A stretch of DNA of 64,000 bases from an uncultured virus (IMG/VR IMGVR_UViG_3300042294_002635). Taxonomy: Duplodnaviria > Heunggongvirae > Uroviricota > Caudoviricetes. Positions 1 through 64,000 of the stretch are shown here, piece by piece. A model generated the notes under the pieces. The model was not told where the DNA came from. It did not search any database and worked only from the letters and a program-made list of their open reading frames with translations. How positions within the stretch are numbered: position 1 is the stretch's first letter; every line of letters begins with the position of its first letter. The DNA lies in the IMG/VR virus record IMGVR_UViG_3300042294_002635. The stretch is one strand, 5' to 3'. The translations under genes and the position numbers were made by a program.

Positions 1-66
1 TTGGTGCCGGTGCTCTCCCTATCCGAGGGTGTTTTTAACTTGAAGTGAGTGTGGTCCGGGGGTAAG

Positions 67-111
67 GGCGGGAAGCCGCCCCTTGCTTCCCCGTAGCAAA
101 CACGCTAGTAT
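67..111 (+). promoter_or_regulatory. Conserved early-promoter-like element (variant copy)
   Basis: GGCGG box, TTGCTT (83-88), 17 bp, TAGTAT (106-111), upstream of ORF 168. Confidence 0.6.
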
Positions 112-167
112 ACCCTTACAAAACCATCGCACTGGCACCATAACCCAAAGGAAACCGCAAAGAAAAC

Positions 168-557
168 ATGGGAATGTACACAGAGATTTACGTCAACGTT
201 GACCTCAAAGCATCGACACCCGACGACGTCATTACCGTTCTCAAGGCAATGTGCGGAAAGCTCGACGAAGACTCGAAAAGAGAGGCCCTGAAGGACCTTC
301 CAGACCGCTGGGGTTGGCTTTTCAGTGACGGCAGCTATTACACTCCACGAACACACTGCAAGTTCCTGGAACGAGACACGATCTCGAAGCAATGGGCGAT
401 TCTAGGAAAAGGCGACATTAAGAACTACCAGGGAGAGATTCAAAAGTTCTTTGAATGGATTTCACCGTGGGTAGCCGGCGATAAGGGTGACTTTATCGGC
501 TACTCACGGTACGAGGAAAACCAACAACCGCAACTCTACTTCTTAACAAAACAATGA
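168..557 (+). CDS. Phage hypothetical protein
   Basis: 129 aa ORF; stop overlaps next start (ATGA). Confidence 0.7.
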   Translation: MGMYTEIYVNVDLKASTPDDVITVLKAMCGKLDEDSKREALKDLPDRWGWLFSDGSYYTPRTHCKFLERDTISKQWAILGKGDIKNYQGEIQKFFEWISPWVAGDKGDFIGYSRYEENQQPQLYFLTKQ

Positions 558-763
558 ACTTCGACAACTTTGGCCAGATTTGGAACGAGTCCCGTGGCCG
601 ATTCACAAAGTCTGGACGCGACACCATTCACGAAACGAAAATTGAGGAATGGGTAGATAGGGGCGTTGACCTTGCCTTTGACCCTTCCTTCTGGGAAGGT
701 ATGGTTCGTGGAGCTATTGAACGTCTTCAAGAAGAGATCGCAGGTACGGACAACCTGCGCTGA
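554..763 (+). CDS. Hypothetical protein
   Basis: 69 aa ORF coupled to the previous gene. Confidence 0.6.
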   Translation: MNFDNFGQIWNESRGRFTKSGRDTIHETKIEEWVDRGVDLAFDPSFWEGMVRGAIERLQEEIAGTDNLR

Positions 764-812
764 TTGCACCGCCGTCCGACCCAAACTCCTGATCAACCAA
801 CCTCGCAAAACC

Positions 813-1316
813 ATGGGACTTGACTCCTACCTTTACGCTAAGAAATACCTTGGCAACTACGACCATTCGTCCGACGAAGAAAAAGAAACGTACAACAAGA
901 TTGTAACAGCTTTGGGTCTGACCGACTTTGCAGCCGTTAGGCGCAACAGTCTTTACACGCGAGTCGAAGTGGCTTACTGGCGTAAAGCCAACCACATTCA
1001 CAAGTTCTTTGTGGATCTATCTGAGGGAGAAGACAAATGCGAAGACATTGATGTTGGCCGAGACGACTTGGTAGAACTTCTCTCTCGGTGCAAAAAACTC
1101 CTCGAAAGTAGGGACACCCCTGCGGAAACAAACACAGTGAACCCTGCGGAGATCCTACCAACCGAAGGGGGATTCTTTTTCGGCTCGACAGACTACGGTG
1201 AGAATTACTACGCCGACCTTGAACACACAGTCAAAGTCCTGGAGAAAGTCCTCAACCACCCTGCTATCCCTGATGGAGACTGGAGTTGGACTTTCGTGTA
1301 CCGTGCCTCTTGGTGA
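813..1316 (+). CDS. Conserved phage hypothetical protein
   Basis: MGLDSYLY start, VAYWRKANHIH, LPTEGGFFFGSTDY and Y-x-ASW end; pattern common in phage proteins. Confidence 0.75.
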   Translation: MGLDSYLYAKKYLGNYDHSSDEEKETYNKIVTALGLTDFAAVRRNSLYTRVEVAYWRKANHIHKFFVDLSEGEDKCEDIDVGRDDLVELLSRCKKLLESRDTPAETNTVNPAEILPTEGGFFFGSTDYGENYYADLEHTVKVLEKVLNHPAIPDGDWSWTFVYRASW

Positions 1317-1358
1317 GTGAAGCTACCACTGTAAACCCACTAAAGTTCCCTTAGTTCA

Positions 1359-1402
1359 TTTGGACGGGAGCAAAGTTGATACAGCTTTAATTTGTATCCA
1401 AA
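1359..1402 (+). promoter_or_regulatory. Structured leader of the DUF2828 gene (degenerate CAGCAA-type module)
   Basis: Outer stem TTTGGA/TCCAAA, GAGCAA, inner hairpin AAAGTTG-ATA-CAGCTTT. Confidence 0.4.
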
Positions 1403-1422
1403 CAAACAATCAACTTGAGAAA

Positions 1423-2901
1423 ATGACAACCTTTTTAAACGCACTCGAAAACGAGTTTAACCAAACTACCACTGCAAACGGTGCAAAGGCATACAAGTCC
1501 ACCGAGTCTAAGTGCCTGGACCTTTTTGGAAAGATTGCAGCTTGCCGTGACAACATCAGCGAAGCAACTCGCCTATTCAATCTTGCTTATGCCGTCGCCC
1601 CTGAGACCGCAACTCGAATCTTATTTTGGGCACGCGACATTCGTGGGGGCCAGGGAGAGCGAAAGATCTTTCGAGAAGTTTTTAAGGAACTCGTCCGCAA
1701 TGACACCGCTGTCGGTGAGAAACTCGTCGGGCTAATTCCACAGTACGGGCGCTGGGACGACCTTGTTGCACTCGAAGGAACTTCCGTGTGGAACGTTGCA
1801 CTCGAAGTGATTAAAGAACAGCTTAACGCCGATCTAAACACGGAAATTGGAAAGTCCGTTTCACTTCTGGCAAAGTGGCTGCCTTCCATTAACGCATCGA
1901 GCCAAGAATCCAAGCGAGTTGGCCGCCTTATCGCCAAGGAAATGGGTTGGACCGAGAGGCAGTACCGCAAGGCTCTGACTGCCCTCAGGTCACAAGTCAA
2001 GATTGTTGAGCAGCCAATGTGTGCCCGTGAGTGGGAAAGCATTGACTACGGTGTGTTGCCCTCTCGCGCAGGGTTTATGTACCGCAAAGCCTTTGCAAAG
2101 CGCGACGGCAACCGTTACCAATCCTACCTTGACTCGGTAGAGAAAGGTGAGGCAAAAATCAATGCCGGTACGATCTACCCTTACGAAATCGTGCACAAGT
2201 ACCTTTACGGGGGTGAAAAGAGCGATCAGACTCTAAACTTAATGTGGGAGGCTCTACCCAACTACATGGAGGGAGAGCAGCTAAACGGCCTTGTAGTTGC
2301 TGATGTCTCGGGGTCTATGGGCCAGAACGGCGGCATGCCCATGGCGGTTTCAATCTCGCTGGCGATGTACATCGCTGAGCGTAACACCGGGGCATGGAAG
2401 GATAAGTTCCTAACCTTCTCAGGAAGCCCGAAGCTGCAGTCTGTCACCGGGAGAAACATTGCTGAGCGTGTTAATAACCTTAGTCGAGCCAAGTGGGACA
2501 TGAATACGGACCTTCAAGCAGTCTTCAATCTTGTGTTGGCTACCGCAACGAGGAACCATATTCCTGAAGGGGAAATGCCCCGGAAGCTTATCATTGTCTC
2601 AGACATGCAGTTTGATTCCTGCTGCAGAAACAACTCAGTGACAAACTTTGAGGCGGTGCGAATCAAGTATGCTCAAGCAGGGTACTCCTTGCCGGAACTT
2701 GTCTTCTGGAATGTTAACTCTAGCGGCAACGTGCCCATGAAAATGCATGACACGGGAACTTGCCTGGTCTCCGGATGCAGCCCTTCAATCCTGAAAGCTG
2801 TTCTTACTGGTGGGGTAATTACGCCTGTAGGGGTTATGCGTGACGCTGTTTACACTGAAAGGTACGACGCTGTCGGTGCCGTATTTGCTGAAGGAGCATG
2901 A
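1423..2901 (+). CDS. DUF2828 family protein (TROVE-like helical region plus C-terminal vWA domain)
   Basis: RDIRGGQGER, YGRWDDL, AKWLPS, MIDAS motif DVSGSM, NTDLQAVF, SDMQFD, VFWNV; ATG 1423 preferred to TTG 1360. Confidence 0.9.
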   Translation: MTTFLNALENEFNQTTTANGAKAYKSTESKCLDLFGKIAACRDNISEATRLFNLAYAVAPETATRILFWARDIRGGQGERKIFREVFKELVRNDTAVGEKLVGLIPQYGRWDDLVALEGTSVWNVALEVIKEQLNADLNTEIGKSVSLLAKWLPSINASSQESKRVGRLIAKEMGWTERQYRKALTALRSQVKIVEQPMCAREWESIDYGVLPSRAGFMYRKAFAKRDGNRYQSYLDSVEKGEAKINAGTIYPYEIVHKYLYGGEKSDQTLNLMWEALPNYMEGEQLNGLVVADVSGSMGQNGGMPMAVSISLAMYIAERNTGAWKDKFLTFSGSPKLQSVTGRNIAERVNNLSRAKWDMNTDLQAVFNLVLATATRNHIPEGEMPRKLIIVSDMQFDSCCRNNSVTNFEAVRIKYAQAGYSLPELVFWNVNSSGNVPMKMHDTGTCLVSGCSPSILKAVLTGGVITPVGVMRDAVYTERYDAVGAVFAEGA

Positions 2902-3083
2902 TCTGGATCAAATTGCCGGGTGCCCTCTGCATCGTTCTGCAAACCGTTTTCATAACTTTGAAGGTAGCGGGTCAGGTTTCCTGGCCCTGGCTCACTGTGC
3001 TTTCACCGACCCTTGTGCCAATCTTTCTACTTGGGTTGGGGGGTCTTTGGTTGATTCTTCAACTACTTTCGCATGAGAAATAG
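2898..3083 (+). CDS. Small two-TM phage membrane protein
   Basis: LKVAGQVSWPWLTVLSP motif, hydrophobic. Confidence 0.7.
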   Translation: MIWIKLPGALCIVLQTVFITLKVAGQVSWPWLTVLSPTLVPIFLLGLGGLWLILQLLSHEK

Positions 3084-3086
3084 CTA

Positions 3087-3263
3087 ATGTTTACGAATCT
3101 CTCAGCTTCGTTAATGTCAGCCCAGGGTCTTCTCATCGGATTGAAATTAACGGGGCAAATATCCTGGCCATGGGTCTCGGTGCTTAGCCCGTTCATGATC
3201 TTAGGCTGTGCGTATACTTTGTTCCTCATCCTGTTAATTTTATATGCAAGGTCAGTCAAGTGA
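3087..3263 (+). CDS. Small membrane protein, tandem paralog of 2898-3083
   Basis: Manual translation, 58 aa, LKLTGQISWPWVSVLSP; not in the ORF track. Confidence 0.7.
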   Translation: MFTNLSASLMSAQGLLIGLKLTGQISWPWVSVLSPFMILGCAYTLFLILLILYARSVK

Positions 3264-3519
3264 ATCGCATAGCGAGTGGGAGATGTACTCTCAGGTTATA
3301 GAGTTTTCTTCCCTGAGAGAGTTGTACGACAGTGTCGTACAGATTGAAAGGGGGCAGGGAGTGTCGGACACTATTTCCTGGGAGGAGTTTAAGGGGCAAT
3401 TTCAGCACATACTCCAGAACACCCCCACGGAGTACAGACACTTAGATGTGAGTGTGTCTAATGCGGGGAAAGTTATTGAGTCTTACGGAGGAAGTCGCAA
3501 GGAAATTAACTTGAGCCAG

Positions 3520-3584
3520 GGCGGTTAACACTCGTCTTGGGGGCGGTTTCCGCCCTTTCCTTCGCTCAGTGAAACCGCTATAGT
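3520..3584 (+). promoter_or_regulatory. Conserved early-promoter-like element
   Basis: GGCGGTTAAC, GGCGGTTT 22 bp later, TTTCCT-17-TATAGT. Confidence 0.75.
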
Positions 3585-3625
3585 AACTGTGTGACAAACA
3601 CACTAGCTCAGTTAGCCCTAAAGTA

Positions 3626-3991
3626 ATGTGGAAGTTCAACGATCCCTTAAGTCAGTTGCGCTCTTTTCGTGACAGTTTGCTAAGGGACGACCAACACACC
3701 TACGCCACAAGGCTCGGTGAAATCGTAGAGTCCCTCGAAGAGTGGTATGAAGATGCCAGGGAGTCGAACGAAGAGGTAGAGGGCTTTGAGGAGTTAAGCA
3801 AAGTGTTCAGAGAGGCAAACTCAATCTACGAGTCTAAGCTCTCGGACGAAGCCAAGTATGACCTTATTTTCTCCAAGAAGATATCGCAAAAAGTCCCCTT
3901 CTCGTGGTACGACCCTGACACATCTTACGAAGAGGACGTAAGGTACTTTATGAACGCCTTTCGAGAATACATGGGTGGTTCTCCGCGATAG
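3626..3991 (+). CDS. Hypothetical protein
   Basis: 121 aa ORF directly downstream of a promoter element. Confidence 0.65.
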   Translation: MWKFNDPLSQLRSFRDSLLRDDQHTYATRLGEIVESLEEWYEDARESNEEVEGFEELSKVFREANSIYESKLSDEAKYDLIFSKKISQKVPFSWYDPDTSYEEDVRYFMNAFREYMGGSPR

Positions 3992-4122
3992 GTGCCGTGC
4001 GGGGGGGGGGTCTCTGCTTGAGTCCGTTTACCCCTAGCACTCCCAACCTATGATACGGATGTGGAGCTCAAAGTTCCACTCCTCGCCCCCTTAACCTCCA
4101 CCCAGCAAAGCGGTGCGAAAAC

Positions 4123-4244
4123 CGAAGAGTAGCCAAGTGGTTAGGCAGCGGTAATGCAAAAAGATTACCTAGCTTAGGTAATTCAGCAACTACCCAATAC
4201 GCAAAAGGAACCGCCATACGCAAGTTCGAATCTTGCCTCTTCGA
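4123..4244 (+). tRNA. tRNA-like RNA (possibly Cys-derived) with a 57-nt expanded anticodon loop carrying a hairpin + CAGCAA module
   Basis: Acceptor CGAAGAG/CTCTTCG, D arm GCC-AAGTGGTTA-GGC, anticodon stem GCGGT/ACCGC, T arm GCAAG-TTCGAAT-CTTGC; 4153-4209 lies between the anticodon-stem strands. Confidence 0.8.
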
Positions 4245-4262
4245 CTTTGCCTTCGGCAAACA

Positions 4263-4314
4263 TAGATAGTTCAGCGATCAAAACCTTTCTTTGCAACAGA
4301 AAACCAACTATCTA
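4263..4314 (+). ncRNA. Free-standing stem + CAGCGA + anticodon-stem-loop (GCA) RNA module
   Basis: 9-bp outer stem TAGATAGTT/AACTATCTA enclosing CAGCGA and TTTCT-TTGCAAC-AGAAA (5-bp stem, 7-nt loop). Confidence 0.65.
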
Positions 4315-4709
4315 GCTAAACCCAAACTTTATCCTCATAATGATAGTAAAAGACCTTTATTCTCGATCCAAGTAATTTGCCAAGCAAACTTAGATAGAAC
4401 AAAAGATATGACACCCACTGAAGCAGGTTTTGACGGGGAAAGGGGCATACGACTAGGAATGACGTACATGCAAGACGGCGGACTGTACCGGCTGCTACGG
4501 AGTAAAACCCCACCCACAAACTCCCAAAAGAAGTTGTTAAAGAACATGCTGATCTGGTATTACCCCGACGACAGCGACTCTAAGCTCTTGTTCTGTAACT
4601 CGGAAGGTGAGTTGTTTAACCTGACCTTTGAACCAACTAGCATAGAGCCGTAGCTCAAGGGCTAAGAAAAACTTTCAATATCGCTCCAGGTAGTTTTCGG
4701 AGCAAACAC

Positions 4710-4821
4710 GGGACCGTAGCTCAACTGGTAGAGCACGAAAAGTTATCTTGACAAAGATACATCAGCAATTAAATTACCTCTTTTAAAGGCGCGGTTGCAG
4801 GTTCGAGTCCTGCCGGTCCCA
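4710..4821 (+). tRNA. tRNA-Lys(TTT) body with a 39-nt insertion in the 5' strand of the anticodon stem
   Basis: Acceptor GGGACCG/CGGTCCC, canonical D and T arms; removing 4738-4776 restores CGCCT-CTTTTAA-AGGCG. Confidence 0.85.
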
Positions 4822-4835
4822 TTCCCATTTTTGCT

Positions 4836-5378
4836 ATGACTAACAGCAAGACCTCATTTCTCCTAACTCAAAACCACCTGAAACTGCTGAGAAGAATGCA
4901 CGTTGGGTGGAGCAACTGTGAATTCGGTGCTCCGGAAATAGACCCGAAAAGACCGTATGGCAACAGTTGGGTTATCGGAGACATACACGAAATTCTGACT
5001 GGAGAAGACCTAGAAGAATTGACCGAGTCACAGGAAGAGGAGTACAGGCAGCTCCACGAACAAACTCAAACAGCCCTCCAAATCATTCTCTCTACGGGGA
5101 AGTTTGAGGAAGGTTTGTACATGCTTACTGAACCGTATTCTTCTACTTGGGTGCGGAAAGCCATGATCAATTCCATGGCCTACAAAGACTACACAGCCAG
5201 TATGGTCTTCGATACTGAAGACATGATTATTGTTGGTCGTGTCCTAGACATCGACGACATTATCTCGTTTCACGGCGAAACGATAGCTGAATTTGAATCC
5301 AACTTTCATGCAGCCATCGAAGACTATCTAGCCGCATCGCAGGAACTTGGTTCTTCGCCGGAAAAGCCCGCAAGTTAA
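4836..5378 (+). CDS. Fusion of a phage hypothetical domain and a truncated HicB antitoxin
   Basis: From 5163: MAYKDYTASMVFD...IIVGRVLDIDDIISFHGETIAEFESNFHAAIEDYL...PEKPAS; stops where the HicB RHH domain would begin. Confidence 0.8.
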   Translation: MTNSKTSFLLTQNHLKLLRRMHVGWSNCEFGAPEIDPKRPYGNSWVIGDIHEILTGEDLEELTESQEEEYRQLHEQTQTALQIILSTGKFEEGLYMLTEPYSSTWVRKAMINSMAYKDYTASMVFDTEDMIIVGRVLDIDDIISFHGETIAEFESNFHAAIEDYLAASQELGSSPEKPAS

Positions 5379-5394
5379 GGTACTTAGGAGGTCT

Positions 5395-5432
5395 AAGGCT
5401 CGGTTTCAGGTTCGAGTCCCGCCAGTTCCATT
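5395..5432 (+). repeat. Degenerate copy of the 3' end of tRNA-Lys (4786-4823)
   Basis: 33/38 nt identical by manual alignment. Confidence 0.8.
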
Positions 5433-5444
5433 TTCACACGAACA

Positions 5445-5642
5445 ATGAACAGAGTTTCAATTGCGATCTTAGCGCTTTGCACCGCTTTATCTGGCAACGA
5501 GGCATTGTGCAAGACCCAAGTAGTGATTACAGGTAGGAACGCAGAAGAAGTACAAAGAAATGCGTTCAGGACCAAAATGAGCTACCCGCTCAGGCCTCTA
5601 AAGTGTAGTCAACGGTGCTCCCAATTGTGGGAAAGAGATTGA
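5445..5642 (+). CDS. Small protein with predicted signal peptide
   Basis: 65 aa, hydrophobic N-terminus. Confidence 0.5.
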   Translation: MNRVSIAILALCTALSGNEALCKTQVVITGRNAEEVQRNAFRTKMSYPLRPLKCSQRCSQLWERD

Positions 5643-5675
5643 GTGTGATGTGGGGACTCTCAGCCCTAAAGAAAG

Positions 5676-5719
5676 GGCGGTCTCCCGCCTTGCCTTTCCC
5701 CCATGAAAGGCGGTATGAT
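5676..5719 (+). promoter_or_regulatory. Conserved early-promoter-like element
   Basis: GGCGGTCT, TTGCCT-18-TATGAT. Confidence 0.7.
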
Positions 5720-5740
5720 TATAGCGTGTAAACGATTCAA

Positions 5741-5992
5741 ATGACAAACCTTTCCCGGTCCGCTCAGGCGGTTCTGAACACTGTCTTAAATGAAGCGGAG
5801 CCTCGATCCGCGCAGTTACAAGCGATAGCAGATGCCGCTGCCGTTCTCTGAGTCGCTGCGAATCAAGTGGTGACACCCGACCTCTGCGGCAACGACTGCT
5901 GCATCACCCAATGCGAGCAGATCCGTGCCGAACTCTTCGCCATCACCACCGAACTAGAAGGGCGGTTACCCGCCTTGCCTTGCCTTTTCTAG
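5741..5992 (+). pseudogene. Interrupted member of the LSPxAQAV...ELxAIATELE small-protein family
   Basis: MTNLSRSAQAVLN...AAAVL*VAANQVV...IRAELFAITTELEG; in-frame TGA at 5849-5851; paralogs at 39231 and 40568. Confidence 0.65.
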
Positions 5993-6056
5993 GAAAAGCT
6001 AGCCATAGGGCACCGGGCCCAAGGGTCCCGCTCCTAAGATCTCACCACGGGGAATG

Positions 6057-6100
6057 GGCGGTTTCCCGCCCCCTCTCCCTTGCCGTGAACACGCTAAAGT
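6057..6100 (+). promoter_or_regulatory. Conserved early-promoter-like element (a degenerate copy also at about 5961-6009)
   Basis: GGCGGTTTCCCGCC ... CGC-TAAAGT. Confidence 0.6.
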
Positions 6101-7016
6101 TAATCAGCTCACCTTCCACCGTCAACCATCCAATGAAATACCGCATTCGACACGAAGTATGAAACCCGAAAACCCGTACGTTCGCGCTGTAGTTGGCCTT
6201 GTGTTCTTTACTGCGGCACTCGGACTAGTAATTCAAGTGGTGGCGGCAATTGACGTGGCCATCCGTAGAGCCGATGAGCATGCCTCCAAGACTGAGAGAG
6301 AAGAAGAGAAAGTCCTAGCTGAAAAGTGCAAGTTACTGAGCAATTCGGCTCGTGCCTCCGTGTACATAACCCAAGAGCCCTTGAGCCTCTACATTTGCAG
6401 CGACCAGGGTGTCTCAACTTACTTTGTGACACGTAGGCTGTTCCCCCAGGTTTGCTCAGTTGGGCAAAGCCCCGCACCTTATACCCGCACGACTCTTTCC
6501 AAACAAACTACCCCCTTGAACGAAACAATGACCACAACACTGCGGGACCACCCACTGTCTGGCGGGCTTCGCGCAGGTTATGGGAGGGATAGGTGCTTTT
6601 GCTCTCTCACCTAAAGAAGCGGGAGAGGTGCTTCTCGGATCGAATGCAGCAGACCACTTCTTCGACACTGACAAACAAGCACTTGTTTTCCTGGAACAAG
6701 TTATTGAACGTAATTCCCATTCAGTACCCCCCACTGAGTAGTATGAAAATCACGTATAACGCACCGTCGAAAGTTGAACGCACCGTCGAACTTAACGAGT
6801 CCGATTTCCCGCCCCTTTATGGCGCGATCCGAGACTGTTTCCTGCAGAGACTTAAATCTTTCGGCTTGTCCAACCCGTTCTTCCCCTTTGAGTACGAAGC
6901 GATCGAGTTCTGTCGCACGGCGGGAGTTGATACGACTAATCGCATAGACGTGGTCGAATTCTTTGAGACGCTTCTTTTGAGGGGAACCACCGAAGCTTCA
7001 GACAATCAGGAGGGGA

Positions 7017-7460
7017 ATGAAAACGGCAATCACTAGCTTAAGGGTGGCCGAGAAGGTTTCGGTGAAGTCAGGGGACTTTCCCAACATCCCCTATCTAATT
7101 GTCAACCTAACCTGGAAAATCTCACCTGACGACTTTTACTTTCAGGCGTTCCTTGACGATACGAAAGATATCGTGCAGCAGATAAGTGTTGTAGACCCCG
7201 ATACGTGGAACGACCCGTGCTCGCTACACGAAACGAACTTTGAAAAAGTTTGGATTCCGCACGGGGATAGGTGGAGGTACATTCCAAAGTTCAACACTTT
7301 CTGGTACAAGGATTACGTTTCAGACTGCCCGGTTGTTAGGGCCACCTTAAAAGAGCTCGAACACTTTCAGCAGAGGGAAGAGTTTTCGTCGGAGTACCGG
7401 TTTTTCGATGAGAGTATTTTGTACAAGCATCTCTCGGTCTTGTGCACCTTTACGGACTGA
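7017..7460 (+). CDS. Hypothetical protein
   Basis: 147 aa ORF, ATG start. Confidence 0.55.
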   Translation: MKTAITSLRVAEKVSVKSGDFPNIPYLIVNLTWKISPDDFYFQAFLDDTKDIVQQISVVDPDTWNDPCSLHETNFEKVWIPHGDRWRYIPKFNTFWYKDYVSDCPVVRATLKELEHFQQREEFSSEYRFFDESILYKHLSVLCTFTD

Positions 7461-7798
7461 TCCGGGTAAATTACACTATACAGACCTTTCGCAGAGCAAC
7501 GTTGGAACAAACGAATAAAGAGCCAGAGTGTTGCCGCAGAAGTTTCGGCGCATCCTTGATTGACACAGCTAAACGAATGCTGGAAGATCCGTCGTTTGCC
7601 CCTCGCCAAGTGGCGAAGGACCGACTCTCAATTTGTGAGAGCAATGTGTGCGGATCCTTTGAAGAAAAAAGTTCAACCTGTGACGAGTGCGGGTGTTTTC
7701 TACCCGCTAAGACAACAATGGCAAACATGCGATGCCCGCGAGACTACTGGGTTGAGTGGGTGAGAGGGGAGTCCAATGACGCAGGAGAGGGGGCTTAA
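7442..7798 (+). CDS. Cys-rich small protein (DUF6171-like); true start probably downstream
   Basis: RLSICESNVC...CDECGCFLPAKT...CP..W. Confidence 0.65.
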   Translation: MHLYGLIRVNYTIQTFRRATLEQTNKEPECCRRSFGASLIDTAKRMLEDPSFAPRQVAKDRLSICESNVCGSFEEKSSTCDECGCFLPAKTTMANMRCPRDYWVEWVRGESNDAGEGA

Positions 7799-7859
7799 GT
7801 CAAGGGTGCCTTGCAGATAAGGTTTACTCCCCCTGTGGGACGCTATTCTAGTTATGAAA

Positions 7860-7931
7860 GCCCTGGTAGCTCAGTGGAAGAGCACTGTCCTTCTAAGACA
7901 CCGGTCGTGGGTTCGAATCCCTCTCAGGGCG
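7860..7931 (+). tRNA. tRNA-Arg(TCT)
   Basis: Acceptor GCCCTGG/TCAGGGC, loop CT-TCT-AA, T loop TTCGAAT; no encoded CCA. Confidence 0.9.
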
Positions 7932-7972
7932 TCGGTTGCCTTTGCAGCCAAACTAAACAACAACAATAAAAA

Positions 7973-8137
7973 ATGGCAAATCTTTCTATAGTTGATCGTG
8001 CCGCACGAATTAGCAGCAAAAGCCCCAGGGGAGCAAAGCTCCTTCTGAAGCTCAGCGAGGCAAGCACCGGCACTGAAGTTCAAAGTGCCCTTGACGAATT
8101 TGACCTGGCATTCGGAGTTCAAACTCCCTCTGTCTGA
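7973..8137 (+). CDS. Small hypothetical protein (54 aa)
   Basis: Manual translation MANLSIVDRAAR...EVQSALDEFDL; A-rich leader. Confidence 0.6.
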   Translation: MANLSIVDRAARISSKSPRGAKLLLKLSEASTGTEVQSALDEFDLAFGVQTPSV

Positions 8138-8179
8138 GCTTTACCTTGGGTTCCACCCCACACGGTGGTTCCCTTTCCT

Positions 8180-8268
8180 GGGCGTGTGGTGTACGGTGCA
8201 CAGGGACCCTTATACAGTCCTCTCCGGCAGATTACCGGCTAGTTAGGGTTCGACTCCCTACACGCCTA
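8180..8268 (+). tRNA. tRNA with TAT anticodon (Ile, AUA reader) and long variable arm
   Basis: Acceptor GGGCGTG/CACGCCT, loop CT-TAT-AC, variable arm CCGG-CAGATTA-CCGG, T arm TAGGG-TTCGACT-CCCTA. Confidence 0.8.
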
Positions 8269-8358
8269 CTTAGTTTCAAGTCCTCGAAAACTCGTTAAAG
8301 ATCCCACACAAAGGCCATCTTCGGTGAACGGCACAGGAGTGGCCCACCACGGTGACAA

Positions 8359-8418
8359 GGAAGAGTGGCTGAGCGGTTGAAAGCAGCAGCTTCGAACAAT
8401 GTAGAGGGTTAAACCTCC
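8359..8418 (+). pseudogene. Truncated 5' copy of tRNA-Ser(CGA)
   Basis: 56/60 nt identical to 9268-9327; lacks T arm and 3' acceptor strand. Confidence 0.85.
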
Positions 8419-8457
8419 AGGGTAAAGTAAGGGTAACTCATCACCCCCACCTAAGTC

Positions 8458-9321
8458 GTGAAAATAGAAGCCGTTATTGTTTGCGTAAACTACTCAGACT
8501 TTTTGGCGCATACCTTACCCAGCACCAGAAATCAGTTTGACAAACTTGTAGTTGTTACCGATAGTAAAGATAAAGATACTAAAAAACTGTGCGAATACTA
8601 CAACGTGGAATGTGTTCAGACAGATGTGTTCTATGACGGCGGTGACGCATTCAATAAGGGCAAAGGAATAAATGCGGGGTTAGAAAAGCTAAGCCAGGAC
8701 GGATGGGTTCTGCACCTGGACTCAGACATTTATTTGCCACCTCAAACACGGTCAACTTTGGAAAATTTACCTTTAATCGAAGACAAAATCTATGGGGCCG
8801 ACCGTCTAATGTGCCCTGGCTACGAAGAGTGGTTGAGATTCTTAGATAAACCCTCCCCCATCCAAGACTCTTGGATTTTTATCCACCCGACAAGATTCCC
8901 GGTCGGGGTTAGAGTTGCAGAGTACAAAACTTGGCACGGTGGCTATGAGCCTATTGGGTATTTCCAGCTATGGAATCCTAAGGGGTCAGGAATTTCGCGA
9001 TACCCTGACAAGCATGGGTTTGCGGACCGTACTGATGTAATGCACTGTAAAGAGTGGCCTCGAGAAAAAAGAGAATTGTTGCCTGAAATCCTTGTCATAC
9101 ACTTAGAAAGCGAGGCCGGAATCGGCCTAAATTGGAAAGGTAGAAAGACCCCTATGTTTGGGCCCAAGCTTCCCCTGCCTGTCTTATCTTGGCCAGACAA
9201 ACTGTTTCTGTTTTTGAACAAATTAAGTAAGTGCGGTTACAAACCTAACCGTAAATACCAAAGAAGTGGAAGAGTGGCTGAGCGGCCGAAAGCAGCAGCT
9301 TCGAAAACTGTAGAGGGTTAA
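8458..9321 (+). CDS. GT-A fold (family 2-like) glycosyltransferase
   Basis: VIVCVNYSDFL, FNKGKGINAGL, WVLHLDSDI (DxD), GYFQL; 3' end runs into tRNA-Ser. Confidence 0.8.
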   Translation: MKIEAVIVCVNYSDFLAHTLPSTRNQFDKLVVVTDSKDKDTKKLCEYYNVECVQTDVFYDGGDAFNKGKGINAGLEKLSQDGWVLHLDSDIYLPPQTRSTLENLPLIEDKIYGADRLMCPGYEEWLRFLDKPSPIQDSWIFIHPTRFPVGVRVAEYKTWHGGYEPIGYFQLWNPKGSGISRYPDKHGFADRTDVMHCKEWPREKRELLPEILVIHLESEAGIGLNWKGRKTPMFGPKLPLPVLSWPDKLFLFLNKLSKCGYKPNRKYQRSGRVAERPKAAASKTVEG

Positions 9322-9352
9322 ACCTCCGGGGGTTCAAATCCCCCCTCTTCCG
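9268..9352 (+). tRNA. tRNA-Ser(CGA)
   Basis: Acceptor GGAAGAG/CTCTTCC, G discriminator, loop TT-CGA-AA, long variable arm. Confidence 0.9.
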
Positions 9353-9419
9353 TTTACGGTTTCCCCTTTGAACACTCGAAGGTTCAACGGCGCTAAAGAA
9401 ACCGTTATACACATGCAAA

Positions 9420-9737
9420 ATGACAATTAAAGACAAACCAGAATTCGTGAATGAAGTGATTTCACGAGTGATTAACAACGCACCAATAAGCGAAGTTCTC
9501 CGCGTATACTCTCTCTCCGTGAAAGCGGCAATTGACGAGCTTGACGACGACGGCTTCTTTCAGGCCGTGCTTAACGCGGGGTACACTGACCTAATTGAAA
9601 AGTACGCTGACTTAGACGACCTTGACGAATTTGTTGAGGGTTTCTCGGGTAGTGGGGGAAGTGTGGTCTACGAGAACACAGGAAGGTCGGAAGTTCAAAG
9701 TGCTCTTGACGAGCTTAACCTTGACGTTGGTCTTTGA
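9420..9737 (+). CDS. Hypothetical acidic protein
   Basis: 105 aa ORF; C-terminal EVQSALDE shared with ORF 7973. Confidence 0.6.
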   Translation: MTIKDKPEFVNEVISRVINNAPISEVLRVYSLSVKAAIDELDDDGFFQAVLNAGYTDLIEKYADLDDLDEFVEGFSGSGGSVVYENTGRSEVQSALDELNLDVGL

Positions 9738-9830
9738 CGAACCGACGTTCGCACTAGCGACACTGGATACTAGGGCCAAAGGAAGAAGAGTCTCTGATCC
9801 TACAGGATACACTTAAGATCAGGTGAAAAG

Positions 9831-9874
9831 GGACGGTTTCCACCCTTGCCTTCCCGGATCAAAGGGGCTATAAT
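9831..9874 (+). promoter_or_regulatory. Conserved early-promoter-like element
   Basis: GGACGGTTT, TTGCCT-17-TATAAT. Confidence 0.8.
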
Positions 9875-9904
9875 GGGTGTGTAAGCGAGCTTAGTTCTCC
9901 AAGT

Positions 9905-10453
9905 ATGAAGCGTGCCATCAAAATTGACGGCAAGGTTACCGTCCCTAATTTCACTATTGAAAAACTCCTGCGGTCGGTGTCAGAAGATGCGGCGGGCACA
10001 CGTAGGTCCGACCCACGGTTGTGGACTCTGGGGGATGTTGGATCTAGGTCAGTTCCAGACTGGCTTCGCTCCACTTTGCAAGAGGCACTTTTGCTTCTAA
10101 ATCGTGCAGAACAGCAATACAGGTTTCCATCCCCGACTGACAATATGCGCCGCGAGGGCGCCACGGTTGTGTACGGGAAAGGGTCCGTAGGTTCGCACGA
10201 AGACTACCAGATGTCAGGTTTGTCTCTCCTGGTTTTTCTCGGGGGGCACACCCCTGACGACGAAGCTCCCTACTGCAGCCAGCTCATATCTGAAGGCGAA
10301 TTTTACGCTGGCGGAAAAATGACATTTATGAGGCCAGGGGACGCGCTAGTTTTTGACGATAGGGAAACGCACTCTTGGATGGCCAACGGCTGCTGGTTCT
10401 TTCTCGTTAGCCCCCTCAACAAGATTGAATATGCCAAAGCTTCTCCCGCTTAA
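9905..10453 (+). CDS. Putative 2OG-Fe(II) oxygenase / double-stranded beta-helix protein
   Basis: HxD (HED), GEF, PGDALVFD, distal His (THSW). Confidence 0.5.
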   Translation: MKRAIKIDGKVTVPNFTIEKLLRSVSEDAAGTRRSDPRLWTLGDVGSRSVPDWLRSTLQEALLLLNRAEQQYRFPSPTDNMRREGATVVYGKGSVGSHEDYQMSGLSLLVFLGGHTPDDEAPYCSQLISEGEFYAGGKMTFMRPGDALVFDDRETHSWMANGCWFFLVSPLNKIEYAKASPA

Positions 10454-10655
10454 TTCCTTCGTCGAACAAGTTGCACAACATTCCTTTAACAACTGGGATG
10501 GTGGCGGAGACGGCAAAATTGGGGACTTATTTTGGCCTGCGATTATCTACGGATTACCCGAAGTTGACTTGGAAAAGAAGGTTAGAACAAGGTTTCAGAC
10601 TATAAAGGCGGAGTATAGTGAAAGACTCTTCTTCAATCAGCCTACTCAGTAGCAA

Positions 10656-11303
10656 ATGAAGCCAAAAAGTATCCTCTGTCAAATCGACCACCGAGGACGC
10701 CTGCACAAACCAGAAACTCTCCAGGAATACGGAAAACTTAGGGATCACATGATTCAAAGGCCATGGGAGTCGCTCAGTGGCCGGGCCTTCATTGAGCTGG
10801 TGACCGAGAAAGGATGCGCCTTCTACGGTTGTCTGTTCAAAGGACTCGACCTTATGGAGCTTCAATATCAGCGCCTGTGCTGGCATACGCAAACTCTCAT
10901 TGGAGTGGATTTTGACAAGTGTGAGGTTAACCCTGGGAAAATGGTCGAGCTTTACACTGAGCAAGGCTACAAGCCTTGGCTCGCTTACCGAACGTTTTCT
11001 GACGGCCAACACTCCGGAAAAAGCTCCTACCGACTCCTGTGGAAAGTTGACGTGAATCTAAATGTTTCCTACGAAGAAACTCATGGCTTTATCAAAGCAC
11101 TTGCCGCGTTAGCTGGGAAAGGGGTGGCGGACAAACATAGCATGGACCCTAGCCGAATGTGGCAAGGTTCTCGAAAGGGATACGTGCACTACGACCCTGA
11201 CGCCCCTTTGCTCGACCTGACGGGGCATCCGGTCCCGAAAACACCCAAAACAACTGACACCCAAAACAACTGTGAAAACCGCTGTAACGTTCGGGAGGTT
11301 TAA
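10656..11303 (+). CDS. Primase-polymerase / VirE N-terminal-like domain protein
   Basis: LIGVDFD, YRTFS, YRLLW, D..SMDPSRMWQG. Confidence 0.55.
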   Translation: MKPKSILCQIDHRGRLHKPETLQEYGKLRDHMIQRPWESLSGRAFIELVTEKGCAFYGCLFKGLDLMELQYQRLCWHTQTLIGVDFDKCEVNPGKMVELYTEQGYKPWLAYRTFSDGQHSGKSSYRLLWKVDVNLNVSYEETHGFIKALAALAGKGVADKHSMDPSRMWQGSRKGYVHYDPDAPLLDLTGHPVPKTPKTTDTQNNCENRCNVREV

Positions 11304-11775
11304 CATAGGCCACCCCGGCCATGTTGAGCTAGTTAAAAAGTTGCTCACCCTCGGTTCGACCGCTAAAGTATATGTGTCCGTGGGGAGAAAGAACAACGAT
11401 TGGGACCTTCGGGTATTACTTCTGCGAACGCTATGCCGCCAAGCAAGCATTGACCTGAGTAGGGTATCATTTCTAAAGGCCATCGATCCCTATGCGGGGT
11501 TGTCAGATGTTCTAAAAAGCAGGAAGCCAAGCGAAGTGGTTCTCGTTCTGGGGTCCGACCAAGCTTCACTCGGATTGCAGCTTTCGCACACCTTCGGAGT
11601 CTCTTTTCATGAGAACGAACGAAGTGGTTCGAGCACGGCGCTGAGAAAGGTTTTAGACCAAGGCAAAAACCCTGCACCTTTTCAGGGGAACAGGTACGCT
11701 TTAAAACTTGCAACACTCTTGAGAAACAATGAAAAGTTCCGAAAAGCTCAAAGAAAAGCTAAGGTGTCTGCTTAG
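11272..11775 (+). CDS. Cytidyltransferase-like (HxGH) nucleotidyltransferase
   Basis: TFGRFNIGHPGH, VLGSDQ, SSTALR. Confidence 0.8.
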   Translation: MKTAVTFGRFNIGHPGHVELVKKLLTLGSTAKVYVSVGRKNNDWDLRVLLLRTLCRQASIDLSRVSFLKAIDPYAGLSDVLKSRKPSEVVLVLGSDQASLGLQLSHTFGVSFHENERSGSSTALRKVLDQGKNPAPFQGNRYALKLATLLRNNEKFRKAQRKAKVSA

Positions 11776-11977
11776 GAGCTACCCTGGCGTCAAAGTGGGT
11801 GCGTCATGGCCCTGGAACGACCTGGAGTTTAGAGAGATTGCCTGGGTGGTTCAAGACTATGTAAACAACAGCGGAGACGTTGTAAATGAGGACCCCCTCC
11901 ACGAGTGGATTGAAGAGTATAACTTTTTTCGCACTGAGACCTTAAGTTAAGGCTGGCTGGGAAACCGTTCGCCCTGA

Positions 11978-12021
11978 GGCGGTTTCCCCTCCTTTCCCTT
12001 GCGAAGAGACAACGCTATAAT
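11978..12021 (+). promoter_or_regulatory. Conserved early-promoter-like element
   Basis: GGCGGTTT, TTTCCC-17-TATAAT. Confidence 0.75.
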
Positions 12022-12027
12022 ATAAGT

Positions 12028-12501
12028 ATGGAAAACATACCCGAAGCACCCGAAGCATACGTGATGGTCGGAGCCCCTGGGTCCGGAAAGTCGACTCATG
12101 TATCAAAGCTGCTAAGTCTTCACCCAGATGCCGTTGTAATTTCCGGCGATGAAATCCGCGCTGAGCTCTACGGAAACGCGGACATTCTAGGAAATTACGT
12201 AGAAATCCACGACCGCATGCTTGAGATTCTGGAGGAGAGTGTAGGTCGGACTATAGTTATGGATGGTACCCACTACAAGGCAGCTTACCGCAAGGAAGCA
12301 ATTGCTACGCTGAACTCGTACGGTTACGATAAGGTTACTGCAGTAGTCATTGAAAAGCCCCTCACCGTTTGCCTACACCAGAATGCTTCTCGCGAGCGCA
12401 GGGTTCCGGAAGAAGTGATTGAGCGCATGCACGCCTCCTTACAAGCTTCCCTCAAGAATATCACCAACGAACCCTTCCACCGTATTGACTTTGTATACTG
12501 A
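12028..12501 (+). CDS. Polynucleotide-kinase-like P-loop kinase (AAA_33)
   Basis: GAPGSGKST, ISGDEIR, MDGTH, RERRVPEEVIERM. Confidence 0.85.
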   Translation: MENIPEAPEAYVMVGAPGSGKSTHVSKLLSLHPDAVVISGDEIRAELYGNADILGNYVEIHDRMLEILEESVGRTIVMDGTHYKAAYRKEAIATLNSYGYDKVTAVVIEKPLTVCLHQNASRERRVPEEVIERMHASLQASLKNITNEPFHRIDFVY

Positions 12502-12505
12502 CGCA

Positions 12506-13234
12506 ATGATAACTTACAGCAACAAATTACATCAAGGTGACGTAGTTGCCCTGGGGGACATTCACGCGACATGGACTCTTTTCGAACAATTTCTGAATTG
12601 GGTGAAAGGGTCTCAAGCCACTGTCGTACTTTTAGGTGACATGGTTGATCGTGGTGGGGGTGACCTGAAAGTTTTGGAGCATACGAAAAATCTCCTCGAC
12701 GATCCGGAAAGTTGGGGGCTTCAAGCCTTTTATGCCCTGATGGGGAACCACGAGAGGATGTTTCTTGATGCTTTGGAAGACCCATTCGGCAGTAGCTACG
12801 TGCTGTGGGTTCAAAACGGCGGAAACTATGACCAAGTGGGTGAAATGGAGAGGGAACATAAGGAGTGGGTTCGAAATCTACCCTTGTATATGACAATTGC
12901 GGACACTCTCTTCATTCACGCGGGGATCTACCCCGGTCACGACCCTGCAAAGCTCATTGCCGATGGAAGAGGCGAGGCACTCCTGTGGATTCGACAACCT
13001 TTCTTGACCTATGGGCCGGAGTTCGAAGGGTGGAACCCACGACTTAAGAAAGTCGTTCATGGTCACACACCAACCAACTTCGAGGAACCACCTCAGGACC
13101 ACCTCCCCGTTGTGAAGGGACAACGCGTAAATATAGATACGGGTGCGTTTATTAAGACGAAGGGTCGCCTAACCGCTTACAACGTCACTCAAAATACTTT
13201 TCACCAATTTTCACGGCAACCTCGCAAGGACTAG
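12506..13234 (+). CDS. Calcineurin-like Ser/Thr phosphatase (metallophosphoesterase)
   Basis: GDIH, GDMVDRG, GNHE, HAG, GHTP, IDTG. Confidence 0.9.
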   Translation: MITYSNKLHQGDVVALGDIHATWTLFEQFLNWVKGSQATVVLLGDMVDRGGGDLKVLEHTKNLLDDPESWGLQAFYALMGNHERMFLDALEDPFGSSYVLWVQNGGNYDQVGEMEREHKEWVRNLPLYMTIADTLFIHAGIYPGHDPAKLIADGRGEALLWIRQPFLTYGPEFEGWNPRLKKVVHGHTPTNFEEPPQDHLPVVKGQRVNIDTGAFIKTKGRLTAYNVTQNTFHQFSRQPRKD

Positions 13235-13279
13235 TCTGGAGCTAAGTTCCGACACCAAAACCACACCAGAACCTAAACA

Positions 13280-14164
13280 ATGAAACTGCTTCTCGTAGAC
13301 ACATCCGCGCTATTTTTTCGCTCTCGCTCAGCTCTCTGTCGAGCTATGGGTGAAATGGTTACGAGCTATGGAGCACCGGTAACTGGGACTTATGGGTTTT
13401 GCAACGCCTTATTCGCCGTAATGGCTCAGTACGAGTACGATTGCGTAGTTCCTTGTACCGATAAGGGTGGGAACTTTCGCAAGAAAGAATCTGGTACTTA
13501 TAAGGCGAATCGAGAAAAAGCCAGCGTTGAGCACTACTCCGACCTTTCCCTCCTGGTTGAAGACGTCCTTCCAGCTCTTGGTTTTTCGCCAGTGGGTGCC
13601 CAGGGTTTTGAGGCGGACGATGTTGTAGCTCATATTTCTCGTAACTCTCCTGGGTACAGTGAAGTACACATTTTGACTTGCGACAAGGACTTGCTTCAGC
13701 TTGTCAACGACAGAGTAAAGGTGCTGCTTTTCAACTCAGCTAAGAAAATGGAGCTGGTTGACATTGAGGGTGTTAAAGGACACTTCGGTGTTCCCCCATC
13801 AGACGTCAAGTTCTTCAAGGCTTTGTCTGGGGACTCCTCAGATAACATATCAGGTGTATCCGGCGTTGGCCCTAAGACCGCTGTGAAGATAATCCAAGAG
13901 TGCCACACCAGCGGTACAAACTCAGAGCTCTCGCTCGCCGATCGAATCGCGTTCCATCCTAAGGTGGTTTCAACTGCGTCCACATTCTTTGGAAACCTTC
14001 GCCTGGTCACTCTTGAGGACGATGTTCCCGATTTGTCGTGGTACGCGTCTTCACCGCCGTCTGAACAGAGTGTAGAAGCACTCTTTGAGGGTTTAGAGTT
14101 CAAGTCGTACTTGAAGCCAGCACGGTTGAGCAAGATTCTGAAAACACTCAAGGTTGTTTCGTAG
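13280..14164 (+). CDS. 5'-3' exonuclease / flap endonuclease (Pol I N-terminal type)
   Basis: YKANR, EADD, DKDLLQL, GDSSDNISGVSGVGPKTA. Confidence 0.92.
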   Translation: MKLLLVDTSALFFRSRSALCRAMGEMVTSYGAPVTGTYGFCNALFAVMAQYEYDCVVPCTDKGGNFRKKESGTYKANREKASVEHYSDLSLLVEDVLPALGFSPVGAQGFEADDVVAHISRNSPGYSEVHILTCDKDLLQLVNDRVKVLLFNSAKKMELVDIEGVKGHFGVPPSDVKFFKALSGDSSDNISGVSGVGPKTAVKIIQECHTSGTNSELSLADRIAFHPKVVSTASTFFGNLRLVTLEDDVPDLSWYASSPPSEQSVEALFEGLEFKSYLKPARLSKILKTLKVVS

Positions 14165-14457
14165 GACGAATAACTACCGATCACACCTTCGGACCATGAA
14201 ATACCCACGTGTCCGCCCCAGACTCACTTACCTCCGCATCCTTGGAAATATTGCGTTGGTAGTTGGACAATTTGTTTTGCTTTTCTTGGACCGCAAGGTG
14301 GGCCTATTAATTCTGATTACAGGGAGCACTCTGAGCCTTCCATTCTTTGTAAAGAAAAAGCAGTGGGATGTGGTAGCTGTCATCGTAGTTGGAATAACCC
14401 TGAACGTCTTTGGGCTAATACACAATCCAGTCCCTAACTAGTCCTTGTGGGAGAGTG

Positions 14458-14523
14458 GGCGGTTAACCCTCCTTCATGGGGCGGTTTCCACCCTTTGTTT
14501 CTGCCTCGCAGAAACGGTATAGT
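14458..14523 (+). promoter_or_regulatory. Conserved early-promoter-like element
   Basis: Double GGCGGTT box, TTGTTT-17-TATAGT, palindrome GTTTCTGC-CTC-GCAGAAAC. Confidence 0.8.
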
Positions 14524-14966
14524 AAATGTATGGAAAACGACTCAGTCCGCTCCAAACTTGGACCCCGCCAAAAGGGTCGGAAACGAAAGGGCAAGACCAA
14601 GCCCCAAGCTCTTCGCCAAGCGAGAGCTCGCCGCGCCAGCCTCCTTCAAAAGTTGACCCCTCAGTCCCACCCGCAAGCAAAGCAATGACCTGCACCCCTG
14701 CCACTGAGAAGAGTGAAACTAATGCTTCTGCCCTTGCGTCTGAGTACAACGGGGTTTGGGCGTCTGTTCACGATGCCCGAAAGAAGCTTATCCAAGCGAA
14801 CTGCCCCTCTCGCGGTAATAGGGATGAGGAAGCATGGGAGTTATTCTGCGAGGAACGGGAAGCGGCTCTTGAAAAGCTCAGGCAAGTAGAGGACTACCTC
14901 CTGGACTTGGCTTTCCAATACTCATGCGAAGCTTCTCGCAACCTTTCTGTGGAGCATGTGTAGGAC

Positions 14967-15296
14967 ATGGAAAACAGCAACTTAAGCAAAATTAAGCCGA
15001 AACTGCGAACGAACGGCAGAGTCTCGGGGAACTTCGGAAGGAACAAAATCCAAGGTAAACTGGGAACCCTGGACCTCAGCTCTGAGGTACTGAACAAGGA
15101 AAACCTGCAGATCCCGAACCGGGCCGCAGTTTACGAGCGACTCGAACAAGCCTATAATACCACCACGGACCCTAAACTTAGGGCCACCCTGGCTGAAATG
15201 CTTAGAAAGCGAAAAGCTACGGTCCGAGTCAGAGATGTGACGAAAACCAGCAAACCACGATCAGACTACTGGGATGAGGTCAACCGTGTACGATAA
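14967..15296 (+). CDS. Basic hypothetical protein
   Basis: 109 aa ORF with AGGA RBS. Confidence 0.6.
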   Translation: MENSNLSKIKPKLRTNGRVSGNFGRNKIQGKLGTLDLSSEVLNKENLQIPNRAAVYERLEQAYNTTTDPKLRATLAEMLRKRKATVRVRDVTKTSKPRSDYWDEVNRVR

Positions 15297-15904
15297 ACCT
15301 GCCCCGTACAAGTCACCCCTTCGAGTTGGGTTTAACTTCCCCTCGTTCGTAACCTACAAGTGCCCCACTACGGATGTACTCGTGGGGAAAGTTTACAAAA
15401 ATGCCGAAGGAAAGTGGTATCTTACCTCTTCGTACCTAAGGTGGCAACCAATCGAGGTTTTCACTAAGATAGGGGGCTTTCTCTTCCTAAACCAACTTCA
15501 CAAGAGGCGACACCATACCCAATGAAACCAACAAACCCCACTCGAACACTCAACCATCTGAACCTTGTTAAGAAGGGTACCCAGAAGAGGGTGGCACTCT
15601 ACAAGGCTCAGCTTGAAATGGCCAAAAAACCCCAATCCTAACCCATGAGCCATACTTCCGCGATTACACAGGTCTTTACACAGTGTGAAGGTGAAGAAAT
15701 TCACCGTTCGGTGAGTCTCCCCAACTCAGACTGGCTCGTTTTAGCTCAGTGTGCCGAAGCCTTTTCCTCCACCTTCAGGGCACAAGCGAGTCAGGTTATT
15801 GCAACTTATGTGACACGTGGACAGCTTGATTTGGCTGTGAGCGAGGCAGCGAAAATGAACATATTGCTTCAAAAACTAGACAGTATTTATATTGCCCTTG
15901 TGTC

Positions 15905-16306
15905 GTGACACCTAAAAATAACCCCTTAGTAGTGTTTGACATTGATATGACACTTACGAGTGAGTGGTATTACGAAGATAATGTTGCAACGCTTCGAGCC
16001 AATTTGCCACTCGTTCAACTTGCGACATTGCTGGCTGACTCCGGGGTTTCAATCGTGATATCCACTGCTCGCCCAAATCGTCTTCGAGCCGACTCAGAAA
16101 ACTGGCTACAAAGTGTGGGTGTTAAGTTCGACGCCTTATACATGAGAGAGGACGGGGACGATCGCCCCGACCACTACGTTAAGACCGAGCAAGCTCTCGC
16201 AATTATTGAAGATTTCGGACGCCCTTCGCTTTGGTACGACGACAACCAAGACAACTGTAAAGTTGTGAGAGAACTTGGGATTCCTTGCGTTCAGGTTATG
16301 CAATGA
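15905..16306 (+). CDS. HAD phosphatase (PNK 3'-phosphatase-like)
   Basis: VFDIDMTL, STARP, LYMREDGDDRPD..VK, YDD. Confidence 0.85.
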   Translation: MTPKNNPLVVFDIDMTLTSEWYYEDNVATLRANLPLVQLATLLADSGVSIVISTARPNRLRADSENWLQSVGVKFDALYMREDGDDRPDHYVKTEQALAIIEDFGRPSLWYDDNQDNCKVVRELGIPCVQVMQ

Positions 16307-16737
16307 CTCATACACACTCGCACCACCCCCCTAGGAAAAGAAGAGACATAATGGCTACCATGGCCGAAATGAGCTTCCACCTACCTAATGTCGTGCCAGA
16401 GAGACAGGAGCTTGTTGCAAACTTTATGGTAGAGCAACTTCGTGGTGCGCCCACGGTGCCAAACAACTACTCAAAACACCAAACAACAACCATGAGAATT
16501 GATCCTGTTATTTCCGTTTCCCTGCCTCGTGAAACTTGGTTGCTCATCAATGACCTTCTCAAGGAGAAGCAAGCGTCTTTCGAACGTGACATTGACCGAG
16601 TGGACGACATCGGCAGAGCCGACTACGCCCAGGTGTTAATTGACTACGCCGAACAATGCAAGCAAGCATCAGACGAAATCTGTTTAGCACATTCCCTGGC
16701 GTCCTTCGACCTCTGAGTCCCACAATCCCCCGGTCAA

Positions 16738-17046
16738 ATGTTATCTACTGACACACGACTTCAACTACAAACCATTGCAGACCGAATCTCAAGAAACGAT
16801 GAGGTTTCCTTTGAGGAGATTTCCCTTATTCAGAAATGGTCAGACCACAATCGCCACGCCTACGAGATCCTTCAGAGGGCGCGTCGGAGAGCAATCACGG
16901 GGGAGCCTGAGCCGGGGTCACTCGACGAACTTATCGACGGGATGAACCTCGGCTTTGCGGATCCTTCCTCTCATTTAGTTGGACCACAGTCCCCAGACGA
17001 TCTTGCAAACTTTTTCAGGGCTCCCTCGTGGCTGAGACATGACTAA
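16738..17046 (+). CDS. Conserved cyanophage-type hypothetical protein
   Basis: MLSTDTRLQL...LQRARR...LG..DPS.H...F..P pattern recalled from cyanophages. Confidence 0.6.
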   Translation: MLSTDTRLQLQTIADRISRNDEVSFEEISLIQKWSDHNRHAYEILQRARRRAITGEPEPGSLDELIDGMNLGFADPSSHLVGPQSPDDLANFFRAPSWLRHD

Positions 17047-17214
17047 GGGCCATGGTACTTCTGAGACACGGGCAGAGGCCAAGCTCGAGACTTTAGATCC
17101 CACAACCCCGTGGTACGAGTTTCTCTCCTACTGTGAAGCTTGTCGGAGCTTGAACGTGAAAGCGTCTGTTGGTCGCTTTACCCGTTACCAAAACTATATT
17201 CGAACAATTTCGCT

Positions 17215-17997
17215 ATGAGTTACACAGGACAGTTAATAACCTTTGAAGGTCTTGACGGCTGCGGAAAAACAACCCAGCTCCACGCTGTGTTTGACTGGCT
17301 ATCACGTAGTGGGAGACTACCCGAAGGGACCAAGGTTGTTACAACTCGAGAGCCAGGATGTTTACCAGGTGTGCGAGACTTGCTTAAGAACCCTAAGGCT
17401 GCGATCACACCGAAAGCCGAACTTTTACTGCTCATGGCCGACCGGGCTCAGCACGTTGCAACAGTAATAATGCCAGAGCTGGAAAAAGGTAACTGGGTGT
17501 TATGCGACCGATTTTACGCGAGCACCTTAGCCTATCAAGGGTGGGGACGAGGTTTGGGGCCTGAAGCGGTAGAGAAAGCCCACGAACTTGCCTGCGGAGT
17601 CTTGTACCCTGACTTAGAACTGTTTTTCGACGTCCCCGCTGATGAGTCTATGAGACGGATCTCAAGGCGAGAAAACGAAGGGCTGTCTGTCCGAGACAGA
17701 TTTGAGCGGTCAGAACGACCTTTTTTCGACCGCATACTTACGGGATTTCAAAAGCCCAACGAACAACTGGGAGTGAAATGTTACCCCGTGGTTACAATCG
17801 ACGGGTGTCAAACGGTTGACGAGATTACCCGGGAATGCATACGACTAGTATCCCAACTTTTGCCCCGAGAGGCGAACTTCACGGACGTGCCACCGTGCCG
17901 AGTAGACGATCCCGAGTTTTGGTACGACACTTCTAAAGAAACCTACAAAGTTCGGCTTGAGCGGGAGACCTCATGGAGTCAGCCACGATCTTGCTAG
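17215..17997 (+). CDS. tmk: Thymidylate (dTMP) kinase
   Basis: FEGLDGCGKTTQ, TREPG, ADRAQH, CDRFYASTLAYQG. Confidence 0.92.
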   Translation: MSYTGQLITFEGLDGCGKTTQLHAVFDWLSRSGRLPEGTKVVTTREPGCLPGVRDLLKNPKAAITPKAELLLLMADRAQHVATVIMPELEKGNWVLCDRFYASTLAYQGWGRGLGPEAVEKAHELACGVLYPDLELFFDVPADESMRRISRRENEGLSVRDRFERSERPFFDRILTGFQKPNEQLGVKCYPVVTIDGCQTVDEITRECIRLVSQLLPREANFTDVPPCRVDDPEFWYDTSKETYKVRLERETSWSQPRSC

Positions 17998-18034
17998 ACT
18001 GACGAAAAACTCTGTTAAAACTTCCACATTTGAT

Positions 18035-18397
18035 ATGAAACCTTTTCTACACGGGAGGATACATGCCAGAAAGTACGGAGGCTCACCCGACGACTACGCT
18101 GATATAGACGACTTTATTGACAGTAGCAAGATTGCCTTTCCCGACATTCGTCACCGGGCATTGCTGCACTCGTCGTTCGGGTGTTTTGTCGTTGAGCAGA
18201 TGTTCGGTCGCACACGCACAAACTCTGCTGGAATAACTTACTCTCCCCGAGACATCGCCGAAGATCACATTATTCAAGACCTCGGGTTCATTCCCACGGT
18301 CGAAAAGTACCTAAACAACATGGTTGCACAACCGTGGATGTCTGGCACTAACAAGTCACCCAACAAACAAACCAAATTCATTCCAATCGGAGACTAA
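18035..18397 (+). CDS. Conserved phage protein (DUF6915-like)
   Basis: H...ARKYGG..DDY, DSSK, RHRALLHS.FG, IAEDHI..DLGFIPT. Confidence 0.75.
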   Translation: MKPFLHGRIHARKYGGSPDDYADIDDFIDSSKIAFPDIRHRALLHSSFGCFVVEQMFGRTRTNSAGITYSPRDIAEDHIIQDLGFIPTVEKYLNNMVAQPWMSGTNKSPNKQTKFIPIGD

Positions 18398-18400
18398 ACC

Positions 18401-18850
18401 ATGTCACAATCCCTCGACTTACTTATTCAAGAGTTTACAGAGCAACAAGAGAGATTCCAAAAGGTCGCTCAGGAGAGGCTAAAAGAGTACTTTGCTGAGT
18501 TCTGGGAAAAGAACCCTGCGATTAAGGCCTTACATTGGTCTCAGTACGCCCCGTACTTCAACGATGGGGAACCTTGTACGTTTAGTGTGCATGACCCGTA
18601 CTTCACGAACGCCGAAGGAGACGATCTTGACGACTTGTCACGCTGGGGGGAGTACGACGGTGAGAAGGAGGGTGTGTGGTCGGACCTAGACCCTAGATTC
18701 GATGGTGTGGACGTTGAGTCCACACAATCCCTGGCGAAACTACTCACATCAGGTGTTATGGAGCCGATCATGAAGATCATGTTTGGTTCTGACAACGTCA
18801 TAGTTGCGACTCGGGAGGGTTTCAGCGTAGACTACGCTGAACATGACTGA
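18401..18850 (+). CDS. Conserved phage hypothetical protein
   Basis: WSQYAPYFNDGEPCTFSV, C-terminal HD. Confidence 0.7.
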   Translation: MSQSLDLLIQEFTEQQERFQKVAQERLKEYFAEFWEKNPAIKALHWSQYAPYFNDGEPCTFSVHDPYFTNAEGDDLDDLSRWGEYDGEKEGVWSDLDPRFDGVDVESTQSLAKLLTSGVMEPIMKIMFGSDNVIVATREGFSVDYAEHD

Positions 18851-18866
18851 CTTGATGAAGGGGTTG

Positions 18867-18930
18867 AACGGTTAACCCCTACCCTAGGGCGGTTTACCCC
18901 CTTTGCTCTGCTCCACAGAAACGGTATAGT
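18867..18930 (+). promoter_or_regulatory. Conserved early-promoter-like element
   Basis: CGGTTAAC, GGCGGTTT, TTGCTC ... CGG-TATAGT. Confidence 0.75.
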
Positions 18931-18954
18931 TAAAGGGTCAATCCGACAACGAAA

Positions 18955-19485
18955 ATGCTTACCCAAACTGCTCAGCCCCTTGATAAGCAGCACGCTGGAC
19001 AAATTCTCCTTCGTGCTACGCGATTCCTGACTGCACCCACCCTAAGCCCCCGACCCGACGGGTCTGTGAGGGATGTAGCACTCGACACCCGCTGGCTGGG
19101 GCGAGACCTCGTGCGTGAGGTCTTTCGGGGCCGAACTGCTGACGAAACGGATGGAAAGTACGTGGACGTTGTTACGGACAACGGTAAAAGGCTGCGAGTG
19201 TTCACTCGCGTCATTTCACGTAGAGCCAATAACGCACTGGTCGCACTTGCGGGGTCTGCTGAGATAAGCCCTATCAACTTCGCATCTGAAGCAGATAAGC
19301 CAGACTCAGTCTTGCTCGTTGCTGTCAATCCTCAGCGAAACACTGTTGACGTCTTTGACTTCCCCCTTGAAGACCGAGACGGGAAGAAAGTGACCAGGGA
19401 GAACTTAGCCGTGTCCTGGTCTGTGAAAAAACAGAATTACGGTAAGCACCAAGCAAAGCTCACGTACAGCTACAAAGCTAACTGA
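18955..19485 (+). CDS. Hypothetical protein
   Basis: 176 aa ORF between two promoter elements. Confidence 0.7.
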   Translation: MLTQTAQPLDKQHAGQILLRATRFLTAPTLSPRPDGSVRDVALDTRWLGRDLVREVFRGRTADETDGKYVDVVTDNGKRLRVFTRVISRRANNALVALAGSAEISPINFASEADKPDSVLLVAVNPQRNTVDVFDFPLEDRDGKKVTRENLAVSWSVKKQNYGKHQAKLTYSYKAN

Positions 19486-19523
19486 GATCTGCTAGTCTCT
19501 AGCAGCACTTTCACCGGGCAAGC

Positions 19524-19589
19524 GACGGTTAACCGAACCTTTCGAGGACGGTTTCCCCGCTTGCCTTTTCAATCGTAAGACGCTATAGT
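19524..19589 (+). promoter_or_regulatory. Conserved early-promoter-like element
   Basis: Double GACGGTT box, TTGCCT-17-TATAGT. Confidence 0.8.
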
Positions 19590-19595
19590 AGTAGT

Positions 19596-20201
19596 ATGGA
19601 ACTAAAATCAACCCTTTCTGAGTCGTTCTTTCGCCGGTTCTGCCCAGATCCCACGGTGATGTACGATCTTGGAGAGATCTACGCAGAATTTAACGCCCGT
19701 TACTTCAACGGGGACTTACCAGTTCTTCCCTGTAAGACTCGGACAGACGAAAACGGAGAAACTTGGTCGCGATACGACACTCTAAAGTGGGACGGTCGCA
19801 TGGGTCGCAGAATCCTTGGCACATACAAAACGTCTGCACGACGTGGGTTCGGAACCATTCGCCTCTCTCGCGTAATTGCAGGTGACCCTGTAAAAACACG
19901 AAGCGTCCTCCTGCACGAGATGCTTCACAAGTATCTTGATCTTGAGCGCCAAGACGACGGGATTAAAGGCCACGGTGAAAACTTCGTGAAGGAGGCAAAG
20001 AGAATCAACGAACTTTGTGAAAGCACCGGAGTTAAACACCGCATTCACTTCTACGAAGACGAGATTACACAGAGTCAGCCATTCGTCATACCTGAGCTTT
20101 TGGGCGACAAAGTTCATTGTAGCAAAGATCTAGACATTGCTCGAAACATGCAGTCTGTGATGAGGGCCGCGTTCTCACAAAAATTCGAGTACTTTCAGTG
20201 A
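19596..20201 (+). CDS. SprT-like zinc metalloprotease
   Basis: FNARYFNGDLP, IRLS, VLLHEMLH, GHGENF. Confidence 0.8.
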   Translation: MELKSTLSESFFRRFCPDPTVMYDLGEIYAEFNARYFNGDLPVLPCKTRTDENGETWSRYDTLKWDGRMGRRILGTYKTSARRGFGTIRLSRVIAGDPVKTRSVLLHEMLHKYLDLERQDDGIKGHGENFVKEAKRINELCESTGVKHRIHFYEDEITQSQPFVIPELLGDKVHCSKDLDIARNMQSVMRAAFSQKFEYFQ

Positions 20202-20220
20202 GACCTTCGGGTCTCTTTTT
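20200..20220 (+). terminator. Rho-independent terminator
   Basis: GAGACC-TTCG-GGTCTC-TTTTT. Confidence 0.85.
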
Positions 20221-20701
20221 ATTTCAACCAAAACATGTACTATGAGACCTAAACAAGAACAATTGAACGAATGGGGAGAACGTTACTTCTGTGAAGACCA
20301 GTCTAAAACCGAACTTTTTGTGCAAGAGGTGGCAGAGTGGGTAGTCAAGGAAATTGCACAGGAGTTTGACAGGAAAGAACAAGCAGGTGCAAAAGGTTAC
20401 GGGCCGAGTCTTCCCGCTAAGCTAGTACGACAGTTTGGTTCGCCATCTGGCCCAACACTCAAGCAGCTTTCCTTGCTTGCTCTAAACGAACTTGTGCCCC
20501 TCGAGGACAGGGAGAAAAGTTCATACAAGCTGCTGTTAACCGTTATTTCAACCTTGCCCGAGACACCAACCAATACTCTTTAAGAGTGTGTGATTGATGT
20601 TAATTAGTGACACCTTTTACTAGGGTCAACTCTTTTGTTTAGTCGCAAGAAAAAGAGCCAGTTAACATCGTTGGGTAATAATTCCTCCTGATCAACCAAA
20701 G

Positions 20702-22189
20702 ATGACATTTGTGACAGAAAACTTAACGAAGAGTTCTAAAGCTGCTTCGAACGGAAATGAAAAATGCAACGATAACTGTTCTGTGAGTGAAGCCGTTGTC
20801 TGTGATTTACGCTCTCGCCCGGAACCTCGTCGAATTGACCTCGACAAACTATACGAGTGCGACCCGAAAGACTACATTGGCTATTTCGCCGACGAAACCT
20901 CTTACGACAACCTTATTCAAGAAGACTGCGACGTTTATGTGGGCGGAGTGAAAGTTGTTGCCTTTCGTAAGGCACTTTTTCCGAAGCTGCGCGATGGTTC
21001 GAAAGGTAGCCCGGAAACTTGGAAATACTTCCGCTGGGCAGCAAGAGACTTGTACTCAGACCAACGAGGCCTAGTTGCTGGTAGAGAACTAACTACCCAA
21101 CTCGAAATAAGGGTAACCAACGGTATTCTAAACTTCTTCAAGAAGGCGATGGCCGGTCAAGTCACTGACGTGGAAGAGGCACTGAAAATTGCTTCTCTCT
21201 CCCCCGACATGTCAAAGCTCACTGTCCGAGTGAATGATGTTAAAAAGGACTTCCCAGAAATTGAGAAAGCTTTAGAATCTATCGAGAAGGAACTTCGCAA
21301 GAAAACGCTGAGCGAAGAGAGAAAGGTAGAGCTGAAGGAAGCGAAGGGTAGGGAACTTGCGAAGTGGTTCCCGACTTGGCTGTCTGAGACTTGGAGTGCA
21401 TCTACGGATAAGGTTTCTGAGGCGAAACGTGCCGACGACAGGTATGTGGGAAAACAATACCGTTCAAACAAGTGCTATTCCAACGTGATTGGTGCTTTTG
21501 ATAGGGGTGCACGTAACCCTTACGGTCGCCTAACTGCAACTACCGTTCGAGATTACGAAGGGTTCGTCAGTCACACTGATATTTATCAGACCGCGTGCTC
21601 TGCGCTCAAAGAGACCTTAAACACTCCGGAAAACCCTAGGTGGGACCTCCTTCACGAACGGTTCAGTAACGTGAAAGACCCGCACTATAACCTCTTCGGT
21701 ACGGTGTTCACTGCCCTTACGTTAAACTGGAACTTCCGCTGTGCGATGCACTATGATGGAAATAACTGTGAAGGGGGTATCGCCGTTCTTACCGCAATTA
21801 CCCAAGGTGACTATGACGGTCACTACCTTGTGTTCCCTGAAATTCGTTGCGCTTTCGACCTTCGTGATGGGGACTTTATTGCCGGTGACAATCAGGGACT
21901 GATTCACGGTAACACTGCAATGATTCCGAAGACGCCGGACGCTGAACGAGTTTCGTTCGTTTTCTATTCACGAGAGCGCATGACCGCTCTTGACGATATG
22001 GAGTGTGAGGAGTGCCGCCGAGATTTCATGCGATACGCAGCAGACAATCACAAGGAGTATGGAAAGGGTCACAAGACCTGGAATGGTGTTTGGAGCGGAA
22101 TGTGGAAATCACCGGAATGGATGTCGTATAAAGCCAAACACGGCATGGAACGTTGCTCAAACACCAACTACTGGGGCACCGAGAATTAA
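20702..22189 (+). CDS. TET/JBP-family 2OG-Fe(II) dioxygenase, copy 1
   Basis: TVFTALTLNWNFRCAMHYDGNN (HxD), LVFPE, IHGNT, ERVSFVFYSRE, Trp-rich tail WNGVWSGMWKSPEW. Confidence 0.85.
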   Translation: MTFVTENLTKSSKAASNGNEKCNDNCSVSEAVVCDLRSRPEPRRIDLDKLYECDPKDYIGYFADETSYDNLIQEDCDVYVGGVKVVAFRKALFPKLRDGSKGSPETWKYFRWAARDLYSDQRGLVAGRELTTQLEIRVTNGILNFFKKAMAGQVTDVEEALKIASLSPDMSKLTVRVNDVKKDFPEIEKALESIEKELRKKTLSEERKVELKEAKGRELAKWFPTWLSETWSASTDKVSEAKRADDRYVGKQYRSNKCYSNVIGAFDRGARNPYGRLTATTVRDYEGFVSHTDIYQTACSALKETLNTPENPRWDLLHERFSNVKDPHYNLFGTVFTALTLNWNFRCAMHYDGNNCEGGIAVLTAITQGDYDGHYLVFPEIRCAFDLRDGDFIAGDNQGLIHGNTAMIPKTPDAERVSFVFYSRERMTALDDMECEECRRDFMRYAADNHKEYGKGHKTWNGVWSGMWKSPEWMSYKAKHGMERCSNTNYWGTEN

Positions 22190-22241
22190 CCCTGAAGCCG
22201 CCAAAGCGGCAGTTAATGAACGAAACACAGAATTACTAACA

Positions 22242-22706
22242 ATGGACACAAACAAACAGCTTAACGGTGGCTACGCGGAGCGGCAAGTTGCCTCGGGGAT
22301 TAATGACCCCCGTGAATCAACAACCCCCCTTACAGACGAACAAATGTTCGGTCGCACTCGAACAAACTCTGCGGGAATAACCTACTCCCCAAGAGACATT
22401 GCCGAGGAGCGGCAAGTTGCCTCAGGGATTAGTGACCCCCGTGAAGCAACAACCGCCATTACAGTGGAACTCCCTGTAAACTTCGCTGAGGCTTTTCGAG
22501 CACTTGCTGAACAAGAGGAGTTGTCGGAGAGTAACCTTATTGTACGATCGCTCGGGCTCTACTCCGTTGCATCTCAAGCCGAGAGTGAAGGGTACGGACT
22601 AACGTTCACTCGCATCGAAGGAACCAATGACCTGACCGCCAAGGAAGCAATTCGCATCGAAGATGAGCCCGCGTCTAACTTGATTCTTCCTGGAAATAGG
22701 CAATGA
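22242..22706 (+). CDS. Mosaic protein with internal repeat and possible ribbon-helix-helix domain
   Basis: ERQVASGI.DPRE twice; ITVELP...FRALAEQEELSESNLIVRSL. Confidence 0.55.
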   Translation: MDTNKQLNGGYAERQVASGINDPRESTTPLTDEQMFGRTRTNSAGITYSPRDIAEERQVASGISDPREATTAITVELPVNFAEAFRALAEQEELSESNLIVRSLGLYSVASQAESEGYGLTFTRIEGTNDLTAKEAIRIEDEPASNLILPGNRQ

Positions 22707-24190
22707 TCCGAGAGGTAATATCAAAAGAGTTACAGTCAAGGGTCGAACCCTTACAGATTGATAGGGGTGCTCTTGAATACTGCCCTCGCAGTGAATATAT
22801 TGGACAATTCCCTAAGGCGACAGACTATGACCGCGTAATCGATGAAGACTGTGATGTTTACGTCTCAGGTGTAAAAGTCTTGTCCTTCCGGAAAGCTCTT
22901 TTCCCACTTCTTTCCGAGGGTTCTTCCAAACAGAAGGAGACTTGGGACTTTTTCCGAGCAGCTTCAAAAGAAGTTTACGGCACCCAAAGAGGTGTCGTTG
23001 CGGGCACAGAGTTTACAACTCGCCCCGAATCACGCTTAACTAAAGGACAGGTTGCCTTTTTCGCTGGTGCTTCCGTGGGCTTGATCACAACGCTCGCTCA
23101 AGCGCGAGAAGCCCTAGAAAGTTCGGATGAGCTCACCAGCAAGACTCTGAAAATCAAATACGTGAAGAAAGACTACCCCGAACTTGCGGAGAAAATGAAA
23201 CCGTTAGAGGCGGAAATTCGCACACTGAACTCCGAAGACCCGAAACTAGAAAGTCTGAGAAACCAGAGAAGAGAACCGCTTTGGGGTTGGTTCGAATCTT
23301 GGTTACTAGAAGTTTGGCTGCCCTCAGAAAACAAAGTCGAAGAAGTTAAAAAAGTTCTAAACACTTACATAAGTTCCCAGTTGAACTTTAACCACTGCTA
23401 CAGTAACGTCCTTGGGGCAATTGACCGTGGGGCTAGATTCCCCTACGGTCGTTTAAGCGGAACCACTCAGAGATACTATGAGCAGTTCTCAAAATACAAA
23501 GACATTTATTTCACAGCCTGCGAAGGTTTCAGGTACAATTTTCCGGAGACTTGGGTCAAAGTCAAGGAAGTGATTTCGAGGGCTAAAGACCCTAACTACA
23601 ACTTGTTCGGCACTGCCTTTACGAGTGTAACCGTAAATTTCAATTTCAAGACTGCCTACCACGTTGACAAGAACAATTTGAAAGGGAGTATGGCCGTCTT
23701 AACTGCTTTTACAAAAGGTGTTTATGAAGGTCACTACTTAGTGTTTCCCGAAGTGAGATTGGCCTTCAATTTAAGAGACGGGGACTTCATCGTAGGGGAT
23801 ACTCAAACTTTGCTCCATGGTAACAGCCCCATGACAAAACTTACTGAAGATGCTGAGCGGGTTTCTCTGGTTTTCTACTCACGAGAGAACATGACCCGAT
23901 TGGACGATCTTGAGTGCGAAGAATGCCGAAAACAGTTCATGAAGTTTTCACTTCAGTCTCTGAAAGAACGGGGCAAAGATCATAAAGATTGGAGAGGTGG
24001 TTGGCAAGGTATGTGGACTTCTCAAGAATGGCTAGACTTTAGAAAAGAAAGAAACTTGGAACACTGTTCAAACTCTAATTGGCAGCTTTCCTCGCCGTAC
24101 GAGAACGACGTTACGAAAGAGGTGAAGTTGTTCAAGGATGATCCAGGCGAAGGGTGGAAACTCGTACAAGTGTTTACACAAGATCGGTAA
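22703..24190 (+). CDS. TET/JBP-family 2OG-Fe(II) dioxygenase, copy 2
   Basis: [22 protein letters not shown] (HxD), [16 protein letters not shown]; collinear with copy 1. Confidence 0.85.
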
Positions 24191-24246
24191 ACCGCCCTGA
24201 AGCCTTCGGCTTCCCCCTTGTTTCTGCTTCGCATAAATGCTATGAT
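24185..24246 (+). promoter_or_regulatory. Conserved early-promoter-like element (variant)
   Basis: CGGTAAACC, TTGTTT-17-TATGAT. Confidence 0.65.
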
Positions 24247-24252
24247 TGTTTT

Positions 24253-24843
24253 ATGGAAATCTACTTCAGCACAGACGTTGAGACCGACGGACCGATCCCC
24301 GGACCTAACAGCATGCTTTCGCTCGGGTCGGCTGCGTTCTCACCCGATGGGATACTCCTAAGCACCTTCTCGGTGAACCTGGAGACCCTACCCGGAGCCG
24401 AGCCGGACCCCACTACCCAAGCGTGGTGGGAGGCCCACCCAAAGGCTTACAGAGCCTCTCGGGAGCATACCTGGAGCCCGGACCAAGCCATGTTGCTCTT
24501 CTCGGGTTGGGTTGACCAGACCGTGAAAGCTAACAGTAACCAAGGTTCAGGTGGTCGGAAAGCCTTGCCCGTATTCGTGGGTTTTCCTGCAGGGTTTGAC
24601 TTTCTTTTCGTGTATTGGTACCTCATTCGATTCACCGGGAAGTCCCCATTTAGCTTCTCGGCTCTTGACGGTAAGACCTATGCTATGGCCTTGCTCAAAA
24701 GAGGATACCGGGAGTCCACCAAACGGAACTACCCAAAGGAGTGGTTTCCACTCGAAAACAAGCACACTCACATCGCTGTGGATGATGCCATCGAGCAAGG
24801 TCGTATTTTCTGCAATATGCTTCGATCCAATCTTAATGACTGA
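24253..24843 (+). CDS. DEDDh 3'-5' exonuclease (Rv2179c / RNase AS-like)
   Basis: [28 protein letters not shown]. Confidence 0.85.
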
Positions 24844-25024
24844 CGAAGTTAAAGATTACTGCGAAAAACTTAGCTTGTCCCTAAAGTTAAGGGGAGAGGG
24901 AAACGAGGACGCGGAGGAGGCCTTGCTCTACGAGCTTGACCTTCTGTGGCTTAAGTTGTCGAGAGAAGAGACCCAGTGGGTTAATGCCAATATACTGTCG
25001 TTGTTACCTAACTAACTGCCCACC

Positions 25025-25789
25025 GTGATGAAAAATCCTACTTTCCTACTCCAGTCCGGAGGACCACTACAAATCGAAAAGGTTGCGTGTAGTTTCTCCT
25101 GTTACCCTGTTCGATATTGCTCGTTTGATGATCTGTCGAAGTTAGACCCTAAAGGTTTCATGGCTACATTGATTCCTGTGGGTTCGGTGGAATTTGTTCA
25201 AGCTTACAGTGAACACGCAGGTGTTGTGCTACCTGAAGACTTTTCCTATGGGCACGGGGGGGAGCTGGAAAAGTACCTTATGAGGCCGGTTCGACAGGGA
25301 GTGTACGGCGAAGCAACCCCAGAAGACTTTGTGAAGCCAACCGCAATAAAGTTGTTTACCGGTGGAATCAAAGGGGACCTCGAACTGAAGTCACCTGGAC
25401 TAATTTCCGATAACACTTCTGTGTGGATCTCTCAGGCCGTGCCCTTTGAGTCGGAATTTCGGTTCTACATTCACGACTTCATTGGGGGTGGTAAAATTCA
25501 GGGGTGGTCGCGGTACGATGACAAGCCCGTAAGAAACCCCGAACCCGACTTCGGCCTGATTGAAGAGATTATGGGTGTGCTAGAGGCAAATATTGCGCCT
25601 GGTGCTTACACGATTGACATCGGGTGGAGGCCTGACCTGAATCGGTACTGCCTAGTTGAACTTAACGATGCGTGGTCACTGGGATTTTACGAAAATAGTG
25701 ACCCGCAATCGAACCCACCAACTCGACAGCAGTACGCTGACATGCTGGTGTCTCGCTGGAGACAAATTATCTTTTGCAACCTAGTGTAA
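25025..25789 (+). CDS. ATP-grasp protein (R2K / DUF4343-like)
   Basis: PVGSVEFV, FVKP..IKLFTG, SEFRFYI, YTIDIG, LVELNDAWSLGFY. Confidence 0.8.
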   Translation: MMKNPTFLLQSGGPLQIEKVACSFSCYPVRYCSFDDLSKLDPKGFMATLIPVGSVEFVQAYSEHAGVVLPEDFSYGHGGELEKYLMRPVRQGVYGEATPEDFVKPTAIKLFTGGIKGDLELKSPGLISDNTSVWISQAVPFESEFRFYIHDFIGGGKIQGWSRYDDKPVRNPEPDFGLIEEIMGVLEANIAPGAYTIDIGWRPDLNRYCLVELNDAWSLGFYENSDPQSNPPTRQQYADMLVSRWRQIIFCNLV

Positions 25790-25877
25790 CCACTGGATAA
25801 CACAGTCGGAGATAAGAGGACGCGGCAAACGTCTACTCTTGACGCTCCAACAACAGTCACATCAACTGAACTCAAAT

Positions 25878-26705
25878 ATGGACTATCAGATTGCCATCCC
25901 AACTTACGGACGGCCCGAGGGAGTGAAGAAACTCACTCTAAATTACCTTGAAAAAACAGACATTAATTGTTCCCACGTGACTTTGTTCGTGGCAAACGAT
26001 GAAGAGAAGGAAGTTTATCAGAGTTCAAACCCCACCTACAATATCGTTGTTGGTGAAAAGGGTTTGACAAGACAACGTCACTTCATCTCTAACTTTTACG
26101 ACAAAGGGACTCCTATTTTTTCGTTCGACGACGACGTTAGCGCCGTTGAGGAACTTGAGCTTCTGGAGAATCTCGAGGGAACTCAGAAGCCACTCGACCA
26201 CCCGTGTCGCCTGAAAACCGTGGTGGAGCTATCAGAGCTTATTGATCGAGGATTCCGAATGTGCAAGCGGCGCGATATTGGCCTGTTCGGTTTCTATGCC
26301 GTTCGCAACAAGGGTTTTCTTCACCCAAAGGTGACTGTGGGGCTCAAGTTCATTATGGGCCACGCATTTGGTTTCTACGCAGGCGACCCAGCCTTTGAGC
26401 TAATCACTGAGTACAGTATGAAGGACGACTACTTCTTGTCTCTGTACCACACTGTTAACGGAAACGGGACACTGCGATTCGACAACATTTGTGTGAAAGC
26501 TAAACAGCACACAGGGGGTGGCGGAACCTGTGAAGACCTGGAGCGAAAGCTTCAGATCAATAATCAAACCGTAGAGAAACTTTGTGCCGAGTTTCCTGAC
26601 CTCGCGAGTCCAAAGAGCCGTCGAACAAAGGATGAGTGGCTTTCCCGGTACTCTGAAATCCGCCTCAAAACCATAACAAACGAGACAATCTCAGTGTTTA
26701 ACTGA
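25878..26705 (+). CDS. TET-associated / GREB1-like GT-A glycosyltransferase
   Basis: YQIAIPTYGRP, LFVAN..E...Y, GL..QR.FI, FDDD, KDDY, GGG. Confidence 0.8.
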   Translation: MDYQIAIPTYGRPEGVKKLTLNYLEKTDINCSHVTLFVANDEEKEVYQSSNPTYNIVVGEKGLTRQRHFISNFYDKGTPIFSFDDDVSAVEELELLENLEGTQKPLDHPCRLKTVVELSELIDRGFRMCKRRDIGLFGFYAVRNKGFLHPKVTVGLKFIMGHAFGFYAGDPAFELITEYSMKDDYFLSLYHTVNGNGTLRFDNICVKAKQHTGGGGTCEDLERKLQINNQTVEKLCAEFPDLASPKSRRTKDEWLSRYSEIRLKTITNETISVFN

Positions 26706-26711
26706 GCACCA

Positions 26712-26755
26712 AGGCGGTTTTCCGCCCTTTACTGTATGATCCTCCTCCCTATGTT
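26712..26755 (+). promoter_or_regulatory. Conserved promoter-like element (weak copy)
   Basis: GGCGGTTTTCCGCCC-TTTACT ... TATGTT. Confidence 0.5.
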
Positions 26756-26776
26756 TAGAACAGCTTCCGGCTACCA

Positions 26777-27133
26777 ATGATCCCCGACCCGAAGAAAACC
26801 ATCGTTTTCGACGTTGACGACACCATCCTCACAACAGAAAACCGCGATTACGAAAACTCTCTACCGAAGAGGGAAGTAATTGCAGGTATGCGAGCAATGA
26901 AGGATGCAGGGTGGACGATCGTCTTGAATACCGCGAGGGGAATGGGTCGTTCATACGGTGACATCGAAAGAGTGAGACAAGAAGTTATCGAGGAAATCGA
27001 AAAGTTCTGCACTAAATTCGATGTACCCTACGATACCATTTTGGTTGGAAAACCTTGGGCGGCATACTACGTAGACGACAAAGCACTGACCCCCGCTCAA
27101 TTCTCCGCAAAATACAAGGAAATCGCACAATGA
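26777..27133 (+). CDS. HAD phosphatase (capsule-biosynthesis type)
   Basis: FDVDDTI, TARGM, GKP, YVDDKA. Confidence 0.85.
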   Translation: MIPDPKKTIVFDVDDTILTTENRDYENSLPKREVIAGMRAMKDAGWTIVLNTARGMGRSYGDIERVRQEVIEEIEKFCTKFDVPYDTILVGKPWAAYYVDDKALTPAQFSAKYKEIAQ

Positions 27134-27843
27134 AGAACGCACTAATTCTTGCTGCCGGTCGTAGTACTCGGTTTGGCCGAAACAAACTTGAGGAAAAGTT
27201 TGACGGGATGTCACTTCCTTACCTGGCTGCCAAGTTCGCTCTTGAAAACGGTGCGGAAAACATCTATCTGACGCTCTCGCGCTCGGCGATTAAGACCGAC
27301 GGGACACGCATCTACCATCCTGTTCTAGATGAAGTTTCCAAGATTTGCGACCCGATTGTTCGTTTCCAGAGTGAGGAAACTTACGGACCAGGCGCTGCGA
27401 TTACCACGTGGGCAGGCGTGATCAATGGTCCGTTCACTGTTCTGTTTGGGGATAATTACTACCACGGGACGATTCCTTATGACGAACGAGTTTTACTCGG
27501 CTCAGACCTTAAGGACTCAGTAAGGTTTACGTATCTTAACAAGTCACTCAATCCGCGAAATCTTCAGCTCGCAATAGTGATAGACAACTACGTGATTGAA
27601 AAACCACACGGACGTCTCGAAGGCCGTTACTTCTGTGGTTTTGCCCGTTTCCCTGCTGGATACCTTAACACCATTGGTGACCTTCGTAAGAGTGATCGGG
27701 GAGAAGTTGAAATCACGGATATGATAAACATGGCGCAGTGTCGTGAAGCAGTCTCACTTTCTTCCATAGGAGTTACGTGGGGCGACCTAACTTACGAGGC
27801 GGATTGCGCTCGCATTCGGGAGCTTGTTAGTGAAGGGAAGTAG
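27130..27843 (+). CDS. Sugar-phosphate nucleotidyltransferase
   Basis: ALILAAGRSTRFG..K, LFGDN, EKP, SDRGEVEITD. Confidence 0.85.
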   Translation: MKNALILAAGRSTRFGRNKLEEKFDGMSLPYLAAKFALENGAENIYLTLSRSAIKTDGTRIYHPVLDEVSKICDPIVRFQSEETYGPGAAITTWAGVINGPFTVLFGDNYYHGTIPYDERVLLGSDLKDSVRFTYLNKSLNPRNLQLAIVIDNYVIEKPHGRLEGRYFCGFARFPAGYLNTIGDLRKSDRGEVEITDMINMAQCREAVSLSSIGVTWGDLTYEADCARIRELVSEGK

Positions 27844-28576
27844 TGGGGCCACCCTGGATTTCTCTGGGGATTTCATACGGAAAAAGTGTAAGGATGCCGG
27901 TGAGCAGTGCGAGTGGTTTCGCATTGCTTCTCGGTATACCTTGGCGCCGAGCGTTCGCTTCCCGCAAACAATCAGTGTGTCGGACTCAGAGTACGACATT
28001 GAGTTTATTGAAGGTGTTTGTGGGACACAAGTTGAATCTACACGTTTGATCGACACTTTGGTAGACCAGGTCTCCCTTTGGTCTAAGATCCCGGCGTCAA
28101 GACACGCGGACTGGGAATCTTACAAAGAGCGTCTTCGCTCAGAACACGTTTCTCTGGCAGACAGCGAGATAGTTTGTCGAACTTTCGATTTCCTCGACGA
28201 AATAGAACCACTACCTTCCTCCTTCTCTCACGGTGACCTAACTCTTGAAAACATCATTGTAGAAAATAACGGGGGAATAGTTCTGATCGACCCTAATTTC
28301 AAGAAGAATTTGTTTCAGTCTTACGTTCTCGACTTGGGCAAACTGCTTCAGTCTGTCCACAGCGACTACCACCGGTTGTTTAACTCACACCCAGGGGGTG
28401 ACCCTGCGCCTCTGTGTGCCCACTTGAGGCAACGGCTAGGCGAACCCGTATGGACCCAGGCGCTGGCAGCTGAGATATCGCACGTGGTCCGCCTGCGTAA
28501 GTACCGCCCTTCCGCCCAGTGGTTGACGGTTGACCGGCTGTTGGAGAAGCTGCTGGCTGAGGCCCAAGGATGTTAA
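27824..28576 (+). CDS. APH / choline-kinase-like phosphotransferase
   Basis: KGSSGA, HGDLTLENI, LIDPN, DLGKLLQS. Confidence 0.8.
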   Translation: MLVKGSSGATLDFSGDFIRKKCKDAGEQCEWFRIASRYTLAPSVRFPQTISVSDSEYDIEFIEGVCGTQVESTRLIDTLVDQVSLWSKIPASRHADWESYKERLRSEHVSLADSEIVCRTFDFLDEIEPLPSSFSHGDLTLENIIVENNGGIVLIDPNFKKNLFQSYVLDLGKLLQSVHSDYHRLFNSHPGGDPAPLCAHLRQRLGEPVWTQALAAEISHVVRLRKYRPSAQWLTVDRLLEKLLAEAQGC

Positions 28577-28640
28577 CCCTACCTTCGCGGCTAGGTTCGC
28601 CAACTTTCAACACCTTACTCCGCAACGACTAAATTAAGCA

Positions 28641-29159
28641 ATGTCTAACTCCCAAGAACTAATTGAAAGGCTTAAGGAACAAATCTCGTTCTTAACCGCC
28701 GAGCTCGAACGGGCCCAACGAAAGTCAAATTCCCTCTGGAGTCAAATTCAAGGAGCGTTTCTGCAGGAAGGCAACGACGAAGAGAACGCAGAGTTCTGGG
28801 CCGACAAAATTTCGCAGATTTTGTCCGAGTGGGTTCACGCTCAGCGGACGAGTCTCTCCCAAAAGATAGTAGAAACGGGAACGATGCCCCCCTACACAGA
28901 CTGTCTCAACCACCTTGTGGTTAGTCTCTCGCCCCCTGGCTCAGCTCCCCCAAGCCTCCCCCCTGAGTTCACAGAGTTTACCAACTCTCCCTCACCTGGA
29001 CCAACTTTCATCCCAACCGGCTTGGAAGCACCGGCTTACGGGGGCCTTTCAGCAGACGCGCAAGTTGGACCGCCGAAAGAGCGTAAGATAGGGGTACCCA
29101 AGGCTATTCCCGGTGCTGTACCCTTACCGCTGCCTCCACTTTCCGAGGGTTCACCCTAA
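28641..29159 (+). CDS. Hypothetical protein (coiled-coil N-terminus, Pro-rich tail)
   Basis: 172 aa ORF. Confidence 0.6.
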   Translation: MSNSQELIERLKEQISFLTAELERAQRKSNSLWSQIQGAFLQEGNDEENAEFWADKISQILSEWVHAQRTSLSQKIVETGTMPPYTDCLNHLVVSLSPPGSAPPSLPPEFTEFTNSPSPGPTFIPTGLEAPAYGGLSADAQVGPPKERKIGVPKAIPGAVPLPLPPLSEGSP

Positions 29160-29185
29160 GCGGATCTTTGCTAAGGCGGTTTCCC
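29140..29185 (+). repeat. 46-bp exact direct repeat, copy 1 (copy 2 at 29620-29665)
   Basis: TTTCCGAGGGTTCACCCTAAGCGGATCTTTGCTAAGGCGGTTTCCC at both sites. Confidence 0.95.
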
Positions 29186-29241
29186 GGTTGCTCCGGGGCG
29201 GTTTGCCCTCCTTTGTTTCTGCAGCGCAGAAACGGTATACT
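29175..29241 (+). promoter_or_regulatory. Conserved early-promoter-like element
   Basis: Double GGCGGTTT, TTGTTT-17-TATACT, palindrome GTTTCTGC-AGC-GCAGAAAC. Confidence 0.8.
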
Positions 29242-29619
29242 AAGTATGTTGAAAGCAAATTCCCAATGGAAACTCATCAAGTCACGATCACTTTGCCCCT
29301 TAAGCTAGAGGGAGACCCGAGCACTCAAGACATTGCTAACGCCGCTGCTGCCAGCATGCGAGAACTGCCCCCTTTCCTCGAGGAAGGGTGGCTAAATAGC
29401 GTCCAACCCCCATTAAAGAAATTAACTCTTACCCCTAACCCCAACTCAAAGTGGTTCTTCAGTTTCACAAAGCTTCCACTCACCCCAATAAACGACTACA
29501 AGGGTGGAGAGACACCCGACTGCTACAAGGGTCGCTCACCGATGGGTTTTTAAAGTTCAGTCCAAGGGCGATAGATAATCGTACGAACGTTCGTTTATTC
29601 CCCCCACATTCACCAATGG

Positions 29620-29700
29620 TTTCCGAGGGTTCACCCTAAGCGGATCTTTGCTAAGGCGGTTTCCCCCGCTTTCTTCTGCTCGGCGGAAACGGTGTACTTA
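29620..29700 (+). repeat. 46-bp direct repeat copy 2, running into a promoter-like element
   Basis: Identical to 29140-29185, then TTTCTT ... AAACGG-TGTACT. Confidence 0.9.
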
Positions 29701-29722
29701 GTACAAGACCAGAGAAACTGAC

Positions 29723-30355
29723 ATGGAATCCCACACCAATTACCCCAGGACTTTTCATCTCCCTTGGTCAGAAGCTGTAACGTCTGACGACAAGGTTGTT
29801 CCGTCCGTCGTTCATTTTGAGGGCAACCTCGTGGTTGTGACGGAAAAGATGGACGGTGAGAATACAACGATGTACCGAGACTATGTTCACGCCAGGAGCC
29901 TGGACAGCAAAGGTGGTGAAGACCGCGCATGGGTGAAGCAATTCTGGGCTTCGATCCGTAGTGAAATCCCTGAAGGGTGGCGAATCTGTGGTGAAAACCT
30001 CTGGGCGAAACATTCTGTTTCTTACTCCAACTTGCACTCATACTTTTACGGGTTTAGCATTTTTGACGAGCACAACCGGGCATTGTCATGGGAGGACACT
30101 GAAGACTACTTTGAAATGTTAGGGGTCACCCCTGTTCCCGTTCTTTACTCTGGACTCTGGGACGAGACCGTGGCCCTTAATCTGGCAAAGGGCCTGGACA
30201 CCAACACGACAGAAGGCTATGTAGTTCGCCTTGCTGATTCCTTTCACTACGATAACTTTAGCACTTCTGTTGCTAAGTTTGTCCGTAAAGGTCACGTTCA
30301 AACTGACAAGCACTGGAGGACGCAGCAGCTTGTACCTAACTCTTTAGTAACCTAA
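29723..30355 (+). CDS. RNA ligase (ATP-dependent nucleotidyltransferase domain)
   Basis: YPRTFHLPWS, motif I EKMDGEN, ICGENL, EGYVVR, AKFVR. Confidence 0.88.
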   Translation: MESHTNYPRTFHLPWSEAVTSDDKVVPSVVHFEGNLVVVTEKMDGENTTMYRDYVHARSLDSKGGEDRAWVKQFWASIRSEIPEGWRICGENLWAKHSVSYSNLHSYFYGFSIFDEHNRALSWEDTEDYFEMLGVTPVPVLYSGLWDETVALNLAKGLDTNTTEGYVVRLADSFHYDNFSTSVAKFVRKGHVQTDKHWRTQQLVPNSLVT

Positions 30356-30682
30356 AACAACAACAATGCTAAACCTTGAAGTTTCAAACCGAATCACAGC
30401 TGCTGAAGCTTCACAGAGGTCTGTAACTCCCCCGGACCCACAAGCTAACCCTGAAACCGTGAGGAGATTTTTGGAGCACTGCTACAAAGCCATACGTGAG
30501 GATATTAAGAGGGGTTACGGTGTCAAGTATACGAACGTTTACTTTGGAGACTGCGATTACTCCACTAAAGGGGAAGTTGCTAGAGTTCTAGAAGAAGAAG
30601 ACGGGTACAAGGTTAGACTAGTTGGGACCCTTCACATTTTAATTTCCTGGTAATTTAATCACAACTACTTAACCTTGAAACC

Positions 30683-31186
30683 ATGGCTACTATTTACAAA
30701 CCACCGGCACAGCTACCCCCTTTCTCGTCGAGGCTCAGTGTGTTTCTTGCAGGTTCAATAGAAATGGGCTCTGCACCCGACTGGCAAGCTGACCTCGAAC
30801 ATAGTCTTGCTGACCTCGACATTGATATTTACAATCCGCGACGCGACGATTGGGACCCAACTTGGGTTCAAAGCGCCGATAACCCGGTGTTTCGAGAGCA
30901 GGTTGAGTGGGAGCTTGACGGCCTAGAGAGGGCCAGTATGGTTGTAGTATATCTAGCACCGGGCACCATGGCCCCCGTTTCTTTGTTCGAACTTGGCTTC
31001 GACACCGGACTCAGTTTCCACACTGTCAGGAAGACTGTTGTATGCTGCCCCGAAGGATTCCACCGTAAGGGCAACGTTGACATTGTTTGTGAGCGTTATG
31101 GTGTTCCCCAGGTTTCAACCTTGAACGGACTTGAGCTTGCAATACGAACTGAAAGTGACAGGTTTCAGAAAAGTTTCGTATATTAA
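30683..31186 (+). CDS. Nucleoside 2-deoxyribosyltransferase-like protein
   Basis: VFLAGSIEMG, WQ, NPRR, QVEWE, SLFELG, RKGNVDIVC. Confidence 0.85.
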   Translation: MATIYKPPAQLPPFSSRLSVFLAGSIEMGSAPDWQADLEHSLADLDIDIYNPRRDDWDPTWVQSADNPVFREQVEWELDGLERASMVVVYLAPGTMAPVSLFELGFDTGLSFHTVRKTVVCCPEGFHRKGNVDIVCERYGVPQVSTLNGLELAIRTESDRFQKSFVY

Positions 31187-31558
31187 ACATGATTTACACC
31201 ACCCACACATCATCCACCTCATACAACTATCCACCCCATCTCCCGGACTTCGAAGACATGGACTCGGACGGTGCCATTGAAATTTTGATGGGAGAAGAAG
31301 AGGACGGGTACCAACATACTCGTTTCGAGAATGTGGCGCACTATAGAAACCAGGGGTTAACGCACCCTTGGCGTCACACCAAAGACTGGGTCCCAACTTA
31401 CGACCCCCCAGAGGGAGACTTTGCATGGGCTTTGTCAAGAGTTTTGGACAAAATTACCTGTGCTAGTCACCTTCATTCCATGGCCCTTGGGCTCAGCGAC
31501 GACGAATGCCGACGCATATACTCAATGCGAGACCGGGCTAGGGAGGTAGCGAAAAACG

Positions 31559-31622
31559 GTGGATAACCGGCTGTATCGGGATGGTTTCCCGCCTTGTTTT
31601 CTCGAAGAGAAAACGCTATAGT
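31559..31622 (+). promoter_or_regulatory. Conserved early-promoter-like element
   Basis: GATGGTTTCCCGCC, TTGTTT-17-TATAGT, palindrome GTTTTCTC-GAA-GAGAAAAC. Confidence 0.8.
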
Positions 31623-31652
31623 AGTTACAAGACAAACGCTTCTGGGAAAGAC

Positions 31653-32114
31653 ATGAAAGGACAACTCCTCAATAAAATGCTGGTACTGGCGACCAACGCC
31701 CACGCCGATCAGTACGACAAGGGTGGCAACCCTTACATTTTGCACCCGCTCAAGGTGATGCATTACCTGGAAACAAACGACGTTGAGCTTCAGTGCATTG
31801 CGCTCGGCCACGACATCATTGAAGACACCAAGGTCACCTACGCAGATTTACGTGATCAGGGGTTCACTCCTCGAATCATCGAGGGCATTCGCTGCCTAAC
31901 GAAAGCACCAGGGGAAACCTACGAAGAATACAAGTTCCGTGTTTTCTCAAACGAAGACGCCATGAGAGTAAAACTCTGTGACTTGAGGCACAATACTGAC
32001 GTTCGGCGTCTGAAAGGTGTCACCGAGAACGACCTTAAGCGAATGGCTAAATACCACATGTTTTACATGGAAATTCAAGCCCGGTTACAAAATTCCGACG
32101 AAGGTGATTCTTGA
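31653..32114 (+). CDS. HD-domain small alarmone hydrolase-like protein (RelA/SpoT HD, Mesh1-like)
   Basis: AH..Q.DKGGNPYILHPL.V, HDIIEDT, VKLCDLRHN. Confidence 0.85.
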   Translation: MKGQLLNKMLVLATNAHADQYDKGGNPYILHPLKVMHYLETNDVELQCIALGHDIIEDTKVTYADLRDQGFTPRIIEGIRCLTKAPGETYEEYKFRVFSNEDAMRVKLCDLRHNTDVRRLKGVTENDLKRMAKYHMFYMEIQARLQNSDEGDS

Positions 32115-33419
32115 GGAGACTTAATCGAGTTCGCAAAAAGCCAGAATGCTACAGCCCAGGCAGGGCCAAGCCCTACACCGAAATTGCAGAGAACGACTGC
32201 TTTACGTGCCCTGAAAGAGTAACTTGCCTTGAATTTGTTGCTGAAGTTAAGGAAATGGTTGCTGCCGGTGCGTCAACCCGCCCCAGTATTCCATCTATTC
32301 CAACCGTAGAGGAGATTATGGTTTTGGCTTTTCAAGCTGAGTTGGTATACCCCACCTGCCTTGGAACTTACTTTACAACTATTCCAGATGGAGTTGATAT
32401 TACTCCTGCGTTGGTAGACTTTGCAACCAAGCTCCTAAACAAGTACGGTAATTTGCCATGACTGGCCCCTCAAAGCCCAAACTAACTTACCTCAAGCCGG
32501 TCAAGGAGTACAAGAAACTCGATTACGTACTCCCTTTTCGTTATTTGTATTGGAATACTCTAGAGGAACTGAACACACAGCTTGAAGATTTCAAAGAAAA
32601 ACTTAACCAGTTTAAGGAAGAGGGTTGGGAGGGCATTATGGATAACTACGATAAAGGCCACCCTGTGGTCAATCTCTATAAAACTCACTTCGTAGAAGAC
32701 GAGGAGTACGACAGGGCAATTACTGCTGCCTTGCAAAATAAGCCTAGTTGGGGTGATTTAGAAGAAGAGGTGATGGCCATCGGACTTCCCCTTTGGGAGT
32801 GTGACTATCAATATGAATGGACGTTTTTCTACCACACTGACCCCTCTAATTGCAGTTTTGTCGAAAACAGACCCAAAACTTATGAAAACTGAACAAAACC
32901 TAAAGGAGCCCATAGAAATCTTACTCAGAGTCTTGCTGGCGGGACACACCGTTACTGACGTAACGGGGCAGGAGTATGGTATGGACGACGAAGGGCACCT
33001 TTGTACGAAAGTAAACCGGGTACAGCCTGGCTTCTTCCCAAGTAAAGACCCAGAGCAAGTCTGGCTGCGCGTTCCGTGCGATGTGTCTGAGCTAAAGACG
33101 ATCGCCGACAGAATTGGCCGTGACACTCTTTGGTTGAAGTCTTGCGGAATTTCAATGAGATCTCTATTATGACCCCTACTGAAGAGGAGCGAGCTAATAG
33201 CACAAAGCTCTGCAAGTTGGCCACAGATAGCGCCAAAACCATCTTGAAACTTGGGGATCGACTTCGAGTAGTCAGGTGCCCCGGCACAAAGAGATGGGTT
33301 ACGTTCGACCATCGGGATGGATACTGGATCGTGACCAAGTCTGGAATTGACGACATTCAGGCAATTAACGTTGACAGGGTTAACACTGAGAGTGTTGACT
33401 TTACTACGAAAGGGGGGCA

Positions 33420-34007
33420 ATGAGTAACTGCCCCAACTGGCTGAAACCCTTTCAACGAGAAACTGAAGCGCTGGCTGCCCAAAATGCTGCGTTCAGAGAA
33501 GAAACTGAGAGAATTAGACGAGAAAATGACGCACGCAAGGAGGAAACTAAGAAAATGGGGCGGTTATCTCGAGGTCACCTTAAGCAAATTGTCCAAGCTT
33601 GTACGCTCGATCCCGGTCTCCAGGCACCCGAGTCCTCTATGACTAAATCAACAACAGCACCTCTTGACAACCTGAGGCGAACAGGTCGCACTACTCGCCT
33701 ACTTAAGGAAGCGTATCGCCTTGCTTCCAACGGAAGGGCGGTTTATGTCCTGGCCTGCCGTCACGACTACGCACTTAAAATGGAGTGCGACTTTGACGAT
33801 ATGTACGGAAAGGGGGAATCCCTTAGACTCGGCATAAAGTTCGAGACTCCAGGTGGGTTACCAAACTTTGACTTCAGAACAATGACACTCGGAAGAGGAG
33901 CCCACCCAAACTGCTGTGTTTTGGTTGATCATTACACGATTGAGCTCCACTATGCTAGACTTCTCCAGGAACTTCACCGGTTTGACGAACCTATGGACAC
34001 CAACTAG
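33420..34007 (+). CDS. Hypothetical protein with degenerate P-loop-like motif
   Basis: RRTGRTTRLL ... VLVDH. Confidence 0.5.
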   Translation: MSNCPNWLKPFQRETEALAAQNAAFREETERIRRENDARKEETKKMGRLSRGHLKQIVQACTLDPGLQAPESSMTKSTTAPLDNLRRTGRTTRLLKEAYRLASNGRAVYVLACRHDYALKMECDFDDMYGKGESLRLGIKFETPGGLPNFDFRTMTLGRGAHPNCCVLVDHYTIELHYARLLQELHRFDEPMDTN

Positions 34008-34058
34008 TAGTCCCCGAAAGAATCCGCAGGGTAAACCTTATAACCCTGAAATAACGCG

Positions 34059-34463
34059 ATGGATTACTCAGCACCTTCCGATTCAAGAACTGTTGCGGAA
34101 AGAATCCGAGACAACAATGCTGTTCTGCAATCGGTAGCTGAAAATTTCATTCTCGTGTCAAAAGCAGACCTATACGACTCTGAGCAAGCTGCGGCTTTCC
34201 TTGAGATTGACTCCGACGAAAGTGTCAGTAACTGGCTTGAAGGCGGGTACTTTCCTGGAGCTTTTCAGTCTGATGGTAGGTGGTTGTTCCCCCTCGCGTC
34301 ACTCATCGAGGTGAGGGAGCGGTTAGATGAACTTCAGTACAATAACAAACATCGGCTTCTAACCCCTGAACCTGAACCCGAGGACTACTGCAAAGTTTGC
34401 GGTGGAATCCCTGTTTCTCTGCCAAATAAGTTGGGGGTCCTAATTAGAAACACAACATTATAA
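34059..34463 (+). CDS. Excisionase/MerR-like HTH protein
   Basis: YDSEQAAAFLEI...SVSNWLEGGYFPGA...GRWLFP. Confidence 0.6.
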   Translation: MDYSAPSDSRTVAERIRDNNAVLQSVAENFILVSKADLYDSEQAAAFLEIDSDESVSNWLEGGYFPGAFQSDGRWLFPLASLIEVRERLDELQYNNKHRLLTPEPEPEDYCKVCGGIPVSLPNKLGVLIRNTTL

Positions 34464-34488
34464 CTTAGACATCATACGCCAAAACACC

Positions 34489-34818
34489 ATGCAATCCGTT
34501 AAACCTCTCGCAAACGAAGCCGAGTACGACCTTGCGCTTAAGGACATTGATAGCTGCTTGGGTGCATTGGTTGGTAGCCCCGAATACCTCCAGCTAGAGA
34601 CCTTGACAATTTTAGTAGAGGAATACGAGGCCAAGAACTGGCCTATTGCTCCCCCGGACTTGAATCCAAATCTTGAAGAGTGGTGCAGAATCGACGAAAT
34701 AAACCAAGGGGAGTACCTACGGGCTTTGGACGCGAGCCTGGTCGAACGACTCCAGTCACTGGTGGCGGGTGTCCAAGTCGACCTCGACGAGATCCTATCG
34801 CCGGACGAGTCCGACTAG
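34489..34818 (+). CDS. Chimeric antitoxin-like protein (HigA-type N-terminus, PrlF/SohA-type C-terminus)
   Basis: KPLANEAEYDLAL..I...G.PE..LE.L.ILVEEYEAKNWPI.PPD, then LRALDASLVERLQSLVAGVQVDLDE.LS. Confidence 0.65.
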   Translation: MQSVKPLANEAEYDLALKDIDSCLGALVGSPEYLQLETLTILVEEYEAKNWPIAPPDLNPNLEEWCRIDEINQGEYLRALDASLVERLQSLVAGVQVDLDEILSPDESD

Positions 34819-34891
34819 GGGGACCTCGCCAGGGAACCTTTACCTCGACTCCGGTCCAGCATACTAATTCACACTCCGAAACCACTGAAAA

Positions 34892-35485
34892 ATGAGAAAC
34901 GCCACAATATACACTCTAACTAAAACGGTCGTACCCGTTTATGACAATGACAAATACGTCAGGTACGCTCCACTCTTAGACCCTGACGAGCTATTCCGCA
35001 TACCTACAGATGACCCTGATAACAAGGTTTTATTCACGAGGAAGAATCACGTAGAAAGTCTCCCACTTCACGAGGTTGGTTTCTGCTCAAGTTTACCTCT
35101 TCGTGATCTTCCTGAGGTTGAACGTTTATACTTGGAGAGTTACGACGGGGGCCGGAAGTCCAGAAACTACGATCCATCCTACCTTCACTTATTCGCGATT
35201 GAGCCTCAGACCGAGAAGATTTTATCCACCTACATTAACCCCAAACTCCGTAATAAGGTGGTCAAGCTTGAGAACACAGTACAAGACCAAGGGCAGAAAC
35301 TTTGGGCGCTAGAGCGAAACCTTGAGGAGTCCCAGAACGATGCGCGTGTCTTAGCAAACTCCATTAGGGTTGCTGAAGAGAGGGTAGAACGATTCAGAAG
35401 AGAGCCACTACTCAAGAGACTCTGGATTGCTCTTCGACTCCGACGAGACGGTTCTAACTGTGCGACCTTGATGCCACACTTTTAA
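34892..35485 (+). CDS. Hypothetical coiled-coil protein
   Basis: 197 aa ORF. Confidence 0.6.
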   Translation: MRNATIYTLTKTVVPVYDNDKYVRYAPLLDPDELFRIPTDDPDNKVLFTRKNHVESLPLHEVGFCSSLPLRDLPEVERLYLESYDGGRKSRNYDPSYLHLFAIEPQTEKILSTYINPKLRNKVVKLENTVQDQGQKLWALERNLEESQNDARVLANSIRVAEERVERFRREPLLKRLWIALRLRRDGSNCATLMPHF

Positions 35486-35703
35486 CTCATTTAAGCAAAC
35501 ACCGAAGGTTCTAGTATGGAAGAAACTGACTACAAAACGGAGTATATGAGAATTTCAACCCTTATCGGGTCGCAATTCCCAGAATGCGAAGTTACTACGC
35601 CAGATATGGTAATACTGTTGATACACGAAAATGACACGTTGCGCATGGCACTTAACTTACCCACGAGACGTGAAGTTCTGGCGAAACTTGACGAGTTTTA
35701 AGA

Positions 35704-36432
35704 ATGACAAACAGAGAAGAAAGAATTAAACTCCAAACAACCGTTACAGCAGTGATTCATCAGGAAGGCCCATGGTGGGTGGGCCGGACTGAAGAGATTC
35801 CAAGGGTGGTTGCCCGGTGGCGTACTAGTGTGGGGTGTTTACACTACCTTGAGAAGGCGCTACGTGGTGAATCAGCGAGTACACTTGACAGTTGGTCACC
35901 ACAACCACAAACCCTTGAGCAAGTTGACGAAGGACTGCGCACAGCGTTTCGAGAGTCCCTAAAAGAGTGGGATTTGACTAAAGATGGTTCTTCCCCTTCT
36001 GTCCCGAATGTATCTCATCCAATTGAACAAAATTCCGACGCAATGACTCAGCACAATTCGATTGAAGTTCCCGATGAACTAATAGAGAGCTGGTGGCCCA
36101 TTGATCAGGAGATGCCCCCCACCAGTGCCCTCCAGCCTACGCGCAACTTCGCTAACAAGGTCGCACAATGGGGCGCCGACCAAGAGCTTGATGCTTGCTG
36201 CGAATGGTTGCGCCTCCAAGAAGATCCTCAGTTTAGTTCCGACGACGGGTGGGTGGGTAAAGACCAGGAACTTCGTGAAGCACGCAGGCCCAACGTACCT
36301 ACACTTAATGAAATTGCTCTGCAATTCATGGGGACCATCGAGAAAGACGGACGGTACCTACCCGAGATTACAAGCACTATTGTAAGAGCTTTGGTTGAAG
36401 GAGGGGAGGCTCTAAAAGAGCTCAATGGCTGA
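35704..36432 (+). CDS. Mosaic protein with HicB-like N-terminal fragment and cyanophage-type domain
   Basis: TAVIHQEGPWWVGRTEEIP; AQWGADQELDACCEWL. Confidence 0.55.
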   Translation: MTNREERIKLQTTVTAVIHQEGPWWVGRTEEIPRVVARWRTSVGCLHYLEKALRGESASTLDSWSPQPQTLEQVDEGLRTAFRESLKEWDLTKDGSSPSVPNVSHPIEQNSDAMTQHNSIEVPDELIESWWPIDQEMPPTSALQPTRNFANKVAQWGADQELDACCEWLRLQEDPQFSSDDGWVGKDQELREARRPNVPTLNEIALQFMGTIEKDGRYLPEITSTIVRALVEGGEALKELNG

Positions 36433-36667
36433 TACATTGTACAAACAGGGGTGCCCGTGCTTTTATTGTGTCAAGGAAAGAGCAAACGCCACAGCGCAAC
36501 CTTTGGTTCACCCTATGGCCGTTTGTCCAACTTGCGGCAACAAAAGGTGTCCAAAGGGAACTCACCACTCGTTCAACTGCAGCGGAAGCAACGAAGCAGG
36601 GCAATTGGGAAGCCGCTACACCTTACCTAGCATTACACACACTGGCTGCCACAATGGGCCATTTTAA
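36425..36667 (+). CDS. Small Zn-binding phage protein
   Basis: CPCFYC, CPTCGNKRCPKGTHH..C. Confidence 0.65.
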   Translation: MADTLYKQGCPCFYCVKERANATAQPLVHPMAVCPTCGNKRCPKGTHHSFNCSGSNEAGQLGSRYTLPSITHTGCHNGPF

Positions 36668-37611
36668 ATCCTAATGCCTCATAGTTACAGAACATGGAAA
36701 ACAATAGACAATGCTCCACTTGCTTCTACTCGGTTTCTTCCTTAGTTGTGGACCCTATAATAGCTTCGCTCCCTAACACACACGGCTTGACAGAGTGGCG
36801 AACTTCTACAAAGTGACACATTCAAGGTCCACCGAGAGAAGTCAATGCCGACAAAGATTGGTGCTACCAGTGGCGATCCGGAGACCGCATACGGAAAAGG
36901 CGACAAACTTTACCAGAAAAATCCCAAGCTATACTGCCGGTATAGTTAACCATAGACCATCATGCTCGCCCTACTTGCCGTAACTTACCTGCTTGTGGGC
37001 TTTGCAAGACTCCTTTCCGCACTTCCTGACTACGATCTACCGGTTATCGGACACAGAGTGAGAATTTTGGACGTCTGTGGTCACGTTTTACTCTGGCCCT
37101 GCCCAGTGACCGCAAAATTTCTAAGGAAGCTACGCCGTTGACCCGCTGAGCCAGAGCTTGGCTCCGCCCATTTAAACTTGAACACCACTAGATCCTAAGA
37201 TGAACGAAAAAACACCTCTACAGCAACTCCAAGAATGGCAAGAGCTTTCTGACCACTTTCGAACCTTGCACACGAAAGGTGTCGCTGCCCCCGAAAACTC
37301 ACTGAGTGTTGGAGTTGAGGGGTACTTAGATCCTCTTTCCAGGGAAACCACCCTAGAAGCAGGGTGGACCCTAAATGGAAAGAGATTCACACAATCTACA
37401 ACTTTCTCAACCATTTTATCGGAGTACAAAAACGGGCGGTGTGAGGAGAGTGCAGAAGCCGTTTCAAGACTCGCTGGGCTAATTGCTAAAGATGTTACAA
37501 AGGGGCTCGAAGAAGAAATGTACCGAATTTTGCTGTCGCCCCCTAATTCAGTCCTGCATCGAAATTTTGCGCCACCCGAATAACCCTACGTCACCGTCCA
37601 GGTGTAAAGTA

Positions 37612-37675
37612 CGGTTAACCTGATGCTCCGGGGGCGGTTTCCCGCCTTTACTTCTCTGGAGAAAACCGGCATACT
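37612..37675 (+). promoter_or_regulatory. Conserved early-promoter-like element
   Basis: CGGTTAAC, GGCGGTTT, TTTACT-17-CATACT. Confidence 0.75.
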
Positions 37676-37932
37676 TAGTGAAAGAAGGCCTAACACTTAG
37701 GGGGACGAAGCGATGAGAAAAAGCTGTGGATCCTGTGCCTATTACACCAAGTGGAAAAAAGACCCCCTTGTGGCAGAAAACGGCGGTAAAGGAGGTGAAT
37801 CAGCCTCAGGACTGTGTGAGTTTCTCGACGCACGCACAAAGCCCGACTGGGGTCACAGCTGCCCGCACTGGGTTGGTAAACGATACGACCGGAAATCCTT
37901 GAAAAGGCAAACACTGAGCGAAATCAACGAGA

Positions 37933-38448
37933 ATGATTAACCGAACTCTGATAGCGAGAATCCAGAGCTACTACCAGAACTGGTTCCAGGACACGAATTG
38001 GAGTGACGAGGACGTTCTCGATGCCATTACCATAGCAAAGCGTGTTGAGTCCGGAGAAGAAAAAACATATTCCTTTGAGGAAACAATGGAAGATCTCGAA
38101 CTCACCGGGGAACTTGGGCTGGTGACCCGCACCGAGAGGGGATTTGAGGTTATTGACTTTCAAGATCTACACAACAAGGAGTGCAGCCTGCAACAAAGCT
38201 CCCTTGCCGTTTATTGGGAGCCAGGGACGTCTGCGGTGTGGTTGGGCCAAGGGGAAGATAGAATGCACCTTGGGGAAGAACAGGTTCAGTCCCTGGTTAC
38301 TGTTTTGCAAAGGTGGTTGGACACAGGTTCTTTCATTCCCTACCCTACTACAGAAGTATCACCCCTCTCAAAATTTGCTGGGCGCCTTAAGAACATTTTT
38401 GGGCTTACCTTAAGACCACTCAAATCACTCACAAACCGAAACCAGTGA
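37933..38448 (+). CDS. Fusion of a RelB-like antitoxin tail and a conserved phage domain
   Basis: ED.LDA..IAKRVESGEEKTYSFEETMEDLEL; TERGF...F.D....CSLQQSSLA...AVWLG...RMHL. Confidence 0.55.
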   Translation: MINRTLIARIQSYYQNWFQDTNWSDEDVLDAITIAKRVESGEEKTYSFEETMEDLELTGELGLVTRTERGFEVIDFQDLHNKECSLQQSSLAVYWEPGTSAVWLGQGEDRMHLGEEQVQSLVTVLQRWLDTGSFIPYPTTEVSPLSKFAGRLKNIFGLTLRPLKSLTNRNQ

Positions 38449-39230
38449 CTTACGACGAAAAGACCCTTCAGTGTATTAAAGAGATTGGGGAGAAGGTTGA
38501 TCTTAGGTTGGTTCAGGAATTCACCCTTGAGCAAGAGAGCTTTTTAAGGGCCATCCTGAAACAGGAAACCTTAGCAGCTTTGGACGAGGGATTAGCCCTT
38601 GCGGTTCAGATGATAAGGGAATCCCCACCTAGCTTAACTCGTGATCAACTGGCTAATTTAATTGAGAACTGTATTGGCGACAAAAGAGCCTAAGAAGTTG
38701 TTTTATCCTCACTGGATCTTTTAACGACCCTAGACTAGCTTAAAACCAAATGGAAGCTTAATGACACTACACCCTTACAGCTATTACACAAAGCCCGAAG
38801 AGTGGCAAACGTATTACACCAAGCTTTCAGAAGACGGGGAGTCCCCGACTCTGTGTTACGAAGACCTAATTGACACCATTGTAGACCTTTACGACAAGAT
38901 CGCTAAGCTAGAGGCGAGGCTGGACCAAGAAGACTCTTATAGGCACGAACAAAATGACTGACGACGACAAGCTCCTTGCTGACTACGACTCCGAAATTCA
39001 CGGAGAATACACACCCCTGGAACCACTTACTGTTGCATCACTAATTGAGAGTCACAGACACTTAAGAAAGAAAAACTTAGAGTGGAACGGGGCGTATAAC
39101 GAAGCAGGAAGAGAAGGTTATGAGCAAGGTTACTCCTTTGGACTGAAGATGGCAACAGAAGACACGATCATGATCGAAGACCTTCGCAAAATGACTATTC
39201 AGGAACTTGCAAATCTAATCGGAGACGAGA

Positions 39231-39503
39231 ATGCCTTCTGAGTTCCCAGAGAATTTAAGCCCGGTTGCTCAGGCAGTCCGGTCCGCCGCCGGGGCAGAAT
39301 GCCCGCCGCAGTGCGTTGCCGCCGTGATCCGTGCAGTTACAGATCTGACTATTCCCTGGATTGAAATTAGACCACAAGAGAACCTGGAAAGTAGAAGAGA
39401 TGCTATGGCCTGGGGAATGACCACGCAAACTCAAATGACAAGACAAGTTCTTATGAACCTAGCCTACGATCTTGAGGGTCAACGTCTCTCATTACACCTT
39501 TAA
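39231..39503 (+). CDS. LSPxAQAV family small protein
   Basis: LSPVAQAV...VAAVIRAV...LAYDLEG. Confidence 0.6.
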   Translation: MPSEFPENLSPVAQAVRSAAGAECPPQCVAAVIRAVTDLTIPWIEIRPQENLESRRDAMAWGMTTQTQMTRQVLMNLAYDLEGQRLSLHL

Positions 39504-39757
39504 ACAATGATTAAAACTCAAATCTCTATGTTTTCACTGGTTCAAGAAATTGAACAAACAGGAGTACCTGATGTCTCGCTTAACGAACTAGAAGAGACTT
39601 TACAGTCTTTATTTTTGACTACGGTCGTAGAGTTACAACGGTATCACGAAAGTGATGCCGACACCAAGGCAAGCGACGAGCTTGCTCGGGTAATCGTCAC
39701 CAACAAAGTGATTGACTACCTTAATTCATTTAGTTCAGCTGAATGAGCTAAAACACT

Positions 39758-39780
39758 AGCCCCTTAACGGGGGCTTTTTT
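39758..39780 (+). terminator. Rho-independent terminator
   Basis: AGCCCC-TTAACG-GGGGCT-TTTTT. Confidence 0.8.
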
Positions 39781-40567
39781 GTCCAGCAATTCCGCTGACA
39801 CAGACTCCTCCTATGACTCAAACACACTAACATAAGATAATGGTAACCGCAGAAGTTTACGCAGCAGCACAAAAGAAAGCTAGCATTCGGGGGCACAATG
39901 GCTGAGAAAACTTTTCCGCTACAAGTAGTCGGGGTTGAGTATGAATGCGACGAGTGTGAAAGTGGAACAATGCAGCCTTACGGCACCGTTGCCTGGCTAA
40001 CTGAACCCCTACAATACCCGCACAGGTGCTCAACCTGCGGAGCAACTAGGGGGCTTCCCGAGAAGTACCCCACCGTGCGTCACTTACGCATATTACCCGT
40101 CGATGACATTCCTGTTGATGAATGGTGAAGTAAATGAGTAGCATCCCTGGTCTCACCCTTGAGTCCTACATAATGTGGAACCATAACCTTGTCGTTATTA
40201 GGTATCTCAGTGCAAACACATCTCTTCAGATCGCTGAAGCACTCGGAATAAACACCCGCAGGGTAAGCCTATCCAAGGCGCAATTTGAAACGATCCTCGC
40301 GATTTACGAGCCGTACCGAACAATCGTGGAGACCCGGTTAGAAGACTTTGACGAAGAGACTCAGTCCTGGCGAACCTACGCTGGTTCCTGCTTCAATGAC
40401 ATAGAGGACGCCATTGGAGACGAGGTGTCACGGGCTTTACACAATTTTTCTGCAGAAAGGAATATAAAACTTCCATGCGACAATGTTTGAAATTTTGTAC
40501 TCAACCCTCGGTACTATCGCCGGTTGTTTCTTGCTGTCCCTTCTAATTATCGACCTTTTGGGAATAA

Positions 40568-40801
40568 ATGACTAAGCACAAACTCAGCCCTGAAGCCGAA
40601 GCCGCATGGAACGCCTACTGCGACGTTGCAGACCGAATCGGAGTTTTTGAAGACACCGGGGAAGCACTAGCTGCTTTTCTTCGAGAACTGATAACGCAGA
40701 TTGAATTTAGAGGTGAACTCGGACTAACACCGCTTGGCGCACATGGACATTACCAGGAGAAGTTGTACGCGATTGCAACTGAGTTGGAGAGGCACGGTTA
40801 A
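40568..40801 (+). CDS. LSPxA family small protein
   Basis: LSPEAEAAW...LAAFLRE...LYAIATELE. Confidence 0.6.
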   Translation: MTKHKLSPEAEAAWNAYCDVADRIGVFEDTGEALAAFLRELITQIEFRGELGLTPLGAHGHYQEKLYAIATELERHG

Positions 40802-40858
40802 CCGGCTGCTCTGGGGCGGTTTACCCCCCTTGCCTTTCCGTAAGGAAAGCGGTATAGT
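40795..40858 (+). promoter_or_regulatory. Conserved early-promoter-like element
   Basis: CGGTTAAC, GGCGGTTT, TTGCCT-17-TATAGT, palindrome CTTTCC-GTAA-GGAAAG. Confidence 0.8.
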
Positions 40859-40894
40859 TACCTTATACGTACTCGTACAGACTCAACTTTTAAC

Positions 40895-41671
40895 ATGCAA
40901 CCCACAGACTTTTACGTTCGGAGCCCAAAGTCCATAGAATGGCTCGGGTCTATTTCCTCCGACGGTGGTGTTCTTGAAACTATTTGTCCGGAAATCACGT
41001 TCGTTACCTCCGCGCACGAGTTCCGGTCCGAAATCAGGCGCATAGCCAAACGGGACGACTTTCACTCTCCTGAAGAGGGTTGGCCCTGGAAATGGAAAAC
41101 CAGCGCATCTACCGACTTTTGTTATGTCTTTACGAAGGACCAAGTGGATGTCTACAAGTTTGGCCGAAAGAGGTCTTTCACCGAAGACGACACTGCCGTA
41201 TACTCTAGCCGAAAAGACACTTGGTTCCCGGACATGTCGAGTGCTAAGAGCACTGTGACTCTTTCCGGTACTAAGACTCCAAAACTAGAGTTTCTTGAGA
41301 TATCGGCAGAAGTGAGGTACTGGGAAGACGCGACAGTCAATGAGACAATTGACAAAGACGGATCCCTTATCCCCCTCAGGACCGGTAAGTGTTGGACTCC
41401 AACCATTCGCCTGAAAGACGGCCAGGTAATGGAGTGGCCCTATGGAGTCACTGCCGAAATTTACTACAAAGTGTGCGATCAAGGTGAGTACTGGCTCAGG
41501 GACTCTCAGCACCGCTTATTTAAGTACCGTGGGGAGTACGTTCCTGACGAGTATTTGTGCAAAGGTGACGCGGGGTTCGGCGACTACATTATCTTGTCTA
41601 TCGACAAAGCCGGTAAAGTTCGAAACTGGTGGAGACCGAAGTTCAAGGCGAACGAGTGGGACGCTGTATGA
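40895..41671 (+). CDS. Two-domain phage hypothetical protein
   Basis: DFYV...EWLGSI..DG / GWPW.W N-terminal half; VRYWEDA.VN...YKVCDQGEY...GDYII C-terminal half. Confidence 0.65.
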   Translation: MQPTDFYVRSPKSIEWLGSISSDGGVLETICPEITFVTSAHEFRSEIRRIAKRDDFHSPEEGWPWKWKTSASTDFCYVFTKDQVDVYKFGRKRSFTEDDTAVYSSRKDTWFPDMSSAKSTVTLSGTKTPKLEFLEISAEVRYWEDATVNETIDKDGSLIPLRTGKCWTPTIRLKDGQVMEWPYGVTAEIYYKVCDQGEYWLRDSQHRLFKYRGEYVPDEYLCKGDAGFGDYIILSIDKAGKVRNWWRPKFKANEWDAV

Positions 41672-41748
41672 GCGATCCCCCAGGTATTAAGGAAGATTGT
41701 CCCATAACATTTCGCCTAGCATTTTCTAGGTAACACTACTGCAACACA

Positions 41749-42855
41749 ATGAAAACAAAAACCGCAGCAACCGCAGCAACTGTCTTGGCTTTGACTTTCG
41801 CCTTAGCAACCCTGCTCTCGGCAACACCGGCACTCGCAGCGTCAGCCGGACGAATAAGCGGACGGAGCTTTCGCAGTTCGTCTAGCTATAGCCGACCATC
41901 TCGGTCCCCAAGTTTCGGGAGTAGTCGCTCCAGCTCTCCAAGCTATAGGGCCTCTCCCTCACCGGTGCTAAGAAGCACCCCTGCACCGGGGCTGAGTAGA
42001 AGTCCAAGCTACTACGGTGGCAGCCCTTCGAGAACGTACCGAACAACACTACCCTACAGCAACCCAGGGAGCAACAGAACGAACATCATTGTGATGCCGG
42101 ACATGACACCGAACGTTTATCCGGTTGCTCCTCCACTTTATTCGTCGCAAGTGGCACCAGTGCCGCAAACACCTGTGAGTCCCGCATTCTTTTTTGGGAT
42201 TCTTGCTGTGTTGGGGGTCGGGGGCTTGGCCATCTTTCTGCTGGCCGGGGGTTGGGACAACTTTGTGAGCCCATGGGTGAGTACTCAGCGGGACAAGCTT
42301 AGAAAGACGACCGTAGTGAGGCAGCGAGTGGCCTTGCTTGCGTCTGCAAAGGACCTACAAACAGACCTAATTCGACTGGCTCGGCGAGGGGACACGGACA
42401 GCCCAGAGGGTCTCTCGAAGATCCTGCAAGAAACTTCCCTCGCCCTTCTTCGCCACCCCGACAAAGTTGTTTACGCGTGGAGCAGTACTGAGCAAGTGGC
42501 GCCTGACGACGCAGAAAGCCGATTCGACCAACTTTCCATGGGAGAACGCTCGAAGGCATCAAAGGAAGTTCTCACGAATGTGGGCGGGAGCATCTCAGAG
42601 CGTAAGGTCAAACCCCAAAGGGGCGTAAGGGAGAACGAGTATATCCTTGTGAGCGTTCTTGTGGCGTCGGACCGGAAACTGGATCTCAAACTGTCGGACT
42701 CGCACGAGAGCTTGAACGCCAATCTTGTAACCCTTGGTTCAGTCTCTCCTGAGGATCTGGTGGCACTGGAAATTATTTGGCAGCCTGAAGACGAGTATGA
42801 TGTTCTGTCAAAGGATGAACTTTTGAGCCTGTATCCTGACTTAAACGTTCTGTAG
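41749..42855 (+). CDS. DUF1517 family membrane protein (FLAP1/FlpA-like)
   Basis: Signal peptide, ALAASAGRISGRSFR, Ser/Pro linker, TM helix, QVALLA-like strand, LQETSLALLRHP, F.QLS..ERSK.S.E.L.NV, EYILV, EIIWQP. Confidence 0.88.
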   Translation: MKTKTAATAATVLALTFALATLLSATPALAASAGRISGRSFRSSSSYSRPSRSPSFGSSRSSSPSYRASPSPVLRSTPAPGLSRSPSYYGGSPSRTYRTTLPYSNPGSNRTNIIVMPDMTPNVYPVAPPLYSSQVAPVPQTPVSPAFFFGILAVLGVGGLAIFLLAGGWDNFVSPWVSTQRDKLRKTTVVRQRVALLASAKDLQTDLIRLARRGDTDSPEGLSKILQETSLALLRHPDKVVYAWSSTEQVAPDDAESRFDQLSMGERSKASKEVLTNVGGSISERKVKPQRGVRENEYILVSVLVASDRKLDLKLSDSHESLNANLVTLGSVSPEDLVALEIIWQPEDEYDVLSKDELLSLYPDLNVL

Positions 42856-43086
42856 AAATAAAGTGCAAAAGAAGTGTCGTACAGGCACTTCCTTGGTCAC
42901 TTTGAGAATCCTTATTGCTTACAAGGTAAGATGACTAACCAAAGAGAACCCCCACAGGAGAAAGCGGCCAAATGGCAGTGGGGTGACGAGCTACAAGAAC
43001 GAAAGCTGCCGTCTCCTGAGGAACAAGCCTTAGCTGAAGCTGAGCACTCACTGCGAATGGCAGCAGCGGGCCTACAGCTAGAAAAA

Positions 43087-43150
43087 GCGGATAACCGCCC
43101 TGAGCGGGGCGGTTTAGGCCCTTGCTTCATCGCGACAAAACCGCTAAAGT
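43087..43150 (+). promoter_or_regulatory. Conserved early-promoter-like element
   Basis: GCGGATAAC, GGCGGTTT, TTGCTT-17-TAAAGT. Confidence 0.75.
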
Positions 43151-43386
43151 AAATGTATGGAAAACTTCCGCGCCATTTGCGCTGCCCTACTCGACGAGAT
43201 ACCCTACGAGTCCCCCACAACGTGCCTCGCACTTGCAGCGTTGAAAGAGTCGCAGGTAAAGGGACCGACTGAAAAAGACATCTTCAATCTCATTTCTTGG
43301 ATGATTGACCAGAGAGTTATTGATAACGACTCCGGTGAAATATCTGAGGCGATACAGAGAGTAATTGACTTGTTTAGGGAAACACT

Positions 43387-44022
43387 GTGAAAATCAGATT
43401 TATTGGTGATGTTCATTGCAAATGGTCGAAGTATGAAAAGTTGATTAAAGGCTGCGACCGCTCTCTTCAAGTGGGAGACTTCGGTGTGGGTTTCATCGAC
43501 CCGAAGACCGAGAAGCCATACAGCAGCCCACCCTACGACGCGATGTCAAAAGGCGAACACTTTTTCGTGAGAGGGAACCACGACAGCCCCGGTGCCTGCA
43601 AAAGACACCCCTACTGGGTGAAAGATGGGGGCTCGGTGTTCGGTCGCGACGACATTTTTTGTGTGGGTGGAGCTTACTCCATCGACAGGGACCGGAGAGC
43701 CGAGCGCTACGACTGGTGGCCAGACGAAGAGCTTTCTTACGGAGAGCTTTCCAACATTATGGACGCGTATGAGCTTGTGAAGCCGAAGGTTGTCGTCACG
43801 CATGAGTGCCCGGACTCTGTAATTTCCCTGGTTTGTCACAAAGTGGGGATGCACAAATTTGATATTCCTTCGGTAACACGAAGGTGTTTCGACAACATGT
43901 TCGAGATTCATAAACCGGACCTTTGGATTCATGGCCACTGGCACTTTGACCACCATACGGTACAAAACGGGGTCGAGTTTATTGGTTTGGGGGAACTTTC
44001 CTTTCTTGACTTGGATGTCTAA
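43387..44022 (+). CDS. Metallophosphoesterase
   Basis: GDVH, QVGDFG, RGNHD, GGAYSID, THECP, HGHWH. Confidence 0.88.
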   Translation: MKIRFIGDVHCKWSKYEKLIKGCDRSLQVGDFGVGFIDPKTEKPYSSPPYDAMSKGEHFFVRGNHDSPGACKRHPYWVKDGGSVFGRDDIFCVGGAYSIDRDRRAERYDWWPDEELSYGELSNIMDAYELVKPKVVVTHECPDSVISLVCHKVGMHKFDIPSVTRRCFDNMFEIHKPDLWIHGHWHFDHHTVQNGVEFIGLGELSFLDLDV

Positions 44023-44397
44023 TCTATGAAAATTTTTGAGAGTTTGTACCGGGCGTTTTCTAACTTTGAGTCAACTGACTATGAGGTTGCCTTTGAGAGT
44101 TTCCCCACCAACGTCATTACCCGCTTTTTGACTGGTAAACGTACTTACCTAAAGTATTACATTAGGCGAGAGCCTTCATTAAAGGATGGTAATCTCATCT
44201 TAACCTGTAACACTGACGGCAGTTACTGGGACTTCAGAGATGTTGCACGTTGGGGGGTTTCGAGATTATGAAAAGATATTCTATTGGCAAAACTCTGACG
44301 ATGCCGTAAGTGTAATCATGACAGCTAGAACTCGTCAAAGTGCCGATACTTCTAAAGACACCGTTGTTTTTTCCACAAAAGATCTTAGTTCCTTGCC

Positions 44398-45309
44398 ATG
44401 ACTTATGACGAAAGTATAGATAAAGTGGTTAAGGAAGATTGTATTTTAGCAGTTAAAAAGCTACCTGAAAACTATGCTCACTTGATACTGAGCGACATCC
44501 CCTACGGCATATCGACGGAAACTTGGGATGTTTTGCACAATAACAATAACTCAGCATTATTGGGATCAAGCCCAGCTCAGCGTAAAGCTGGAGATGTTTT
44601 TAAGAGGAGGGGGAAACCTATCAACGGTTGGTCAAAGGAAGACCGTAAGATACCCTTCGAATACTACGAGTGGTGCCTAAGTTGGGCTCCCGACTGGTTA
44701 AGAGTTGTTAAACCTGGGGGGACTGTATTTATACTCCCCGGTAGAAGATTTGCACATAGGTGCATTAGCGCCATGGAGGACTCAGGTTTCAACTTTAGAG
44801 ACACTTTGGTTTGGGAGAAACCCGGTGCTGCCCACAGAGCCCAGAGAGTTTCTTCCGTTTTCGATAGGAGGGGTTCAGAGGTAGACTCTGAAACTTGGAA
44901 AGGTTGGAAGTTGGGAAACTTGAGACCTATCTGGGAACCTGTACTATGGTTTTCAAAGCCCTATCCATCAACTATTACGGATAACATCCTGAAACACGGG
45001 GTTGGGGCTTTCAATGAGCAAGCCTTCTTAAAGTATCAGAGTTACCCCAATAACATTATCTCCTTGGGTTATGGTACTGGAGAACGTGGTATGCACCCCC
45101 ACCAGAAACCTTTATCACTAATGAAAGCATTGATCGATCTCACTACTAAAGAGAACCAGCTTGTGCTGGATCCTTTTTGCGGTAGTGGGACTACTTTGGT
45201 CGCCGCTAAGGAGTTAGGTAGACATTTCCTTGGTTATGACAATGACGGGGAGTGTGTAAAAACTTGCAAGTCAAGGTTAAGAAACCTAAGAGAAATCAAT
45301 AATGACTAA
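44398..45309 (+). CDS. Beta-class amino DNA methyltransferase, M.HindIII-like, no cognate endonuclease in window
   Basis: SDIPYG, WDVLH.N.NSAL.G.S.AQ, FKRRGKP.NGWS, HRAQR.S.VF.RRG, NLRP..EP.LWF.KPY, QKP, DPFCGSGTT. Confidence 0.88.
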   Translation: MTYDESIDKVVKEDCILAVKKLPENYAHLILSDIPYGISTETWDVLHNNNNSALLGSSPAQRKAGDVFKRRGKPINGWSKEDRKIPFEYYEWCLSWAPDWLRVVKPGGTVFILPGRRFAHRCISAMEDSGFNFRDTLVWEKPGAAHRAQRVSSVFDRRGSEVDSETWKGWKLGNLRPIWEPVLWFSKPYPSTITDNILKHGVGAFNEQAFLKYQSYPNNIISLGYGTGERGMHPHQKPLSLMKALIDLTTKENQLVLDPFCGSGTTLVAAKELGRHFLGYDNDGECVKTCKSRLRNLREINND

Positions 45310-45311
45310 AT

Positions 45312-45385
45312 CACCATACGGTGTACAAAGGTGTGGAATTTATTGGTCTCGGTGAGCTATCCTTCCTCGACATGGACGTTTAATC
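45312..45385 (+). repeat. Diverged duplicate of the 3' end of the metallophosphoesterase gene (43951-44024)
   Basis: HHTVYKGVEFIGLGELSFLDMDV* versus HHTVQNGVEFIGLGELSFLDLDV*. Confidence 0.9.
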
Positions 45386-45509
45386 AAGCCCCCACTCATA
45401 GGGAACGTTGTACGAAGGTCAATTACAAGGAAGCTACACCGCTATACTAAGTTTGTGGCACCCTTCTTTCTCCCTATGAGCCTTAACTCAAAACCACCAT
45501 TAAAGCAAA

Positions 45510-46079
45510 ATGACAACAGTAATTAACCTCTTCGGCGGTTCCGGTTGCGGAAAATCAACCACAGCTGCGCTCCTCTTCGCCAAAATGAAGCTGGCCGGCA
45601 TTCACGTTGAACTTGTAAGAGAGTATGTGAAGTACTGGGCGTGGAACGACCGCAAAGTGCGTGAGTGGGACCAACTCTACCTCCTCGGTAAGCAAAGCGC
45701 CTACGAGAGCATGCTGTACGGCAAAGTTGACTACATTGTCACCGACAGCCCTATACTTCTGGCAGGAATCTACCAAGACTACCGGTCTCAAGGCAAAGAC
45801 ACGTACGTAAGTTCCGCCGCTCAATCCTTCATGGCTCACGCAGAGGAAAGGGGTGTAACGTACAAGAATTTCTTCCTAAATCGCATCAAGCCCTTTGACC
45901 CTCGCGGACGTTACGAAACCGAGGATCAAGCCAAAAAGGTTGACGAGTTTGTCTACGACTATCTGTGCAAGTATAGTGGATTCCGCCCAATTACAATATC
46001 TGGACCGGACGAACGCAGGGACACAGAGATTTTGAGCTATCTTGGTGAGCTGCATTTCAAGGAGGCTCCCTCGCTGTGA
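45510..46079 (+). CDS. P-loop nucleotide-kinase-like protein (AAA_28 / NadR-like)
   Basis: INLFGGSGCGKST, EYVK, TDSP, GR. Confidence 0.8.
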   Translation: MTTVINLFGGSGCGKSTTAALLFAKMKLAGIHVELVREYVKYWAWNDRKVREWDQLYLLGKQSAYESMLYGKVDYIVTDSPILLAGIYQDYRSQGKDTYVSSAAQSFMAHAEERGVTYKNFFLNRIKPFDPRGRYETEDQAKKVDEFVYDYLCKYSGFRPITISGPDERRDTEILSYLGELHFKEAPSL

Positions 46080-46274
46080 CACTAACTTTCCGAGAACTTT
46101 TAGAAAGTTTGCAGACTTTTTCTAACGATGACCTGGACAAGGACGCTACTGTGGGGGTAGACGGGGAATTTTTTGGAGTGTCGCACTTTGGAGTGTCCAC
46201 CTGTTTGGACGACACACCGCTTGATGAAGGTCACCCTTTTCTTTCAATAGCAACAAGATAGAGTGTTGCCTTAG

Positions 46275-46317
46275 GGCGGTTTCCCGGCTTGCTTTGCTGG
46301 GGCAAAACCGCTATAAT
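46275..46317 (+). promoter_or_regulatory. Conserved early-promoter-like element
   Basis: GGCGGTTT, TTGCTT-17-TATAAT, palindrome TTTGC-TGGG-GCAAA. Confidence 0.8.
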
Positions 46318-46540
46318 ACGTTCATAACACCTGAAAACCAATGTCATACGACCCGGACTCAGATACCTACCCCTTCAACGACAGCGAGACTCTGTTAAAC
46401 TTCCTGGACCGTCTTCTACTGGAGTCCGTGTCGTGCGAAGGCGGGCTTGTGCCCCTCACAGTCTCAAGGATGGAGCGAATCGCTAAGCTAACTGAAGGTG
46501 TCTCAATTGACGATTGACCTTGACCCCCGTTGGGCGGTGA

Positions 46541-46603
46541 GCGGTTAGCCCCCTTGCCGTGGGCGGTTTCCCCGTTTGTTTTCCAGAAGGAAAACACTAT
46601 ATT
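46541..46603 (+). promoter_or_regulatory. Conserved early-promoter-like element (last copy in window)
   Basis: GCGGTTAG, GGCGGTTT, TTGTTT-16-TATATT, palindrome GTTTTCC-AGAA-GGAAAAC. Confidence 0.75.
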
Positions 46604-46627
46604 ATTTACGTGACCTTCGAAGAACCA

Positions 46628-46894
46628 ATGTCATTCAACCCCGACTGGGCTTCACCTCCAGGGTATATCGTAGAGGAGTTACGCCTAGAGCGTAGAATTT
46701 CTCTTCACGACTTTGCGGGAGAAACAGGGTTAACCGTGCCCGAAGTCCTTGAACTTGAGGAGGGGACCCTTCGCATTGACCCTCATCTTGCTGAGCGCCT
46801 TGAGTACGTGTTCGGACAGCCCCCTGAAAAGTTTTGGCTCACCCTTCAACTAAACTACGACAATGATCTTAAAAGAGGAAGAAAGCATGATTGA
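46628..46894 (+). CDS. Orphan HigA-like XRE HTH antitoxin/regulator
   Basis: FNPDWASPPG, FA..TG, I...LAERLEYVFG....FWL.LQ.NYD. Confidence 0.8.
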   Translation: MSFNPDWASPPGYIVEELRLERRISLHDFAGETGLTVPEVLELEEGTLRIDPHLAERLEYVFGQPPEKFWLTLQLNYDNDLKRGRKHD

Positions 46895-47415
46895 GCTACT
46901 TGTGACAGAGAACAAAAGCATTGATCCCGCACGATTTTACCGAAACCGAGTTCGAGTCTTTCTCGACAGAAACTACAACTATGGTATGTGGGTAGACGAA
47001 GACAAATTGTTTGACCTTTTGTCGCTGGAGCAGAAAAAACAGTACCTTGTTGACAGATCCCCTAGTGGATGCAAGTACAATGTTACACGAGAGGTAGCAC
47101 AGAGGGTTCTTGCAGTGGGACACACTCACCTCAGTAAGCAGAAACTCCGCCCATGCTTGTGACTCCTCGCAGGGTGACAGACGCTGCCGAAATAGTTGTT
47201 AAGACCCTTCGCCATCAGGCTCTGTCCCACTTGTACAAAGAGGACCAAGTTCTGAGAGAGATGCTGGAAAAGTTTAACAGCAAGGACTCATGGGGTTGGA
47301 CCTCCCAGACTCTTGCCGATCACTGGCTGCAGAGCAATGGCTTGTGGGATTTGAACGACAATAACAAAGCCACCCTTCTTTGACAATCGAATTAACCTTG
47401 TAATCACCCTATGAA

Positions 47416-49437
47416 ATGACAAACACTGTCAATGTAAACCTAGTCCAGCAAATTCAGGACGACTACCTTGCCTACTCGCTCAGTGTAATCGTGGGGCGAG
47501 CCTTCCCTCGGTACACGGACGGTTGTAAGAGCATCTCTCGGCGCATTGTAACAGCCATGAAGTGGCTCAACTTGAAGCCAGAGGGTCGCTATATGAAAAG
47601 CGCCAGGGTAGAAGGGGAAGTTATGGGTAAATTGAGCCCCCACGGCGGAAGCTACAGCTCTATTGTCACTTTGGCTGCCCCGTGGAATAATATGGCCCCG
47701 CTCGTAGACGGGCACGGAAATTGGGGGTCTTCGACAGACTCTGCGGCGTCGTCAAGGTACACTGAGTGCAAGCTCTCCCCTTTCGCCTGGGACTGCCTCC
47801 TCGACGACTCAGAAACCTGGGAGACGATGCCAAACTACGACGGTACGCTGCAGGAGCCAATCGAGTTGAACGCAAAGATCCCTTACGTTTTGCTCAATGG
47901 CCAAGAGGGCATTGGCGTGGGATACGCCTGTAAAATCGCCTCTCACAGTCTCCGTTCGATTGTTGAAGCAACCAAGCTGGTTTGCAAGGAAGCAACAACG
48001 TTTGAGGCACGCGCAGAGAACCTACGAAAAGCACGGGAGGTTCTCTCCCCTGACTTTCCAACTGGGACCCAGATTGTAAAAGACGATCAGTTGGAACAGT
48101 ACTCACTAACAGGTATTGGCAGCATTCGCTGCATGGCGAAGGTTGAGATTGGTACCCAGACCCGTAGTGGAAAGGCAAAGGACCGTCCTTCCTTAACCTT
48201 CACGAACTTACCGCCAGGAACCAATCCTGAGAAAATCGGTGAGCAAGTGAAAAATGAGGTCGAGAAGGGAAGGATTGAGGGTGTCGCTGAAGTCAATGAC
48301 CTGTCAGATCTTACAGGGGACTGCGTTCAAATTGTGGCCAAGCCCGGTGTGAGCCCGGAAAAGCTAAGAGATCAACTTTACGCCTACACAGACCTTGATT
48401 CCAAGTTCTCAGCGAGAACCTTAGTTATCGACGGCACGAAGCCCATAGAGCTCTCACCGGTGGAAATTGTAGAGAAGTGGGTCTCTTGGAGACTAGGCAG
48501 ACTGCAAGTTAAATTCGAGAATGAGCTCACTCATCGAGAGGCTCGCCTGGAAATTGTTCAGGGACTGCTCAAGGCCATTGACAAGATGGACTTGATTATT
48601 AAGCGTATTCGTGCGGCAAAAGACAAGTCTGAGGCGAAAGTTGCTCTAACGACCGCACCGCTGAAGTTCTCAGATAAGCAAGCTGAGGCCATTCTGGATA
48701 TGCGCTTGCGTCAGCTTACGAACCTTGACCAAAACGACCTTATTGTCGAGGATAACTACCTTCAAGGTCGGATTCAAGAGTTGGAGGAGCTTTCCAGCGA
48801 CGAAACCAGAGGGACTACCGCGAGACAAGTGTATATGCTCAATGAGCTCACTGAAATAGGAAAGCGCCACGGAGAGGCTCGCAGAAGCGCCCTCATAGAC
48901 CCCCCGACTGGCGGTGTGGCCCGTGTTCCGGGGGAAAGCGTGAAGCGCCCTGCAGCCGCACCAAAGCCACGGTTCCTAAAGATTGACTCGAAGAAGGGCA
49001 CTGTTGAGCAGGTGAAAGGGCCACGTGGAGCTCTTGTCGTAGACCCCAAAGACAAGGTTATTCTTATGACTGAGGACGGGACACTGAAAAAGGTGTCAGC
49101 AACCTTCAAGGGAGTTATCTCAACAGCGTACTCCGCTGTTTGCTTGGCGAAGAAGGAGTCTGAGGTTTCTTTGAAAAAATACTTAGTTGTGCTCGAACTC
49201 GACGAGCAGCTCAAGGCACTAACCCTGAGCGGAGAAGATCTTTGCAAGGTGACGAGTAAGGGCAAAAGGTGGCTGCCCGAAGGAGCCACTCTGAGGCATT
49301 TTGGGGAGGGGGGGTTCACTCTAAATTGGGTTTCCACTCGGAAAAAGGCGATCAAACTTGACCTTTCAGTAAAGCTCGGGAAGCCGGGTGGCAAAGGAAT
49401 TAAAGTCGCAAATATAGATGAGGTGAAACTACCTTAG
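47416..49437 (+). CDS. Type IIA topoisomerase subunit A (GyrA/ParC-like)
   Basis: YLAYSLSVIVGRA.P..DG.K...RRI, KSARV.GEVMGK..PHG, GHGNWGS, catalytic SRYTE, PDFPTG, QAEAILDMRLRQLT. Confidence 0.93.
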   Translation: MTNTVNVNLVQQIQDDYLAYSLSVIVGRAFPRYTDGCKSISRRIVTAMKWLNLKPEGRYMKSARVEGEVMGKLSPHGGSYSSIVTLAAPWNNMAPLVDGHGNWGSSTDSAASSRYTECKLSPFAWDCLLDDSETWETMPNYDGTLQEPIELNAKIPYVLLNGQEGIGVGYACKIASHSLRSIVEATKLVCKEATTFEARAENLRKAREVLSPDFPTGTQIVKDDQLEQYSLTGIGSIRCMAKVEIGTQTRSGKAKDRPSLTFTNLPPGTNPEKIGEQVKNEVEKGRIEGVAEVNDLSDLTGDCVQIVAKPGVSPEKLRDQLYAYTDLDSKFSARTLVIDGTKPIELSPVEIVEKWVSWRLGRLQVKFENELTHREARLEIVQGLLKAIDKMDLIIKRIRAAKDKSEAKVALTTAPLKFSDKQAEAILDMRLRQLTNLDQNDLIVEDNYLQGRIQELEELSSDETRGTTARQVYMLNELTEIGKRHGEARRSALIDPPTGGVARVPGESVKRPAAAPKPRFLKIDSKKGTVEQVKGPRGALVVDPKDKVILMTEDGTLKKVSATFKGVISTAYSAVCLAKKESEVSLKKYLVVLELDEQLKALTLSGEDLCKVTSKGKRWLPEGATLRHFGEGGFTLNWVSTRKKAIKLDLSVKLGKPGGKGIKVANIDEVKLP

Positions 49438-49511
49438 GCGAACGGAGTGAAACCGGGTAAAATTGGGTACGGGACTTTACGTAGGATCTTGCCCGGCTAA
49501 ACTCTTAATAG

Positions 49512-50069
49512 TTGAACAGAACCATGACTGTAGTCTATCCGGTTTCCAGGTTACTTTCAAACCCCCGAATTTTCCTAGCTATCTCAAATCATTTGGGGGG
49601 AGTTCTGGATGCAGAGGTACTGAGAGACGTTTTTTACGAACTCTTGGAAGTAGAAATTAACGGGTCTCCTGACGAAGAATGTGAGTTTTCCGCAGAAGAG
49701 GCGTGCTTTGAAGTTGAGGAGGACGGGCTTGTTTACCATATCTACTTTGACACGGGTGCGTCGTTCAAAATCGAAGTTACAGAAGACGGCTTTCACCCTC
49801 AAATTTCCACCGAGTTTGAGTTGGCGACAGCATCTGCAGTGAACAACCGGCTCATCTCAGCAATCGAAGACTCCCACCCGGAGCTCAAAGACGATATTTC
49901 GTTCGAGCACCCCCCAACACCGGGAAACAGCTTCTTAAGTTCAAAAGACGGGGAAGGATTCTCCGGTAGTTTTCACCTTCGATCGGACCCTGACAAAAAG
50001 TTTTCCTTTACAATAACCTCAGTAGACCCTGAGTCTGACCACTTAGAAGCCAAAATCAAACCCCTTTAA
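49512..50069 (+). CDS. Acidic hypothetical protein
   Basis: 185 aa ORF after GGGTAAA motif. Confidence 0.6.
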   Translation: MNRTMTVVYPVSRLLSNPRIFLAISNHLGGVLDAEVLRDVFYELLEVEINGSPDEECEFSAEEACFEVEEDGLVYHIYFDTGASFKIEVTEDGFHPQISTEFELATASAVNNRLISAIEDSHPELKDDISFEHPPTPGNSFLSSKDGEGFSGSFHLRSDPDKKFSFTITSVDPESDHLEAKIKPL

Positions 50070-50081
50070 AGCGAAACACCC

Positions 50082-50948
50082 ATGATGGATAACATAGTGT
50101 TTGCAACCGATAGCATGAGGTCTTCGGTTTCTTCACTTAAGAAAAAAATATCAAATTTCAAGATCAGCATCGAACAACTCAGTTCGGAAGTAGAAAAAAT
50201 TGATACAAAGTTTGACAAGCTTTTAACACAAACTGAGATATACAAGGCTAAGCTAGAACGGGAAATGGGTCGCGAGGTGAGGCGTCTTGAGCTTGAACTT
50301 ACCAAGCTTCGAAAACAAGTGAAAGAGTCACTCCCCCCTGAATCTCCTTTGGAGGACGAGACAGAGCTCGGAATAGCGTCAACACTTGCCGTTATCGAGT
50401 GCCTTCTGAGGCATATCTGCGAAGGAGCAGACGACTTTAGGCTAATGAGCTACGCCTTCCTCTTTCCGGCTGTGATAGAAAGAGTTGCGTCGTTCGACGA
50501 CCCCGCGTACTTGCTGGAAACTCTCCCAGAGTCCGCACAAGTTGTGATTGACCGGGGGAGGCAGTACGTTGCATACCTAAGAGAAGACTGCAAAACTCAC
50601 GTCACAGATCCCGACGCATGGGAGCAATACATAGACCAAGTTACAGACTGGTGGAGGAACGACGCTCTTCCTTTGCTTTACGGGCAACGAGACGAACAAT
50701 GGGACACAGACGTCCCGCTCTCTCTTGTTGAGATTCTAATGTGGCGTGACGAACCGGGTGAGCGACCCCTACACTTCTCACCGATTTTCGACGCCTACGA
50801 AACCTACAAGCTTCACAAAGACGCTGTTTACACAAGCAGCGGTGTTCGAGCTTTCGACCTAAAAATGCACAAATTCGACTCCGGAGCCCCCGAGGAAGAA
50901 GTGAAGCCCCCAGTCATTCTGGCACGACCTGTTTACAGGAAGCCCTAA
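50082..50948 (+). CDS. Hypothetical protein with N-terminal coiled coil
   Basis: 288 aa ORF immediately upstream of the polymerase. Confidence 0.7.
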   Translation: MMDNIVFATDSMRSSVSSLKKKISNFKISIEQLSSEVEKIDTKFDKLLTQTEIYKAKLEREMGREVRRLELELTKLRKQVKESLPPESPLEDETELGIASTLAVIECLLRHICEGADDFRLMSYAFLFPAVIERVASFDDPAYLLETLPESAQVVIDRGRQYVAYLREDCKTHVTDPDAWEQYIDQVTDWWRNDALPLLYGQRDEQWDTDVPLSLVEILMWRDEPGERPLHFSPIFDAYETYKLHKDAVYTSSGVRAFDLKMHKFDSGAPEEEVKPPVILARPVYRKP

Positions 50949-50997
50949 AGTTACGGCAACACCCCCAAGATAAACTAAACCATAACAATTCAACGAC

Positions 50998-53928
50998 ATG
51001 AGAACCAGCGAACTCGGCTACCCTGTCCTGTCTACTCCACTGCACAATAAGGTTTTCGGCAGACAAAAGGCAGCTTCAATGGGAGTTAAGGCACGTCAAA
51101 AGGCCGAACGACTCTTAAAGCAATTTGGAATATCTGTCCCTGTTGATCACCCTGACAACCTATACGATGGCCCCTTGCCCCTTCCAAGCTTAAGGGGGGG
51201 CACTTTACAGGAGCACTTTGAGAATATAGCAACAGAGCAGGTAGGGGTGTACAAAAACCTTGCGAATTCTCTAGCGGGGTGCAAACTCCCAAAACTCCCT
51301 GCAGTTTCCGACTTCGTCTATCAGGCGGGATGGACACGCTATGAGTTTGTAGACGGAAAGTTTCTTGTAGAGTCCGTACCATACCCACTCGAAGAAGCTT
51401 TCACGTACGACACTGAAACCTTCGTGAAAGCGGGTGCGTTTCCGATTATTGGGACGGCGCTAAGTGAAAAAGCAACCTACATTTGGCTCGCGGCAGAGCT
51501 TATTGACCCAACCATACCGGAGGAAGAGTGGGACCAACACGATCTCATTCCCATTGGGGAGAACAGGTTTGTAGCGGGACACAATATTAGCTACGACCGA
51601 GTGAGAACACGGGAAGGATACTCACTTAGCCGTAACAAGCCTGAAAACTTCTACTTTGACACACTCTCCGCGCATATCGGAGTGTCGGGTTTGGCTTCAG
51701 GTCAACGGTGGTTGTACCTTCTTGCGGCAAAAGACCCCGAAAACCTGACTGAAGAGGAAAAGAGAAAACTCAGGTATGCACCAAAGTGGCTAGACGAGGG
51801 CTCAACAAACAGCTTGGTGCAATGCTACAACTTTCACGTTTACGAGGTTCGTAAGTACTTTGGCGATGAGACTGTCCGTCCACTCAACCAAGGGGACAAA
51901 AAGATACGAGACATTTTCGTAGACGCTACGCATATCTCGCAAATCACAGCGGTTCTTGAGAAGGCTGTAGAGTACGCGGTGAGGGATGCATTTTACACAG
52001 CGGAGCTTTTTCAGGCTTTGTGGCCGAAGTATCTCGACAGTACACCGTCAATGGTTGGACTTTGTGGTCACTACCACCTGAACGGATCAGTCGTCCCCTT
52101 GGTGGAAGACTGGGCTGAGTGGATTCAGAACACAGAAAGAGTGTTCCATGAGCACAGCCAGGAAATGACTGAGTTGTGCAGGGAGCTTGTGTGGAAAACG
52201 TACAACGAGTGGAAGACTGTCCTTAACAGCGTGGAGGACCCGGAGCGGGGCCTCGCGAAAGCACAGGAATGGACAGAACATGACCCCTGGGTGTCCCAGC
52301 TTAATTGGGAGCTTCGGAGCAGAAAAGGCAAGTACGCTTGGGTTCCCTCGTGGGTTCAACCCTTTGTGAAAGACCCTCAACAGCACATCGGAGTAAAGTC
52401 GCAATTGGCGCACTTGCTGTTGAAGCTCAAATATGAGGGATCACCTATTATTCAAACCAAAACAGAGGGTTGGTGCTACTACGATGGAACGGGTGGCCTT
52501 GTGAAAGTCCCCCACCCAAAAGGAACTGGAGACAATACCGGAGTGTTACTCAGCAAGGACTTTGTCCAAGATATGGAAACCGGGAGGCTAAGTAGCGATC
52601 TCCCTGAAGCTAAGAGAGCTCTGGAGATTTCAAACGCTATTTCTTACTGGACTTCTGTTCGTAAGCGGGTGATGGATCGGATATTCCTTGATACTGAAAA
52701 CCCGCTTGGTTCGTCCGCTCTCGTGACTCTTCCCGAGATTCTCTGCCACGGGACGGTAACTCGAAGAACCGTTGAAAGCTTGATGGCAACCATGTGCTCC
52801 ACGAAAAACTGGAGAATTGGCACGGAGCTGAAAACACGAGTGCAGGCCCCCGAAGGCTGGAAAATTGTAAGCGCCGACTACGATGGTCAAGAGCTTCAGA
52901 TCGCATCCATATACAGCGATACTTGGGAGGGTGGCTTTGTCGGATGCTCGCCGATGGGCTACAATGTCCTGTCAGGATCCAAGGAAAACGGCACTGATCC
53001 TCACACCGCTCTTGCTCGTGCTATTCTCCCTGAGATGTATAGGGGGCTTGTGTGGGACAGGAAGCTAGGAATTTGTTACAGTCATGAGAGTGAACCGTTG
53101 AATGTACCAAATTGTGTAAAGGCTGGAGAAAAATGGTTAAGCCCAATTGAACCCCAGTTGTACAAACTCCTGGCGAAAGCCAGAGACCTGAGCAAGATTG
53201 TAGGCTTCGCAACCTTGTACGGAGGTAGCGTAAGAGCCCTAAGCACTCCAATTCGACGAACTTTTCCTGAGAAAGGGGAGAGAGAAGTTAAGGATTTCGC
53301 ACTGAAAGCACTGTCATCGAAAAAGGGGGTACTGGTGAACGGAGTGTATGAAGGTGGTTCTGACTCCGGCGCATTCAACTTGATGGAGCAAATCTCCATG
53401 AAGACAAAGGTTCCTCAGCTGCCTTGCCTTGGTACCAAAATTTCCACTGCAATGCGACCTGCGGCAGTTGGCACCGAATTTAGGACAGGACGCACAAACT
53501 GGGCCATTCAAGCATCGGGTGCCGAAATTCTATCTATAACGCTCACGGCTGTCGCGTGGCTAGCGGAAGAGTACAAAATCCCCTACCGCTTCATTATCAG
53601 CATCCATGATGAACTCCACTTCATGACCCCTGAGAGGTACGCCACTCAGTTTGCCGTGCTGTTCCAAATCGCCCACCTTTATACCTGGGCGAATTTTCAC
53701 AGCGCGATGGATATACCGGAGCTTCCACTTAGTCGTGCGTTCTTCTCCTCAGTAGCAATTGACTCTCGGATTCGTAAATCCCCGAAAGAGTGTACGGTTA
53801 CACCTTCAAACCCCCACGGTGCGAAAGAACCTAACGGAGTTGAGTACTCGATGACCGAACTCGGTGAGACTGGGGCTGTAGACAAGCTAAAGACACGATA
53901 CGAAGCTATTCAAAAAGGACTGATTTGA
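50998..53928 (+). CDS. Family A DNA polymerase, mitochondrial Pol-gamma-like
   Basis: Exo YDTET, GHNISYDRVR, FDTLSAHIGVSGL; GTVTRRTVE; motif A APEGWKIVSADYDGQEL; motif B RDLSKIVGFATLYG; NWAIQASG; motif C ISIHDE; AFFSSVAID...RK. Confidence 0.93.
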   Translation: MRTSELGYPVLSTPLHNKVFGRQKAASMGVKARQKAERLLKQFGISVPVDHPDNLYDGPLPLPSLRGGTLQEHFENIATEQVGVYKNLANSLAGCKLPKLPAVSDFVYQAGWTRYEFVDGKFLVESVPYPLEEAFTYDTETFVKAGAFPIIGTALSEKATYIWLAAELIDPTIPEEEWDQHDLIPIGENRFVAGHNISYDRVRTREGYSLSRNKPENFYFDTLSAHIGVSGLASGQRWLYLLAAKDPENLTEEEKRKLRYAPKWLDEGSTNSLVQCYNFHVYEVRKYFGDETVRPLNQGDKKIRDIFVDATHISQITAVLEKAVEYAVRDAFYTAELFQALWPKYLDSTPSMVGLCGHYHLNGSVVPLVEDWAEWIQNTERVFHEHSQEMTELCRELVWKTYNEWKTVLNSVEDPERGLAKAQEWTEHDPWVSQLNWELRSRKGKYAWVPSWVQPFVKDPQQHIGVKSQLAHLLLKLKYEGSPIIQTKTEGWCYYDGTGGLVKVPHPKGTGDNTGVLLSKDFVQDMETGRLSSDLPEAKRALEISNAISYWTSVRKRVMDRIFLDTENPLGSSALVTLPEILCHGTVTRRTVESLMATMCSTKNWRIGTELKTRVQAPEGWKIVSADYDGQELQIASIYSDTWEGGFVGCSPMGYNVLSGSKENGTDPHTALARAILPEMYRGLVWDRKLGICYSHESEPLNVPNCVKAGEKWLSPIEPQLYKLLAKARDLSKIVGFATLYGGSVRALSTPIRRTFPEKGEREVKDFALKALSSKKGVLVNGVYEGGSDSGAFNLMEQISMKTKVPQLPCLGTKISTAMRPAAVGTEFRTGRTNWAIQASGAEILSITLTAVAWLAEEYKIPYRFIISIHDELHFMTPERYATQFAVLFQIAHLYTWANFHSAMDIPELPLSRAFFSSVAIDSRIRKSPKECTVTPSNPHGAKEPNGVEYSMTELGETGAVDKLKTRYEAIQKGLI

Positions 53929-54151
53929 GACTAACTATGAAAACACCCATCAAGATCAAAAAGCCACGAGTTCAATCCGCAGACATATACCCATGCAGAA
54001 CAAAAGTAGGCATGTACTGGTGGCCGATCCCGTTTGACAAGAACGGAAGATTCATCCCGTCGTCTGTGGACTGTTTGTATTCACAAGAGTACTTCTCCCA
54101 AGGTGATGCAATTCGCATGCTTCGTTCTCTATAACTAACAAGAGCTTAATT

Positions 54152-54628
54152 GTGGGACACTACTTAGAAAAGCTACTAAAGTGGTTGGGGTTTGGTTCTG
54201 ATAAAAGGGACTCAGTTTGCGCAGATTCGGGTAGCTCTATCGAGTTTTTAGAAAGCTGTGACGACTTTCTTGAGTGGGTGAATAACCCGACCACGTCTAT
54301 CGCCGATCTTGAAAATTACGGAAAAGACAATCCCATAACATTTTTTGATAAAACCCTAACTTTCCCACCAAACCCCTCGAAAGGGCAAATATACCACTGT
54401 CCAGCCGAGGGTAGGAGGTATATTTGGATGGAGACCGCGAGTAGCTCAAACTGGGTGCCCCTGCTCGACCAAGCTTGTGTCTCACCCTTGGGAAGTCTTG
54501 TGCAGGGGTCCGGTGGTGCAGGTGGTGCTGGCGTAGTTAGTCTTATGCAGGGGTCCGGTGGTGCAGGTGGTGCTGGCGTAGTTAGTCTTATGCAGGGGTC
54601 CGGTGGCGCGGCGGGTGCGGCGGGGTAG
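54152..54628 (+). CDS. Hypothetical protein with Gly-rich tandem repeat tail
   Basis: SL(V/M)QGSGGAGGAGVV, about 2.5 copies. Confidence 0.55.
   Translation: MGHYLEKLLKWLGFGSDKRDSVCADSGSSIEFLESCDDFLEWVNNPTTSIADLENYGKDNPITFFDKTLTFPPNPSKGQIYHCPAEGRRYIWMETASSSNWVPLLDQACVSPLGSLVQGSGGAGGAGVVSLMQGSGGAGGAGVVSLMQGSGGAAGAAG
54495..54607 (+). repeat. 45-bp in-frame tandem repeat
   Basis: TGCAGGGGTCCGGTGG recurs at 54501, 54546 and 54591. Confidence 0.9.
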
Positions 54629-54786
54629 AGCTCGCGTATACTCCGTGGAACTACCTACCACCCACAAAAGCTGTTACAATTCTGGCGCACGAGAGCGGCG
54701 ACAGCAACCACCCACCTTCAGGATCCTACATAGATGGTTCCACATGGGTTCACCCGTCGTCAGAAGAATCCCACCGACTTGTACTT

Positions 54787-55335
54787 GTGGTGAAAGAGGG
54801 TAAGTGGCGAGTCCACGGCCAGGAGGGTGCGTTGTCATTCTTAAGACTAGAGTCCTACTTGCGTTTGTACCCCAACACAAGATTCAGTACTTACCTAACA
54901 AACACGCAAATTAGAGACGCTGTGAAGTTACTCTTGCTCAACACCCTTGGAAGTTTGGATCTCTTGGAATACAACATTTTAACTAAGCAGTTTGTATTTG
55001 GGGATGGGGACAAGACCTTGTGCCTACCTGAGGAGTCTTTGCACGATATGACTCCTTCTCTCTTTGTCGAGGGGATAGAAAAGGCCCGAATAGAGAAGGG
55101 GTGGAAGGGAATGGAGTACTACCACTGGCTAGAGCGACAACCACTAACAAAACTCAATTCTCAAGAAAAACATCGGTTGAGGGAACAGCAGAAAAAGATA
55201 CAAGAACAGACTCACAGAGTGTTGCGTCTAGAGAAGCAGTCGAATGACTCACGAAAGAAGCGTGAACAAGAGGGGCGCGAAACTTCGCAAAGTGTGCTAA
55301 GATCTCTGGCGAAAGTCAGGGACTTGTCGTCGTAG
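54787..55335 (+). CDS. Hypothetical protein
   Basis: 182 aa ORF. Confidence 0.55.
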   Translation: MVKEGKWRVHGQEGALSFLRLESYLRLYPNTRFSTYLTNTQIRDAVKLLLLNTLGSLDLLEYNILTKQFVFGDGDKTLCLPEESLHDMTPSLFVEGIEKARIEKGWKGMEYYHWLERQPLTKLNSQEKHRLREQQKKIQEQTHRVLRLEKQSNDSRKKREQEGRETSQSVLRSLAKVRDLSS

Positions 55336-55611
55336 TGTTTCAACCTTATTCCGAATACCACTTACTCACTCACACTCAAAATGCCGTTCCCACTCCCCCT
55401 AGACCCTGACTTTCGGAAAGAAGTCATACAGAGTTGGATCGAAGACATTTACGATCGCCTAGGTGGTGGTGACGTAGAAAGTGCGAAGAAAAGTTGGGAA
55501 ATAGCAAATAAGCTTTATCTCTCCCTCCCAGCTGGGCAGGGGGATTTTTTCATTGAGGAAAGGCTCTTAGAAGCTAGGGTAAAACTAGAGCGGTAAAGAT
55601 ACAACATCACC

Positions 55612-55935
55612 ATGCGAACTGTAACTACAGAACCAAACCCACCCGCAGAACCAAACACCAGACACGATCTTCTAACCTTTAGCGGAGCCTTGTCGGACGG
55701 AAGGCAGATCACAGTTCGTGAAATGACTGGACGAGACCTGCTCTATATCGAGGACGAGTTGTCGGCACTCGGGGAGACACGGCAGAGCTTTCACCTTGTT
55801 GAACGACTAAACGTGGGGCCTGAAAAAGTGTCCTTTGACGAAGTTGCAGACATGGGTGCTCGAGACCTGAAGGTTGTAGTCGGGTTGATTAAACAGGCTA
55901 ACGGGTCCGAAGAAGGAAAGAAAGACCCAAAATAA
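55612..55935 (+). CDS. Tail assembly chaperone (short product)
   Basis: LSDGRQITVREMTGRDL...E...ERL...DE...M.ARDL; ends in slippery C-CCA-AAA-TAA. Confidence 0.75.
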   Translation: MRTVTTEPNPPAEPNTRHDLLTFSGALSDGRQITVREMTGRDLLYIEDELSALGETRQSFHLVERLNVGPEKVSFDEVADMGARDLKVVVGLIKQANGSEEGKKDPK

Positions 55936-56357
55936 CCGTTGAAGAACTCGAAGACTTTTCCTTTTTAGTCTCAGTAGGGCGAAACAAGGCAGTTCATGTT
56001 CGGGACATTGTCCCGAAAGACTTTATCTTCGCCAGAGTTCTACAAGACAAGGGTTTAAGTGCTATGGGGCTACTTGCCAGGTTAATTAAGAACCCTGAAA
56101 GTCTTGAGACTTTATCTTCCACCAACTTTCGAGCCCTCTACAAGTGGGTCACTGATAATATTCTCAACGAGAGTATTCTCACTCCGGAAAGTTGGATGGA
56201 GATTTCGTTTCACTTGAACAAGCAACGCTGGGACGGCGGAATAGACTGGTTGGACTCTCAACCAATGGCACGAATAAAGCGCATGATCGAAATAAACCAG
56301 AAAGTTGCTGAGCAGCAGCAAGACGAGATCAAAAAGTCAAGGAGAGCAGGCCGCTAA
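55926..56357 (+). CDS. -1 frameshift extension of the tail assembly chaperone
   Basis: -1 frame is open from the slippery site through ORF 56064-56357. Confidence 0.7.
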   Translation, partial: PKITVEELEDFSFLVSVGRNKAVHVRDIVPKDFIFARVLQDKGLSAMGLLARLIKNPESLETLSSTNFRALYKWVTDNILNESILTPESWMEISFHLNKQRWDGGIDWLDSQPMARIKRMIEINQKVAEQQQDEIKKSRRAGR

Positions 56358-56767
56358 TGTTCAAGTTTAGCCTAAGAACACCTTTCAGAGGTGAGCCATT
56401 CAACCCGAATTGGTGGGAACCAACGAAGTTAGAGTGGGCGCCTGTACTCCTGAACGAAAACAAGCCGTACTGGAAGAACCAGACTGACACGAACGGTCGA
56501 GCCTGGCGCCCACTTACAACACAGTACCGTGCTTGGAAGAGAAAGCAGTACGGCGATCTCCCAATTCTCAGGGTAACAGGAAAGATGCAGGATACTGCAA
56601 AAGTCTTATCTTACCTTAAAAACGATCGCTTTGCGGTCCTTACAACTAGTGTAGGACCCTACCACCAGTTTGGTACAAAAAACATGGCTGCAAGGCCGTG
56701 GATGGGGGTGCCTAAGTCATCTCTCGAAAAACTTTCAGGAATCGCCTGGAAACACATTCTCAATTAA
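56357..56767 (+). CDS. Phage virion morphogenesis protein (Mu gpG / P2 gpS-like)
   Basis: G..W.PL...Y...K, IL..TG.M, YHQFGTKNMAARPWMG. Confidence 0.8.
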   Translation: MFKFSLRTPFRGEPFNPNWWEPTKLEWAPVLLNENKPYWKNQTDTNGRAWRPLTTQYRAWKRKQYGDLPILRVTGKMQDTAKVLSYLKNDRFAVLTTSVGPYHQFGTKNMAARPWMGVPKSSLEKLSGIAWKHILN

Positions 56768-56776
56768 CTCATCACC

Positions 56777-57190
56777 ATGACAAAGACAAGAGCTAAGGAC
56801 GACAAGGGACAATTTCTTGGAGACAACCCCGCAACGCCGGACGTAGACGAGGCGTGGGTCGAAGACAAGAGCGAAGTTGCACCTGCCGAGGGGAACAACG
56901 CCGATTCAACCGTTGAGGACAAGGTTGAGAAACTGTCGCAAGAGCCCGCCACGGTGGAGCTTAAGACATCTGAAACGACCGCAGTGAAAGAAAAGCAGAG
57001 CAAGGAGTCCATTGAAGCTTCCGTACAAGAAAAGCTCTCAAAAAGACTAGACGGTGAAGTAGACCCCTTCATCCCGTCGGCACAGCTTCAAAAGGAAGTT
57101 AAAGAGATTGCAAGTCAGGAGGGTTTCCAACTCACACGTGGAACCGAAGCTGGTGCGGCTCTCATGGCCCGCGCACGTAGGTCTGCTTAA
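56777..57190 (+). CDS. Hypothetical protein
   Basis: RAKDDKGQFLGDNPATPDVDEAW motif, recalled from phage structural regions. Confidence 0.65.
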   Translation: MTKTRAKDDKGQFLGDNPATPDVDEAWVEDKSEVAPAEGNNADSTVEDKVEKLSQEPATVELKTSETTAVKEKQSKESIEASVQEKLSKRLDGEVDPFIPSAQLQKEVKEIASQEGFQLTRGTEAGAALMARARRSA

Positions 57191-57192
57191 TC

Positions 57193-57555
57193 GTGAAATC
57201 ATTTGTCTTCCAACCTGGAATGACATGGAGAAAGCTAGGGTACGGGTTTCACTCGGACTCCTTGGCTTACCGTGAAGTTCTAAACTACAACCCCAAGTGG
57301 TCTGTCGTCGAGCTTCCCCCTCCAGGGACAGTTCTTCAAGAGGGGGCAAACACAGCAGGGTCAGGGGCATCACAGCAGTCCCCAATATTCGGTAGAAGTT
57401 CAGGGCAGACATCCTTGGACTTCTACCCCTTTTCAAGCGAAGCAGAATACTTTTTGTCCTTGTCATCCTACAATCGGTCCGCCCTTCGTGAAGTGAGCAG
57501 GTTGAACGGGTGGTCACTCGATAGCTCCGAAGTTGTTACCGGACAGGTAGGGTAA
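57193..57555 (+). CDS. Tail X / LysM-like baseplate protein
   Basis: QPGMTWRKLGY......YREVLNYNP.....PPGTVL. Confidence 0.55.
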   Translation: MKSFVFQPGMTWRKLGYGFHSDSLAYREVLNYNPKWSVVELPPPGTVLQEGANTAGSGASQQSPIFGRSSGQTSLDFYPFSSEAEYFLSLSSYNRSALREVSRLNGWSLDSSEVVTGQVG

Positions 57556-57653
57556 AACCTCTAGGTATACACCCTAAACCTTTGGCCTACGGGCACCACC
57601 GCCGGACTTATCCTCGCCGGCACAAAGGTAAGGAAAAGGAGGAATCTACCCAA

Positions 57654-60600
57654 ATGGCAACTTTTTCTTTCGGCACCGGTATCGTCCCCGGAGCACCAGG
57701 TACATATATCAACGAGCGTGTTGGAAATGTAGCTTCCACAGGTATTGCCTCGTTCAACACAACTTACATGTTGGTTGAAACTGAGGAAGACGTCACTGTC
57801 GCACGTTTCCCTTTCAACACACCAGTTCCAGTATCTTCACTAACCGACTACAAAGCCTTGGTAGGGAAAGTTCCCGAAACTCGTATTCCCCTCCTTAGCT
57901 ACAACTGTGTGAATGCATTCTTTTTGAATGCGCAAGTTGGCGATCTTCGAGTCGTTCGTGTTGGAACTCCAAACCAGATTGTAGAAATAGAGATTCTTCC
58001 GTCGGGCTCCAAGATTAGTAGCACCGGCATTCCATCTACCCTTAAAGCTGGCGACGTAGTTTATGCTCAGCTTATTTTAAACGGGTTGAAGCTTGTTGCT
58101 GGAGACGGCTCAAACGGATACACATCCGAAGGGGAATGGCTCGGCGTGCCAACAGTAATTCCTGTTGATTACATTTCCGGTGACAAGGTCAATAACCGCA
58201 AAATTTCTGCCGCAATTTCAAGCTCAATCGCCGCAGCTATTCAAAGTAACCCAAGTGTAAGCAGTGCCATATTCGTTCGTGACTCGGGCCTCGCAAACGA
58301 TTTGCTCCCTTCTTCAAACTCGGAAAGCGGCTACGTAACAATTGCAGCAGCCACCTACGACGGGAGTGTTTCCGTAATAACCGAGCAGCTGCCAGTTGGA
58401 GCGCAAAAGGTCTTAATGCAGACCGCGTATAATATTCAAAATGTCGTTGGCCTTCAAAACAATCTTGAGCGAGTTCCTCAGGATTACGTTCAGTGTATTA
58501 ACACTGCCTTTGACGGACAAGCAAACCAAGGGTACCTTGTAACTCCCACCGCGTACGCTCAGTTCGACGCCGAAGGCCGGTCTCTAGTTGGAGCAGCAGC
58601 TGCCGCACACTGCCAGGACAACAACTTTAAGTGGATGGCCGCAGCAGACCCAGGCTCCTTCCTTGTTACCGACGTAAACAAGTACAAAGAGTACACTCCG
58701 CATCAGCCCGCAGAAGACCTTGTAACCGACAACCTATACCTGGTTGATAACGCCATCTATCAGTGGAAGGGTGAAGAAGTAACATACGACCGTCTAAAAC
58801 ACCAGACCCTAGTTCCCGGCTACGACCCTAAGGTTGCTGTTCAGTCGTCAGTGGAGGGAGTAGCGGAGGGCGAAACTGTTGGCCTCCTAGACTTAGCCAA
58901 GTTCACAGTCACATCCTCTGCCTCTCTAGCCAACCGGGGAGTCTTCGCCCTGGGGTCAAGCACAGTTTGGCCGGTAGACTACCAGATTCAACGAGTAACA
59001 TTGAGTGGCCTTGGCGCGGATTTTCTGCCCCTACTTCCACTTGGAGAAACCTCAACTGAGGTGTACTTCGTGGCACCCCCACTTTCCAGTGCCCAATACG
59101 GAACGTACCCATCAGACGGACAAGTACAATACGTTTATATCGCACAAACTTCTACTCAAGCTGTGTCAATTCTGGCTGAAGTTACAGCCTTGGGGGGTAC
59201 CAGTGCTGCATTAAACGCACCTTTAACTCCCTCCGGAGCATTCAGTGTTGCATCCCCAACTTCAAGTACAGCTCAAGCGACTTATACCACACCCCAGTGG
59301 GATTTACCTGTAACTATTGAGGGTCAGACCTCAAACTTGATTCACAATCTGACTGGTGCTCCTGCTTTTGTGAACACTCTCCACTTACCTGGAAGCTTAC
59401 AGAACACCACCGATGACTACCGCCTATCCTTTGTAAGCCGCTCACTATTCAACCCCTCAACTGTGCTCTCCTCAAGCACTGTCCCAGGATACACCGGTGC
59501 CGTTTCCTTCGGAGTGACATCTCACAAATTAGTTAACGGACAGAAACTTTTCTTTACTAAGCCCATTCTGGCAGGCGCTGCAACCCTGTTTAAGGCAACA
59601 GTTAGAAACAATCTACAAGCTTATTATGTTAAGGTAATTGACCCCGATAAGTTTGTACTTGCAACTTCTAGCTCCAACTACCTTGCAGGTTCTTACGTTC
59701 CCTATCCTGTTGGGATGGTGAGCATTTCCACGAGTCCCACCATCCTATACACTTCGGTCCTAGGCGGCGGGTTAACTACTGTGAACCTCTCAGAGTTGAG
59801 CGTTGTTCCGCTGGTTCGAGGGAGAAAGTACGGTCTGGCTTCAGGTACAATCGCAGACCGTGCGTACGATCACAACTTGCTCACGGCGAACGACGATCCA
59901 ACTGTATCCCTGTACCTGAACTCAAGTCCCTTAGTTATTGGGTCGGAGCACGTCTACCCGTACGGTGAAACTGCTAACGCGGGGTGGTTACCCTCTTTAG
60001 AACTTGTGGGGCCTGGGGAAACCTCAACGAGTGTTGAGAACTTTCTTTGCACCCCCACTGTGGACCAAAACTTCTCTTCGGAAGCACACATCGTCCCTGT
60101 GATCGATCCGATTTTCGGAGGAAACTTCAGCGCAAGTACCACTGTTGTCCTCGGAAAGCTTGCTTCTGTAACGCCATACGTCACCGCTTGTGGTCTCCTC
60201 GTTGACAGCACTGGAGTTGCAATTCAAGCAGCTCTATCAAAATTGAGCGGAGTTTATTTTAACGTTACGGTTGCACCGGCGAACTCCGTTGCTCCTGACG
60301 GAGTTACACGAGTCGTTGTCGGGGACAGGTTGGCGGTTACATTTGACGGCTCATCCTACAGTTGGGTTGTTGTGCCGGCGAACACCCTTGGCGGTGACTT
60401 GAGCACAGTTTCCACTGTTTGTTACGGTTCACAAGTTGAATTTGCCCTCACTCCTGAACAAACACCAAGCGCAAATCTGTGGAGATTCGAGACCATCACG
60501 TCTACCGAAATTATCGACGAAGCACTTCGTGGAGTTGGATTTGCAGGCGAACCTCAAGCTGTGTTTGTGGAAGCGGGTGTTGACAATGTCAACAGACTAT

Positions 60601-61307
60601 TCGAGGACAGCCAGCGCTACTTCAATGCCTTCGGCTTCATCGCTTTCTACGGCCCATACGTGGAGAACTCGGCAGGACAATTTGTTCCCCCCTCTCCGTA
60701 TGTGACCGGGATCGCAGCTCGCCGTTACCGCTCCGAAGGGTTCCAGTTCCCACCTGCAGGTACCAAGTACCAACTCGCAGACGCTGCTGGCGTTCAAATT
60801 TCTGTAAACTCGGCTCAGCAAAACTTGCTCAACCCTGACGGCTGCAATGTTCTTCGTTCCTTGCCAGGGTACCCTAACACTGCGGTGTTCGTCTGGGGTG
60901 GACGCACTCGAATCAACAAGGCAGTTGCGGATCAGCGTAAGTTCCAATTTGTGAACACTCGTGTGATTCAGAATGTTGTTTACGGTTCCCTTCGCAATGC
61001 TTTCGACAACCAGATCTTCTCGGTTGTTGACGGGTTTGGTATTGTGTTCAATCAAATTGTTTCCATTGGGAACAGCGTTCTGAGCCAGCTTTACCTCTCC
61101 GGTGCACTCTTCGGTGCGAGACCCTCGGACGCATTCCAAGTGATTTGTGACGAGCGCATTAACAGCGGAGACAACCTCGAGAACGGTGTTGTTTTTGTGA
61201 AGGTGTTTGACACCCCCGTACCAACACTGGAAAGAATCGAGGTTGATCTTATTCGCGTCTCTGTTGGCCAAATGAATAGAGAACTTGATTCTCAGGGCCT
61301 AGGTTGA
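57654..61307 (+). CDS. Contractile tail sheath protein with large insertions
   Basis: N-terminal APGTYINE; C-terminal YGPY, VPPSPYVTG, PPAG, LNPDGCNVLR, VWGGRT, FVNTR, GALFG....AFQVICD..N, P...ERI; AGGAGG RBS before ATG 57654. Confidence 0.92.
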   Translation: MATFSFGTGIVPGAPGTYINERVGNVASTGIASFNTTYMLVETEEDVTVARFPFNTPVPVSSLTDYKALVGKVPETRIPLLSYNCVNAFFLNAQVGDLRVVRVGTPNQIVEIEILPSGSKISSTGIPSTLKAGDVVYAQLILNGLKLVAGDGSNGYTSEGEWLGVPTVIPVDYISGDKVNNRKISAAISSSIAAAIQSNPSVSSAIFVRDSGLANDLLPSSNSESGYVTIAAATYDGSVSVITEQLPVGAQKVLMQTAYNIQNVVGLQNNLERVPQDYVQCINTAFDGQANQGYLVTPTAYAQFDAEGRSLVGAAAAAHCQDNNFKWMAAADPGSFLVTDVNKYKEYTPHQPAEDLVTDNLYLVDNAIYQWKGEEVTYDRLKHQTLVPGYDPKVAVQSSVEGVAEGETVGLLDLAKFTVTSSASLANRGVFALGSSTVWPVDYQIQRVTLSGLGADFLPLLPLGETSTEVYFVAPPLSSAQYGTYPSDGQVQYVYIAQTSTQAVSILAEVTALGGTSAALNAPLTPSGAFSVASPTSSTAQATYTTPQWDLPVTIEGQTSNLIHNLTGAPAFVNTLHLPGSLQNTTDDYRLSFVSRSLFNPSTVLSSSTVPGYTGAVSFGVTSHKLVNGQKLFFTKPILAGAATLFKATVRNNLQAYYVKVIDPDKFVLATSSSNYLAGSYVPYPVGMVSISTSPTILYTSVLGGGLTTVNLSELSVVPLVRGRKYGLASGTIADRAYDHNLLTANDDPTVSLYLNSSPLVIGSEHVYPYGETANAGWLPSLELVGPGETSTSVENFLCTPTVDQNFSSEAHIVPVIDPIFGGNFSASTTVVLGKLASVTPYVTACGLLVDSTGVAIQAALSKLSGVYFNVTVAPANSVAPDGVTRVVVGDRLAVTFDGSSYSWVVVPANTLGGDLSTVSTVCYGSQVEFALTPEQTPSANLWRFETITSTEIIDEALRGVGFAGEPQAVFVEAGVDNVNRLFEDSQRYFNAFGFIAFYGPYVENSAGQFVPPSPYVTGIAARRYRSEGFQFPPAGTKYQLADAAGVQISVNSAQQNLLNPDGCNVLRSLPGYPNTAVFVWGGRTRINKAVADQRKFQFVNTRVIQNVVYGSLRNAFDNQIFSVVDGFGIVFNQIVSIGNSVLSQLYLSGALFGARPSDAFQVICDERINSGDNLENGVVFVKVFDTPVPTLERIEVDLIRVSVGQMNRELDSQGLG

Positions 61308-61591
61308 AAATGAGTGAGTTAACAGACAAGGAAGTAAATCTACAGATTCCTGACTCACTCTTTCTTTCACTTACAAGAAAAGCAAAACAGCAGGGTGTCT
61401 CAATTGAGGCACTCTGTGTTTCTTTACTTGAGGGGGAGCAAGTTTTCGTAGAGCCATCCCTCTACCCTTCGATGGGTAATGGGGACTTGCGAACGGAAAT
61501 TCAAAAGCTTATGCAAAGCTCCCTGCCGAAAGACGAGGTGAACAAGCGAGTGCGGAAGTTGGAAGCACAACTCTTAAGGCTAATACGATGA
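61304..61591 (+). CDS. Ribbon-helix-helix DNA-binding protein
   Basis: VNLQIPDSLFLSLTRKAKQQGVSIEALCVSLL. Confidence 0.65.
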   Translation: MKMSELTDKEVNLQIPDSLFLSLTRKAKQQGVSIEALCVSLLEGEQVFVEPSLYPSMGNGDLRTEIQKLMQSSLPKDEVNKRVRKLEAQLLRLIR

Positions 61592-61965
61592 CGGTACCGC
61601 AAACTTTATCACCCTTAGTACGAGGCTTGTCTTACCCGTTGAGGGTGTTGAACGGAAACTTAGCCACAAGTACGGACTATGACTTGAAGACGCAGGAAAT
61701 TCGAAGTGTCGTTGAAACGAGGTTCTTTGAGCGAGTAATGAGGGCGGACTACGGCGTCGGAGACCACACCCTCGACATAATCGACCCCGGACAAATTAAC
61801 TCAGAGTTTCAAAATTCGATACAAACCCATGTGTCCGGGTTGTCGTCCCTCGTTGTGAAGGGGGACTGGGTCACATCGGGAGAAGACGGAGTGTATAAGG
61901 TGTACATAATTTACCAAGTCAACGGAATTCCTCAACCGCCGCTCGAATTCTCCCTCGGAAACTAA
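61588..61965 (+). CDS. Baseplate wedge protein, gp25-like
   Basis: GLSYPL, I.SVVETRFFERVMRADYG. Confidence 0.85.
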   Translation: MTVPQTLSPLVRGLSYPLRVLNGNLATSTDYDLKTQEIRSVVETRFFERVMRADYGVGDHTLDIIDPGQINSEFQNSIQTHVSGLSSLVVKGDWVTSGEDGVYKVYIIYQVNGIPQPPLEFSLGN

Positions 61966-62026
61966 GCGGGTAAAACCTATACAGGAAATAAATGCCGAAA
62001 CCAAACACGTGTGAAAAGAGGTAACT

Positions 62027-63526
62027 TTGGCAAATAGGTTTAAGACAGCTCCGGTACCGAAGGGGGAGATCTCAAGTTATACGAGCGACCCTTATAACTT
62101 ATCCAGTATTTACATGTTTGGGAGCTCTTCTCCCTTTACTGGATCCGGAAATAGCATCGTTCGACCAAGTGACGACCTTCTCATCCAGAAGGGAGGAAAC
62201 CGTGCGCTTTCCGTCTATCAGCGGCTTTTCTTTGACGAGCACGTACAAAGTTCGTTCTCAAAGTTAGTTCAAGAGGTTGTATCGAGACCGTGGTACGTTG
62301 AGGAATACAGCTCAAAGCCTGGCGATACTGCAGTAAGGGACTTCGTAGCAGAAATCCTCGAAGAACTACCCTTAGACGAGATATATAAGGGACTTGCTGA
62401 AGCCCTTATCGTGGGGTTTAGTGTTGGCGAAATAATGTGGAAGAAATCAAAACGCGGGGTGATACCCTTTGACATTAGAATTAGAGACCAGCGCCGATTT
62501 GTTTTCCAAGAAGCGGAAGACTCACAAACGGGCTTCACAATGAGGTGCTTAACTTTCAATCGTATGTTTGAGGGGGTTGAGCTCCCTGCTCGAAAATTCG
62601 TCGTAAATCGCTACTGGACTCAGCACAACGGGGACCCATACGGAACTTCGCTAGGGCGAGTTCTTTACCCTCTGGTAAAGTTCCGGAGAAGAGCCCTTGA
62701 GTCCTACGTTCTCTATGGGGACCGGTACGCAACACCCACAGCTGTTGCGACCGCACCCCTAAGCGCGTCTTCTGCTGAAATTGACACGATTTATGATCAT
62801 ATCTCAAACTTATCTCAGGAAACTGCGCTAATTTTGCCGGATGGGTACAAGCTTGAGTTTGTCAACCCGAGCGGAACTCCGGATGTGTTTAAGGGACTGA
62901 TTGACTATATCGACAAGGAAATTAGCCTCATACTTTGCGGGGAAAACGAGGCTGGGCAAGCTGAGTCTGGATCCAGAGCTTCTTCACAGGTTGCCAACGT
63001 TGTTCGAGTTGTGAAGGCAGCGGAAATTTCCGAAGCGATCTCTCACACTTTGACTCGCACCCTGGTACGATGGATTGTAGACCTTAACTTCGGTGTAGAC
63101 GTTGCAGCGCCAACCCTCACAAGGGAGTTTCGAATTGAGGAGTCTTCTCTCACTGCCACCGACCTGAGTTCCCTTATTGACAAGGGGTACAAACCGCGTA
63201 GGGAGTGGGTTGAGAGGCATTTTCGTATTGAGCTTGAAGACGAAGCTCCTGAGTTCACGACGAAAGAGGAAGAAGGGAATACCACCTATAGCCCTGACGA
63301 GGACGAGGACCTTTACGGATCTATTTTTGGTGCTGACGGAGAGTACCCCGAAGGAAGTCCAGAGGACGAGCCGGAGGGTGGCGACGAGCCAAAGCCGAAG
63401 GAAGAACCATCCGGTGAGCAAACCACGTACAACCCTGAAGAAGACGGAAACCTTTACGACTCAGTGTTCGGGAATGACTTAGAACCCACTGAAGAGGGCA
63501 AAAAGAAGGGTAAAAAACGTATATGA
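62027..63526 (+). CDS. Portal protein, DUF935 (Mu gp29-like)
   Basis: DEHVQS, A...GFSVGEIMW, PYG.SL, DRYATP, IDKEIS..LCG, GSRA...V. Confidence 0.88.
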   Translation: MANRFKTAPVPKGEISSYTSDPYNLSSIYMFGSSSPFTGSGNSIVRPSDDLLIQKGGNRALSVYQRLFFDEHVQSSFSKLVQEVVSRPWYVEEYSSKPGDTAVRDFVAEILEELPLDEIYKGLAEALIVGFSVGEIMWKKSKRGVIPFDIRIRDQRRFVFQEAEDSQTGFTMRCLTFNRMFEGVELPARKFVVNRYWTQHNGDPYGTSLGRVLYPLVKFRRRALESYVLYGDRYATPTAVATAPLSASSAEIDTIYDHISNLSQETALILPDGYKLEFVNPSGTPDVFKGLIDYIDKEISLILCGENEAGQAESGSRASSQVANVVRVVKAAEISEAISHTLTRTLVRWIVDLNFGVDVAAPTLTREFRIEESSLTATDLSSLIDKGYKPRREWVERHFRIELEDEAPEFTTKEEEGNTTYSPDEDEDLYGSIFGADGEYPEGSPEDEPEGGDEPKPKEEPSGEQTTYNPEEDGNLYDSVFGNDLEPTEEGKKKGKKRI

Positions 63527-64000
63527 GTACAACGAGTAGCAAAGTGTTTTCAAAACGTGTTCATGTTTTTACGGCGGGACCCCAGGTTTCTGCTCAGGGC
63601 GTGGAAAGGAACTTCACACCTCAAGACCTTCAGCAAGTTGTTGATTCCTACGACCCCCAAACACATGAGGCACCCCTTGTTATTGGTCATACTGGGGACA
63701 ACGACAGTGTTCCTTCTTTTGGGTGGGTCAAAAAGTTGGTCAGAAGCGGAGAGAAGCTATACGCAGACGTTGACTTCACTGACACTGCTAAAGATTTAGT
63801 GAAAAAAGGGCATTACCGCAAAGTCTCCATATCCTTCTACTCTCCGAACTCTCCAATTAACCCGCATGAGGGACAGTGGAGCGTTCGGCATTTGGCACTT
63901 CTGGGAGCGTCGCCCCCTGCGGTTAAGGGCCTGGAGCCTTTCTCGTTCTCTGAGGAAGGTGACGGAGTGTTCAACTTCGCTTCAACCCTCTCTCCCGAAG
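63523..64000 (+). CDS. Mu-like I protease/scaffold protein, truncated by window end
   Basis: Manual translation: HEAPLVIGH, FGWV, LYADVDF, GHYRKVSISFY, RHLALLGASPPAVKGL; ATGA overlap with portal stop. Confidence 0.88.
   Translation, partial: MSTTSSKVFSKRVHVFTAGPQVSAQGVERNFTPQDLQQVVDSYDPQTHEAPLVIGHTGDNDSVPSFGWVKKLVRSGEKLYADVDFTDTAKDLVKKGHYRKVSISFYSPNSPINPHEGQWSVRHLALLGASPPAVKGLEPFSFSEEGDGVFNFASTLSPE

Follow-up and report, generated by a model that had tools for sequence, protein, structure and literature searches.

The window, a 64,000-nucleotide stretch of DNA from an uncultured virus of the Caudoviricetes, a cyanophage, carries on its plus strand a gene for a 492-amino acid DUF2828/DUF7788 protein (1423-2901) and, farther along the same strand, a cluster of small structured elements. 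Two of these are tRNA-like genes, here called T1 (4123-4244; Rfam tRNA, 44.7 bits) and T2 (4710-4821; Rfam tRNA, 48.5 bits). Between them, 1.4 kb downstream of the protein gene, lies a free-standing element of 52 nt (4263-4314), the mini, which is defined by its sequence, its relatives, and a covariance model and is the subject of this analysis. The gap between T1 and the mini holds a small hairpin with a 5-bp stem and a CTTCG loop (4246-4260, plus strand); relatives have another sequence at this site, and it too is self-complementary. A promoter-like site on the plus strand (TTTACC, 16 nt, TATGAT; 4027-4054), a weak match that scored 9/12 in a consensus scan, precedes both T1 and the mini. 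The 5′ leader of the protein gene contains one more element on the plus strand (1373-1416)—a stem of AAGTTGAT with ATCAACTT, together with ACAGC—that stops 6 nt short of the ATG. The window also has genes for a kinase, a phosphoesterase, and an RNA ligase. When positions 3000-9500 were compared with named phages by blastn, only tRNA-sized matches were returned.

How is the mini built? Its two ends, outer strand A (TAGATAGTT, 4263-4271) and outer strand B (AACTATCTA, 4306-4314), form a 9-bp terminal stem. Strand A is followed by the motif CAGCGA (4272-4277) and an 8-nt linker (4278-4285), then by an inner hairpin (4286-4302) whose 5-bp stem (TTTCT, 4286-4290, with AGAAA, 4298-4302) carries the 7-nt loop TTGCAAC (4291-4297). 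The trinucleotide ACC (4303-4305) connects the hairpin to strand B, and the internal loop between the two helices is asymmetric. All of these parts lie on the plus strand, and a first-pass annotation of the sequence had described the same layout correctly. Folding bore out its hairpin in part: the inner hairpin forms when the interior is folded alone and is missing from the RNAfold structure of the whole mini, which by itself folds weakly (minimum free energy −8.6 kcal/mol, z = −1.66).

A weak fold is what might be expected of a chance inverted repeat, and by our estimate several 9-bp inverted repeats at such spacing should occur by chance in 64 kb. Simple scans that allowed G-U pairs were as noisy as shuffles (47 matches vs. 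a shuffle mean of 18.6 and a maximum of 40), and these loose structural scans were abandoned for stricter criteria. The mini is more than chance, however, because it is conserved among relatives, where it is kept at the same place in 14 of 18 related loci. Two further trivial readings are that it serves T1 as an intrinsic terminator, or that ORF 4291, a TTG-started reading frame of 120 amino acids that overlaps it, has its coding start there. No terminator-like site was found in 3900-4900, and GCTAAACCC comes after the mini stem. As for the reading frame, which the first-pass annotation had raised as a possible source of constraint, the comparison favors an RNA: close relatives have no counterpart of the loop that contains the TTG, and their length at this point differs by 2 nt, breaking the frame, so the segment is not constrained as a coding start. 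A plausible start of the conserved reading frame is ATG 4408. Together with the covariance model match described below (E = 1e-10), these observations leave a negligible chance that the mini is a random repeat, a terminator, or a coding start. Readings of the element as a K-turn, hammerhead, attC site, or MITE were set aside, as the defining sequence features of these elements did not fit.

The module to which the mini belongs is conserved, base-paired, and strand-specific. Across the family the conserved traits are the outer stem and the motif CAGC(A/G)A, which reads CAGCAA in most relatives and CAGCGA in the window; the consensus is a helix with a purine-rich 5′ strand (AGRURRUU) that is followed, at once or at a distance of 2-4 nt, by single-stranded CAGCAA. 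Over 37 relatives the outer stem is 98.2% paired—a figure that is partly circular for members beyond the initial pattern scan, since most of those came from scans requiring complementarity—and four of its nine pairs show compensatory changes on both sides. None of 500 shuffles reached its score. The scan pattern left one position free on both strands, and there an A-T or G-C pair is found in all 29 distinct sequences. A covariance model trained on 32 relatives, with the window and those relatives that share its interior left out, matched 4262-4315 on the plus strand with 55 bits (E = 1e-10), its sole strong match in the window; the score at the same site on the minus strand was 12.5 bits. The second-best match in the window was the leader element (18.1 bits, E = 0.06).

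Both tRNA-like genes contain the same parts in a different order. In T1 a 57-nt domain replaces the anticodon loop and the closed module occupies 4163-4189; no 7-nt loop with U33 could be derived from its sequence, leaving it without a usable anticodon loop. T2, which derives from a tRNA-Lys(UUU), has a 39-nt insert (4738-4776) within the 5′ strand of its anticodon stem, with the closed module at 4744-4768. The order in both is strand B, a short loop, strand A, and then CAGCAA. Each gene is present in 16 of the 18 related loci, and the T1 hairpin covaries, with G-U in three of them (L012, L015, and L016) where the window has G-C. In its intron mode ARAGORN called T1 as Leu(CAG) and T2 as Gly(ACC); both calls had poor stems and were rejected, and T2 reads cleanly as Lys(UUU) with a 39-nt in-stem insert. 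The first-pass annotation had proposed that the mini and the tRNA inserts are one module with the chain opened at different points, and this proposal holds. Strand A and the motif are alike in primary sequence in the mini, T1, and T2 (UAGRUARUU, then CAGCRA), and the circular permutation is therefore a relation of homologous parts that goes beyond analogy. The open form recurs in 37 distinct sequences, and the closed form was found in all 30 distinct long tRNA matches (110-128 nt) examined, 28 of them by script and two, with variant motifs, by eye.

Might the closed modules be introns or mobile elements, removed from anticodon stems to give working tRNAs, with the minis as solo or permuted copies of the signal? 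Split, permuted, and intron-bearing tRNA genes are known, such as the split tRNAs of Nanoarchaeum and the permuted tRNA genes of red algae; these systems depend on a bulge-helix-bulge motif together with a splicing endonuclease, archaeal or eukaryotic, and their products are functional tRNAs. They resemble the module in that a helix by the anticodon stem may either form a closed insert or be left open with two ends, but here the mini holds no tRNA body and T1 lacks an anticodon loop. With the insert excised, T2 and many relatives would regain a stem of the canonical 5 bp and a loop of 7 nt, and the nucleotide at position 37 would then fit the class (G37 in Pro UGG; A37 in Thr UGU, Arg UCU, Lys UUU, Asn GUU, and Val UAC). 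The RNA ligase, kinase, and phosphoesterase encoded in the window would also suit such a pathway, and the window mini mixes the outer stem of one type with the interior of another, which points to recombination. However, T1 has no recoverable anticodon loop and yet is so widely kept, three of the five loop variants of T2 and its relatives lack U33 (ACGUUAA, CGUUUAA, and AGGUUAA), and orthologues with the same acceptor stem bear different anticodons. No known self-splicing or bulge-helix-bulge features were recognized, Rfam finding only tRNA, and no joined form appeared among the RNA-library contigs of four sequencing runs, although this last point is weak evidence because contigs drop rare forms. 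We regard an intron-like origin as decidedly unlikely.

The first-pass annotation had also read the mini as a minimal anticodon mimic displaying GCA. Such a mimic might, for instance, be a decoy that engages anticodon nucleases or enzymes recognizing the anticodon loop. The geometry described is real in the window copy, where a 5-bp stem closes a 7-nt loop whose second and sixth positions are U and A. The same features are kept in five paralogues, termed alpha, that lie directly behind the Ro-like gene in L010, L012, L013, L015, and L016, and the equivalent hairpin in the tRNA-embedded versions is a real anticodon arm. As a family trait, however, the mimic fails. A survey of homologous loops found inner loops of 3-13 nt, with 7-nt loops in 8 of 37 distinct members and a fit to U33/R37 in only 7. 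Among members with the window-type outer stem the loops range from 5 to 13 nt; in 15 others sharing this stem, there was a single 7-nt loop, and it had C at position 2. Even in the alpha type the stem is unvaried but the loop triplet is not conserved (UUGCAAC, UUGUAAC, and UUUCAAC, displaying GCA, GUA, and UCA), and the window's nearest relatives, whose Ro-like proteins are 99-100% identical, have a different interior. A role as anticodon mimic is thus very improbable, and the most fitting interpretation of the anticodon-like hairpin in the window copy is that of interchangeable cargo or of a remnant from an ancestor embedded in a tRNA.

What kind of protein is encoded next to these RNAs? Pfam assigns the 492-amino acid product of 1423-2901 to DUF7788 (E = 3.9e-51) and DUF2828 (E = 1.1e-33); no TROVE match was found at E values up to 10, and phmmer returned no match in the PDB at E values up to 1. 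Its AlphaFold2 model (pLDDT 92.3, pTM 0.90) was more informative. At E < 0.001, all 12 of the Foldseek matches to PDB structures among those listed (of 13) were Ro60, Rsr, or phage Ro60, aligned over the full length with TM scores of 0.52-0.60. The top structural match was phiRo60 (9kop and 9l5y; E = 2e-7 for the phiLo structure 9kop), and the others included Xenopus Ro60 (1yvr, TM 0.60/0.57) and Rsr (2nvo). The protein is therefore predicted to adopt the Ro60 fold—a TROVE-type ring with a vWA domain—a resemblance that falls short of proven orthology. The DUF2828/DUF7788 gene occurs in 702 phage records, and such proteins fall into 6,883 clusters at 50% identity.

The module travels with this gene across very distant phages. 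A DNA pattern scan of 2.9 million viral contigs, blind to the gene, yielded 35 loci, three of which (L021, L022, and L041) were discarded as copies, being one chance match inside a coding region. A DUF2828/DUF7788 gene is nearby in 30 of the 32 true copies: it lies inside the 1.5-kb flank in 26 and on the same contig in four more (L023 and L028, judged by contig name, and L026 and L035). The two copies at which no gene was seen abut a contig end (L050) or lie on a 9,960-base fragment (L044). We also sampled eight named phages from the 702 records with the gene (33-44% identity). Stems of at least 7 bp with CAGCAA occurred by the gene 23 times in the sense orientation and once in antisense, vs. 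a mean of 1.76 and a maximum of 6 in 100 dinucleotide shuffles. Seven of the eight phages had such elements; in Vibrio phage nt-1 the gene is present and the scan found none. According to annotation tables, 21 of the 23 sense elements fall in gaps that carry no annotation, situated either next to the gene or between tRNA genes.

Across these phages the module is found in four settings: as free-standing minis, in the gene's 5′ leader, as stems around a T arm or a YrlA-type core, and closed within the anticodon stems of tRNA-like genes. The leader element of the window is kept in L012, L013, L015, L007, and phage B3, where its length varies by amounts not divisible by three, and it is the analogue of an element in L017 (44% identity) that abuts the gene's ribosome-binding site; L017 has another element after a TATAAT box. 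A CAGCAA stem of mycobacteriophage Lolly9 (L056, 3045-3171) surrounds a tRNA-like core whose match to positions 23-89 of the 114-position Rfam YrlA model scores 37.7 bits (E = 6e-5), short of the gathering score of 69; the match is to the whole tRNA-like core, without the canonical Rsr-binding ends.

The surroundings of the module allow another explanation, in which it is a punctuation or processing element of tRNA-like arrays. Its stems would then set neighboring RNAs of a polycistronic precursor apart, steer or hinder host RNases, and shield RNA ends, and would have no particular connection with the Ro-fold protein. In arrays the minis lie 3-6 nt from the ends of flanking tRNA-like genes, and in Salmonella phage SP116 the elements sit between tRNA genes. 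Moreover, the protein gene itself is usually found beside tRNA clusters (in six of the eight sampled phages), so the module could belong to the biology of the array and be linked to the gene by position only. A role confined to array processing leaves unexplained, however, the copies in the gene's 5′ leader, the closed copies inside anticodon stems, the stem around the YrlA-type core, and the persistence of single-stranded CAGCAA, next to differing stems, all the way from cyanophages to mycobacteriophages. On this balance we consider it unlikely.

The occurrence of the module beside the gene for a Ro60-shaped protein in many phages makes the mini most likely the partner RNA of that protein rather than an anticodon mimic. 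Its architecture resembles that of canonical Y RNAs, whose described features are a terminal stem of the 5′ and 3′ ends, an internal loop whose 5′ side carries a conserved motif, and then another stem (PMC12135203). The motif itself differs: Y RNAs bound by Rsr are reported to carry GNCGAAN0-1G or CGAA, and the Ro-binding motif of vertebrate Y RNAs, also on the 5′ strand, is given as GGUCCGA (PMC4201824, PMC12135203), whereas the conserved motif of the mini is none of these but CAGCGA. The module is like YrlA and YrlB, as presented by Chen et al. (2014, PMC4201824; RF02553), in lying beside a Ro60-fold gene, often several in a row; in combining a terminal 5′-3′ stem with a short conserved 5′-strand motif; and in its modular build of a stem with a variable or tRNA-like domain. 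Unlike the 80-130 nt stated there for described Y RNAs, the minis are ∼52-56 nt long, with CAGC(A/G)A in place of GNCGAAN0-1G (PMC4201824). The Lolly9 member shares with YrlA the enclosure of a T arm, closed acceptor stem, and D arm. YrlB is a shorter Y RNA without the tRNA-like domain, and it is the nearest analogue of the mini. Two differences set the present system apart: its protein partner would be a DUF2828/DUF7788 protein without sequence-detectable TROVE, and a module closed by a loop inside an otherwise normal tRNA cloverleaf reverses the topology of YrlA. The YrlA model (RF02553) had no match in 4000-9500 at E values up to 5, nor in the whole window at the gathering score, and 15 cyanophage-type loci gave no YrlA-type Rfam match; between its stem strands the mini holds just a small hairpin, where YrlA has its tRNA-like T arm, closed acceptor stem, and D arm.

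Related phage systems have been described in part. The phage table of Chen et al. lists cluster C mycobacteriophages, Bacillus phage G, and CcrColossus, and none of its entries comes from the groups found here (PMC4201824). Thermus phage phiLo, as reported, pairs its Ro60 homologue (phiRo60) with the adjacent small Y-like RNAs Yrl1 and Yrl2, which have a stem-bulge-stem form similar to that seen here; those RNAs, however, were chosen by the CGAA motif and their binding was shown experimentally (PMC12135203), whereas here the motif differs and binding is proposed from conservation and gene linkage. In Listeria phage cka15, HHpred identified CKA15_055 as Rsr-like, and three highly transcribed noncoding regions no more than 2 kb upstream were suggested by the authors to be Y RNAs (PMC12282133). 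We found that CKA15_055 is a homologue of the window protein (39% identity), that it lies beside tRNA genes, and that three CAGCAA stems are located directly upstream of it. These stems may be among the published transcribed regions, although the one region with stated coordinates (26,236-26,727) is a different RNA of ∼490 nt; the paper defines no motif or structure (PMC12282133). A description of the helix-plus-CAGCAA module was not found in the limited collection of literature searched.

How might the mini be made, and what might it do? Part of the stretch is present in 18 DNA-type and six RNA sequencing runs. RNA-library contigs from four lake metatranscriptome runs cover T1, the mini, and T2 of a close relative, although coverage by contigs alone leaves ends and strand unseen and may include DNA; for the same reason, contig ends near 4815-4823 and uncovered bins carry little weight. 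Strong promoter matches stop 7-8 nt short of where a mini starts in both L019 and phage B3. In the window, the mini would be cotranscribed with T1 from the promoter-like site at 4027-4054 and could be freed as an ∼55-nt species by the nucleases that trim the neighboring tRNA-like RNAs. We propose that the module is a putative binding site for the Ro60-fold protein encoded at 1423-2901 and may be the counterpart of the terminal stem and CGAA-type motif by which Y RNAs bind Ro60 and Rsr. The ring protein would bind the mini, and the minis could gate or regulate the protein in the manner of Y RNAs, or they could be the smallest scaffolds for it, while the tRNA-embedded copies would tether it to tRNA-shaped RNAs. 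Given the kinase, phosphoesterase, and RNA ligase genes, the context may be a phage set for RNA repair or tRNA quality control. On present evidence we think it probable that the mini is a minimal Y-RNA-like partner of the phage Ro60-fold protein.

A broader reading is that DUF2828/DUF7788 proteins constitute a large phage branch of Ro60, and that their ligand is a previously undescribed, portable helix-plus-CAGCAA module, placed in several RNA contexts and used in open and closed forms that are permutations of one another. We offer this more tentatively, as a serious possibility that stops short of being probable. Ro60 and Y RNAs form a conserved RNA quality-control system whose roles in bacteria and phages are poorly understood; if the broader reading is correct, a second and much larger phage branch of that system would gain a defined RNA ligand. 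Its carriers would include Felixounavirus, P100/A511-like Listeria phages, Staphylococcus phage 6ec, Campylobacter Fletchervirus, and cluster L mycobacteriophages, and the ligand motif is short enough to mutate, so that it could be tested directly in convenient phage-host systems, among them E. coli Felixounaviruses, cluster L phages of Mycobacterium smegmatis, and Synechococcus phage B3. The reading would also account for the "pseudo-tRNAs" flagged in these phages by annotation pipelines, whose anticodon arms have long inserts (an example is tRNA-Pseudo-GCA in phage B3), and would provide a case of an RNA-binding module used in circularly permuted forms. The leader copy in the protein's own mRNA would then imply autoregulation, and one ring protein would be tethered to, or would gate, a whole set of tRNA-shaped RNAs—plausibly so that tRNAs under attack from host anticodon nucleases could be protected, repaired, or replaced.

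What does the 52-nt element at 4263–4314 of the plus strand (the mini) consist of? A 9-base outer strand (4263–4271) runs into the motif CAGCGA (4272–4277), followed by an 8-nt linker, an inner hairpin whose 5-bp stem closes the 7-nt loop TTGCAAC (4286–4302), the trinucleotide ACC, and a second outer strand (4306–4314) complementary to the first. This order is exactly that given by the first-pass annotation, which saw in the element a circular permutation of the inserts in two nearby tRNA-like genes, T1 and T2—a description borne out by the similar sequence of the first strand and motif in all three. The fold of the mini alone is unimpressive (z-score −1.66), and loose structural scans for mini-like elements returned noise equal to that from shuffles. 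The annotation had also read the inner hairpin as an anticodon-arm mimic displaying GCA. This fits the mini of the window and five paralogues but not the family at large: among 37 distinct minis, the inner-hairpin loops range from 3 to 13 nt, 8 are 7 nt long, and 7 fit U33/R37. Anticodon mimicry survives only for the former group and is highly improbable as an account of the element.

How is the element distributed among related viruses? Using the neighboring large gene (1423–2901, plus strand) as a handle, we collected 18 related loci from viruses. T1 occurs in 16 of these, and so does T2; a mini-type element follows T1 in 14, and a second copy sits right after the stop codon of the large gene in five (L010, L012, L013, L015, and L016). 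A single pair of the outer stem distinguishes the two types of copy, being A-T in one type and G-C in the second. The after-T1 copies vary in their interior, and the after-gene copies carry the interior seen in the window's mini. The latter thus mixes both types, taking its outer stem from one and its interior from the other. At two loci (L001 and L002), the large protein is 99–100% identical to that of the window, yet the mini carries the other interior. The mini interior is exchangeable.

We also searched a viral contig collection with a gene-blind DNA pattern that specified only the motif and both strands of the stem. It returned 35 loci, of which L021, L022, and L041 were dropped because all three are one and the same chance match within a coding region on the other strand. 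A stem position left free on both strands by the pattern is paired, as A-T or G-C, in 29 of 29 distinct sequences. Many contigs hold arrays in which minis alternate with insert-bearing tRNA-like genes, and mini variants exist with other outer stems or with an enclosed T arm. The outer stem is 98.2% paired, a figure that is partly circular because members beyond the gene-blind pattern were gathered by scans that require pairing, and compensatory changes occur at 4 of 9 pairs; none of 500 shuffles reached this score. A covariance model of 32 members, built without the window and without copies having its interior, matched the mini at 4262–4315 with 55 bits on the plus strand (E = 1e-10) and 12.5 bits on the minus strand (E = 1.3), as well as the leader of the large gene at 1372–1417 on the plus strand (18.1 bits, E = 0.06). 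What is conserved and strand-specific is the helix together with the single-stranded CAGC(A/G)A; the interior varies freely.

Rfam recognizes four tRNAs in the window, two of them with large anticodon-arm inserts. T1 (4123–4244) keeps its acceptor, D, and T arms as well as an anticodon stem of 5 bp; a conserved 57-nt domain replaces its anticodon loop and contains a hairpin followed by CAGCAA (4163–4189). Removing any single segment yielded no 7-nt loop with U33, and T1 looks like a tRNA-shaped noncoding RNA rather than a decoder. In T2 (4710–4821), a 39-nt insert (4738–4776) in the 5′ strand of the anticodon stem contains the corresponding hairpin and CAGCAA (4744–4768), and the distal anticodon stem is intact, with the loop CTTTTAA (Lys UUU). 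Could these inserts be introns? Their removal often restores an anticodon arm of canonical form, with a nucleotide 37 appropriate to the anticodon. However, T1 is without an anticodon loop, U33 is missing in three of the five loop variants of T2 and its relatives (CUUUUAA in the window; AUUUUAA, ACGUUAA, CGUUUAA, and AGGUUAA elsewhere), and the anticodon differs among orthologues, leaving introns a quite improbable explanation. Other insert-bearing tRNA-like genes have near-identical acceptor stems and differing anticodons (UGG, UGU, UCU, and UCG). The module lies at the anticodon stem in all 30 distinct long tRNA hits (28 by script and 2, with variant motifs, by eye).

Is the module linked to the large, Ro-like gene? 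Among the 32 true loci of the gene-blind scan, 26 have a Ro-like gene inside the 1.5-kb flank; L023 and L028 come from contigs in which one was known beforehand, L026 and L035 also carry it, and it was not seen at L044 (a 9,960-base fragment) or L050 (which abuts a contig end). In the closest cultured phages by protein, Synechococcus phages B3 and B23 (62.8% identity), the Ro-like gene of B3 is followed by three minis and one insert-bearing tRNA-like gene, entered in GenBank as tRNA-Pseudo-GCA. Upstream of the gene, the very AT-rich locus L017 (44% identity) carries three elements; one comes after a TATAAT box and another adjoins the ribosome-binding site. Eight named phages sampled from 702 gene-bearing records, infecting Vibrio, Mycobacterium, Listeria, Salmonella, Staphylococcus, Campylobacter, Bacillus, and Rhizobium (protein identities 33–44%), contain 23 sense and 1 antisense stems of at least 7 bp running into CAGCAA, against a mean of 1.76 and a maximum of 6 in 100 dinucleotide shuffles. 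Such elements occur in seven of the eight; the same scan found none in Vibrio phage nt-1, which has the gene. Across these phages the stems are wholly different and CAGCAA is constant. Judged from the annotation tables, 21 of these 23 sense elements occupy unannotated gaps, either next to the gene or between tRNA genes. The main alternative, in which the module is part of tRNA-array processing and only its position ties it to the gene, seems unlikely to us.

The large gene starts at ATG 1423 and encodes 492 aa; upstream of this ATG, length differences among relatives are not multiples of three. Pfam detected only DUF2828 and DUF7788 (TROVE was not matched even at E 10), and neither NCBIfam nor a phmmer search of PDB sequences gave a match. 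With an AlphaFold model (pLDDT 92.3, pTM 0.90; alignment of 64 diverse sequences), all 12 Foldseek matches listed against the PDB at E < 0.001 (tool count 13) were Ro60 proteins aligned over the full length (those of Thermus phage phiLo, Xenopus, and human, and the Rsr of Deinococcus), with TM-scores up to 0.60. As modeled, the protein has the Ro60 fold, and some GenBank records of homologues already bear the label “Ro-like RNA binding protein.” Its leader contains, at 1373–1416, an 8-bp stem with ACAGC right behind the 5′ strand, ending 6 nt upstream of the ATG. This element is kept in L007, L012, L013, L015, and phage B3, and its L017 equivalent, abutting the ribosome-binding site, has CAGCAA. 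The leader sequences of the window and L017 suggest that the Ro-like protein may control its own translation.

Are these RNAs expressed? Strong promoter matches end 7–8 nt before the first base of a mini in L019 (12/12 consensus letters) and B3; in the window, a consensus scan gave a weaker promoter-like match upstream of T1 (4027–4054), and no terminator-like site was found around the mini (3900–4900). Contigs from four lake metatranscriptome libraries, which possibly include DNA, cover T1, the mini, a small ORF, and T2 of a close relative; a joined (spliced) form is absent from these contigs, in which RNA ends are not visible. For Listeria phage cka15, a published study reports three highly transcribed noncoding regions within 2 kb upstream of CKA15_055, whose product is Rsr-like by HHpred and was detected in virions, and its authors raise Y RNAs as one explanation (PMC12282133). 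CKA15_055, 39% identical to the 492-aa protein, has three CAGCAA stems immediately upstream. One of the three transcribed regions (L063 678–1169; record 26,236–26,727) is ∼490 nt long, very highly transcribed, and noncoding (PMC12282133); it possesses a strong promoter of its own and is separate from the CAGCAA-stem RNAs.

The window comes from a myovirus-like phage of lake water and encodes a sheath and a Mu-type portal, along with a DUF1517 protein of cyanobacterial type and a polymerase that carries a gamma-type exonuclease domain. A P-loop kinase (AAA_33), a calcineurin-type phosphoesterase, and an RNA ligase (PF09414), encoded at 12028–13234 and 29723–30355, are of the classes that phages use for healing and sealing cut tRNAs (T4 Pnkp/Rnl1) and possibly form an RNA healing-and-sealing set. 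A 180-aa ORF with a HicB-like C-terminal part (4836–5378) begins 15 nt after T2 and is followed, at about 5397–5430, by a copy of the last ∼36 nt of T2, a duplicate found in most related loci; the ORF appears to have been inserted at the 3′ end of a tRNA, duplicating its target. A family-2 glycosyltransferase ORF (8458–9321) likewise sits within a tRNA duplication: a partial 5′ copy of tRNA-Ser(CGA) lies upstream (8359–8445), and the end of the ORF overlaps the full tRNA-Ser gene (9267–9353). A 90-nt tRNA-like gene with a long extra arm (8180–8269) is Ile(UAU) by ARAGORN and only a weak tRNA-Sec match in Rfam (23.7 bits). Two TET/JBP-type dioxygenase genes, an ATP-grasp gene, and a TET-associated glycosyltransferase gene (20702–26705) likely serve DNA base hypermodification.

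How does the module relate to known Y RNAs? Inside one CAGCAA stem of mycobacteriophage Lolly9 (L056 3045–3171) lie a T arm, a closed acceptor-like stem, and a D arm. This core matches Rfam YrlA at positions 23–89 of 114 with 37.7 bits (E = 6e-5), below the gathering score of 69; the match takes in the tRNA-like core and leaves out the canonical Rsr-binding ends. The Rsr-binding stem of YrlA occupies the tRNA anticodon-stem position, with GNCGAAN0-1G near the 5′ end, according to Chen et al. (2014, PMC4201824), and the CAGCAA stem of Lolly9 takes its place. In T1, T2, and their kin, the acceptor end of the cloverleaf is open and the module sits at the anticodon stem; these and the YrlA-type RNA of Lolly9 are one arrangement cut at different points. 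Larger open-type members (L012 13264–13349, L013 12306–12390, L052 1147–1201, and one at L035) hold a T-arm-like hairpin (GGTTCGATTCC-type loop) inside, in some cases along with another hairpin, and are a bridge between minis and YrlA-like RNAs. The mini and its kin are not themselves YrlA members, lacking the defining motif and falling short of the Rfam model. The phage table of Chen et al. includes none of the phage groups found here (PMC4201824), and in the literature searched neither a CAGCAA-type module nor any RNA partner of DUF2828 proteins is described. We file the family as a variant of the Y RNA with Ro60-fold protein, distinct from YrlA. The module tracks the Ro-fold gene across phyla, occurs within the gene's own leader, and stands in place of the Ro-binding stem of a YrlA-type RNA. 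On these grounds the simplest account, and one we think somewhat probable, is that the module would be a binding site of the Ro-fold protein and that the minis would be minimal Y-like RNAs.

Follow-up and report, generated by a model that had tools for sequence, protein, structure and literature searches.

The stretch of DNA analysed here (the window; 64,000 nucleotides) belongs to an uncultured Caudoviricetes virus. It carries a gene for a Ro60-like protein (1423–2901) and, downstream of it, two interrupted tRNA-like genes, t1 (4123–4244) and t2 (4710–4821), with a free-standing stem–loop between them (4263–4314); all of these features and their parts lie on the plus strand. The t2 gene has the shape of a tRNA-Lys(UUU) gene with a 39-nt module (4738–4776) set within its anticodon stem, an assignment that rests on the Rfam tRNA model, a deletion test and compensatory changes. 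Its 5′ part, GGGACCGTAGCTCAACTGGTAGAGCACG (4710–4737), is followed by the insert, which reads AAAAG-T-TATCTT-GACA-AAGATA-CAT-CAGCAA-TTAAATTA and consists of an A-rich linker (4738–4743), the hairpin TATCTT-GACA-AAGATA (4744–4759), the trinucleotide CAT (4760–4762), the invariant CAGCAA (4763–4768) and an A/U linker (4769–4776). The rest of the anticodon arm, CCT-CTTTTAA-AGGCG (4777–4791), precedes the V loop, T arm and acceptor strand, which extend to 4821. With the Rfam tRNA model (RF00005), t2 scores 48.5 bits (gathering threshold 29, E-value 2.6e-7), 52 nt standing in place of 13 model positions; the acceptor, D and T arms are covered by the alignment in both t2 and t1, and tRNA matches are the only ones that Rfam returns for the two genes.

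The intact t2 gene was missed by ARAGORN. As encoded, it lacks an uninterrupted 5-bp anticodon stem and a 7-nt loop with U33 and a purine at position 37; these are reached only after removal of 4738–4776. When all single deletions leaving a 17-nt anticodon arm were enumerated, the deletion of 4738–4776, between stem positions 28 and 29, was the only one to give five Watson–Crick pairs (CGCCT/AGGCG) with the loop CTTTTAA. ARAGORN, proposed as a check by an earlier sequence-only reading of the locus, recognised the insert-deleted sequence as a 73-nt tRNA-Lys(ttt). The hairpin TATCTT/AAGATA is present in the minimum-free-energy fold of the 112-nt t2 RNA (z = −3.3; 0 of 200 shuffles were as stable). 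The sequence-only reading had described a tRNA-Lys(UUU) with a 39-nt insert containing this hairpin, and the interruption is confirmed as described, by the sequence, the Rfam score and the unique deletion that restores the anticodon arm.

Group I and group II introns, which the same reading had set aside on account of size, have catalytic cores (P3–P9, or domains I–VI) of about 200 nt or more and are ruled out for an insert of 39 nt, and no ribozyme or intron family in Rfam matched the window between 3500 and 10500 at E ≤ 1. A bulge–helix–bulge has two 3-nt bulges, which contain the splice sites, with a 4-bp helix between them. Its absence, also claimed earlier, holds on inspection of the sequence: both mirror arrangements were drawn by hand at 4737/4738 and 4776/4777 and neither fits, the 4 nt beside either junction having no complementary partner where a bulge–helix–bulge requires one. 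Two other features of the module were considered and rejected. A pairing of the insert AAAAG with the loop CUUUU is possible in the window and was dropped because it is not retained in relatives. A promoter-like TTGACA-16-TAAATT lies at 4748–4775, inside the module; relatives have TTGTCA or TTGTAC, and such promoter-like sites occur in numbers at the level of chance.

The t1 gene, a second interrupted tRNA-like gene (Rfam tRNA, 44.7 bits), keeps an intact 5-bp anticodon stem (GCGGT/ACCGC); 57 nt replace the loop and hold the same module, with its hairpin at 4164–4182 and CAGCAA at 4184–4189. No single deletion in a scan of t1 gives U33 or a canonical anticodon loop. The module common to the two genes comprises an A-rich linker, a hairpin with an AAGAUA-like 3′ strand, 1–3 nt, CAGCAA and an A/U-rich linker. 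Immediately after t1 lies a UUCG-loop hairpin, CTTTGCC-TTCG-GCAAA (4245–4260; 6-bp stem in the fold), which is kept after t1 in the related locus L020 and may be a processing or termination signal. It is followed by the free-standing Y-like element, a 52-nt stem–loop (4263–4314) with a 9-bp stem in the minimum-free-energy fold (z = −2.5). Its closing stem is TAGATAGTT/AACTATCTA, and CAGCGA (4272–4277) comes right after the 5′ strand; the strand that precedes CAGCGA pairs 28 nt downstream, not upstream as in t1 and t2. Homologues of this element follow t1 in the related loci L014, L016, L019 and L020.

A further copy is located in the 5′ leader of the Ro60-like gene (1373–1416; AAGTTGA ... CAGCTT ... 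TCAACTT), ending 6 nt upstream of the start codon at 1423. Its position is homologous to that of clear copies of the element in the leaders of Synechococcus phage B3 (AAGTTGATA-CAGCAT...ATCAACTTG) and of the related locus L033. As the stem was not recovered in the minimum-free-energy fold, this copy is regarded as a probable degenerate homologue. The sequence-only reading had missed t1, the occurrence of CAGCAA outside tRNA genes and the Ro60-like gene 1.8 kb upstream.

A conserved single-stranded motif beside a helix might also be part of a very small self-cleaving or self-splicing ribozyme, and small ribozymes are common in phage genomes. Such a ribozyme is extremely improbable here: besides the Rfam result given above for 3500–10500, known self-splicing cores are larger than an insert of 39 nt with its single hairpin, and copies in leaders and spacers have no exons. 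The sole Pistol match, in L033, has an E-value of 3.6 and lies on the other strand, inside the protein gene of that locus.

The Ro60-like protein and neighbouring features

The protein encoded at 1423–2901 matches only DUF2828 and DUF7788 among Pfam families at E ≤ 0.001 and belongs to PHROG 850 ('RNA-binding protein'). Pfam TROVE gave no match at this threshold. A PDB search with the protein sequence returned no matches, and a search with its profile returned five weak ones, none of them to Ro60. An AlphaFold model built from an 18-sequence alignment is of middling quality (pLDDT 69.9, pTM 0.58). It comprises helical repeats at about residues 50–300, followed by an alpha/beta domain at 305–486, in agreement with the architecture of Ro60/TROVE proteins, where a HEAT-repeat ring precedes a vWA domain. 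The top 12 Foldseek matches are all Ro60/TROVE entries (E-values 1e-6 to 3e-3), with the Ro60 of Thermus phage phiLo (PDB 9KOP and 9L5Y) among the best, and the structural alignments to Ro60 cover model residues 38–506, including both domains. Since the PDB sequence searches find no Ro60, the likeness of the modelled protein to Ro60 is one of predicted fold only. Mycobacteriophage homologues are already annotated as 'Ro-like RNA binding protein'. The protein collection contains at least 7,833 homologues of DUF2828, and 702 records of cultured phages have the family, among them Felix O1-like, Listeria, Staphylococcus, Vibrio and Campylobacter phages and mycobacteriophages.

Several other features of this part of the window involve tRNA-like sequences. 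The ORF at 4836–5378, directly downstream of t2, encodes a C-terminal HicB-like antitoxin domain (PHROG 9151, E-value 3e-21). A degenerate tRNA-like 3′ half at 5340–5430, with an imperfect T arm (TCAGG-TTCGAGT-CCCGC) and an acceptor-like end, resembles the 3′ end of t2; it has no Rfam match and is also found about 685 nt downstream of t2 in relatives. At 8180–8269, there is a 90-nt class-II-like tRNA-shaped gene, called tRNA-Ile(tat) by ARAGORN and matched in Rfam by tRNA-Sec only (23.7 bits, E-value 0.32); its D arm is odd, its anticodon loop apparently has 9 nt and its variable arm is long, and the gene is 87–100% conserved in 15 related loci. The first 62 nt or so of tRNA-Ser(CGA) are duplicated, a partial copy (8363–8425) and a complete gene (9267–9353) lying on the two sides of a family-2 glycosyltransferase ORF (8458–9321; Pfam Glycos_transf_2). 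Most relatives (e.g., L006–L010) have one intact tRNA-Ser where the window has the partial copy; it looks as though a gene cassette inserted into the tRNA-Ser gene and regenerated it. A run of about 10 G (3985–3997) comes directly after the stop codon of the ORF at 3626–3991, and the RNA contigs of all four metatranscriptome runs lack 6 letters near 4001.

Elsewhere in the window, a DNA-hypermodification cluster (20702–28576) contains two tandem Tet/JBP dioxygenase paralogues and a TET-associated glycosyltransferase, together with R2K ATP-grasp, nucleotidyltransferase-like and kinase-like proteins. A family A DNA polymerase (50998–53928) has an exonuclease domain of the mitochondrial, pol gamma type (Pfam DNApol_Exo, E-value 6e-61). 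The protein encoded at 41749–42855 belongs to DUF1517, a family characteristic of cyanobacteria and plastids; its presence would be in keeping with a cyanophage.

Conservation of the module and its association with DUF2828 genes

Eighteen related IMG/VR loci were fetched with the protein at 1360–2901. Both t1 and t2 are present with their inserts in all 16 loci L005–L020 (81–100% identity) and the two loci with a protein of 44% identity lack both genes. Exact-match patterns, which miss diverged copies, found no insert-less t2: in IMG/VR, there were 0 sequences with a 24–34-nt gap versus 12 with a 58–88-nt gap, and in JGI metagenome contigs, 0 with a 0–30-nt gap versus 6 with a 31–60-nt gap. 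With the insert in all 16 loci and no insert-less copies matched, it is therefore not the one-off pseudogene that the sequence-only reading had named as the case against its proposal. The nearest record, G001, was uninformative, its t1 and t2 being identical to those of the window, and a nucleotide search of cultured phages with window positions 3900–9500 gave only short tRNA-sized matches.

Among the t2 orthologues, 99.5% of the cells of the drawn structure are paired. Compensatory changes affect two pairs of the acceptor stem and one of the T stem, and pair 28–42, as read from the alignment, is G–C in two sequences and U–A in six. All 8 distinct t2 orthologues have the same module hairpin and CAGCA, and the flanking linkers vary from 5 to 9 nt and from 7 to 10 nt. 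In t1, 5 of the 8 hairpin pairs have changed on both sides, with 98.9% of cells paired. The element and the tRNA body are also kept across phages whose DUF2828 proteins are merely 42–44% identical (L077, L099). Relatives possess further interrupted tRNA-like genes of 112–128 nt, directly downstream of the same protein gene. The locus L018 (11520–12500) has an array of some seven small RNA genes in the 1 kb that follows the Ro60-like gene; four are tRNA-like genes that contain the module, and these alternate with three permuted Y-like RNAs. These Y-like RNAs have a closing stem AAGATGAG...CTCATCTT around G-CAGCAAC, a mini-hairpin, a T arm and a capped acceptor-like hairpin, and their fold is well supported (z = −3.3).

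A second scan covered 80 loci (618,554 bp) around DUF2828 homologues of 39–100% identity, partly overlapping the 18 loci. The element was defined as CAGC[AG]A preceded within 0–4 nt by a 7–8-nt helix strand whose partner lies 3–12 nt upstream or 12–110 nt downstream, with at most one G–U pair. On the gene strand, 324 elements were found, versus 52 on the other strand and 28–35 in five shuffles; since some of the 80 loci are also among the 18 and many are closely related, these counts do not represent independent events. At least one element is present in 78 of the 80 DUF2828 loci. It occupies the leader (−250 to +40 of the start codon) in 51 of 78 loci and lies within 1.5 kb downstream of the gene in 54 of 76; nine elements fall within DUF2828 coding sequence. 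Across 125 distinct copies that stand free, 51 versions of the stem sequence occur, with CAGCAA unchanged.

The element is located beside the gene in four cultured phages, namely Synechococcus phage B3, Salmonella phage Mushroom, mycobacteriophage LeBron and Listeria phage LMTA-94. One tRNA gene of phage B3 (MN695334.1), b3_0347, contains the module; it is labelled 'tRNA-Pseudo-GCA' in GenBank and lies about 400 nt downstream of the Ro60-like gene gp345. In Felix O1-like phages and in LeBron, the element is present in free-standing form only. In LMTA-94 (locus L106), three Y-like elements fill a 400-nt gap upstream of the DUF2828 gene (3600–4000), and an annotated RtcB-type 'tRNA-splicing ligase' is encoded 1.3 kb downstream of that gene (6849–8060).

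The variety of sites at which the element occurs (tRNA stems, intergenic regions and leaders), together with the 'tRNA-Pseudo' label on the phage B3 copy, might suggest a selfish small mobile insertion of the MITE type or a decaying pseudogene, with no function at the RNA level. This explanation is very improbable in view of the strand bias (324 versus 52), the maintenance of helices by compensatory changes, the invariance of CAGCAA while the stems diverge and the conservation of the element with the tRNA body at 42–44% DUF2828 identity; moreover, no target-site duplication was seen on inspection at 4737/4777.

Comparison with Y RNAs and other known systems

According to the available part of the description of YrlA, this RNA has a tRNA-like domain, its ends form a stem, and a GNCGAA motif near the 5′ end probably contacts Ro60 (Chen et al. 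2014, PMC4201824). Thermus phage phiLo has a Ro60 ring that binds the small RNAs Yrl1 and Yrl2, encoded beside its gene; in these Y-like RNAs, as far as the available text describes them, a 5′–3′ stem flanks a bulge with a CGAA motif (PMC12135203). The RNAs of the window share several of these features. They are encoded next to a gene of a Ro60-like protein, as Y RNAs adjoin Ro60-type genes, often in several copies, and t1 and t2 have a tRNA-like body with T and D arms and an acceptor helix, to which a helix and a short purine-rich motif are joined. Unlike YrlA, t1 and t2 end at the acceptor stem as a real tRNA does, and the stem of the 5′ and 3′ ends with GNCGAA or CGAA is replaced by an internal hairpin with CAGCAA. 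The motif of t1, t2 and the free copy is CAGCAA or CAGCGA, not GNCGAA; t2 retains a complete anticodon loop, and the candidate partner is a DUF2828 protein, not a Pfam TROVE protein. The free copy at 4263–4314 has the terminal-stem layout of Y RNAs, with CAGCGA. The phiLo RNAs resemble those of the window in lying beside a phage gene of Ro60 or Ro60-like type and, in the case of the free copy, in the 5′–3′ stem next to the motif; they differ in being described as free-standing, and the available text of that report makes no mention of a handle inside a tRNA gene.

The order of parts in t1 and t2 runs from the D arm through a helix strand, a loop, the second helix strand, CAGCAA and a linker to the T arm and the acceptor. 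YrlA has the same cyclic order, its ends lying in the helix and its acceptor being closed by a loop. Judged from this order, each of the two genes would be a circularly permuted form of a YrlA-like Y RNA. The LeBron element with its T arm matches the YrlA family (RF02553) over the full length at 39.8 bits (E-value 1.5e-7), below the gathering threshold of 69; the YrlA covariance model gave no match at E ≤ 1 in window positions 3500–10500. A 25-bit YrlA match in L033 is not evidence, because it spans two neighbouring genes. None of the DUF2828 phages (LeBron, Felix, Listeria, cyanophage) is named in the five searched supplementary files of PMC4201824. The accessible literature on DUF2828, phage Y RNAs and Ro60, and phage tRNA introns describes no Y-type module inside a phage tRNA gene, and that on DUF2828 describes no RNA partners. 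Ro60 with Y RNAs is a known kind of system; a Y-type module inside a tRNA gene is a new variant of it.

Three other systems bear a partial resemblance to t2. The protein-spliced tRNA introns of archaea and eukaryotes can likewise be short interruptions at a non-canonical place in the anticodon stem, removed by an endonuclease and a ligase; t2 differs from them in having no bulge–helix–bulge, no splicing endonuclease was found, and the module is not confined to tRNA genes. Group I introns interrupt the anticodon arm of bacterial-type tRNA genes in bacteria and phages, and they are about 200 nt or more in size and situated in the loop, whereas the t2 insert, of 39 nt, is placed in the stem and matches no intron family in Rfam. 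In phage T4, PrrC, Pnk and Rnl1 take part in the cleavage and repair of tRNA-Lys. As in the T4 case, a tRNA-Lys(UUU) occurs in the window alongside an RNA ligase of the phage and end-healing enzymes, but no PrrC-type nuclease is at hand; a link between t2 and PrrC is a conjecture. The T4 system of tRNA-Lys cleavage and repair is also mentioned in the available part of PMC13148394.

Protein handle or intron

The sequence-only reading had offered two possibilities for the insert, a small protein-spliced intron or a protein-bound chimera. Its protein-bound part has gained a candidate partner in the DUF2828 protein, the gene of which is flanked by the element in 78 of the 80 loci. The insert is very probably a Y-RNA-type handle of this Ro60-like protein. 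This reading follows from the presence of the same module in t1, t2 and the free-standing stem–loop; from the way the element accompanies DUF2828 genes, with a strand bias; from stems that vary while CAGCAA stays fixed, the t1 hairpin covarying; from the agreement of the protein model with Ro60/TROVE over both domains; from the match of the LeBron copy to YrlA; and from the stem beside GNCGAA or CGAA in known Y RNAs, the free copy having CAGCGA. Against it stand the absence of a Pfam TROVE match and of a PDB Ro60 match by sequence, the pLDDT of 69.9 and the lack of a YrlA match in the searched part of the window.

Whether the handle stays in the RNA is a separate question, on which the related genes give evidence of both kinds. 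Deletions were made around 224 hairpin-type modules and judged by ARAGORN; 72 of them, representing 63 distinct sequences, gave a tRNA after deletion. A strict filter (junction after stem nucleotide 1–4, five pairs, insert of 35–55 nt) was passed by 31 modules, which yield 26 distinct anticodon arms, from many phages, that are canonical after virtual deletion. In these arms, the pieces of the 5′ strand always sum to five pairs, the junction falling after stem nucleotide 1, 2, 3 and 4 in 6, 9, 10 and 1 cases, respectively. G37 accompanies G36 in 6 of 6 loops and is found in 1 of the 20 others, 16 of which have A37. U33 is present in 25 of 26 arms and a purine at 37 in 23 of 26, counts that are biased because the score used for choosing the deletion rewarded both. 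Orthologous bodies bear different sensible anticodons (e.g., TGT, TGG, TCT and GTT on an ACGGC/GCCGT stem). Canonical loops after deletion suggest a decoding role and therefore removal of the module, which argues against an unspliced RNA.

These observations are the main support for a new protein-dependent tRNA intron, where an endonuclease would excise the module and the phage RNA ligase would seal the ends, giving a working tRNA-Lys(UUU). The Ro60-like protein could then be a chaperone, a splice-site marker or a quality-control factor, and the free copies would mark processing sites of the operon. Such an intron is possible but doubtful. In its favour are also the perfect anticodon arm produced in t2 by deletion of 4738–4776 and the absence of insert-less copies in IMG/VR and JGI contigs, as searched with exact-match patterns. 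Enzymes that might take part are encoded in the window. One is an RNA ligase (29723–30355, plus strand; Pfam RNA_ligase, E-value 7e-33), which could seal the ends after an excision of the module; the others are two metallophosphoesterases and a P-loop kinase-like protein. The RtcB 'tRNA-splicing ligase' encoded 1.3 kb from the DUF2828 gene of Listeria phage LMTA-94 points the same way. On the other side, the anticodon loop of t1 is unrecoverable, the distinct t2 orthologues have U33 in 3 of 8 cases and G33 or C33 in 5 of 8, with an 'anticodon' that alternates between TTT and GTT, and 8-nt loops occur in some 't0' relatives. No candidate for the endonuclease was found, and a bulge–helix–bulge is absent. 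The linkers vary in length on both sides (5–9 and 7–10 nt), so that cut sites are not measurable from the module, and the elements in 5′ leaders and between genes have no exons to join. Metatranscriptome contigs of four runs cover t1 and t2 with their inserts and contain no joints, a weak argument, as such contigs cannot show small spliced RNAs, reveal neither ends nor strand and may derive from DNA in the libraries.

The analysis leans towards an unspliced particle in preference to the new protein-dependent intron. That the t2 handle functions without being spliced out is an evenly poised proposition, favoured by the conservation in 16 of 16 loci of t1, which is never canonical, by U33 in only 3 of 8 t2 orthologues and, weakly, by RNA contigs that keep the inserts. 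Taken as a whole, a Y-RNA-type protein handle, and not a classical intron, is on balance the better explanation of the locus. The handle of this preferred explanation would consist of a helix with an AAGAUA-like 3′ strand, 1–3 nt and a single-stranded CAGCAA. In t2, it would branch off between positions 28 and 29, on the 5′ side of the anticodon stem, which could still stack from its segments of 2 bp and 3 bp into a regular anticodon arm of five pairs, with a loop for Lys(UUU). The t1 and t2 RNAs would be produced and end-processed like tRNAs, and the Ro60-like ring would bind the helix and CAGCAA. The resulting particle would present the tRNA body and, in t2, also the lysine anticodon loop to tRNA-recognising proteins, possibly serving as a tether, gate or decoy in a conflict over the cleavage and repair of tRNAs. 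The free-standing copies and the leader copies of relatives may titrate or autoregulate the protein. A more tentative proposal is an as yet unrecognised class of tRNA intervening sequences in DUF2828 phages, where the Ro60-like ring would hold the pre-tRNA while enzymes excise the handle and a ligase seals the ends.

Ro60 and Y RNAs are conserved from bacteria to humans, and the origin and purpose of the tRNA mimicry of tRNA-like Y RNAs are open questions. The genes described here supply a candidate RNA partner and a candidate binding motif, the helix with CAGCAA, for DUF2828 proteins. If the module is removed by protein enzymes, this would be the first protein-dependent tRNA splicing among bacterial viruses, and the genes would form an evolutionary bridge from tRNAs to Y RNAs of the YrlA type; the locus offers a direct test of such splicing by bacterial viruses. 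Complete tRNA genes with a Ro-type handle may represent the unpermuted form of a YrlA-like RNA. They adjoin free-standing handles and copies in the leader of the protein's own gene, and they suggest a plausible evolutionary path from a tRNA to a Y RNA.

Follow-up and report, generated by a model that had tools for sequence, protein, structure and literature searches.

Orphan, domain-trimmed antitoxin modules in a myophage of freshwater picocyanobacteria

Orphan antitoxins of phages and plasmids

Antitoxins of the HicB, HigA, PrlF and RelB types neutralise the HicA, HigB, YhaV and RelE RNases, and some toxin-antitoxin (TA) systems are anti-phage. T4 Dmd is a phage antitoxin mimic that binds the toxin directly and is not homologous to the antitoxin it replaces; the modules described here, by contrast, are homologous copies. 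They lie in a window of 64 kb (the whole stretch of DNA analysed, 64,000 nucleotides), which belongs to a giant myophage (~277 kb) of freshwater picocyanobacteria, the genome of which also carries RNA-repair-type genes and tRNAs.

According to the available text of three reports, orphan antitoxins have been proposed or shown to serve as counter-defence in phages and plasmids (PMC13728456, PMC11541004, PMC9964418). The orphan DarG-like (NADAR) antitoxins of T-even phages, directed against DarTG1, resemble the present modules in being toxin-less phage homologues, thought to be bacterial in origin, that have lost one domain, but the accessible sections describe an enzyme reversing DNA ADP-ribosylation, whereas the modules here are predicted to be non-enzymatic binders of type II RNases, several per genome and some of them chimeric or fused (PMC11825919, PMC13728456). 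The ICP1 protein Gp145, as excerpted, binds a toxin in the place of the antitoxin, but is not homologous to it, in contrast to the homologous copies seen here (PMC13728456). The cyanophage S-CREM1 is likewise a picocyanobacterial myophage with toxin-less antitoxin genes (YefM, TacA and MazE; n=3), which its authors propose to bind host toxins during infection; in the portion of that report at hand these are whole antitoxin genes, with no phage-host homology reported for YefM or MazE (PMC9964418), whereas the present phage carries trimmed modules, one 95% identical to a host gene at the nucleotide level, a chimera of two families, and fusions to phage domains. In the leading regions of plasmids, orphan antitoxins such as hipB likewise sit on a mobile element and were put forward as inhibitors of TA defence in the host or in a competitor, but they are on plasmids and, as far as the available text goes, are apparently whole, with no trimming or chimeras (PMC11541004).

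The set consists of orphan, domain-trimmed host type II antitoxins (two HicB types, a HigA-N::PrlF-C chimera, a RelB-like tail and a HigA HTH), termed seg1 to seg5 in the order of their positions, all on the + strand. An earlier note had called the five families by eye; the five ORFs are present as it described, and every call leads to host counterparts that adjoin a toxin gene, the host side being picocyanobacterial MAGs whose assignment rests on the MAG titles. The adjoining toxins are HicA (PF07927, E 2.1e-8 and 1.6e-9), HigB (PF09907, E 5.6e-33 and 6.6e-30), YhaV (PF11663, E 3.7e-59) and ParE/RelE (PF05016, E 6e-15). The toxin-binding segments of the canonical HicAB, HigBA, PrlF-YhaV and RelBE/ParDE modules are homologous to those seen here (38-96% identity), but no toxin adjoins the phage copies and seg1, seg2 and seg4 are without a DNA-binding domain, therefore none of them constitutes a TA system. 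The loss of DNA-binding domains that the note had seen in most fragments applies to these three, but not to seg5, which keeps its HTH, nor to seg3, whose host counterparts have none to lose. Three modules (seg1, seg3 and seg4) are add-ons on widespread phage domains and are absent from sister strains.

The two HicB-type modules

Seg1 is an ORF of 180 aa (4836-5378), in which residues 1-109 are a phage domain without assigned function and residues 110-180 a host-derived HicB N-domain. The captured host DNA (5158-5375) comprises the last 5 nt of hicA and hicB codons 1-71, and is 86-95% identical at the nucleotide level to host hicB in all five candidate host genomes. The homology extends from 5 nt ahead of the start codon of hicB exactly to the end of codon 71; the hicB part is joined in frame downstream of the phage domain and breaks off where the DNA-binding domain begins (PF05534 spans residues 55-105 of host HicB). 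Residues 110-180 match positions 1-71 of 119 of the profile phrog_9151 "HicB-like antitoxin" (E 3.3e-21) and share 36 of 71 residues with the N-terminus (residues 1-71) of HicB from Burkholderia phage ST79, which is annotated adjoining a HicA toxin, while a tblastn search with host HicB gave 95.8% over 5163-5375 (host HicB residues 1-71, E 3.9e-43). A HicB N-domain fused to a phage domain and cut before its RHH, as the note had read it, is thus what the ORF encodes. By homology the N-terminal HicA-binding domain is present, and the C-terminal RHH/HTH domain is absent, the ORF ending at HicB position 71 of proteins that are 120-139 aa long in the hosts and 129 aa in ST79. In the available part of the structural literature the N-region of HicB is the HicA-binding part, the N-domains dimerise, and binding of the antitoxin domain normally occludes the active site of the toxin (PMC6159526). 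No hicA was found next to seg1, either as a PF07927 match among 109 ORFs or by tblastn with two host HicA proteins (best E 0.074). This type of HicAB is common to Burkholderiales and picocyanobacteria (62-96% identity), and among the nearest loci in hosts, three (L029, L030 and L034) have a frameshifted hicA.

The full 180-aa form occurs in 11 of 14 related viral loci. The sister phage L021 has only the phage domain (114 aa), without hicB', and lacks an insert of ~290 nt, the remainder of which (5376-5444) holds a degenerate stretch resembling a tRNA T-arm and 3' end (~5390-5431); this stretch was called by neither ARAGORN nor Rfam, and an exact 22-mer search with it hit one unrelated genome and nothing else. 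Locus L020 carries a frameshift in the phage N-domain, with the HicB part still open. A 702-nt RNA-library contig covers 4886-5587, including both fusion junctions, and the same libraries hold contigs with host hicA upstream and with the host RHH part downstream; such libraries may contain DNA, and the contigs give no transcript ends.

The second HicB-type module, seg3, is a mini-HicB-like N-module (35731-35871; tblastn 47.5% over 40 aa, E 4.1e-8) at the start of a 242-aa ORF (35704-36432), followed by the widespread phage domain phrog_32006 as carrier (36043-36429, E 1.4e-13). Residues ~10-56 match at 12 sites, spread over 11 of the 201 host-family genomes (E<1e-3; best 5.7e-7), and in four of nine loci inspected the counterparts are ORFs of 69-81 aa followed directly by a HicA of 61 aa. 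The start of seg3 resembles these mini-HicB ORFs adjoining hicA (41-47% identity), in line with a HicB-like reading; a match to HicB was sought in Pfam, PHROGs and NCBIfam and not found. The AF2 model has four strands and then a helix, with a pLDDT of 70-83 over residues 1-60, and HicB-named Atlas structures gave TM 0.59-0.72; in the VIA fold search HicB entries scored Z 3.2-4.3, below unrelated entries at Z 5.9, and Foldseek placed HicB at ranks 2 and 6, not significantly (best E 0.28-0.30). Among 44 related viral loci, six align over residues 1-242, and in the other 38 the match starts no earlier than residue 98; the sister strains G206 and G207 have a different N-module before the carrier, and seg3 is frameshifted in L173. 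A sixth module lies outside the window in the relative G205, where a mini-HicB is contained in a 206-aa ORF (tblastn E 3.7e-15).

HigA, PrlF and RelB-like modules, toxins and selection

Seg2 (34489-34818) is a chimera of 109 aa, without HTH and without AbrB/SpoVT domain. Its N-module (34489-34659) corresponds to the region of host HigA ahead of its HTH (tblastn 59.6% over 57 aa, E 3.3e-19), and its C-module (34702-34815) to the acidic C-tail of PrlF, as found with Pfam, NCBIfam and hhalign. The two halves named in the earlier note were recovered by hhalign at 99.5% for residues 1-65 against host HigA (E 1.4e-22; 66 columns, 53% identity, host residues 1-64) and at 89.7% for the tail against ten host PrlF proteins (E 1.8e-6; 30 columns, 53% identity, PrlF residues 102-131 of 132), and positions 34486-34584 are 71% identical to G003 at the nucleotide level. 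The host HigA proteins are 143-157 aa long, are located after HigB, and have an HTH that matches 5ifg_B and 5ycl_A; the alignment with seg2 stops ahead of this HTH, Pfam gave no HTH family match in seg2, and tblastn located no HigB in the window. The N-terminal domain of E. coli-type HigA is thus present by homology, and it is there that the available text places toxin interaction and dimerisation, the latter being mediated also by the N-terminal residues of SehB/HigA (PMC7160566). For both HicB and E. coli-type HigA, what the phage retains is the toxin-binding part as described in the accessible sections (PMC6159526, PMC7160566). The acidic PrlF tail is present as residues 72-106, which match only positions 65-99 of 99 of PF15937 (E 2.2e-6; 28.2 bits, below the cut-off of 32 bits) and also PRK09974 of NCBIfam (E 8.1e-7), so that the SpoVT/AbrB-type N-terminal DNA-binding domain (profile positions ~1-60) is absent. 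In the host the PrlF gene is followed by that of YhaV, and by analogy the phage tail may bind YhaV; a sequence search for a solved PrlF or YhaV structure found none. Foldseek ranked HigA at the top for seg2, not significantly (best E 0.28-0.30 overall). Both modules are kept across alleles of 64-100% identity with indels confined to the linker; seg2 is split in the linker in G206 and frameshifted in L026.

Seg4 is the weakest of the five family calls. A motif resembling the C-tail of RelB (38002-38109; moderate support) lies at the start of a 171-aa ORF (37933-38448), ahead of the widespread phage domain phrog_3849 (38125-38334, E 5.9e-15). The match to the RelB-like profile NF048017 is weak (E 0.002) and covers positions 37-68 of 70 alone, the N-terminal RHH domain being absent; hhalign gave 74%, and 94.4% once the relative P0154 was added, for what is a ~28-residue similarity. 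Nothing was obtained at E<=1 by tblastn with a host RelB-like protein, and a phmmer search of 1.84 billion representatives yielded no RelB, only seg4's own family along with a protein of 262 aa and a spurious repeat protein. The add-on is found in 2 of 16 relatives aligned.

The solo HigA-type module seg5 (46628-46894; 88 aa when read from the ATG at 46628) matches TIGR02607 antidote_HigA (E 1.6e-6; 27.8 bits, below the cut-off of 47.7), HTH_3 (E 0.0012) and phrog_2439 "transcriptional regulator" (E 1.8e-5). Its identity with host HTH modules is 39-42% (best E 2.3e-14), which bears out the HigA-like call; an HTH_XRE domain is present (by tblastn, 41.5% identical to one such host module). In the host proteins most similar to seg5, of 374-380 aa, HTH_3 is combined with Peptidase_M78, and these counterparts are located after a 109-aa HigB-like ORF (PF05015, weak, E 0.0078). 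No HigB-type toxin was found next to seg5, the neighbouring ORFs having no family match and tblastn with two HigB-like host proteins giving a best E of 0.73.

That no toxin accompanies any of the fragments, as noted earlier, agrees with the searches: Pfam found no TA toxin family among 109 + strand ORFs, the only toxin-named match being a Zeta_toxin/AAA_33 of kinase type (12028-12498), and no match below E 0.05 was obtained when the window was searched in six frames by tblastn with seven host toxins. No HicA, YhaV or ParE was found in the relative G205 (277,244 bp, 98%-complete), the YhaV and ParE searches being run with positive control genomes, and no HicA was found in G206 or G207 either; a PF09907 search of G205 for HigB gave no match, but the control genomes gave none either.

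A dN/dS check, which the note had proposed for the fragments, revealed purifying selection: four modules have values of 0.07-0.38, and the fifth, seg3, has too few changes. The HicB N-domain of seg1 (0.07-0.20), seg5 (0.09-0.11) and the HigA N-domain of seg2 (0.12-0.24) are followed by the add-on of seg4 (0.34-0.38) and the PrlF tail (0.5-0.7, from 5-6 changes only), and the linker of seg3 is at 1.0.

Possible function and rival explanations

Judged by homology and domain content, the phage modules are rather likely to be stoichiometric antitoxin decoys against putative host TA defence. Infection would stop the supply of labile host antitoxins, or degrade them, and their loss would free toxins of the HicA, HigB, YhaV and RelE/ParE types; we infer that the modules would then, in time and to the benefit of the phage, bind and neutralise these toxins one-for-one, and with the toxins neutralised, abortive infection is proposed to fail. 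Modules without DNA-binding domains would have no action at host TA operators. The capture of toxin-binding segments, as envisaged in the earlier note, holds at the DNA level for seg1, with its exact hicB boundaries and an insert absent from L021, and fits seg2, which retains the HigA N-domain; seg5 is a complete HTH module, and for seg4 the likeness spans ~28 residues.

Neutral debris, left by illegitimate recombination with host DNA and decaying in a large genome that tolerates it, is an improbable source of the modules. Their patchiness among strains, the frameshifts in L173, L026 and the N-domain of L020, the dN/dS of 1.0 in the seg3 linker and the tRNA-like remnant that accompanies the hicB' insert would all suit it, but the dN/dS of 0.07-0.24 for seg1, the N-module of seg2 and seg5 (with dS up to 0.5-2.1) argues against decay, as do breakpoints on domain edges and the HicB part that stays open in L020 behind a broken phage domain. 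Moreover, the host-like pieces are all of one functional class: non-trivial stretches of host-like DNA at positions 1-60000 are confined to seg1, the sole long one, and the N-module of seg2, with no other host DNA found in these 60 kb. That the modules serve ordinary phage functions is unlikely for the set, although seg5, which has a complete HTH (HTH_3, phrog_2439), could equally be an ordinary XRE-type regulator. The helical HigA-N and the HicB-like domains, which by the available text also dimerise (PMC7160566, PMC6159526), would under such a reading be dimerisation or RNA/protein-binding modules of fused proteins; this leaves unexplained the 95% nucleotide match between hicB' and a host TA gene, the PrlF tail on a HigA N-domain, and the recurrence of five or six antitoxin families in one phage.

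The same biochemistry could be aimed elsewhere, at toxins of competing prophages, plasmids or co-infecting phages, or could protect the infected cell from post-segregational killing. The spread of this HicAB type across Burkholderiales and picocyanobacteria (62-96% identity) suggests a mobile TA, and orphan antitoxins of plasmid leading regions were proposed, in the text available, to act against competing mobile elements or host TA (PMC11541004), but the nearest hicAB, higBA and prlF-yhaV loci lie on extended host contigs, of up to 88 kb (L030), or, for several, on whole chromosomes, which makes another target quite improbable. Co-option, in which the modules would recruit host RNase toxins to the fused carriers and redirect them onto host transcripts, would draw on the covalent linkage of three modules to conserved phage domains without assigned function, in a phage with RNA-repair-type genes and tRNAs; it is very improbable, since the carriers are without any sign of activity and antitoxin binding, in the excerpt available, normally occludes the toxin active site (PMC6159526).

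For the decoys, an origin can be envisaged in which promoterless host fragments survive where their landing site puts them in frame with a phage gene that is expressed, and the need for such landing would explain why three modules are fused to widespread phage domains. More tentatively, the set might form a renewable panel of decoys, in which promoterless toxin-binding parts of host TA genes are trapped in frame on expressed carriers, swapped as cassettes between strains and matched to circulating host alleles, with the HigA-N::PrlF-C protein of 109 aa alone disarming HigB and YhaV, which are unrelated RNases, simultaneously. Decoys of this kind would probably let the phage disarm suicide-type host defences.

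A host-derived HicB domain at the end of a phage gene

The first of five ORFs carrying antitoxin-like modules in the window (seg1, 4836–5378) consists of a phage domain (residues 1–109), which is also present in Gordonia and Microbacterium phages and gave no usable match in the ESM Atlas, and a HicB N-domain (residues 110–180; phrog_9151, E 3.3e-21, profile positions 1–71 of 119). The HicB part, hereafter hicB′, is identical at 36 of 71 positions to residues 1–71 of the HicB of phage ST79, a 129-aa protein adjoined by a HicA; a PDB sequence search gave no match for seg1 or for the host HicB. A genome scan returned 125 relatives of hicB′ among 522 pattern matches, and among the best 80 of the 125, which were retained, the closest are 92–96% identical and derive from picocyanobacterial MAGs. 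There, an 84-aa HicA (PF07927) overlaps a 120–139-aa HicB (PF05534) that continues into the DNA-binding part. Nucleotide homology between host and phage begins 5 nt upstream of the hicB ATG and ends exactly after codon 71, directly followed by the phage stop codon, and 5158–5375 was matched in all five candidate host genomes at 86–95%. The sequence RFQVRVPP after the stop was considered as a frameshifted RHH remnant and rejected, being part of a tRNA-T-arm-like stretch with no homology to host hicB. A frameshift splits hicA at several of the host loci closest to the phage piece (L029, L030 and L034), and in L029 and L034 hicB is truncated after EKP, near the phage breakpoint, yielding 98-aa proteins without the DNA-binding part.

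The full fusion is found in 11 of 14 related viral loci, with one further locus cut by the contig end and one (L020) in which the phage domain is disrupted while the HicB part is still open. Another (L021, 85% identity) encodes a 114-aa phage domain alone, with the next ORF directly after it, so that the ~290-nt hicB′ piece represents an insertion in this phage lineage. The phage copies share a clade (100/99 support) with the host loci L027, L029, L030 and L034 and are not resolved as monophyletic, and therefore a single capture and repeated exchange are both compatible with the tree. A faster divergence of hicB′ relative to its flanks between phage strains was dropped as a candidate feature, since the whole 3500–8000 region is ~5% divergent.

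Between 52 and 64% of the words of 4836–5450 are present in six metatranscriptomic runs. In the four runs examined, a 702-nt contig spans both junctions of the phage fusion, and other contigs show the shared piece as it lies in the host, preceded by hicA and followed by the RHH part, although in both cases the libraries may include DNA carry-over. One contig of a single RNA-library run (X16, record 12, on window 5158–5521) leads from 236 nt of host-type hicA through hicB′ into phage sequence beyond 5375. This is probably an assembly-graph chimera through the shared 218 nt, the alternative being a real third arrangement.

Chimeric, minimal and added modules in four further genes

The N-terminal half of seg2 (34489–34818) corresponds to residues 1–64 of host HigA (hhalign 99.5%, E 1.4e-22; tblastn 59.6%), a protein of 143–157 aa that is encoded downstream of HigB (PF09907) and whose C-terminal HTH matches the solved E. 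coli and Shigella HigA. The C-terminal tail instead resembles host PrlF over its final ~30 residues (hhalign 89.7%, 53% identity), with a Pfam match below the cut-off (E 2.2e-6); PrlF is found above cut-off in 16 of the 201 host-family genomes searched, followed by YhaV. All nine known relatives of seg2 are phage-type, one of them being fused to an upstream HTH_17 gene, and across alleles of 64–100% identity both modules are kept and indels are confined to the linker, where the related viral contig G206 carries a frameshift. In the AF2 model of seg2 (mean pLDDT 65.9) the N-domain consists of two helices (pLDDT 73–88) and the tail is of low confidence, and Foldseek ranks E. coli HigA first, but at E 0.28. 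A search of PDB sequences with the seg2 profile gave chance-level rows only and no HigA, PDB sequence searches gave no match for YhaV or PrlF, tblastn against the phage collection found no match, and a peptide-pattern search of genome contigs returned one irrelevant locus.

For the N-terminus of seg3 (35704–36432) the curated family libraries gave no match. Residues ~10–56 match 12 places in 11 of the 201 host-family genomes (E<1e-3), and in four of nine host loci inspected on the + strand the matching ORF, of 69–81 aa, is directly followed by a 61-aa HicA. Structure rows from the ESM Atlas are HicB-named (TM 0.59–0.72), and the model of the N-part (mean pLDDT 65.6) and the fold searches are consistent with a HicB-like fold but not significant: Foldseek gave no match at E<=0.001 for either this part or the seg2 model, and in the VIA fold search HicB entries ranked no higher than unrelated rows. 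The module occurs in 6 of 44 related viral loci, while the others, including the sister strains G206 and G207, share with seg3 just the C-domain (phrog_32006), preceded by different N-modules. Beyond the window, a 206-aa phage ORF (L217:6344–6961, G205:26344–26964) contains a sixth antitoxin-like module: residues ~57–117 of the ORF share 56% identity with a mini-HicB of a host (tblastn E 3.7e-15; hmmsearch E 4.9e-19) and have other sequence on either side.

In seg4 (37933–38448) an N-terminal add-on precedes a widespread core (phrog_3849) and is present in 2 of 16 aligned relatives; these 16 were taken from 23, omitting P0021, P0023, P0025, P0026, P0029, P0031 and P0032. The earlier reading of a RelB-like tail is backed in part by profiles, with a match to NF048017 (E 0.002) and an hhalign value of 74% that rises to 94.4% (E 9.4e-8) when one independent relative, P0154, is added, but not by plain tblastn with the host RelB-like protein, which gave no match. 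P0154 alone matches NF048017 at E 9.7e-4. Host RelB-like genes lie above cut-off in 21 of 201 genomes, upstream of ParE/RelE toxins. Whole seg4 matched none of five host genomes and four of the 201 at E 0.013–0.09, none convincingly, and phmmer of the add-on against 1.84 billion representatives returned no RelB; its match to P0153, a repetitive 1199-aa protein, was treated as spurious. Resemblance of the add-on to the C-tail of RelB-like proteins is moderately supported. The earlier note had also described the fragments as mostly lacking DNA-binding domains, which holds for seg1, whose HicB part ends after codon 71, but not for seg5 (46628–46894), a HigA-type HTH that retains the DNA-binding fold. 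It is matched in 14 of 201 host-family genomes, best (39–42%) by the N-terminal modules of 374–380-aa HTH + M78-peptidase proteins that follow a weakly HigB-like 109-aa ORF.

Orphan status, selection and genomic setting

The earlier proposal of orphan modules with no toxin beside them agrees with the searches. None of the 109 window ORFs was assigned to a TA toxin family, and seven host toxins used as queries in six-frame tblastn had no match with E<0.05, while host antitoxins matched exactly the five module sites, RelB excepted. HicA, YhaV and ParE were not found in the related contigs G205, G206 and G207, with positive controls for all three families; in the HigB search of G205 the control was also silent. 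Within window 1–60000, the only matches to host DNA were at seg1, at the N-module of seg2 (71%) and at a trivial run of Gly codons (35 nt). NCBIfam, which misses the mini-HicB modules too, revealed no antitoxin family in 150 of 338 G205 ORFs outside the window equivalent, and none in the other 62 window ORFs beyond a BrnA-antitoxin-like match (NF047399, E 5.4e-4, 20.1 bits vs a cut-off of 60) in a 95-aa ORF between the sheath and baseplate genes (61304–61588), which is probably due to chance.

The dN/dS values were 0.07–0.20 for seg1 HicB-N, 0.12–0.24 for seg2 HigA-N and 0.09–0.11 for seg5. The seg4 add-on reached 0.34–0.38 and its core 0.18–0.19, the seg2 PrlF tail 0.5–0.7 from 5–6 changes only, and the seg3 linker 1.0; the HicB-like part of seg3 showed too few changes.

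All long window ORFs lie on the + strand and, by Pfam and PHROGs, include a Mu-like portal, a tail sheath, a family-A polymerase with gamma-type exonuclease domain and a GyrA-like subunit. Since related IMG/VR contigs reach 277,244 bp (G205; 98% complete by CheckV), the window is part of a jumbo myophage. Freshwater picocyanobacteria are the inferred host, judging by how the MAGs with the closest hicB genes are titled in their records (Synechococcaceae, Cyanobium, Prochlorococcaceae). A 368-aa protein (41749–42855) has a strong DUF1517 domain (E 1.9e-55), a family typical of cyanobacteria and plastids, which would be in keeping with a cyanobacterial host. Megablast against the phage collection gave no match, and promoter and terminator scans gave signals no higher than in shuffles. 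A DNA-hypermodification block (20702–28576, +) encodes two 495-aa Tet/JBP oxygenase paralogues, a TET-associated glycosyltransferase (TAGT), an R2K ATP-grasp protein, a nucleotidyltransferase and an APH-like kinase. RNA-repair-type genes on the same strand encode an AAA_33/PNK-like kinase (12028–12501, E 5.1e-20), a HAD_PNKP phosphatase (15905–16306, E 3.7e-17) and an RNA ligase (29723–30355, E 7.1e-33), and together with the tRNA genes of the window these could form a second line against RNA-cutting defences.

Two tRNA-like RNAs (4123–4244 and 4710–4821, +) match the full Rfam tRNA model (44.7 and 48.5 bits), but a 57- or 52-nt insert, respectively, replaces the expected anticodon arm, and ARAGORN did not call them. 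Upstream of both is a gene (1360–2901) whose 513-aa product is a Ro/TROVE-like 'RNA-binding protein' (phrog_850, E 1.4e-150; DUF2828/DUF7788), an arrangement that may represent a phage Ro-like protein with YrlA-type Y RNAs. A GC-rich hairpin, GGCGG-N4-CCGCC, occurs six times (67, 5676, 5961, 6057, 26713 and 37633) against 0.01 expected, three copies being within a ~670-nt stretch (5380–6050) with no convincing ORF. A dispersed intergenic repeat of ~65–80 nt (18866–18933, ~3519–3599 and ~43087–43168) has many copies at 74–90% identity across the related contigs G001, G206 and G207. At ~18603 the window joins G205 65078→45600 (reversed) to 143642→187768, implying a ~98-kb inversion between the two (G205:45600–143642); the window has the common gene order, because G001, G206 and G207 cross 17600–19600 unbroken.

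Putative function and significance of the modules

The tails of AbrB- and RHH-type antitoxins bind the toxin, and by analogy the PrlF and RelB tails would do so here. The HicB N-region is described as binding HicA and blocking its active site, with DNA bound by the C-terminal part (PMC6159526), and in E. coli-type HigA the toxin-interaction and dimerisation regions are reported to be N-terminal (PMC7160566). The modules would most likely neutralise host toxins stoichiometrically as these are freed in the course of infection. Such promoterless captures could plausibly gain expression by being fused in frame to phage genes that are themselves expressed. Orphan antitoxins are reported as established counter-defence for DarG-like enzymes of T-even phages (PMC11825919; PMC13728456), and this role has been proposed for YefM, TacA and MazE of cyanophage S-CREM1 (PMC9964418) and for orphan antitoxins of plasmid leading regions (PMC11541004). 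In the titles and abstracts searched, we found no description of phage-borne trimmed type II modules, of a two-family chimera or of near-identity to host alleles. Overall, the earlier observation is confirmed, and its suggestion that the modules may have been captured as counter-defence is strengthened.

The findings give concrete phage–host protein pairs, with HicA and hicB′ matching nearly allele for allele, and the identity of the modules to host genes connects this uncultured jumbo phage with its host. As small toxin inhibitors that act independently of operators, the minimal modules could be of use in research. Capture at the level of domains, joining into chimeras and fusion in frame would represent a route by which counter-defence genes arise. 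Freshwater and estuarine picocyanobacteria are rich in TA systems, whose anti-phage role there is, to our knowledge, unproven. A phage with copies of just those segments of five or six host antitoxins that grip the toxin would point to toxins that it has to overcome.
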